Shown one piece after another: positions 1 to 29,149 of a stretch of 29,149 nt of DNA. A model generated the notes under the pieces. It was given only the letters and a program-made list of their open reading frames with translations, was not told where the DNA came from and ran no database searches. Location of the stretch: contig CAVQGX010000066.1 in the NCBI GenBank assembly GCA_963712115.1, positions 1 through 29,149 of the forward strand, written 5' to 3'. Source of the stretch: an uncultured delta proteobacterium (GTDB lineage: Bacteria; Desulfobacterota; Syntrophobacteria; BM002). The translations under genes were made by a program, and so were the position numbers. Position 1 is the first letter of the stretch. Each line of letters begins with the position of its first letter.

Positions 1-64
1 AAGGGATGTAATCTTAAATTATTTCATTCCGAGAACTCGCATTTTTATCCACCCTTCCATGTTG

Positions 65-310
65 CCCATCCTATCTAAACTTCTTCTGACAAATGGCACT
101 TTTATTCCAGTTTATGTAACTGATTTACTTACAACTTCTAATCTGGTTTCCATCAGCAAATGAGCTAACCATTTGAAAATCGATAGAAAGTTAGCGCGAC
201 ACCTCACTGGCATGGATTTTGGTATGCTTAACCGCTAGGGCTTCTGGTCTAATGCCCCCAAACACCCCATTAGATTTCGGTGGAGACTAGTAGTGAGCTT
301 CGCCCAAGTC
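65..310 (+). repeat. Paralogous sigma54 promoter/leader cassette (copy 1; copy 2 at 27685-27940)
   Basis: Collinear shared blocks with 27685-27940: CCATCCTATC, TAAACTTCT, TGATT(T/G)ACTTACAACT, AGCTAA..ATTT.AA, CTGGCA, GCTAGG, ATGCCCC.AAAC, CCCCAT.AGATTTCGGT, TTCGCCCAAGT. Confidence 0.8.
208..223 (+). promoter_or_regulatory. Candidate sigma54 promoter (variant -12)
   Basis: TGGCATGGATTTTGGT = GG-N10-GG; AT-rich tract upstream; homologous to the site at 27838. Confidence 0.55.
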
Positions 311-372
311 CCATCTCCTCGACAGATAATTGCCAAAAGCCCTCACACTCCGTCATGGGAGGTTTACCTGCG

Positions 373-558
373 ATGACCCATACATGCCCTCGCTGCAATA
401 GAAAGTTCGTAGGGGATAAACCCCCGATGTTTATCGCTGGCGGTAAAGGAATTTATTTTTTCTGTAGCATTAGATGCCGAGACAAATGGGTATATCCCCG
501 TGATTCAAGATTGAATTTGGAGCAGAAGCCATCTGGCCTTCAGCGGGATTTTTCGTAA
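373..558 (+). CDS. Small TRASH/MYM(zf-FCS)-like zinc-binding protein
   Basis: GGAGG at 358-362 before ATG 373; CPRC-x~21-FCSIRCRDKW motif. Confidence 0.65.
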   Translation: MTHTCPRCNRKFVGDKPPMFIAGGKGIYFFCSIRCRDKWVYPRDSRLNLEQKPSGLQRDFS

Positions 559-587
559 TTCACAGTGGTTGTTTCGTAGGTGAAGTT

Positions 588-830
588 ATGCATCAACCCC
601 CGAGTGACAGATGTGTAGATTGTGTCTGGTGGTATGAAGGGCCTATATTGTGCGAGGGTTGCCCTAACAATCCAGAATCAGAGGCAATGAAAATGCCTTG
701 TTCTCAGTGTAAGAAGATTCTATCTGTAAGCGATTTTTGTGAGATACACTATGAAGAGGACGGCCTTCACTTGCTCTGTACCAAGGAGTGCAAAAACGAG
801 TGGGAGGGACTTCGGACCACGAATGAGTAG
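588..830 (+). CDS. Small Cys-rich protein (CxxC-x9-CxxC plus TRASH-like finger)
   Basis: CVDC..CEGC then CSQC...LCTKECKNEW. It may alternatively start at ATG 687 after GAGG. Confidence 0.6.
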   Translation: MHQPPSDRCVDCVWWYEGPILCEGCPNNPESEAMKMPCSQCKKILSVSDFCEIHYEEDGLHLLCTKECKNEWEGLRTTNE

Positions 831-1145
831 TTGGGCAACCACCAATAGCCCAAAACGAGATATTATTCATTTTCAAGGGCCATGCGGAGCTTCGGTTTCG
901 CTTTTTTATTGTGGTATCCACCTTGGCCGTGGAAATAGTAATTTTCGTATTCATCTATTAAGGATATTGGTGTATGTTTAAAACGAGTGTCCTCTTTTTG
1001 CCGAGGGCAGATGCCCCGAACAAAATCTCGTTGAAAAATGTGTTCAATTCCTCGGTTCGCAACCGCTGGAGAATATGAGAGGGTACGTGATGGTCGATGC
1101 TGCCTAAAAGACCTGATTGGCTTTGATGATTCTGGAGAAATCTAC

Positions 1146-1508
1146 GTGGATCAGCAGACCAGACGAAAAACCACCAGAGTTCCTGTGTTCTGCATTGTTC
1201 ATCTCCTGCAGACCGATCTCAATAAGGTTGGAGGCAAAATGTACAACTTAAGCATTGGAGGTTTCGGGCTTAAAACCAATTATCCTATTTCCATCGCAGA
1301 ACAGCTCACAGTGGCCTTCCAACTGCCGAAGACAATCGGCCTTGTATCTGGTCTGGGTCAAGTGGTCTGGCGTCAATTCCACGGTGATACACCTGGACAT
1401 GAGAAGACTTTGTTCACCGCAGGAATAGAGTTTTTGAGCCTCAGCAAACCCTCCAGAAAAGCTGTTCGCGATTGCGTCAGAATGTTAGCCTCTCCACCAA
1501 TCGAATAG
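1146..1508 (+). CDS. PilZ domain protein
   Basis: RRKTTR (RxxxR) and NLSIGG (D/NxSxxG) motifs, GQVVW, GIEF; GGAG before GTG 1146. Confidence 0.88.
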   Translation: MDQQTRRKTTRVPVFCIVHLLQTDLNKVGGKMYNLSIGGFGLKTNYPISIAEQLTVAFQLPKTIGLVSGLGQVVWRQFHGDTPGHEKTLFTAGIEFLSLSKPSRKAVRDCVRMLASPPIE

Positions 1509-1583
1509 CCTTCACCCTTCCCCCTGTCAGCAACCGCAATGATTACGGTAACTGAAGCGGTTCAATCGCTGACTGCCTGATTA

Positions 1584-2276
1584 CTATTTAATTAGCGTGA
1601 GGTTTTTGGGAGCAGCAGGTAGGGCGTCCACACCGCCGACAATGATAGTCACCGTTTCAGAAGCACTCAGCGGTGGTGTACCAGTGTCATTTACAGTGAA
1701 GAGAACGCCATAGTTTCCGGCATCTCCATTAGTGGGCGTCCACCAGAAAGTGCGGTTAGCAGAGTCAAAATTAGCGCCTGCCGGGAGATGGCTAACTGAA
1801 TAGCTCAAAGCGTCACCGTCAGGGTCAGTTGCCATTACAGTAAACTGAAGCAATTGGCCCTCAACAGTAGTCTTTTTACCTATGGGATTTAATACCGGTG
1901 AGTTGTTGACTGAGCTATAGGACACTTCATTAGAATAATCACTTTCATTTCCGTAGATATCATAAGCAGTAGCTGCAAAGTAGTAGGGCTCAGTGTCGAT
2001 AAGGTCTGTTATCGTGCAACTAGTCTGGTTGCCCACGTCTGTGGTAACATCGTAGTTACGGCTGGAATTGCCATAATATATTTTGTAGCCAGCAAGATCT
2101 GGGTGGGTAACCGGATCCCATATCAACGTTACTTGTGCTGGATAAGCATTCGAGGTGAGAATAAGTATGCATACAGCAGCCAGGATAAATACCAGAGCAG
2201 TGCGAGATAATAAGGAAAGATCTGATCGAAGACCCCGGTACCCAATAAAGCTCGGCGAAGTTTTCAATGGTGACAC
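1584..2276 (-). CDS. Secreted fibronectin type III plus putative Ig/cadherin-like domain protein
   Basis: Signal peptide ending AYP-A; VTLIWD..DLAGYKIYYG..YYFAATAYD..GNESDYSNEV (FN3); NNSPVL..ATDPDGDALSY..LPAGA..WTP (Ig/cadherin-like). GGAGG precedes GTG 2276. Confidence 0.85.
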   Translation of the reverse strand: MSPLKTSPSFIGYRGLRSDLSLLSRTALVFILAAVCILILTSNAYPAQVTLIWDPVTHPDLAGYKIYYGNSSRNYDVTTDVGNQTSCTITDLIDTEPYYFAATAYDIYGNESDYSNEVSYSSVNNSPVLNPIGKKTTVEGQLLQFTVMATDPDGDALSYSVSHLPAGANFDSANRTFWWTPTNGDAGNYGVLFTVNDTGTPPLSASETVTIIVGGVDALPAAPKNLTLIK

Positions 2277-2336
2277 AGCGCACCTCCCTCCCCGCAGCTT
2301 AAGGCCTACAGGCATTGAGAAACTGACTTTTACATA

Positions 2337-2352
2337 GGCAAGACTGGTGCCG
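2337..2352 (-). promoter_or_regulatory. sigma54 promoter for the FN3 gene
   Basis: Minus strand CGGCACCAGTCTTGCC = GG-N10-GC, about 60 bp upstream of the start. Confidence 0.7.
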
Positions 2353-2643
2353 GGAAGAAGGAACGAATCTTTTTTTTATGTAAAGAATTAAAATGTCTTG
2401 TTTGGCTGATAAGTTACAATGCACTCATAGGAAGACTCCTGCTCTAGTGGAGATACCTGCAGTGGCAAAAACCGTGCAATTTGTAATACATCAGGCAAGA
2501 AATCGGTATGCCAGCGGATAACCGTTTTGCGGCACTTGTTGACGAAATTTGGCAGCTCTATGCCCACTATCTATATCATAGTTGAGCAATCGATTTTGCT
2601 TAAATATTTATAATTAATAATAAATAACTCTTATTATTCAATC

Positions 2644-2659
2644 TGGCACGATCTTTTCA
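2644..2659 (+). promoter_or_regulatory. Candidate sigma54 promoter (variant -12)
   Basis: TGGCACGATCTTTTCA with an AT-rich tract at 2596-2640; divergent from the 2337-2352 promoter. Confidence 0.55.
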
Positions 2660-2668
2660 TTGTGTGGA

Positions 2669-2728
2669 TTTACACTGCGTCACCTTAAGCCCCATCGGCT
2701 TTTTCAGGTCGAGTCGATGGGGCATTTC
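2669..2728 (+). ncRNA. Candidate sigma54-driven small RNA (CCCCATC hairpin family)
   Basis: GCCCCATCGGCT..AGTCGATGGGGC hairpin at 2689-2723 right after the promoter; no ORF follows. Confidence 0.4.
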
Positions 2729-2827
2729 TATTCCAATCTTCCTTGCTGCTCATCCACCGCAGCAGATAGATGTTATTTCTTTGAAGTAAGTTGCTATTTA
2801 ACAAACTCTTGCGCGTTGTTGCAACCT

Positions 2828-3277
2828 TAGCCCGGATATTTCATGAATTCACGCCCTGGCGTGACTGCGACCACTTCACGATCTCAGATTTCAGATTTTA
2901 GATTTCAGACTGATGGGTGTCTGATGCAAACCGGTTATTTGAGTAAAACAAGAATACAACTTTAACTTCCACCGTCTGCCTTGTCTTACTCGGTCTTGCG
3001 CAATCTCAAATCCGCAATCTGCAATCCATAATCGTCCTTCCTGGCGTCCTCTGGTGTTCCTTCGACAGGCTCCCCGCGACGACGCTCGGGACGGGCAGGA
3101 CAAGCTCACCCTGCGACGCGCCGTTCGGGAACCAACACCCTGCCGTTGCCAGGTGGCCCGTCCATCCTCTTCGCGCTCGCTTCGCTCGGCTAAAGCCCTT
3201 ACCGCAAGCGGTATCTGCGACAAGCGGGTTCCCAATTACGCGGTCTCGCGACAGCAATTCATGAAATATCCGGGCTA
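2828..3277. mobile_element. MITE family B, long composite copy
   Basis: Perfect 22-bp terminal inverted repeats TAGCCCGGATATTTCATGAATT (terminal TA may be the target duplication); no transposase inside. Confidence 0.85.
2885..3027. repeat. Inverted pair of heptamer tandem tracts
   Basis: (CAGATTT)n at 2885-2910 and (GCAATCY)n at 3000-3027, inside MITE B. Confidence 0.65.
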
Positions 3278-3407
3278 GGTCACCAGTTGGCCGGTACGTT
3301 TGGTTGTTGGGGTCTTGCATTTGTGGTAAGCTGGGAAGTCGTCACGGCATCGACCTGGTAGAGGAGAAATCCTCCGAGAAATAGTCTTTTAACTGCGAGT
3401 TGCTTCT

Positions 3408-4007
3408 ATGGAAAAAGAAAGAAGGCGACATTTGAGAGCCAGACTCGATTGGCCTGTCAGTATTCATATCGGAGAAGAGTCCTTGGAACGGGTAACATTC
3501 GACATCGGCCCGGATGGTGCGTTTGTCCGCGGCTTGTCCCTCATAGAGCTGTATGAAGTCTTTGATATGACCGTTATTGGACCTGTCCGTCCAATGACGA
3601 CCAAAGCAAGGGTGGTCTGGTCGAGAAATGAAGTGGTTCCAGGACTGGAACAGGATATGCCGCGTGGCATGGGTGTCGAGTTCATCAAGATCTCTGATGA
3701 AGACCGGAAATTCGTTTCCTCTTTCATTTCAGGTCTTGATTTTGCCGTGTACTTGGAATCCGAGGCTGCACATGAAGTTGAGGACGGGTTGATAGAGGAA
3801 CATCTGATAGAGAAGCAGAAGGAAGAAGACAAGATTAACCCTGCTCAAAAATCACCCAAAAAATGCCCCCGAGGCCACAAACATGTGTCCTGGTCTGCCG
3901 ATGAAGACTATCTTTTCTGTTGGGACTGCAATGCATGGTATGGTCTCGCTGAGTGTGTTAATCCGAAGAATGGTGATTCCTCAAGTGGTACTGATTCAGA
4001 GGGCTAA
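3408..4007 (+). CDS. PilZ domain protein with acidic linker and C-terminal Cys/His zinc-ribbon-like domain
   Basis: ERRRHLR, DIGPDG, ARVVW, GMGVEF; C-terminal CPRGH-x13-CWDC. Confidence 0.88.
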   Translation: MEKERRRHLRARLDWPVSIHIGEESLERVTFDIGPDGAFVRGLSLIELYEVFDMTVIGPVRPMTTKARVVWSRNEVVPGLEQDMPRGMGVEFIKISDEDRKFVSSFISGLDFAVYLESEAAHEVEDGLIEEHLIEKQKEEDKINPAQKSPKKCPRGHKHVSWSADEDYLFCWDCNAWYGLAECVNPKNGDSSSGTDSEG

Positions 4008-4269
4008 TTTCTTTGGCTGACCAGATCAAACCAGTCAAAGTCTACAGGGTCAAGCGGTCCGATTGCAGGGCGGCTTGATGGTTAAACCAGAAGATAAAGT
4101 GTGTCATGGGTTTCGGCCCTCTTCCCATGAGCACGCCGATTTATATCAAATTGGTGGTTTTACATATTGAGTGAATCCCGCGCCGTGTGCTATGACAAGC
4201 AGCGGGCAGTGGCAGAAGTTACAAAAATATGCAGCAATTTGAATGGTCCTAATCATGAGGCGATTCCTA

Positions 4270-4878
4270 TTACCTCACCTTCAACTTTAATTTCTTAATT
4301 ATCAATTTCTGCTTTTTCTCAAGGTTTTGATAATCCTCACGTAGCTTATCTACCTGAGCTTTAATACTTGGCAACTCTTGTACAGATTCCGAAAACAAAG
4401 ATATTGAATCGGGAATAGAGCTAACCGCTTGTGACAGATTGTTCAGAGCAGCTAACTGTCTTTCCGAAACCTCCGAGAATCTGTCAACTACCGCTACTTG
4501 ATCTTTCGAATCCTTCCAGCTCAAGTAGCTAACCCCGACATAGGCTATCGTTATTAGGAATAAGGCCACTGTGAAAGCAGCAAGTATCCTCATAGGCCAA
4601 ATCAATTTCTTCTGCTGCTGAATCAAATTACTGGCGTAATAGGTGCTCTCACGCTGATATTCAGCCAGGTTTTTTGTGTACGAAAGGCTCTCTTGTTGTT
4701 GCGCTACAAGATGCTGATGGAGTTCGACGATTCTCTTCTGTCGCTCGATTGACTCCAAGGCAGATTTAATCTCGAATGCAGCTCGTGCTAGTTGATAGCC
4801 AGTTCTGCCGGGATGAGAAGAATGCAATATCAATTGATCCTGGATTTTTTCCCAATCATCTTCGTATCTAACTTGCAT
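4270..4878 (-). CDS. Hypothetical membrane protein with coiled coils
   Basis: 202-aa ORF with one hydrophobic segment (ILAAFTVALFLITIAYVGVSYL) flanked by Q/E/L-rich helices. Confidence 0.7.
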   Translation of the reverse strand: MQVRYEDDWEKIQDQLILHSSHPGRTGYQLARAAFEIKSALESIERQKRIVELHQHLVAQQQESLSYTKNLAEYQRESTYYASNLIQQQKKLIWPMRILAAFTVALFLITIAYVGVSYLSWKDSKDQVAVVDRFSEVSERQLAALNNLSQAVSSIPDSISLFSESVQELPSIKAQVDKLREDYQNLEKKQKLIIKKLKLKVR

Positions 4879-5274
4879 GAATCACCTCGCTCTCTATTCG
4901 TTGGGAATTCCTCAACGTCCTTGGTACTTTGGCCGGGGACCTTATCACCTCGCTTTCTCCGGTTGTCTTCTTTGTGCAACTTACCGTGGATTAATTTTCC
5001 GTTATATTTCCACAGCCATCTTTTCCGGTAGGAATCCACTCCTCATGGTTGGATTTCTCTCTTAAGGCTGATTAGACCCCCCCTTTGTCAAGCAGTAAAT
5101 CCATTTGGGATAGCAACTTCTGTTTCCACTTACACGGAGCTTCGGTGTTGATGAGAACTGGGAGGTTAAATCTTAGACTTATGTCAAAAGATGGTCCACC
5201 CTTGATCTACTCCAAGATTTTCTGCCGGGCCTTGTCACGCTGATAAATGATAAACTAGATAAGATGTAAAGTTT

Positions 5275-5466
5275 ATCCTAATGTTGCAGACCCATTCCGA
5301 GGAAAAACGCGCAAAAACGCGCCAGATGTGGCTGCGCACAGGCTCGGACAGGTCGAGGCGTACTTGACCGTACGTGAAGTCCTGTCCGAGGTGAGCACAG
5401 CCTCAGATGGCGTGCTATCGCGCGAGCGCAGCGGTCTTTGCCGGTTTGGGTTTGCAACATTAGGGT
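5275..5466. mobile_element. MITE family A copy 1
   Basis: TIR A(T/C)CCTAATGTTGCA...TGCAACATTAGGGT; internal CTCGGACAGG/CCTGTCCGAG hairpin; homologous to three other copies. Confidence 0.88.
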
Positions 5467-5590
5467 TTACTATGAGTTCGGTTAGAACTTCACGTTTTCT
5501 GTCAGAGGTTGATTTCCTTACTTTTTGTCCAGGTTTCAACATTAGTCATTATACGTTGCATTGCCAGGTGGCGGAGTAAGTTTTTTTCAC

Positions 5591-5621
5591 TTGACAAGGG
5601 CGAAAATATTCATGGTATAGT
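5591..5621 (+). promoter_or_regulatory. sigma70-type promoter upstream of dacA
   Basis: TTGACA...TGGTATAGT (extended -10; spacer long, 19 nt). Confidence 0.45.
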
Positions 5622-5788
5622 TACCACGCTGCTCTGTCCATGCTTTCATTCGCTGGGTTTTCCCCAGTGCCTACTGTAGTCCAGATTGTCTTCCCACTGT
5701 AAAGTCAAAAATATTGGGCTCAGATTTAGGGCGCTCTAGTGCGATCTGTTTTAGCCCCACAACTTGAGATAAGAACAAGGAGTTCTCA

Positions 5789-7069
5789 ATGCAGCGAAGA
5801 CTGAGAAAAAGAGCGTCGCACCTTATCTTTTGGCTCACTCTCACCATTTATATGGGCTCACCTAAAGTCATTTGGGCAAGAGATATTTTGCCACATCCTT
5901 TTGACGTAGATGTTCGCAGTGCAGTGCTTTTGGACGCCAAATCTGGCGAGTTTGTCTATGGGAAGAATCCTGAGGAGAGGATCAAACCTGCAAGCCTTGT
6001 AAAAATCCTCACACTCTTCCTGGTATTCGACGCAGTTGAGAATGGTCAGGTCAGTCTAGAGGACAACGTACTGGTCAGCAAAAAGGCTTGGCGGACTAGA
6101 GGTTCTAAAATGTTTATCGAAGTTGGCACTCAAGTGCCACTTGTTGAACTTGTTAAAGGTATTGCAGTGGTCTCAGGAAATGATGCGTGTGTAGCCGTTG
6201 GCGAGTTTCTCCAAGGCAGCGAGCAGGCTTTTGTAGAGAAGATGAATGAAAAACTGGACGATCTCGGGATGCGAGATACCAGAGTTCAGACTACAAATGG
6301 CTTGCCAGCTTCGGATCAATACACTACTGCTGCAGATATGGCCTTGTTGGCAAGGGCCTATGTTCGGACACATCCCGAGGCGCTTCAGTACCACAAATTA
6401 ACAAAGTTTACCAGTGAAGGTGTCAGCCAGCGCAATCGAAATGGACTTCTCTGGCTTGATCCCTCGGTGGACGGTCTCAAAACAGGATATATCTCTCGAG
6501 CAGGCTACCACCTCGTAGCCACTGCCCGCAGAGAAGATCAGCGTTTCATTGCTGTGGTTATGGGTGCAAAGAATCCAAAGGTTAGAGAGCGTGAGGCCTT
6601 GCGCCTACTAAACTATGGCTTCAGAAATTATGTCTCGGTGCCTCTCTTCGAAAAAGGCCAGGTGCTGCTGCAACTGCCAATCTGGAAAGGAACAGCCGAG
6701 AAGGTGGGATTGGTGGTCGCCAAAAGCGAGGTGATCACTGTTCCCATTCCCCTAAGAAATTTTGTTTCGCGGCAGTTTGAGGCTCCTGAACAGCTCTTAG
6801 CGCCGATTCGGAGAGGTCAACACCTCGGACAAGTATTGATTACTGCTAACGATAAGGTGCTTAAGTCGATAGCACTTGTCGCTGATCGGGAAGTGGTTCA
6901 GGGCGGCTTACTCAAAAGGACTGTGGATACTATAGCTCTCCAGTGCAAGGCTCATAATATGCGCCTAATATCTGTCATTATTCTTTCCGCTGTCGTACCT
7001 TCGTTTCTGTGGTGCAAGAGTCGGAGACGACAGAACCGCAGAAGACGAACCCGATATCTATCTGTCTAA
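5789..7069 (+). CDS. dacA: D-alanyl-D-alanine carboxypeptidase (peptidase S11, PBP5/6 type)
   Basis: SxxK (PASLVK), SGN and KTG motifs; PBP5 C-terminal domain; C-terminal TM with basic tail; AAGGAG RBS. Confidence 0.95.
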   Translation: MQRRLRKRASHLIFWLTLTIYMGSPKVIWARDILPHPFDVDVRSAVLLDAKSGEFVYGKNPEERIKPASLVKILTLFLVFDAVENGQVSLEDNVLVSKKAWRTRGSKMFIEVGTQVPLVELVKGIAVVSGNDACVAVGEFLQGSEQAFVEKMNEKLDDLGMRDTRVQTTNGLPASDQYTTAADMALLARAYVRTHPEALQYHKLTKFTSEGVSQRNRNGLLWLDPSVDGLKTGYISRAGYHLVATARREDQRFIAVVMGAKNPKVREREALRLLNYGFRNYVSVPLFEKGQVLLQLPIWKGTAEKVGLVVAKSEVITVPIPLRNFVSRQFEAPEQLLAPIRRGQHLGQVLITANDKVLKSIALVADREVVQGGLLKRTVDTIALQCKAHNMRLISVIILSAVVPSFLWCKSRRRQNRRRRTRYLSV

Positions 7070-7304
7070 AAGGGATTTGTCTTTCTCACTTTCCCGCTTA
7101 CGACAATCGGCTTTATACCAAACGGAGCAACACCGGTCGCTAGGATGTTCCAACCCCTCATGCTTCCCACCTGCCTGCCCATATGTGATTTTACCTTTTG
7201 TGCATAAGGATTGGCATATATTTTCCATATTCTTTGAGTAGATTTCTTAAAGTAATGTTGGTTAAGCAACTAAAATGTAAAGAAAAATTCTCTTCTATTT
7301 AAGT

Positions 7305-7320
7305 TGGCGCAATTCTTTCA
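7305..7320 (+). promoter_or_regulatory. Candidate sigma54 promoter (variant -12)
   Basis: TGGCGCAATTCTTTCA, same -12 variant and downstream GTGTGG as 2644; 14-bp motif 93 bp upstream. Confidence 0.4.
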
Positions 7321-7363
7321 AAGTGTGGTATAGTTCTATTACCACTTTTCCGAGGGAACAACA

Positions 7364-7537
7364 ATTGAGTCACCCAAGTCGAGAGCTGGAGATTTCTTTG
7401 TAGTAGCCGTCCTGATGATACTCGCAACACTGCTGATTGCGAACCTTATTTCCAACGCATCCTGCTTATCTGTTAGCATAGCGTGCGGTGCAATTTATCC
7501 ACCTCCTGGATGCTGCACCACCCAATTCGGCAGGTGA
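7364..7537 (+). CDS. Possible small membrane protein (ATT start or decayed ATG)
   Basis: GAGGG then ATT; ESPKSRAGDFFVVAVLMILATLLIANLI... hydrophobic; followed by a hairpin and T-tract at ~7520-7556. Confidence 0.3.
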   Translation: MESPKSRAGDFFVVAVLMILATLLIANLISNASCLSVSIACGAIYPPPGCCTTQFGR

Positions 7538-7616
7538 GCAGAATGGGGGGCTTTTGTAGATTCGCCTGGCATTGAATGCAGCAGATGGAATTATCATTCG
7601 GGCAGGAGATAAAACT

Positions 7617-7880
7617 ATGAAAATCTTTTTAGTTCTTCTGCTATTTCTTTTTCTCGGATGCACATCATCTCCACCTCCCACGTGGAACCATCCTGACAAG
7701 ACAGACAAGGAGTTTAGAGAAGATGTGGAAGAATGCCGTTTTTTGTCGACCAAATCCGATGGCACGGGGATGGGAGGCTCAAAAGTCACGGATCAATCAA
7801 GGCTTTTTGAGCAGTGCATGAAAATGCGGGGTTACCATCTGGGGCAGAAGGAGGCAAAGGAATCTGAACCAAAGAGATAG
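7617..7880 (+). CDS. Small lipoprotein
   Basis: AGGAG RBS; MKIFLVLLLFLFLG-C lipobox; F..D.EEC...FEQCMKMRGY paired-Cys pattern. Confidence 0.8.
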   Translation: MKIFLVLLLFLFLGCTSSPPPTWNHPDKTDKEFREDVEECRFLSTKSDGTGMGGSKVTDQSRLFEQCMKMRGYHLGQKEAKESEPKR

Positions 7881-8014
7881 AAGACACGCCTAAACTCTCC
7901 TTGTCTGCCTCATTGCATTTCTCTTCCATCCCTCACCTCCATTGTGTCAGGTGCCCAGCAGTAGGCTCGGAGCGAAGGCCCAACTTTCACCAGATCCCTG
8001 CTTAGCCCAGGCCG

Positions 8015-8617
8015 CTATGGTGCTTGCCAGATGACATTGCCTTTTTCGTTGAATAAGACCAATGATGAAAGAGGCCGCTTGTCGATTACTCCGGTTTGAG
8101 TATGTTTCAGATCAGCGAATCCAAGAACGACACGATTATTACCTTTGGCGTTTTTCAATGCCAGATGTGGTCTCCCTTCTATGTCTAATGCCAAGATAGC
8201 TCTTTCAACTCCTTTCTTGTCCATCAAGAGTATAGCGGGCCATTCGTCCTCTGTACTCATTAGCCTCGTTAAGCCAATCTGTAACCGGAGACCGCTTTTA
8301 TCTCGCATAGTAAGAGCTGGCGTTCCCTGACCGACTGAAAAACCAGCCCTATAACGGCCGTTCTCATCGTAGTAATGAAGTCCGGGTTCACCATTTTGAT
8401 CTACCGCCAACTTGATACGGGGTTTGCGGTCCAAACCTAATAGAATTATCTCCCTTGCCATAATAACTCTAAGTTCAGGAGATATTTCTGCGATCTTCTT
8501 GGTTGCTTCCCTGGCAAACACAAGTTGATTACTGAAGAACCAACTTGATACCATCCCACCTGCTAGGCCAGCCGCCAAGGCCAGCAATGCCAGCGAAATG
8601 TATTGTTTCCTGCTCAT
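8015..8617 (-). CDS. Hypothetical exported protein with repeated L.L.D..G..R beta motifs
   Basis: GAGGAGG RBS; N-terminal hydrophobic anchor; repeats DENGRYR, DKSG-LR, DKKGVER, NAKGNNR, NEKGNV. Confidence 0.8.
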   Translation of the reverse strand: MSRKQYISLALLALAAGLAGGMVSSWFFSNQLVFAREATKKIAEISPELRVIMAREIILLGLDRKPRIKLAVDQNGEPGLHYYDENGRYRAGFSVGQGTPALTMRDKSGLRLQIGLTRLMSTEDEWPAILLMDKKGVERAILALDIEGRPHLALKNAKGNNRVVLGFADLKHTQTGVIDKRPLSSLVLFNEKGNVIWQAP

Positions 8618-9296
8618 CTCTTCCTCCTCATTTGTACCGCCGAAGTGTTTGATTCAACTCCTCCGTGCCAACTCTGTCGCAAAAAACGACTACGCTATTG
8701 ATCTTTGAAAATAAAGGTGCGCTCTACGAGCAGTATCTAGTGCAGGTTAAGAGAACTACTTACAGCTTACAAAAAGGCTGGATTGCTTGCAATAATAATC
8801 GCTGCCTACGTGCGCTTAGCCGAGCAAAATGGTGGTTTTCCCGGTTGACAGGGACAACCTCACCCACGATATAAGACATGGGCGTGGTAATGAGGTCATT
8901 GCTTGCTTCAAGTTTTTTGCCCCAAACACGAGCTCCCATTGGCCCTGACTGGACTGGTCGATGGGGGTATATTTTGTTGACTGCCCACAGCACTCTGTGC
9001 CACATTCAATCCCACCCGATTGTAAATTAAGGGATGTGAAGTTTCGAAGTCGATCGCTAGTATGCCATATAACTCGATCAAACGAAGTGACTCTCTCTTT
9101 CTGACCCGGGTTAGCCGAGGCGCAATGGTATTTTTTCTATTGACACATTGAGCACCAGTTGTGATAGAGTGAAATTGCTGCGCTGTAAGGCTTTTGGACC
9201 CTACTTCCAGATGCCCCATCCATCTCTCGTTTTTTGCCCACCTGATTCCCAGACTTATATGCCATTTTGAACAGGAAAGTTCTATTACTTGTCTTT

Positions 9297-9484
9297 ACCC
9301 TAATGTTGCATACCTACACCGGTAAAAACCTCTGCGCTCGCGCGATAGTCCCGCCTATAATTGTGCGCCTCGGACAGGACTTCACGTACGGTCAAGTACG
9401 CCTCGATCTGTCCGAGCCTGTGCGCAGCCACATCTGGCGCGCTCTTGCGCGTTTTTCCTCGGAATGGGTCTGCAACATTAGGGT
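9297..9484. mobile_element. MITE family A copy 2 (inverted relative to copy 1)
   Basis: Perfect 14-bp TIR ACCCTAATGTTGCA. Confidence 0.9.
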
Positions 9485-9520
9485 TAAGTTTCCGATTATG
9501 TTCAGGGTGGAGTGTAAGTC

Positions 9521-10090
9521 ATGAACCATGAGAACAAAAATGATACTCTTTAACTAGACTTTGAGAAAGCCTTCGCTCACGAAAAGGAATATTCAGCTCG
9601 GAGGAAGGACAAGCAGGAGAGCTTCTTAAGGAGGCTACTTGGCAAAAGTGGATTTTCTCTTTTGATAGGGGTGGTCATCTTGGGACTCTTTGTCCTGGTT
9701 GCAGCGCTTTTCCAGCGCTCTAGTAATTTTGACTCTGAAATCAAAATTAGATCACTGGAAAGAAGAATCAAGCATCTTGAGGGGAAACTTTACGCACTTG
9801 ATTGGATTGAAACAAGACTAGATCAAATCGAAGAAAAAAGCGGGCAATTTACAACTTTCATGAACACTTTTGACAGAGTTACAAAGCTCTCAAGATCCTC
9901 CGCCTCTCAGGCTCCCAAAGTGGAAACAAAGGCTCTGTACCATCGAGTAAGTTCCGGCGAAACACTTTATGGAATAAGTCGCCGCTATGGGTTAACAATA
10001 GAAGACTTAAGGCGTCTTAACAAACTCCCTCCCAAAGCAAATATCTATCCTGACCAGAAACTCCTCATTCGCCAAGGACATGATCAGTAG
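9521..10090 (+). pseudogene. Membrane-anchored LysM domain protein with early nonsense codon (or restarted at TTG 9662)
   Basis: GGAG plus ATG 9521 is in frame with the LysM ORF, but TAA occurs at 9551; C-terminal YHRVSSGETLYGISRRYGLTIEDLRRLNKL..IYPDQKL is LysM. Confidence 0.7.
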
Positions 10091-10420
10091 TGCGGGGGAA
10101 CTCAAGGAGCCATTCATCTAGTAGAAAGCACTGTGGAGTTTCTGCTCTGCGTCTCTTGACTAACAAACCATTTTTGGTAGACACGTATAGTATTTCATGC
10201 TGCCCACCTGCCAGGCATAACGATAGTTTTTCCTATGTACAGATTCATTATCTAGCCTATACGAGGATTGCTGGGTGCTCATAGGCTTCCTGCGCTAGAC
10301 CGCAATGGATTTTGGTGGCTGTCACTGGAGGATTTATTATCTCATCGATCCCATCATCTATCTTGGCTCGAACGCTGCAGACATTTTTTTCTCCCTTCAT
10401 CCTCTCCTGCCCAAGACTCC

Positions 10421-10463
10421 AGCCCTCACTGATCTATGGAGCTAGAGGTAGTGAGGGCTTTTT
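10421..10463 (+). terminator. Intrinsic terminator-like hairpin
   Basis: AGCCCTCACT...AGTGAGGGCT followed by TTTT. Confidence 0.6.
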
Positions 10464-10892
10464 CTATCTTCCAGAGCACATCTCTCTTGGTAAAGTGTGC
10501 TGCGCGTGGGATCGAAAACGTTGCAACCCCAAACCAGCCAAAATCGATGCGCTGCTGGTTCAGTTAAAGGGGCAGCACGATGAAGAGTTCGAGGAAACAG
10601 AAGAGTCTCAACTTGCTAGTGTGTAACAGAAAGTATATTCTCTTTAGAATGAAGCGTCAAAATTTGATATGTTTTTTTTATTGCTTGATTTACACCAGGT
10701 CTCAACCCAGACTGGTTCCAAAAAATAAGCAGGTGTGGATATCGTCAAATGCAAGAGGTTCAGGGTTTGCAACTGACACCTAACCAGCTACATTGGCAAA
10801 GCAGACCAACAGGGTTCTGATCATCATTCAAATGGATCAAGCTCTGTAGCTTGATAAAGCTGTCTGCGATGTCAGCGAAATGTGAGAGGATA

Positions 10893-11597
10893 ATGAAAAA
10901 GCATAAAAAGAGGCGACTATTGAGAAAAGCGTTTTTGTTTTTTAGCCTGACTGTATTTCTCTGTGGATGGTTTTTCAGCGCCAAAAGCTGGGCCGAGACA
11001 CTTTATGTTTCAGATACCACCTTGGAGGCTATTCTTCGAAGCGGGCCTGATATCACCTACAGTATCATCGCCTCATTGCCTATAGGAACGCGGGTATCCA
11101 TGATCAAAGTGGAGAACGGTTGGGCGAAGCTAACCCTACCTGACGGTCGAACTGGTTGGACCCTTGAAAGATATCTTTCTAACAGCCCCCCCTGGCGATT
11201 TACCGCCGAAAAATTGGCAAAGGAAAAGGAACTGCTCCAACCACAAATACGCGAAACTGAATCTAGTAGTCGTAAACTCAAGGAAGAGAATGACAGACTT
11301 GAGAAAGAGTTGGCTTCTCTGCAACAGGATCTGGAATCAACGAGCAATAAGTTTGAGGCTCTCAAGATGGGGGCGAAAAATTATCTGGGGCTGCAGGAAG
11401 CCCACGAAAAGCTTAGTGCAGAGCTTCCAGGGCTTAGAGAAGAGCTGGAGGAAGTGCAGAGAACTTATGGCGAGCTGCATTCTTCTGCCAAAATGCGTTG
11501 GTTTCTTTATGGTGCTGGTGTTATGGTGCTTGGCTGGATCCTGGGCCTCATAATGGGAGGCAGGCGGCGGCGGCGTTCCTCGGAAATATACAGATGA
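10893..11597 (+). CDS. SH3 domain protein (TIGR04211/YgiM-like)
   Basis: Signal peptide (SWA-E), YVSD..LRSGP..GW..GRTGW..RYLS (SH3b), coiled coil, WFLYGAGV..LG.ILGLI TM, RRRRR tail. Confidence 0.92.
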   Translation: MKKHKKRRLLRKAFLFFSLTVFLCGWFFSAKSWAETLYVSDTTLEAILRSGPDITYSIIASLPIGTRVSMIKVENGWAKLTLPDGRTGWTLERYLSNSPPWRFTAEKLAKEKELLQPQIRETESSSRKLKEENDRLEKELASLQQDLESTSNKFEALKMGAKNYLGLQEAHEKLSAELPGLREELEEVQRTYGELHSSAKMRWFLYGAGVMVLGWILGLIMGGRRRRRSSEIYR

Positions 11598-11766
11598 GAG
11601 ATAGCGAAAGACCTCTATTAAAAAGCGACCCAGAAGAAATTGAATCTCTCTCCAGTCAAGCTCAAGAGATATTTACACCTAAGTGAGAATCTTGCATGAG
11701 CTGAGACTTTTACCTTACAATGGGATGACAACAGTGCTTACCGTGAATACAATCATCCGGCTCTCC

Positions 11767-11948
11767 CAGCCCGGATATTTGATGAATTGTCGTTGCGGGG
11801 AGCCTGCCGAAGGAACACCCGAGGAAACTCACCGTCCGGCTCGACTCCGTCCCGTAGGGGACTACGCCCCAGAGGGTAGATCCTACAGCTCGGGGAGAAG
11901 GACGGCCATAACCGTGGTTGCAACAGGCGATTGGTGAAATATGGGCTA
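11767..11948. mobile_element. MITE family B degenerate copy
   Basis: Left end AGCCCGGATATTTGATGAATT; 11789-11825 matches the reverse complement of ~3047-3083; degenerate right end TGAAATATGGGCTA. Confidence 0.7.
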
Positions 11949-12026
11949 GAAGATGGGATGTCATGGAAAAGAAAGCAAGCGCCTGAGACTTGCCTTTATT
12001 GATCAGGCGGGCAGTGCAAATACAGA

Positions 12027-12353
12027 CTACATGGAAGCTTCAAATGCCCTTAGTTGTTTTTGGAACTGAAGGGCTATTCCGTACCTCTCCTTTTCAACTC
12101 TTTTCACCACTGCTGGGCCGCAGAGAATTAAAGTGCCTTGTTGTCCTGTCATCTCAGGTGGAAGAAATAGTTGCACTGTTGTTTCCTCATTCTCTTGAAA
12201 TGAAGGCAAAGCTTGGCTTGAAATCAAAGCTCCCCCTTGAGATAAATTCTCAGTGACGCCCTTGATCTCTGCAGCAGAGCGGGCAATTTTGATGGTCGCT
12301 TGAAACCTCTTAAGTAACCTTTTGTCTTTCCGTCTATCAAGGAGAGAACTCAC
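12027..12353 (-). CDS. PilZ domain protein (type A of duplicated pair)
   Basis: DRRKDKR, NLSQGG, GIALQF; paralog of 19772-20110. Confidence 0.9.
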   Translation of the reverse strand: MSSLLDRRKDKRLLKRFQATIKIARSAAEIKGVTENLSQGGALISSQALPSFQENEETTVQLFLPPEMTGQQGTLILCGPAVVKRVEKERYGIALQFQKQLRAFEASM

Positions 12354-12784
12354 AGCATCTCCCTCTGAGCCGATTGAGGCTCAATAGAGTATGGAAGAAA
12401 TATTAATGCTAGGAGTGTGTCGGACTAGCTAGCTCTCAATGGAAAAATAGGGACGCAAGGTTCAGTCGCACTGGCATTCTGACTAACGTTGACCACTCCA
12501 TTCGCCGTTTTAGGGTCCCATTAGGGCCACGATGACCACCAAGTGTCCAATAAAGAGGTACTCCGACAGACTCCTAGCCACTTGTGAATGATGTCAAGTA
12601 AACAATGAAATTCATAAAAATATTTTTCTCTTCACTATTAGGGCAAAATAGCTTTAAATGGTAACAATAATATGGAAATTTTATCAGAAGCTTTTTGCAG
12701 TCTCGCGAAGCCTACGAGCGAATGCGGGTCGACTGAATCCCCAATCTGTCCTTAGCTTTTGACACCCTACTGTCAAGACGCACC

Positions 12785-13237
12785 ATGGAAAACAATTATT
12801 GGGAAAATTGCTCATACTATGAAAGCGGCGAATGCCCGCAACCCGAGGCTATTGACAGGGCCTTTTTAATTCCTCAGCTCCTTGATGCATCAGAGATAGA
12901 GGCCATAGAGCAAATCTGCCTAAATTGCGGCAAATATTCAGATAAAAGGAGGAAACATCCCCGGATAAAAAGGCCTCTTCAAATTATTCTCCTGCGGGGC
13001 CGAAAGACTACTCTCAAAGGAGATGTTGTAAACATTAGCAAAGGTGGCGTTCTCGTCAAGCTGCAAGACTGGGTTGACTTTGACGAAAATGAAAAGGTGG
13101 TCTTAAAGATCTATCCCTCCCAAATAGCTGGAAAGAAGACATCCACCTCTGCACTTAAAGTTTCAGCACAAGTGAAAAGAATAGAGGCCGAAAAAAAACA
13201 GCTCGCAATTATTTTCCTTAGCGAAATAGATCAGTGA
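12785..13237 (+). CDS. Cys-rich domain-PilZ fusion (type B)
   Basis: N-terminal C-x7-CP...IPQ...ICxxC, then KRRKHPR and NISKGG; paralog of 20376-20849. Confidence 0.9.
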   Translation: MENNYWENCSYYESGECPQPEAIDRAFLIPQLLDASEIEAIEQICLNCGKYSDKRRKHPRIKRPLQIILLRGRKTTLKGDVVNISKGGVLVKLQDWVDFDENEKVVLKIYPSQIAGKKTSTSALKVSAQVKRIEAEKKQLAIIFLSEIDQ

Positions 13238-13510
13238 TTTGTCACAATAATGCCTTTCTTTCCACATTTGCATATTAAACCATTTCAAGTTTTTACCTTT
13301 CCAAGCATTTTCCATACCAAAATCTTTATAAAACTAATTTACTAGTTAAATCAATTATCTATACTATTCTCCCACTTGTTTTTCTGACCGAAATAGTGAA
13401 ATAGGATGCCGATTCTGGGAAATCTTTTTCCGCATATACGTACATACGGTGGTACAAAAATTGCAGATTTTTCTCTGACATATAAAATGACGAAAATCCG
13501 GAATTTGCAT

Positions 13511-13666
13511 ATGGGCAAGAAGAAGTTCACAACTACTCTGGATGAAGCTTTGATCAAGCAGATCAAAAAACTAGCTATAGACCTCGGTCTCTCGGCAAAT
13601 GACCTGATTGAAGAGGGCATGCGCTCAGTCCTCAAGAAGCACCGGCGGCAGGCTTCGAGCGAGTAA
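13511..13666 (+). CDS. Ribbon-helix-helix (CopG/ParG-like) DNA-binding protein
   Basis: KKFTTTLDEALIKQIKKLAIDLGLSANDLIEEGMRSVLKKH: beta-ribbon plus two helices. Confidence 0.8.
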   Translation: MGKKKFTTTLDEALIKQIKKLAIDLGLSANDLIEEGMRSVLKKHRRQASSE

Positions 13667-13713
13667 AGAATCCGGGCCCCAAGGACCCAGCTTTGAGCCA
13701 ACCCCAAGGTGCT

Positions 13714-13790
13714 AAGCGCAGAGCGCAAAGCGAAAAACTGTCAATGTCGCGAGTTCCTCTATTTTTACGCTATGCGCCATTCTCTGTGCG
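13714..13790. repeat. Inverted pair of degenerate heptamer tracts
   Basis: AAGCGCAGAGCGCAAAGCG at 13714-13732 and CGCTATGCGCCATTCTCTGTGCG at 13768-13790. Confidence 0.5.
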
Positions 13791-13905
13791 ATCTGACCTG
13801 GCCCATCGAAGATCCCGCTGTGCGGGAGAGGACCAGGTTTTCTATGATTAAACCAGGTCAATGTTTTGCCGCCGACTTCTTTTGCCGAGGCTGAGGGTTA
13901 CCTCA

Positions 13906-14129
13906 TGGAGGCCAGGAAAGATCCAGAGAGTGGAGATGAACTTTCGGAAATTTTGGAGATGGTTGCCTTGGGATCTACACAACTGCAGCGTGTAGAGGAG
14001 ATGGCTCAAATTGTGAAAAATTTGTATTTTGAAGCGGTAAAATTGAGCGGGCCTGAAAGACAGTCCAATACTAACTTTATGCCGAGGCGAATCACCTACA
14101 TAAGATTACTTCGACTGCGTACAACATAG
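13906..14129 (+). CDS. Hypothetical protein
   Basis: GAGGG before ATG; helical-looking acidic N-terminal part; no family recognised. Confidence 0.35.
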
Positions 14130-14563
14130 TGAACTGGGAGGGAAAGATCTTTGTCTGGTCGGACGTCTTCAGATGGTAACTTTCGCCATCAAGGATTGCT
14201 CAATTTATGATCTAATAGCAAACCAAATAATTTTCTCTTGTTCTTTCAATAAATTAGCCTACCTTTTCGACTTGAAAGTCACCTCTCCTGATGATATATC
14301 CAAATGCATACTATAAAGTTCAATCAGGGTTCATCTTGTTAGCGCCACAAGGTCTCCCGGTCCCTTTGAAGTTTATCCCGGATTTACTGTATCTTCTCAA
14401 TATCACAGAGTAATGTTCTCCAACCACCCGGTAATTAGCGACCTTATTCAGCCTTTTCATTCCAATTGGCACAGCAGTTGCGTTGCCCGGAAGCAACTTC
14501 TTGCCTGATGCAGCCGAAACAGTATTGAGTGTATAGGGTTCATCATAGAACATGAGGCAGCTT

Positions 14564-14622
14564 TAGCCCGGATATTCCATAAATCACCTGCTGCGACCGC
14601 AATTCATGGAATATCCGAGCTA
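14564..14622. mobile_element. MITE family B minimal copy (59 bp)
   Basis: TAGCCCGGATATTCCATAAAT...ATTCATGGAATATCCGAGCTA, two TIRs around a 17-bp core. Confidence 0.8.
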
Positions 14623-14827
14623 CAAAATGGTGACAGATTGTTTGAACTGAATGTGAAATTTATCGATAAGTCAGAGGTGAGTCAGGGCAAAATAGATTTT
14701 TTCTGTGAGATTAAAATAATTCCATCGTAGAAAACCCCGCTGGGTCAAAACATAAACCCCGCAGACTTCCTAAAGCCGAGAGGGTTTCCTTCTGCTACCC
14801 GAGAAAAAACAAGGTGTCAACAGAAAA

Positions 14828-14868
14828 CCGGATATTCTCCATGTGGAGTGGAGGAGTCCGGCTTTTTT
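14828..14868 (+). terminator. Terminator-like hairpin in the leader of the FN3/CFI-box gene
   Basis: CCGGA..TTCTCCA...TGGAGGAGTCCGG then CTTTTTT, immediately before AGGAGG. Confidence 0.6.
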
Positions 14869-14946
14869 CTTTGCAGGAGGTGGAGAAATAGATGCCAAAG
14901 GCAACGGTCAATCTGGATTTTCTATTTCGCCAAAAGAGATAATTTC

Positions 14947-15456
14947 ATGACAACCGCTTATACTCTAAATATAAAACATAAAAAATCTATATTATCCTGT
15001 CGTTGCGCGTTGGCCTTCGTTTCTTTTGCGGCTTTGCTCATAATTCTTCCTTTATCCCCCAAAAGTGCCTACCCAGCCCAGACAACACTGATGTGGGATC
15101 AGGTTATACACCCAGACCTTGCTGGTTACATGATTTACTATGGCACCTCCAGTGGAAATTATGATGTGTCATTGGACGTTGCTAACTGGACGAGTGTAAC
15201 AATTGCAGGCCTCGATGGCAGTGAGACCTATTACTTTGCTGTGACCGCTTATAGTGCATACGGCGACGAAAGTGATTTCTCAAACGAAGTGCAATGGACT
15301 AGTACTACAGCAAATAACGGAGGAGGAGGTGGAGGCGGATGCTTCATCGCCACAGCAGCCTACGGGTCTCGTATGGCAGAAGAGGTAAAAATACTGAGGA
15401 ATTTCCGTGATAAATTTCTGTTACGCCTATTAACTCTGCCCCGCAACAGCTCCTGA
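14947..15456 (+). pseudogene. FN3 surface protein with truncated CFI-box-CTERM tail
   Basis: Signal peptide AYP-A, FN3 paralogous to 1584-2276, [30 protein letters not shown], then similarity stops before the expected SPP..A..I and TM segment. Confidence 0.75.
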
Positions 15457-15618
15457 GGGCTGAGCCATTCCCTTCGCTGGTTGATTCCATCTCCAGGCAT
15501 GAGACCTTGCGAGGCTCTGAGGATTATTCATCTTCCCCTATTCTTTCATATAGTTTATCAATAATAACATTTGTTTATGAGCAGTGAGTGGTAGGAGAGC
15601 TCGCATCCTCACCAGGAA

Positions 15619-15634
15619 TGGCATGATTTCTGCT
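15619..15634 (+). promoter_or_regulatory. sigma54 promoter
   Basis: TGGCATGATTTCTGCT = GG-N10-GC. Confidence 0.75.
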
Positions 15635-15669
15635 TCTGAACTTTGCAAGCAAAAATTGTGGAGGCAATC

Positions 15670-15738
15670 ATGCTTGCAAGCCTTTTTATAATAGGTCTGG
15701 CCTTTCTGTTCTTTTCGTTAACAGTTCTCACCATGTAG
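15670..15738 (+). CDS. 22-aa hydrophobic peptide
   Basis: GGAGG 5 nt before ATG; MLASLFIIGLAFLFFSLTVLTM; directly downstream of a sigma54 promoter. Confidence 0.55.
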   Translation: MLASLFIIGLAFLFFSLTVLTM

Positions 15739-15930
15739 GCTATTGAAGCTCCCCGCAACAGAGGCGAACGCATATCCCCTTGAATCATCCGAGCTACCTC
15801 GCCGTTGGTCAATTCGCCAATTAGTATTTGGTAGTTTGGCCAAATTTGGCGATTTTACCAGGCTACTATAAAGCACGATAACAGAGTCAACTTCTGGAAA
15901 CAATTGGATTTATCAACCATCTCACCCGTT

Positions 15931-15946
15931 TGGCATCCTTACTGCT
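15931..15946 (+). promoter_or_regulatory. sigma54 promoter
   Basis: TGGCATCCTTACTGCT = GG-N10-GC; IHF-like TATCAA at 15911. Confidence 0.75.
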
Positions 15947-15956
15947 CATGCAAATA

Positions 15957-16052
15957 AGACGACCGGGTGGAGTGGCTCCTTTGCCATTCAAAGCTTATTG
16001 TTTGCCCCCGTCAGCCATCCGTGCCCGGTTTGTTTGATGGGGACACTTCTTT
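15957..16052 (+). ncRNA. Candidate sigma54-driven small RNA or leader of the DGC gene
   Basis: Hairpin GAGTGGC-TCCTTT-GCCATTC, then CCCCGTCAG...TTGATGGGG hairpin at 16004-16044. Confidence 0.45.
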
Positions 16053-16171
16053 ATATAGCATTAGATCTTGAAGTATAATGGCTGTAAGAAAAGGACTTTG
16101 GTGTAAAACAACCGCTTCCTGGGTTCGACAAAAACGCACTGTATTGGCTGCCATTTCCTCGAGAGGTTACT

Positions 16172-17077
16172 ATGGACCCGGCACATCAGTTTCAACCGCC
16201 TGTGCTCTCTTTGCTCTGCGTTGACAATGATCGTGAGGTTCGTGAACTTCTGCATGAGGTAATCATTTATCTGGGGCATAATAGCATGACTGCGGTGGAT
16301 GGGATAGATGCTCTGGAAAAATTGGCGGATAACCATTTCGATATTGTGATCACCGATCTTAACATGCCTCGCATGGACGGCACCGAGTTAATCAAAACGA
16401 TAAAAACCGAGTTCGATGACGTGGATATAATTGCTATTACAGCCTATGAGATGACATACAAATACACAGACATCATAGCTCTTGGCGCCAGCGATTTTAT
16501 TTCCAAGCCATTTAATGTCAATGAGTTGGAGGCCAAAATCAACAGAATTATTCGCGAGCGTAAACTGCGGATTCAACTCAAACAGCTATCCACCCGTGAT
16601 GGACTCACAGGCCTCTATAATCGTCGGCACTTCGATGAGAACCTAATTCACGAAGCGAGTCGAGCCCTCAGACAAAATTACGACCTGTATCTTCTCTTCA
16701 TTGACCTTGACGGCCTCAAGGATTACAACGATGAGTACGGTCATCAACAGGGGGATAACGTCCTGAGACAACTGGCAAAGATCATTCTGGCTAATGTCCG
16801 TAAGGACGTGGATTCGGCTTACCGCTACGGAGGTGACGAATTCGCAGTTGTTCTTCCCCACGCCAAAAGGCAACAGGCACTGATGGTCACGGAAAGGCTA
16901 ATCAATAGCTTCAATAAGCTAGGCGTGTCTTCCACCAGCCTCAGCATTGGTTTGGCCAGTTTGGAAAGCTCAAGTGAGGCTCTTGAAGAAAACCTGGAGA
17001 GCTTGATAAGGCGGGCCGATCAAGCACTCTATCGAGCCAAAACCGAAGGCGGCAACCAATTTTCTGTGTTGGACTAG
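16172..17077 (+). CDS. Response regulator receiver-GGDEF diguanylate cyclase
   Basis: REC (VDND, ITDLNMP, ITAY, SKPF); DGLTGLYNRR, DLDGLKDYNDEYGHQQGD, RYGGDEF, RADQALYRAK. Confidence 0.96.
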   Translation: MDPAHQFQPPVLSLLCVDNDREVRELLHEVIIYLGHNSMTAVDGIDALEKLADNHFDIVITDLNMPRMDGTELIKTIKTEFDDVDIIAITAYEMTYKYTDIIALGASDFISKPFNVNELEAKINRIIRERKLRIQLKQLSTRDGLTGLYNRRHFDENLIHEASRALRQNYDLYLLFIDLDGLKDYNDEYGHQQGDNVLRQLAKIILANVRKDVDSAYRYGGDEFAVVLPHAKRQQALMVTERLINSFNKLGVSSTSLSIGLASLESSSEALEENLESLIRRADQALYRAKTEGGNQFSVLD

Positions 17078-17172
17078 ATCAACGTAATCCAGCATGACTA
17101 TGATAATGTCGCTCCACTCGGCCCAAAGTCCGTGATAAAGGTCCTCCATGCTGCCCACCTATTGCAGCAGAT

Positions 17173-17188
17173 AGGCATAGACATTGCA
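17173..17188 (+). promoter_or_regulatory. sigma54 promoter
   Basis: AGGCATAGACATTGCA = GG-N10-GC. Confidence 0.6.
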
Positions 17189-17223
17189 CTTCCAACGAGA
17201 AAAAAACCGGAGGTGCAACGTTA

Positions 17224-17325
17224 TTGTTGACTGGATACGTTATTGCTTTCGTTATTGGCGCGGCAGTTGGCTTTGTCTTCTCAACTGTAATACTTTTCGG
17301 CAACCACCTCGACCAGACACTCTGA
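17224..17325 (+). CDS. 33-aa single-TM peptide
   Basis: GGAGGT at 17209, TTG start; MLTGYVIAFVIGAAVGFVFSTVILFGNHLDQTL with GxxxG. Confidence 0.55.
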   Translation: MLTGYVIAFVIGAAVGFVFSTVILFGNHLDQTL

Positions 17326-17434
17326 GCAAATGGGTGGAAGTGGAGTTGGTGCAGTTGGTGAGGGTTTCTCTTTCTAAAATCCTCAGCTCATTTCAAAACG
17401 GCCTATCCCCATCACTTTCAAAATAACAGAGTTA

Positions 17435-17731
17435 ACCCTAATGTTGCATACCTATGGCGAGGAAAAACGCGCAAGAGTGCGTTCCGCCGCAGGCGGACTG
17501 CGCACAGGCTCGAACAGGTCGAGGCTTCGTACTTGGCCGTAAGTGAAGTCCTGTCTGAGGCGAGCACCGTTCGACCTGGGCCTTTCGGCAGTGAGACGTG
17601 TCGACGAGGAGTTCGACTGCCCTCGGCCCTCAGCTCAATGCCGAAGGGCTCACGGCCGAGGGCAGTCGCAGATGGCATCCTATCGCTCGAGCGCAGCAAT
17701 TTATAGCGGTGTAGGTATGCAACATCAGGGC
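17435..17731. mobile_element. MITE family A copy 3 with ~100-bp internal palindromic insertion
   Basis: TIR ACCCTAATGTTGCATACCTA / TAGGTATGCAACATCAGGGC; extra segment ~17568-17670 includes CGACTGCCCTCGGCC...GGCCGAGGGCAGTCG. Confidence 0.85.
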
Positions 17732-17900
17732 AAAGCTCTCTTGCCTCCAGAAACCTGAGTAGTGGTCACCTACGTGCCCTTCTAAAGTGGTAATTTTTTT
17801 CCTAATTGTAACATTTATTACCCAGTATTTGTGGCACTGTTTTTTATAAAATAAAAGATAAACATTTGAAACTATTAGAAATCTATCTATACAATCCCTT

Positions 17901-17916
17901 AGGCATACTTTTTGTT
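17901..17916 (+). promoter_or_regulatory. Candidate sigma54 promoter for PilZ gene (variant -12)
   Basis: AGGCATACTTTTTGTT; upstream TAAACATTTGAAA resembles 167-179; 14-bp motif 113 bp upstream. Confidence 0.55.
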
Positions 17917-17972
17917 TATCGGATTAAACAATCTATATGACCAGCCCGGTGTCGCTTGGAAGGAATAATTAA

Positions 17973-18362
17973 ATGACCAAACAGCAAAGGCTTGCAGTTC
18001 GCATTCCGGTCATAGGTTGGGAAGCCAATATCTTGTCAGAAAACATTGAGCGGACAAGGGCAAAGATTGCCAACCTCAGTGCAGGGGGGGCGTATTTGAT
18101 AACCGAAGCCGAGTATCAGCCAGGCTCTATGGTCAATCTGGGTGTCGAGTCATCTCAAATATCCTTTTGGGTAACAGCTATCGTTCTTCGCAACGAGCCA
18201 TTCGGAATAGCTGTTCGCTTTCTCGATCTTTGCGAATCTACCAGAGGTTCAATTTTGCAAATAGTTTCTAGATCCTTATCAGGAGGGAAGCCAGAAAGTT
18301 CAGCTGCAAAAAAAACTTCGGTGTATAAAACAATTCCTTTGGAATTTAACTGTGATTTATGA
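17973..18362 (+). CDS. PilZ domain protein
   Basis: QRLAVR, NLSAGG, GIAVRF; AAGGA RBS. Confidence 0.88.
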   Translation: MTKQQRLAVRIPVIGWEANILSENIERTRAKIANLSAGGAYLITEAEYQPGSMVNLGVESSQISFWVTAIVLRNEPFGIAVRFLDLCESTRGSILQIVSRSLSGGKPESSAAKKTSVYKTIPLEFNCDL

Positions 18363-18501
18363 AGACCGTTCTAGGTAAAGATAAACTCTCATGGTCTGAT
18401 TACTATACTGATATCGAAAGTCGGTTCTAGCCCTTTGAGAAGTGTCCTGGCTGGCCGTCTAAACCCTGCCCACTCCGATCTTGCCGCTATTATTTATCGG
18501 G

Positions 18502-18527
18502 GCCCCGCTCAGCAGGGGGCTTTTTTT
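18502..18527 (+). terminator. Intrinsic terminator
   Basis: GCCCC...GGGGC followed by T7. Confidence 0.6.
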
Positions 18528-18629
18528 ATTGCCAGTTCTTCCCGTGTTGAAGTAATGTATCACCGCTTCGATACCTTCTGGAAAACTGGCAGAACAAAAA
18601 CACCGATCAATAATCTTTCACGAGATCTT

Positions 18630-18778
18630 ATGCGAACCGAAAACCGACGCTACCCGAGAGGGAGGTCAAATGGCCCGTTGTAATCCAGACCCCACATGGT
18701 TTAGTTGATGGAAAAACAGAAAACCTTAGTCTTAGCGGAGCATTCATCCGTTTATCGAAAGATTTGAGTTATCGGTAA
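18630..18778 (+). pseudogene. PilZ gene 5' remnant (frameshifted, truncated)
   Basis: MRTENRRYPR, frameshift near 18660, then EVKWPVVIQTPHGLVDGKTENLSLSGAFIRLSK. Confidence 0.8.
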
Positions 18779-19775
18779 CCGATGTCGGGGGTTTAAAAGC
18801 TAGCGACACAACCACTGTAAATGTGACCGGGGATAACGACCCCCCCACCGCAAATGCTGGACCCAACCAGACGGTGGAAGAGAAGAGTACGATTACCCTT
18901 GACGGATCGAATTCGTTTGATCCTGATGACGGCATTGAGTCTTATCTGTGGAAACAGCTAGCTGGACCTGTGGTAACCTTTTCAGACCCTACTATTGATC
19001 AGCCAACCTTTACTGTCCCGAATGTTGGAGCTGATGGAGTATCACTGAATTTCCAATTGACAGTAACCGATTTCGGTGGTTTGCAATCTTCGGACACTGT
19101 CATTGTCAATGTAATCGGCTATAATGATCCTCCCATAGCCAACGCGGGAGCTGATCAGACGGTGATCGAGAAGAGTACAGTCACCCTTGACGGATCAAAT
19201 TCATTTGATCCTGACGATGGCATCAAGTCTTATCGGTGGCAACAGGTAGCTGGATCCTCGGTAACCTTCTCCGACCCTGCAACTGATCGACCGACCTTTG
19301 AGGCGCCGGGCAATAATAATATGGTGAGTCATTAATCTTTGAGTTAACAGTCACGGATTCTGGCGGCTTGCAGTCTAATGACTCCACCACAGTCTCTGTC
19401 AGTGATTATGAGAAAGACAATCCCGGGGCATCGGGCGGCGGTTGCTTTGTCGCAACAGCGGCTTATGGTTCTTCTATGGAACCGCAGGTGACGATTCTGC
19501 GCAAATTCCGCGACCGCTACCTGCTCCCCAACCCCCTTGGGAATGCTCTTGCAGACTTTTACTACAAGTGTTCGCCACCTTTGGCTAACTGAATCGCTAA
19601 GCATGAAAATATAAGGATGATAGTGAAATTTAGCTTGTTACCAGTGGTTGGATTATGTTGGATGGCCCTGAAGCTCAGCCCCATACCTGCCTTGTTATCA
19701 GTTGTCCTCATGTTAGCCCTGCTAACTGTATCAATAGAAGTTCTAGCCCGGATGTTTCATGAATCACCTGATTAA
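18762..19775 (+). pseudogene. PKD-like repeat surface protein with CFI-box-CTERM; 5'-truncated, frameshifted, nonsense
   Basis: Repeats NDPP.ANAG..QTV.EKST.TLDGSNSFDPDDGI.SY.W.Q.AG; frameshift near 19315-19320; [13 protein letters not shown]; in-frame TGA at 19590 followed by IAKHENIRMIVKFSLLPVVG and a TM segment. Confidence 0.85.
19744..19770. mobile_element. Solo end of MITE family B
   Basis: TAGCCCGGATGTTTCATGAATCACCTG matches the start of the 14564 copy. Confidence 0.75.
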
Positions 19776-20110
19776 ACGTTTTCACCTTGAATCACTTTGA
19801 ATGTTCTTAATTCCTGCAGAAACTCGATGGCGATACCAAGTTTGTCCCCATCGACCCTGACGACAATACCCGGACCTTTAAGAAACAAGCTTCTCTTCTG
19901 CCCTGTAAAAGTAGGAGGTAGGGAAAACTGAATTTCGGTTTGATCGTTAGCATGGAAGGCCGACCAGGAAAGAGATAAGATAAACGCTCCACCTTGAGAC
20001 ACATCCAAAGTAACACCTTCCACTTCAAGAGGTGTACCCAGCACCCTCGCCTTTACGAGAAATTCTTGACTTAATCTTGCGTATTTACGTCTCTCAATCA
20101 AGGTATCCAC
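19772..20110 (-). CDS. PilZ domain protein (type A)
   Basis: ERRKYAR, DVSQGG, GIAIEF; paralog of 12027-12353. Confidence 0.9.
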   Translation of the reverse strand: MDTLIERRKYARLSQEFLVKARVLGTPLEVEGVTLDVSQGGAFILSLSWSAFHANDQTEIQFSLPPTFTGQKRSLFLKGPGIVVRVDGDKLGIAIEFLQELRTFKVIQGENV

Positions 20111-20375
20111 ATTATGCCATTTGGCAAGAAACGAAACAAGTATTTGATATCAGACTTATTTTAAATAACTAATTGAATTTATTATAAAAATATTTCAATA
20201 AAACAATAAATAACCGGTTGACATCTGGACGATAGAAGGGTAATTTATTGCCTACTTGTGGCAATATATTTCTTATATAGGTTGGCGCTTTGGTACTTAA
20301 GTATGACCTTTGGGGTTGATTATTTTAACCTTTCACACCAGCAGAAAACCTTAAGAGCTTTGTCGAAGGCTTGTC

Positions 20376-20849
20376 ATGGCCTACCAACCTTGGAAGACTT
20401 GCCAGTACTTTTTTACTGAGGAGTGCCCCAATCTGAGTTTTATCTCTAAGGCGATTTTGATCCCGCAATTTCTCGATCCTTCCGAGACAAAAATGTTAGA
20501 GAGAATTTGCGCAAATTGCGAAACATGTCGAGACGAGAAGAGGGGCAGCTTACGAATAAGACGGCCTCTTAAGGCTTTCATTGAAAGCCAGGAGTCGAAA
20601 AGAACTTCTCACGGCTCCATATTGAATGTAAGCTCCACGGGTGCACTAGTTGAGTTAGATAATTGGCTCAATTTTAGAGTTTGCGAAATAATAATGATGC
20701 AGATCTATAGCGCTGATCAAGTATCCGATCATGTGCAAGCCCACGTAGACAAACGACAGAGTATGGTTAAAAGAATAATAGAAGATAAAAGACAAGTTGG
20801 AGTGATGTTTATAAATGACAGAAGTGTCAATAGACTTGTAAATTTTTAA
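20376..20849 (+). CDS. Cys-rich domain-PilZ fusion (type B)
   Basis: WKTCQYFFTEECP...IPQ...ICANC, EKRGSLR, NVSSTG. Confidence 0.88.
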   Translation: MAYQPWKTCQYFFTEECPNLSFISKAILIPQFLDPSETKMLERICANCETCRDEKRGSLRIRRPLKAFIESQESKRTSHGSILNVSSTGALVELDNWLNFRVCEIIMMQIYSADQVSDHVQAHVDKRQSMVKRIIEDKRQVGVMFINDRSVNRLVNF

Positions 20850-21270
20850 CAATAACTCCACATTTGAGCATACCCTAAAGCAAAATCTAGCGAACAATCA
20901 ATCCGATGTCAAGAACAAATAGCTAATTCCACTCTTATCCACTGATTTTAAAATGATAGCAGGTTACAGTTGAACAAGTAGTTAAGAAATCGCTGGGGTC
21001 TTATTTGCCCCTATAACCCAAGGTTATTATTTTTCCAGTTGAGAAGCTCAACCTCGAATATAGTAGAATAGCCCTCGAATGAGGCCATTTTGTCTCCGAG
21101 CTGTTTATGCCGGTGCCTTTTGCTGATTCTTCATCATGTCCAAACGACTCCTACTTTTTGGTAGTTTTTTGCCTATTTTATAACCATGAATACCAAGTTT
21201 TTCTCAATCCCCTTTTTGGTTAAACGCAGTATATATATGAATTAACAGGAAAAAAATAAAAAAGCTGTGC

Positions 21271-21286
21271 TGGCATATTTGTTGCC
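21271..21286 (+). promoter_or_regulatory. sigma54 promoter
   Basis: TGGCATATTTGTTGCC = GG-N10-GC; A-tract upstream; 14-bp motif 112 bp upstream. Confidence 0.78.
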
Positions 21287-21325
21287 TTTGTAATTGTGTG
21301 ATCTACTGCTTGTCCAAGCAATCTC

Positions 21326-21544
21326 ATGTCGTTAATAATATCGAAAGCCCGTGCGAAAAACATGCAGTCAAAACTCTTGAAAATCTCCAAGTGTGAATTG
21401 TGTGAAATAGAACTCTGCAAGAGTCTAGCTCCTGTCATATTTTGGACCTCTGCACAAATGCACTGCTTTTGCAGCCAAACATGTAGGGACCGATGGTTAC
21501 ATCTGTTTCCTCTGGGACTAGAACTGGAGGTGGCTGTAAAATGA
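21326..21544 (+). CDS. Small TRASH/MYM-like zinc-binding protein
   Basis: CELC...HCFCSQTCRDRW, similar to 373-558; start may be ATG 21362. Confidence 0.65.
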   Translation: MSLIISKARAKNMQSKLLKISKCELCEIELCKSLAPVIFWTSAQMHCFCSQTCRDRWLHLFPLGLELEVAVK

Positions 21545-21780
21545 GTGATCACTGCTTTGATCGTCGCCGCATATATGATCTTGACTACTTCTTGCGTGGT
21601 GGGATTGAGAGAAGAACAGGCGCTTGGAATGAACAGGCGGGTGAGGACGACCCATTAGGTAGGGACCGTAGCCGAACCAGGCACTCTTATCCTCTCAGAC
21701 TTGAAGTTCCGAGAGGCAAGAATCGGAGGGGCGGAACCGAGGGACACAACACTCCTCGGGGGCATTATATATGGCTGTAA
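21541..21780 (+). CDS. Small Arg-motif protein (DRR...ERR)
   Basis: ATGA overlap with the upstream stop, GGAGG RBS; DRRRIYDLDYFLRGGIERR; the C-terminal half may be non-native. Confidence 0.45.
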   Translation: MSDHCFDRRRIYDLDYFLRGGIERRTGAWNEQAGEDDPLGRDRSRTRHSYPLRLEVPRGKNRRGGTEGHNTPRGHYIWL

Positions 21781-22005
21781 ACTAGCATTTTACATTATTG
21801 CTCATGTGACAATAATAATTAGCTGTGAAAATAGAGATTCGGCCGGAGAATACTTCCGCTTCTCCCTGGTCGCCCAGTGGGCAAGGACCAAAATCAGACT
21901 TTCTTCCTATTTACACAAGCTGTTTAGTTATCATAATCTAAAAGCAGTCACATTCCTCCTATCACTCATCTCTAGTCACTAGTTCGATAAAGACGAGGGG
22001 GATGA

Positions 22006-22527
22006 ATGACAGATAAGAATATATTTGTCATTGCTCTGCTCAATTGTTTGTGGCCAGATGGCCGCATAAACCAAACTAGGGCATGGAGAGAAATTAGAGT
22101 CTTAGTAAAATTCCTGTCCAGTCTCCTTCTTGTCCTGCTTCTATTCGTTGGAATCAGCGCCGCTCCGATCGTGTGGATACATAGCTACGTCGTTCCCATC
22201 CCTATCGTCATAAAGATTTTTGGTGTTTTTGACATCAATGAGGAAGCCTGGGAAGCTAATGTATTTGAAGGACGTGCGGGAAAAGTTCGGAAGGAATATG
22301 AAACTTGGAGGAAAGAGAGAGAGATGAGCGAGCAGATGGCATTGTTCTGGCAGAAGTCTTTGTGGAACAGTTGGCTCATTCTATCCGCTTTCGGACTTTA
22401 CGTCTTCTTATCTTTCTACTGTTTAGTCCACAAGTTTTCTTTTGAATTATTCCGTCGCTACAAGAAGGGAGTATTGTTGCGAGAAGGTATTTATGCCTCA
22501 AGAGAAGGCCATTACGTAAGAGATTAA
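22006..22527 (+). CDS. Hypothetical membrane protein
   Basis: GAGGGG RBS; two hydrophobic segments flanking a charged helix. Confidence 0.7.
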   Translation: MTDKNIFVIALLNCLWPDGRINQTRAWREIRVLVKFLSSLLLVLLLFVGISAAPIVWIHSYVVPIPIVIKIFGVFDINEEAWEANVFEGRAGKVRKEYETWRKEREMSEQMALFWQKSLWNSWLILSAFGLYVFLSFYCLVHKFSFELFRRYKKGVLLREGIYASREGHYVRD

Positions 22528-22723
22528 GGATAAATCGTTACTCTATAAAATCTTCTACCACTTCCCTCTGAGTCCACATATCATACTCCACAGTCACGCC
22601 CCTTTTGCCCTGTCCCAAGATGTAGTACTATGGCCCCCAGAGCTAAAACTGTAAATTGAGGGATGTAAATTTTCACATTTCTCATCATCGCATGGATTTG
22701 CCATTAGATGCTCTGCACTCCTA

Positions 22724-22795
22724 TTAGCCGAAAATCACCTCCAATCTGGTTCTTAGACTATGATTCAAAACCCTTTTCGTAGACTCATTCCACAT
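22724..22795 (-). CDS. Possible 23-aa peptide
   Basis: GGAGG-ACAT-ATG; MWNESTKRVLNHSLRTRLEVIFG. Confidence 0.3.
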   Translation of the reverse strand: MWNESTKRVLNHSLRTRLEVIFG

Positions 22796-23045
22796 ATGTC
22801 CTCCGCTTTTCACAGCTAGTATGAAGTATAGACAAGTTTTTTCGACCAGGGATGGTACATCAGACTTTGCAAGAAAGGAATTAAGCACCCTGTCAAAACC
22901 GATAGTGCCATTGAAGATACAAGATGCAGTTAAACACTGTTTGTTGAATTGCCCTCAAATTTCCTTGACAATCTCGGAGGGAGGTCTGAAGATCGTATAA
23001 AATTCATGACGCGAGGATATTAATCGAGCACAGGAGGTATTCTCA

Positions 23046-23411
23046 ATGGTTGTACAAAATAGGGAAGGCATTGTATGGAAGATTATGTTTATAGTAGTTC
23101 TTGTGCTGGGACTATCCTTGGGAGGATGCGGCAATGTCGACCGAGGAGAGGCACAGGTAGTGTTTGAGAGAGGGGTGAGAACCTATGACATCGTACCAAA
23201 TACCCTTCAGCTCCAATCCGACACGGATCCGACCATAGTAGTAACTGGTGAAGCCACGAAGTATACTTTGGTTGATAATGGAAGGGTATTATTCACAGCA
23301 AATGATACCACTGGAAATAGGAACATTGTTCTTGATCCCGATGATATCGTCATCGAACGCCCGATGGCCAACTCGGTTACGGTTGTAACGCAGAGAAGCA
23401 GGCTTTTATAG
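23046..23411 (+). CDS. Putative lipoprotein
   Basis: AGGAGG RBS; hydrophobic stretch ending LGG-C; beta-rich mature part. Confidence 0.78.
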   Translation: MVVQNREGIVWKIMFIVVLVLGLSLGGCGNVDRGEAQVVFERGVRTYDIVPNTLQLQSDTDPTIVVTGEATKYTLVDNGRVLFTANDTTGNRNIVLDPDDIVIERPMANSVTVVTQRSRLL

Positions 23412-23928
23412 GGGATAATTTCCTTCTGGGGTTTGTCTCGCATTTACAAACCAGTGGAGGACAAGTGAATAAAGATGCAAGGTAAGCTCTCTTAACTTTT
23501 CCCAGGGAGTCCACATTACATACTAAACTTTTACAAGGGTCGAGGTGAGTTCAGATTTTCATCACTAGATAAATTTTTTCTCCCTTTCTAGCACCCCGAA
23601 AATAGACTAAATGGTCATTTTGGTATTGACAAGATCGACATAAGATGTGATAAAGTCAAGCTACTGCACTGTTCTATCCTTTAAGCATGGTTAATAAACC
23701 TTGTACTGACCTGTTTGTCTTTCCCACGTCCAAAAACACAAGCCCTACATTGCAATCTCTTTTGGATTCGAGTTCGAATGGCAACATGTCAGTTTGGTTG
23801 TCACTGAAGTCAGCTAGATACCATTTTTTTCGGTATTTACTACTGGCCGGTAAAGGGCGGAAAAATAGCCTTAGTAAAGCGAAATCAATTGGAGATACTA
23901 AGAAGCCGAGCGCAGACAGGGTGTGTTG

Positions 23929-24327
23929 ATGTCTCTTGATCAGGAAAAACGTCTGCAACCACGGACGCCCGTCAATTGGCCTTGTATTATGTTGATCCCA
24001 CAGAAGTTCATTGCCGGAGAGGTAATAAATATCAGTACCAGCGGTGCCTTCATTCATTGTCTTGCCGCACCTAGCCATGAGGAATCTTTTCGCCTCTTAA
24101 TTAACGTTTTGCCTGAAAAGAAAATAATGTTGGCCAACGCAGTGACGGTCAGGTCGACTATCTCAAGCTGCCATGATGATCTCTCTTCTTGCGGGATAGG
24201 CGTCCAATTCACGGAAGCATTTGGTGGTGGCCGAGAGTTTTTTTCCAAATGCGAACATTTTTCAGAGCTAGAAAGCAGAATGGAAAGTGAGAAAGGAAAT
24301 CCTGCCATAGTAAAAACCAAACTGTAA
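23929..24327 (+). CDS. PilZ domain protein
   Basis: EKRLQPR, NISTSG, GIGVQF. Confidence 0.88.
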   Translation: MSLDQEKRLQPRTPVNWPCIMLIPQKFIAGEVINISTSGAFIHCLAAPSHEESFRLLINVLPEKKIMLANAVTVRSTISSCHDDLSSCGIGVQFTEAFGGGREFFSKCEHFSELESRMESEKGNPAIVKTKL

Positions 24328-24810
24328 TCATCCGTCCTTCTGCATTCATTGATCCATTCAACACTTGCTGCGAAACAACCACAACAAAAGACCCTCCATG
24401 CGCTCCGAACCAGCATGCTATCTTGGTCTATGGGTGTGCTCGGTTTGAACTTGCATATCTCTGCCTGGCAGACAATAGTGAAAAAACGCGATATTGAGAG
24501 AAAAGAAGAGAAAATAGCAGAAAAGCCAGTTCGCTCCTTTGCGATCCAAATTCTCTAAAGCAGATATCATCAAGCTATCCGAACACTTCCTTAGATATGC
24601 TGTAAAAGTGGTTCAGATATTGCGAAGTTACACGGTGACTTATAAAATAATCATATAATTGTAATAGGTTATAAAAGTTCATAACGCGAGTAGCTGATAC
24701 CATTTTCAGGTCAAACTAGATTTGACGGACAGGAGAATAATAGGCTAAGAGCTGCGGTTGTCTTGTGAGAACCAATATCATAGATTAAGAAACCCGAGAG
24801 GTTTGCGAAC

Positions 24811-25176
24811 ATGTCTGTCCATAAAGAAAGGCGGAAATATCCTAGAACTGATATAAACTGGCCTGTTCTCATTCGAGATACTATCGGCGCTCAAGTAGCA
24901 GAGATAGAAAATCTCAGTGGCAGAGGAGCCCTTATTCGCAGCCACATACCACTTATGCCTAAAGACAAGTTTAAGCTTCACATCATGGTCCCTGGGCATA
25001 GGCCGGTGAATCTCAGAGCTGAGGTGGCTTGGCTGCAGGTTAGTTGCACTCAAAATTGTGCCCTCCCGTGTGGAATGGGGGTGCGTTTTCTAAGAATCTC
25101 CAAACGAGATTTTAGCTGTCTTGCTCAGATAGTAAATGAGCACAACGGAGAGGCAGCCGCACCAGAGAAATTGTAA
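24811..25176 (+). CDS. PilZ domain protein
   Basis: ERRKYPR, NLSGRG, AEVAW, GMGVRF. Confidence 0.92.
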   Translation: MSVHKERRKYPRTDINWPVLIRDTIGAQVAEIENLSGRGALIRSHIPLMPKDKFKLHIMVPGHRPVNLRAEVAWLQVSCTQNCALPCGMGVRFLRISKRDFSCLAQIVNEHNGEAAAPEKL

Positions 25177-25272
25177 GCCTTGGTGTTGAGTAAGGCCAAC
25201 ACTGGTTTGAGGCATCAACCTAACTATATCGTCGGTATCCCCAACTCATCCGCGTCCGTTTTTCCAAAGTCT

Positions 25273-25470
25273 ACCATAATGTTGCAAACCCAAACCGGCA
25301 AAAACCGCTGCGCTCGCGCGATAGCACGCCATCTGAGGCTGTGCCCACCTCGGACAGGACTTCACTTACGGTCAAGTACGCCTCGACCTGTCCGAGCCTA
25401 TGCGCAGTCCGCCTGCGGCGGAACGAACTCTTGCGTGTTTTTCCTCGGAATGGGTCTGCAACATTAGGGT
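25273..25470. mobile_element. MITE family A copy 4
   Basis: ACCATAATGTTGCA...TGCAACATTAGGGT; same internal hairpin. Confidence 0.88.
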
Positions 25471-25963
25471 TTACACATCACACCCCACCTTATCCTTTGA
25501 TAGCCAGCTACCATATCTATGGTCAGTTTGAACTATTATTTCTCAAGAACCACATCAAAAGAAAGATCCAGACCTGAGCATGGTAGTATCGACCAGACTT
25601 CACTGCTGTCCTCCTAGTCTTGGAGTTAGCATCGAGTTTAACAATCTTTCTTTATTTATAATTCTCTTTCAAAAATCTCTCAACCAATAAGGCGCTAACC
25701 TCATCCCAAAATGCAGCAATTCTTGTCCGACTAAACACGTTATACTTTAGTTTATGACCCGAGAGCGACCACCTACACTTTGTGGTGAGAATTCCGGAGG
25801 GATAGTGTGAATTAAGGCGCGTAATACAAAGTCCTTTCCCAGTCCTCAACACTGTCCACCTCACTTTCTCTCTGGTTGCTTTTGGGTAGGCCATAGAAAG
25901 GGTTGTCAGGATATGATATGTTTAACCTTTCGTAAAATACTGCATTCATTTTCGCGGACCGAC

Positions 25964-27283
25964 ATGAGTAAAAAAGAAGCTACTTCCTCCAACGCTCTAG
26001 GAAAAGGGTTTTACAAGAGCGTCGTTCGCCAAATACGTCGATCTCGCAAGCCCATTACTATTCTGTTCACTGATGTAGTGGGTTCGACTCGCTACTGGGA
26101 CGTTCATGGTGATGTCAAGGGTCGATTGATGATCGATCTACTCAACCGACTCATTTATCCTGTGATCAGAAGACACCGTGGCAAAGTGATCAAACATATT
26201 GGTGATGCCATAATGGCGTCCTTTCGGTCCCCTGCGAACGGTCTTAAGACTGCAATTGGGATTCAGCAGATCTTAGAGGAGAGGCGTAAGCAAGACACAA
26301 ACTTTCGGTTGAAGGTGCGAATTGGTGTCCACACAGGCGAGGCTTTGGTGGAGAACAAAGATGTATTTGGAGATACAGTCAATTTGGCCGCCCGCTTGGA
26401 GCGCTGTGCCCGGGGCGACGAAATCTGCGTATCGGGTGACACGGCAGAAAAGTTAAGTAAGAAGGACTTTGGCTTAGTCAAGACAGGCAGCATCTTGCCA
26501 AAAGGCAAGCGCAGTGAAGTTACGATCTATCAGTGCGAATGGCGCGAATACCCGAGCATTATTGATGAGATAAAAGAGGATGCTTTGCTCCAAGTGTTAA
26601 TGCGGCAGAAGTTTGAATTGCTGGCCTATTTTTTTGCTTGCCTCGTTATTCTTTATTTCCTATTCATCAAATATTTGCGTTACCTCCTCGCTGACAATGA
26701 GAACTTTGCCTTACTCACCCTAAAACTCCAGCGCATCCTTGACGTTCGCATTGCCATTCCATTTGCCATGGTAGTCTTGGCTATTGCGACTGTAATTTTC
26801 CTTTTTCGTACAGGAAGTGTCCCCTATTCTGCCCTGAGGTTCCTAAAAGGTGTGTTTGGCTTTACCGTTGGATTCATGCTGCTCTTTATACCAACAAACT
26901 ATTTTCACCCTGATTTGGGCCTGAGATGGAATGAAACGCTCTACCAATCTCATCACCTCTTCGTCGAAGTGCTGGAGGACAAAACAAGGATTCACGAGGC
27001 GCCCTCCGAAACCTCGTCCGTCATTTACGTAGTCAATGATGGCACGATCCTCCTGTTGTCTGATGTCATAGAACGGGAGGGGATTAAATGGAACAAGGTC
27101 TTGGTGGGTAAGAAGAGGTATGGCTGGCTTCCCCGCATTATCCCGGCAAAGATAGGTTTACCTGAAAAACGGCTCAGCATTTCGAACAAGTTCTATTTCA
27201 GATATCATGATCTCTACGCATTCATAATAGGCGTAGTCGGTTTTATCTGGGGTGTGCTGAGCTTCAGGTTTAAACCTACGTAG
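25964..27283 (+). CDS. Class III adenylate/guanylate cyclase with TM segments and SH3b-like domain
   Basis: TILFTDVVGST, VIKHIGDAIMASF, RIGVHTG, DVFGDTVNLAARLE (K and D suggest ATP specificity); three TMs, IHEAPS..W.KV..YGW (SH3b-like), final TM. Confidence 0.93.
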   Translation: MSKKEATSSNALGKGFYKSVVRQIRRSRKPITILFTDVVGSTRYWDVHGDVKGRLMIDLLNRLIYPVIRRHRGKVIKHIGDAIMASFRSPANGLKTAIGIQQILEERRKQDTNFRLKVRIGVHTGEALVENKDVFGDTVNLAARLERCARGDEICVSGDTAEKLSKKDFGLVKTGSILPKGKRSEVTIYQCEWREYPSIIDEIKEDALLQVLMRQKFELLAYFFACLVILYFLFIKYLRYLLADNENFALLTLKLQRILDVRIAIPFAMVVLAIATVIFLFRTGSVPYSALRFLKGVFGFTVGFMLLFIPTNYFHPDLGLRWNETLYQSHHLFVEVLEDKTRIHEAPSETSSVIYVVNDGTILLLSDVIEREGIKWNKVLVGKKRYGWLPRIIPAKIGLPEKRLSISNKFYFRYHDLYAFIIGVVGFIWGVLSFRFKPT

Positions 27284-27287
27284 TGCA

Positions 27288-27445
27288 ATTAAGGGGGAAG
27301 TCAAAAAAAGAAGGATTACCTTCAAGTTGGAGGCATCAGGAGCCAAAGAGGCAAGCTTGGTAGGAGACTTTAACAGTTGGGATGTCAAGAAGCACATAAT
27401 GAAAAGGGAGAACAAAGGGAGGTGGGGCAAGATTGTTACTCTTGT
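27288..27445 (+). pseudogene. Glycogen-binding (CBM48/isoamylase early set) domain remnant
   Basis: KKRRITFKLEASGAKEASLVGDFNSWD...MKR..KGRW.K.V.L; no in-frame start upstream of the domain and the YEY.F.VDG.W half is missing. Confidence 0.75.
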
Positions 27446-27564
27446 CATTTGCTACCCTCAACAATTTGTTCAATGTGTAAATAGCTACGTTATTGAAGAC
27501 TGGCATGGTTTAAAGGAAATGGCCCCTGCTGGCCTTTGTACCTCAGGTAAGTGGGTTTTTTTTT

Positions 27565-27580
27565 GGGTACTGGTTTTGCA
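27565..27580 (+). promoter_or_regulatory. Candidate sigma54 promoter
   Basis: GGGTACTGGTTTTGCA = GG-N10-GC. Confidence 0.6.
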
Positions 27581-27590
27581 AAGTTAAACA

Positions 27591-27677
27591 ATCGATGTGG
27601 ACCTGAGTGTCGCCTTGGGCCACTATCTCCTATTGCCCCCATCAGTTTGGCAAGTGGCTGATGGGGGTAACTTTTTC
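27591..27677 (+). ncRNA. Candidate sigma54-driven small RNA
   Basis: GTGG..CCAC hairpin, TATCTCCT linker, GCCCCCATCAG..CTGATGGGGGT hairpin, T-tract. Confidence 0.5.
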
Positions 27678-27684
27678 AAAGCAT

Positions 27685-27940
27685 CCATCCTATCCGCCTC
27701 GGGATAAACTTCTAATAAGAAGTAGCAATTTTTTTCTTAGATTAGGTAGTTGATTGACTTACAACTACTACGATGACTACCTTTGGAATATTAGCTAAAT
27801 ATTTAAAGATTATAGCAATTTTGCCAAGAGTCCTTGCTGGCACATGTTTTGATATTACCCAAGTGCTAGGACTACGGGGCTTATGCCCCTAAACCCCCAT
27901 CAGATTTCGGTAAAGTCTGGTGGGGGCTTTCGCCCAAGTG
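27685..27940 (+). repeat. Paralogous sigma54 promoter/leader cassette (copy 2)
   Basis: Homologous to 65-310; TGGCACATGTTTTGAT at 27838; CCCCCATCAGA..TCTGGTGGGGG hairpin at 27894-27926. Confidence 0.8.
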
Positions 27941-27968
27941 CTACCCTCGTAACTATAGGAGACGAGTT

Positions 27969-28043
27969 GTGGAATCTATGGCAATGAACTTGACCATCTT
28001 TGTTTTGGTGGCTATTGCGCTAACTGCAGGCCATAGAAAATAG
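27969..28043 (+). CDS. 24-aa hydrophobic peptide
   Basis: AGGAG 7 nt before GTG; MESMAMNLTIFVLVAIALTAGHRK. Confidence 0.5.
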   Translation: MESMAMNLTIFVLVAIALTAGHRK

Positions 28044-28497
28044 AATCACTCTAAACCTCTCAAAGCCTTTGCACCCAAATGTGCCAGAAAACTAGTGAGT
28101 CACTATGGTCGTTACAGGCTACATAATCTCTTTTTTTACAGGCGTGGCAGTCGGTTTTGTATTCGCAGCTGTCATACTTTTTCGTGACAAGCTCAACCGA
28201 TCCCCCTGAACAAAGAGCAGCGTTGTAATTGCCACCTCTCTTCACGACTGAGGGACATCATGTCAGAGGGCAGAAGACCTGCGGATTGCAAGAGATACCC
28301 ATTCTGTGACCATCTGAAGTCGGTACTCTAAAAGGTACCGGGCGACCTTGTAATTACCAGGATGATAGTATTGCAGAGAGAAGCCAAATCAGCCTGCACC
28401 CAATGTCCTAGCTTTGAACCTAGGCCGTACAGAGAGTAAACTATACTCCTCTGCAGTTTTTGTTTCTGTCCCTTCCAATTTGAGATGAACGTGAGCA

Positions 28498-28701
28498 ATG
28501 ATAGAAAGTCTGATTAGAGCATGTCCGCTTTTCGCTGAGGGTAAATGTCCACAGCAGCAACAAATAGAAAAACTCTATCTATTTCCCCAACTATCTACCA
28601 TTGAGGACATTGAGAAAATCTGCAGAAGCCAATGCTGCACCAAGGAAGGTCTTTCCTCTGATCACGCTGAGAAGGTTATTGCACATCTTAGACAATCCTG
28701 A
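28498..28701 (+). CDS. Stand-alone Cys-rich domain protein
   Basis: CPLFAEGKCPQ..I.K..L.PQL....IEKIC...C matches the N-termini of 12785 and 20376. Confidence 0.7.
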   Translation: MIESLIRACPLFAEGKCPQQQQIEKLYLFPQLSTIEDIEKICRSQCCTKEGLSSDHAEKVIAHLRQS

Positions 28702-28809
28702 CATTTAACCCCTTGCACGGTTAGCAACAGGGTTGCAGCATATACTTTCCCCGTCCTAATCTCTTAACCGGGTAAGGCCTCTCACCTTGGCCCTAACCTA
28801 ATCGGCTCT

Positions 28810-28851
28810 GCCCCCGCTTGCCTTCGTTGCCTCGGTCAGTGGGGGCTTTTT
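28810..28851 (+). terminator. Intrinsic terminator
   Basis: GCCCCCGCT...AGTGGGGGC followed by TTTTT. Confidence 0.6.
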
Positions 28852-28853
28852 GT

Positions 28854-28869
28854 TGGCATCGGGTTTGCA
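28854..28869 (+). promoter_or_regulatory. sigma54 promoter
   Basis: TGGCATCGGGTTTGCA = GG-N10-GC. Confidence 0.75.
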
Positions 28870-28879
28870 ATAGTGAATC

Positions 28880-28955
28880 CGTGGGGTGAGCGTAGGGTTC
28901 ACCCTGATGGCGTATGGTAGCCCCCATCAGTTTGGCAACTGGCTGATGGGGGGGG
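28880..28955 (+). ncRNA. Candidate sigma54-driven small RNA
   Basis: GGGTGAGC..GTTCACCC hairpin, then a 33-nt hairpin differing by one base from 27635-27667. Confidence 0.5.
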
Positions 28956-29149
28956 TCCCCCGCATTGACTTGACCACCCACAGCATTTTGTGCCAGATTG
29001 AAACCCAGTCCAGTGTGAATTAAGGGAATCTTTCATCTTTGTTTAGTAGGGTTCTATAATTCATCAATTCATCATTATCTGCATTTTCCGATTGTCTTGC
29101 GGCCAGGTTAACTCTCTATTGAACTGCCGCTTGCCATGTCTGAGTGCCA

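Follow-up and report, generated by a model that had tools for sequence, protein, structure and literature searches.

The window analysed here, a stretch of 29,149 nucleotides, most likely holds members of a new, lineage-restricted family of candidate small RNAs, which, judged from sequence, is closest in its logic to Qrr and Pxr, and whose expression and targets we infer. In particular, we consider it reasonably probable that the members are short, self-contained transcription units of approximately 75-100 nt, making regulatory small RNAs that act in trans. Namely, the units display the hallmarks of such RNAs: a promoter and a terminator of their own, an intergenic position, a conserved structure and no conserved open reading frame (ORF). 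As for the ORF that runs through site 6, other copies differ in T-tract length and in stop codons, and it is therefore, as judged by eye, not conserved. The original prediction of a family not described before, composed of short units running from promoter to hairpin, is borne out by the lack of an Rfam match, the many paralogs and the constant 3' stem. In other words, tiny RNA genes appear to occur by the dozen in a group of uncultured Desulfobacterota related to sulfate reducers, many with sigma-54 promoters and all ended by a near-identical terminator-like hairpin. Regulators of this kind are already known, and the family is a fresh example of them, introducing no new principle.

Promoters and units in the window

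The features of the window are collected in Table 1. Six sigma-54-like promoters had originally been proposed, all on the + strand, and reading the sequence confirms the strand as well as every GG position (209, 2645, 15932, 27566, 27839 and 28855), but the full GG-N10-GC pattern is present only at 15932, 27566 and 28855. These three sites (3, 4 and 6) carry a canonical promoter in the context TGGCAC-N5-TTGCW. At the other three, the bases 10 nt past the GG are GG (site 1, 221-222), TC (site 2, 2657-2658) and GA (site 5), so that sites 1, 2 and 5 are better described as TGGCA-type -24 boxes lacking the -12 GC. The class C box is nevertheless kept, as TGGCA-N6-TTGnT, in paralogs and in one relative (genome G011). 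Across the aligned units, GG and TTGC are invariant and the spacer is variable.

Table 1. Features of the window, with the z-score of the fold against shuffles and the covariance-model (CM) score in bits
Feature	Position	Strand	Description	Fold z	CM score (positions)
Site 1	208..310	+	decayed class C paralog; -12 GG, hairpin broken	-0.04	missed
Site 2	2644..2737	+	TGGCACGATCTTTTC; no -12 GC, no 5' hairpin	-4.15	27.7 (2641-2737)
Lone family-type hairpin	8931..8967	+	no promoter; E element directly after		
Enhancer-like palindrome	15839..15850	.	GCCAAATTTGGC, 80 nt upstream of site 3 promoter		
Sigma-54 promoter, site 3, class B	15931..15945	+	canonical TGGCATCCTTACTGC; exact pattern match, hairpin after		
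Candidate class B small RNA, site 3	15956..16056	+	5' hairpin 15970-15989, linker, terminator-like hairpin 16006-16042; start position inferred	-2.57	17.8 (15928-16057)
Sigma-54 promoter, site 4	27565..27579	+	GGGTACTGGTTTTGC; GG and GC retained, -24 box off-consensus		
Candidate class A-like small RNA, site 4	27590..27681	+	5' hairpin, CUCCU linker, terminator 27633-27670, then CUUUUU	-4.75	77.7 (27562-27681)
Promoter-like box, site 5, class C	27838..27852	+	TGGCACATGTTTTGA; -24 box good, -12 is GA (27851-27852), not GC		
Class C unit, site 5	27863..27940	+	two hairpins, ~27876-27889 and 27894-27926	-3.84	21.5 (27835-27940)
Sigma-70-type sibling unit	28733..28853	+	TTGCAG-N17-CTAATC, 5' hairpin, family terminator 28811-28846		
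Sigma-54 promoter, site 6, class A	28854..28868	+	canonical TGGCATCGGGTTTGC		
Candidate class A small RNA, site 6	28879..28960	+	5' hairpin GGGGUGAGC..GUUCACCC, G/U-rich linker, hairpin 28920-28952	-3.12	103.8 (28851-28966)
Repeated intergenic element E	28965..29033	+	follows class A unit; core GTGTGAATTAAGGGA at 29013		

The six hairpins lie where they had been placed, five of them intact and one, at site 1, decayed. The folds of sites 2-6 clearly beat those of shuffled sequences (z = -2.6 to -4.75). Site 1, which folds no better than its shuffles, aligns to 27680-28000. The hairpin of site 2 (2689-2723) is intact and lies just 46 nt downstream, and the membership of this site in the family is doubtful. 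Since window positions 1-9368 are 99.65% identical to another contig of the genome (C28), the copies of sites 1 and 2 found there are not independent of those described here.

Several details of the earlier reading hold for the remaining sites. Namely, a single base of 33 separates the hairpins at 27635 and 28920, a small hairpin precedes the constant one in four cases (sites 3, 4, 5 and 6), and text resembling an anti-Shine-Dalgarno sequence is exposed, as UCCUUU in the loop of the 5' hairpin of site 3 (15977) and as unpaired CUCCU at approximately 27626. The U tract of site 3 is weak; its class B paralogs lie on contigs C13, C42, C43 and C37, and the copy on C43 has orthologs in L022, L024 and L028. 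The unit at site 4 is absent from the same position in two relatives, and for the copies at 27562 and 28851 no collinear ortholog was found in the genus. Site 5, in its window copy, lacks a U tract, and small ORFs lie behind it, so that it may be a leader and not a free RNA. Its class C counterpart in G011 shows a compensatory change from G-C to C-G in the first hairpin and does have a U5 tract. Site 6, part of alignment A1, is a copy without a U tract (GGGGGGGGUCCCCC). The earlier reading overlooked two features, the sigma-70-type unit at 28733-28853 and the lone hairpin at 8931-8967; the T tract of the former's terminator extends into the next promoter, and the corresponding sigma-70-type group, D1, has 7 members.

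An oriented hairpin and a covarying structure

The shared stem, CCCCAYYRG...YRRTGGGG, forms a hairpin that resembles a terminator and has a definite orientation. When the genome was surveyed for such hairpins without regard to promoters, 60 of 85 had at least 6 T within the next 15 nt (6 are T-tailed on both sides), and sigma-54 sites were then sought 55-92 nt upstream. Matches with at most one mismatch were found for 19 of the 60 T-tailed hairpins on the strand of the T tail and for 0 on the other strand, against 0.61 expected; for the exact pattern, the corresponding numbers were 16 and 0, against 0.05. Random orientation independent of promoters, the finding named at the outset as speaking against a family, is thus not what the genome displays (19 versus 0 by strand). 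A REP or MITE-like repeat was rejected as an identity for the hairpin, as its orientation is tied to T tract and promoter and no terminal inverted repeats were seen. Among 57 T-tailed hairpins, 1 lies behind an ORF of at least 100 codons, 19 behind a sigma-54 site and at least 8 behind a sigma-70-like site. What is more, the sigma-70 sibling groups D1-D3 share the promoter-to-hairpin architecture, and the family hairpin also stands at the end of a CBM48-family gene in relatives. Consequently, the constant stem is no specific marker of sigma-54 units. Among the six window sites, a terminator scan flags only site 4, the U tracts of the window copies being weak or missing.

Both helices of the units covary. 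In an alignment of 43 units fitted to the model, pairing is present in 95.3% of cells, and both sides change in 12 of 18 pairs; none of 500 shuffles matches the observed pairing, slid controls pair at 40-54%, and RNAalifold recovers the same two helices from 21 units. The lower terminator stem is conserved in sequence too, with five C-G pairs and an A-U pair in 38-40 of 41 distinct rows. Where, then, do the paralogs vary? A variable seed had been placed at the 5' end, but it is instead the C/U-rich linker between 5' hairpin and terminator that differs. Linkers are 64% pyrimidine, and base composition alone explains their excess of CCTC/CTCC (24 versus 22 in composition-matched shuffles). In one ortholog set from 11 species, identity is 0.76-0.97 within the unit as opposed to 0.03-0.26 in the flanks, and it peaks in the linker CCCATAATGTTCCCTCCCTTTTCTC.

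Upstream elements, neighbourhood and distribution

The enhancer-like palindrome upstream of site 3 has a second, imperfect copy at approximately 15814-15833. Exact copies of GCCAAATTTGGC number only 3 in the 4.9-Mb genome, each of them ahead of a class B sigma-54 promoter at a distance of 79-81 nt, and copies with one mismatch precede other sigma-54 promoters by 78-96 nt; related copies, with the 80-nt gap, are present in two relatives. For class A, no 8-mer is shared across 30 upstream regions except where these abut terminators, as 17 of the 30 promoters directly do. The genome encodes 2 rpoN genes (Sigma54_DBD matches) and 34 activator genes (Sigma54_activat matches), none of the latter on the contig of the window.

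The window contains 9 PilZ ORFs, one receiver-GGDEF gene and one nucleotidyl cyclase. The original prediction had the units embedded in a c-di-GMP effector cluster. Their association with c-di-GMP genes stands, 14 of 24 units genome-wide having a PilZ ORF within 1 kb (1.4 expected), but the units occur genome-wide and across the whole taxonomic family, and are not specific to this one cluster. That said, the genome holds about 136 PilZ matches, and a PilZ neighbour therefore says little about targets.

About 104 copies of element E occur in the genome; further cores lie at 9020 and 25805 of the window, the bases 1-13 of which are the tail of another copy. Element E was considered, and rejected, as an integron attC site (RYYYAAC...GTTRRRY): the repeats beside the integron integrase of this genome (486.9 bits, on contig C27), which read as attC-type, differ from it in sequence. 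Two further repeat families of the window have inverted ends and were read as MITEs, the 3' end of the window is a mosaic of paralogous pieces, and contig ends coincide with repeated intergenic elements. With a genome so full of repeated intergenic modules, some copies of the units may be inert.

Searching with the covariance model, as had been suggested, revealed paralogs in this genome and matches in all 21 genomes of the same taxonomic family, all of them uncultured Desulfobacterota (17 of 17 in the genus); among other families of the class, 4 of 39 genomes match, and weakly. Species-representative genomes gave 31 pattern matches, 24 of which were judged to be family members, and the sigma-54 units, spread genome-wide, number approximately 22-24 per genome. 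The comparison with Rfam likewise agrees with novelty, no family reaching its gathering score: 4227 models run against the window returned only PhrS, at an unrelated place (22.1 bits, 37 needed), and the loci of 16 relatives only MicX (28.1 bits, 75 needed).

Proposed action, alternatives and known systems

In the mechanism that we propose, sigma-54 RNA polymerase would bind the GG-N10-GC promoter of the canonical members (sites 3, 4 and 6) and would require an enhancer-binding activator, whose site in class B is probably the palindrome GCCAAATTTGGC located 80 nt upstream. Transcription would start approximately 10-13 nt past the GC, and the predicted RNA would consist of the 5' hairpin, a single-stranded, pyrimidine-rich, paralog-specific linker and a G+C-rich hairpin with a U tract. 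Purine-rich sites in target mRNAs, such as ribosome-binding sites, may be what the linker pairs with. As the near-constant terminator is common to sigma-70-driven siblings, we propose that the promoter sets the timing and the linker the target. An antisense search with the window units yielded nothing beyond chance, the best matches outside paralogs spanning 15 nt (E about 0.1). Hfq, ProQ and CsrA were not found in the genome, which is an estimated 94.4% complete, leaving no known helper protein at hand.

Could the units act in cis instead, as leaders or attenuators, with the gene behind them expressed from the sigma-54 promoter and the hairpin serving either to terminate transcription conditionally or as a structural element of the leader? 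We consider this unlikely, even though some units do lend themselves to it: the class C sites 1 and 5 have no U tract in the window and read into small ORFs, site 6 has none either, a PilZ ORF lies approximately 60 nt past the hairpin of a class B copy (C37 38093), apparently without a second promoter, and units lie near PilZ genes of the same strand. Moreover, CUGAUGGCG in the linker of site 6 nearly repeats the 3' arm and might act as an anti-terminator by pairing with the 5' arm, but such pairing is limited to a single close subgroup, and the minimum-energy fold buries it within the extended 5' hairpin. Most members of the family, furthermore, have a good U tract followed by another promoter, a small unit or an E element, the GGDEF gene downstream of site 3 has a sigma-70-like site of its own (16050-16079, a 10-of-12 match), and, for one class B RNA, promoter and RNA are retained among orthologs while the next gene lies at distances from 147 to about 570 nt or is convergent.

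It is also rather improbable that the units are passive intergenic modules of the BIME, ERIC or MITE-like kind, insulators at most and producing no functional RNA. Such a view gains from the repeat-rich genome with its many E copies, the two MITE-like families, the mosaic 3' end of the window, the contigs ending at these elements, decayed copies such as site 1, and class A promoters that so often abut a terminator. Against it, promoter, hairpin and T tract are strictly oriented (19 versus 0), GG and TTGC stay fixed as the spacer varies, the 5' hairpin carries compensatory changes, single-copy orthologs in 11 species are conserved far above their flanks, and the enhancer-like site keeps a fixed distance, with no terminal inverted repeats seen around the units. 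That the RNAs titrate a protein, as CsrB/RsmY do, in place of pairing with mRNAs is very improbable: a few terminator loops do contain GGA or AGGG (e.g. CAUAGGAUC, CACAGGAGAG) and the lower terminator stem is kept in sequence as well as in structure, but most loops lack GGA, the motif is unrepeated within units, and no CsrA gene was found.

Read as trans-acting small RNAs, the units invite comparison with Vibrio Qrr1-5, paralogous sRNAs of ~100 nt that contain stem-loops, end in a Rho-independent terminator and are individually equipped with a sigma-54 promoter and an activator site. The Qrr paralogs, present in 1-5 copies, have one conserved seed in common and depend on Hfq. The units resemble them in being paralogous, with sigma-54 promoters and terminator hairpins, but show no sequence or covariance-model match to them; here the linkers vary between paralogs, no Hfq gene was found, the copies number approximately 22-24 per genome, and sigma-70-driven siblings share the terminator. 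Listeria LhrC, in turn, comprises multiple, partly tandem copies, and these sRNAs pair with ribosome-binding sites through single-stranded regions rich in C and U; the LhrC family differs in promoter type and belongs to another phylum.

For sulfate reducers, PMC3333781 describes Dv_sRNA2 of Desulfovibrio vulgaris, an sRNA that the response regulator DVU0679 targets and for which the binding-site motif has been validated; according to the legend of Figure 4 in that paper, any predicted sigma-54 promoters are indicated. Dv_sRNA2 is alike in being an sRNA of a sulfate reducer, and differs in being a single gene downstream of its own regulator gene. Pxr of Myxococcus and Cystobacter, according to PMC5568312, is an sRNA of ~108 nt with multiple stem-loops, apparently transcribed from a sigma-54 promoter, and in Cystobacter it occurs as tandem paralogs with a sigma-54 promoter each. 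Pxr sits at one conserved locus beside the activator gene nla19, whereas the units studied here, which have no Rfam match at gathering score, are dispersed in PilZ-rich islands. The likeness to Pxr extends to tandem arrays, such as the one at 28733-28966 of the window.

Promoters, hairpins and unit classes

The six places in the window at which a sigma-54-like promoter had been paired with a related hairpin downstream (sites 1 to 6, with GG at 209, 2645, 15932, 27566, 27839 and 28855) all lie, hairpins included, on the + strand where the original prediction had put them. The promoters themselves are less uniform than that prediction had it, however: those of sites 3, 4 and 6 are canonical, while sites 1, 2 and 5 keep the -24 TGGCA box and are non-canonical at -12, where the dinucleotide is GG, TC and GA, respectively. 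Similarly, in RNA folds of the predicted transcripts, the hairpin is very stable at sites 2-6 (z = -2.6 to -4.75), but has decayed at site 1 (z = -0.04). The same folds place a separate 5' hairpin ahead of it at sites 3-6, four cases having been claimed, and the hairpins at 27635 and 28920 indeed differ by 1 base of 33. Site 2, on the other hand, has no 5' hairpin, a spacing of 46 nt and no GC at -12, and is doubtful as a member of the family. Two further features, namely a sigma-70-type unit, whose T tract leads directly into the site 6 promoter, and a lone hairpin, had been missed. In addition, a CBM48-family gene (window 27327-27587), which in relatives ends with the same type of hairpin, is shorter than in two relatives, truncated by an internal deletion, and the family-type terminator behind it has decayed.

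Features of the window discussed in the text
Feature	Position	Strand	Sequence or composition
Site 3, canonical sigma-54 promoter	15931	+	TGGCATCCTTACTGC
Site 4, canonical sigma-54 promoter	27565	+	GGGTACTGGTTTTGC
Site 6, canonical sigma-54 promoter	28854	+	TGGCATCGGGTTTGC
Sigma-70-type unit	28733-28853	+	TTGCAG-N17-CTAATC, own 5' hairpin, same-type terminal hairpin
Lone hairpin	8931-8967	+	family-type
Element E	28965-29033; cores at 9020, 25805; 1-13	+ (28965-29033)	~55 nt, near-invariant core GTGTGAATTAAGGGATGTAAT
MITE-like repeat, ~200 bp	5270-5470, 9295-9490, 17430-17567, 25273-25471		terminal inverted repeats CCTAATGTTGCA...TGCAACATTAGG
Repeat, ~170 bp	12409-12579		inverted ends; ten other copies, most 99-100% identical

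In the window's own genome, the promoter-plus-hairpin pattern has 27 matches, five of which (C18_103362, C20_102203, C21_122284, C24_22398 and C40_10344) were dropped as chance. The 22 units kept fall into three classes. Class A, with site 6 and, more loosely, site 4, has the promoter TTGGCAT(C/T)GGGTTTGCA and the 5' hairpin GGGGTGAGC...GCTCACCC; class B, with site 3, has the promoter TTTGGCATCTTTTCTGCC and the terminator loop GCCATCCGTGCCCGGTT; finally, in class C (sites 5 and 1) the -12 box is non-canonical and small ORFs follow the two hairpins. Class C is kept in one related species, where the first hairpin shows a compensatory change. In an alignment of 21 class A units, GG and TTGC are fixed and the spacer is variable, and RNAalifold predicts two helices on units of this class. 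What is more, over 43 units 95.3% of the cells pair and 12 of the 18 pairs show changes on both sides, although these counts lean towards structure, the alignment having been fitted to the model. Not one of 500 shuffles matches this pairing, and slid controls are 40-54% paired.

Class B promoters have the palindrome GCCAAATTTGGC in common. Its exact copies in the genome number three, one of them at window 15839-15850, and each precedes a class B promoter by 79-81 nt; copies with one mismatch precede further sigma-54 promoters, those of genes for small secreted or membrane proteins, by 78-96 nt, and two relatives have a related site with the 80-nt gap kept. This layout is the one expected for an activator-dependent sigma-54 promoter and is the strongest single reason to take site 3 as a genuine sigma-54 unit. 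No shared activator site was found among 30 class A promoters, 17 of which directly abut a terminator. We also note a second recurrent type of sigma-54 promoter, GGGCATAGACYTTGCA, at C3:109856, C3:116198 and about position 8100 of C42 (contigs of the same genome), with CCNCTCCATGCTGCCCACC ahead of it and genes for small hydrophobic proteins behind it; a degenerate copy lies near window 28060.

Orientation and distribution of the hairpin

It had been set out beforehand that random orientation of the hairpins, independent of GG-N10-GC sites, would count against the family. A promoter-blind census of the whole 4.9-Mb genome points the other way. Namely, 85 hairpins fit CCCC[AG]YY..-loop-..GGGG, of which 60 carry a T-rich tail, only 6 of them at both ends. 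A sigma-54 match (at most one mismatch) lies 55-92 nt upstream of 19 of these 60 on the strand of the T tail and of none on the other strand, with 0.61 expected; for the exact pattern, the numbers are 16 and 0, with 0.05 expected. Since the link to the promoter is strand-specific, the hairpin has a set orientation and closes a short unit on the 3' side, and its geometry is that of an intrinsic terminator. That said, it is not exclusive to sigma-54 units, as it also ends units of the sigma-70 type: when 57 T-tailed hairpins are sorted, 19 follow a sigma-54 site, 8 a strict sigma-70-like site and one a long ORF, while 29 follow neither type of site by the patterns used, several of them with visible -35 and -10 boxes.

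A covariance model built from class A gives 63 matches in the window's own genome at E <= 1 and 32 at E <= 0.001, the latter including two pairs of duplicates from assembly redundancy and a few sigma-70 siblings. Window 1-9368 is 99.65% identical to contig C28 14307-23673, either because the assembly is redundant here or because a large segment was recently duplicated; the copies of sites 1 and 2 on C28 are consequently not independent, and genome-wide counts are slightly inflated. The model has matches in all 21 genomes of the same family and in all 17 of the genus, and weak ones in 4 of 39 genomes from other families of the class. When species-representative genomes were scanned, 31 loci were returned, of which we judge 24 to belong to the family; the genomes holding these are all metagenome-assembled and bear the label Desulfobacterota, Syntrophobacterales or 'Deltaproteobacteria', with one exception labelled Nitrospinia. 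The other seven (L001, L007, L016, L020, L027, L029 and L031) were placed outside the family; in L001 and L020, from SAR116/Puniceispirillum, a CCCCAYCRG hairpin and its T tract lie some 60 nt after a sigma-54 promoter, and this alphaproteobacterial locus may be an unrelated sigma-54 small RNA. A viral contig collection held a single match, lacking the T tail, which was judged to be chance, and a phage origin was set aside.

A single-copy member lies on contig C11, and its neighbour was identified by eye as nadA. Across 11 species, identity for this member is 0.76-0.97 in the promoter and RNA versus 0.03-0.26 in the flanks, with a peak in the linker CCCATAATGTTCCCTCCCTTTTCTC. The class A copies of the window have no collinear orthologs in the genus and therefore look like recent paralogs.

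Neighbouring repeats

Element E, a repeated intergenic element 3' of the class A unit in the window, has about 104 copies in the genome. They form co-oriented runs, spaced 1-2 kb apart, and every copy separates a gene end from the following gene start. In many of them, matching to consensus motifs by eye gives TTGACA-N18-TGnCAGATT and an IHF-like WATCAANNNNTTR. All but one of the 17 genus genomes have the core, with 2-61 copies per relative versus 74 in the window's own genome; the window contig begins within one copy and has another 116 nt from its end. Contig C27 (positions 1-3300) has an integron integrase gene at its end (TIGR02249, 486.9 bits against a cut-off of 265), beside short cassettes and repeats read as classical attC sites (..TAACGGCCGAGCTCAGCGGCGGGGCTG...GGTTAGG), and on comparison with this integron the idea that E is an attC site was rejected. 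Likewise, the TGGCAC of site 2 was considered as a piece of an inverted E and dropped by eye, with only about 10 nt in common. The ~200-bp repeat, MITE-like because of its terminal inverted repeats, has about 20 more copies elsewhere in the genome, and the number and near-identity of the ~170-bp copies suggest a recently active MITE.

Function, rival readings and known systems

On the whole, what had been observed is partly confirmed, and its interpretation is partly supported. That the units are genuinely transcribed, by way of sigma-54 or sigma-70, into small RNAs can be held with moderate to good confidence; that these RNAs act in trans by base pairing is the best-supported reading of their function, held with lower confidence. 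Each RNA would consist of a 5' hairpin, a paralog-specific pyrimidine-rich linker and the shared terminator, and its synthesis would be controlled by sigma-54 activators or by sigma-70. Of 24 sigma-54 units, 14 have an ORF for PilZ, the c-di-GMP receptor domain, within 1 kb, versus 1.4 expected, although units and PilZ genes are both clustered in islands and these events are not independent. The window has nine PilZ ORFs, one receiver-GGDEF gene and one nucleotidyl cyclase, and the genome as a whole 136 PilZ matches by Pfam and 139 by a home-made profile. This expansion is very large, with many single-domain ORFs of 100-200 aa in co-oriented islands.

Rival readings take the units as cis-acting attenuators, as inert repeat modules or as protein sponges. 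The linkers are 64% C+T, and anti-Shine-Dalgarno motifs in them do exceed those in random windows (24 versus 11), but composition-matched shuffles give 22, so that the excess is an effect of composition and the C/U richness alone stands. No long antisense complementarity between the window units and the genome was found beyond chance, except with paralogs, and pairing of the 22 sigma-54 units with the conserved E core has a median z of -0.55, with none below -2. The public sequencing runs listed for sampled words of the window are DNA runs with small shares of these words (0.08-0.13), and no RNA run is among them. Of the sponges, a CsrA-type one was discarded, as the genome has no CsrA gene; in fact, none of Hfq, CsrA and ProQ is detectable in it, at an estimated completeness of 94.4%.

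The genome has 2 rpoN genes and 34 activator genes. The second rpoN (C58:1147-3968), 68% identical to the first, has a lone receiver gene behind it and, about 450 nt beyond this gene, a tandem of a sigma-70 unit and a class A sigma-54 unit; four related genomes have one rpoN each, and contig C58 could come from a co-binned relative.

One may go considerably further and speculate, at rather long odds, that this genus, in which none of Hfq, ProQ and CsrA is detectable, operates riboregulation on a very large scale. Each genome would then have at least 50 short RNA genes assembled from exchangeable parts, namely a promoter for either sigma-54 or sigma-70, a 5' hairpin, a C/U-rich linker that varies and a single terminator 'handle' under sequence constraint (CCCCCA.../...UGGGGG). 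The handle would be a docking site for an RNA chaperone, and the RNAs would tune the unusually large c-di-GMP receptor set (about 136 PilZ matches) encoded beside them.

No relevant Rfam family matches the window or the loci of 16 relatives at permissive thresholds, as had been anticipated, and no description of the family was found by full-text search in the main text of open-access articles. A whole family of uncultured Desulfobacterota appears to carry some two dozen sigma-54 units per genome, with sigma-70-driven siblings, in islands of c-di-GMP receptor genes. If expressed, the units would offer a way into post-transcriptional control in a lineage lacking the usual RNA chaperones, and the family is open to modelling now, as its covariance model already works and one class has an enhancer-like motif.

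Small RNAs under sigma-54 control have been described in a few model systems, such as Qrr, Pxr, GlmY/Z, NrsZ and CrcZ, with one to five copies each, and the present set, if expressed, would be large next to the one to five of Qrr. The family is previously undescribed, but of a familiar type of regulator, and changes no principle. It is alike in logic to Qrr, to Pxr, whose tandem paralogs each have a sigma-54 promoter of their own (PMC5568312), and to Dv_sRNA2 of Desulfovibrio (PMC3333781).
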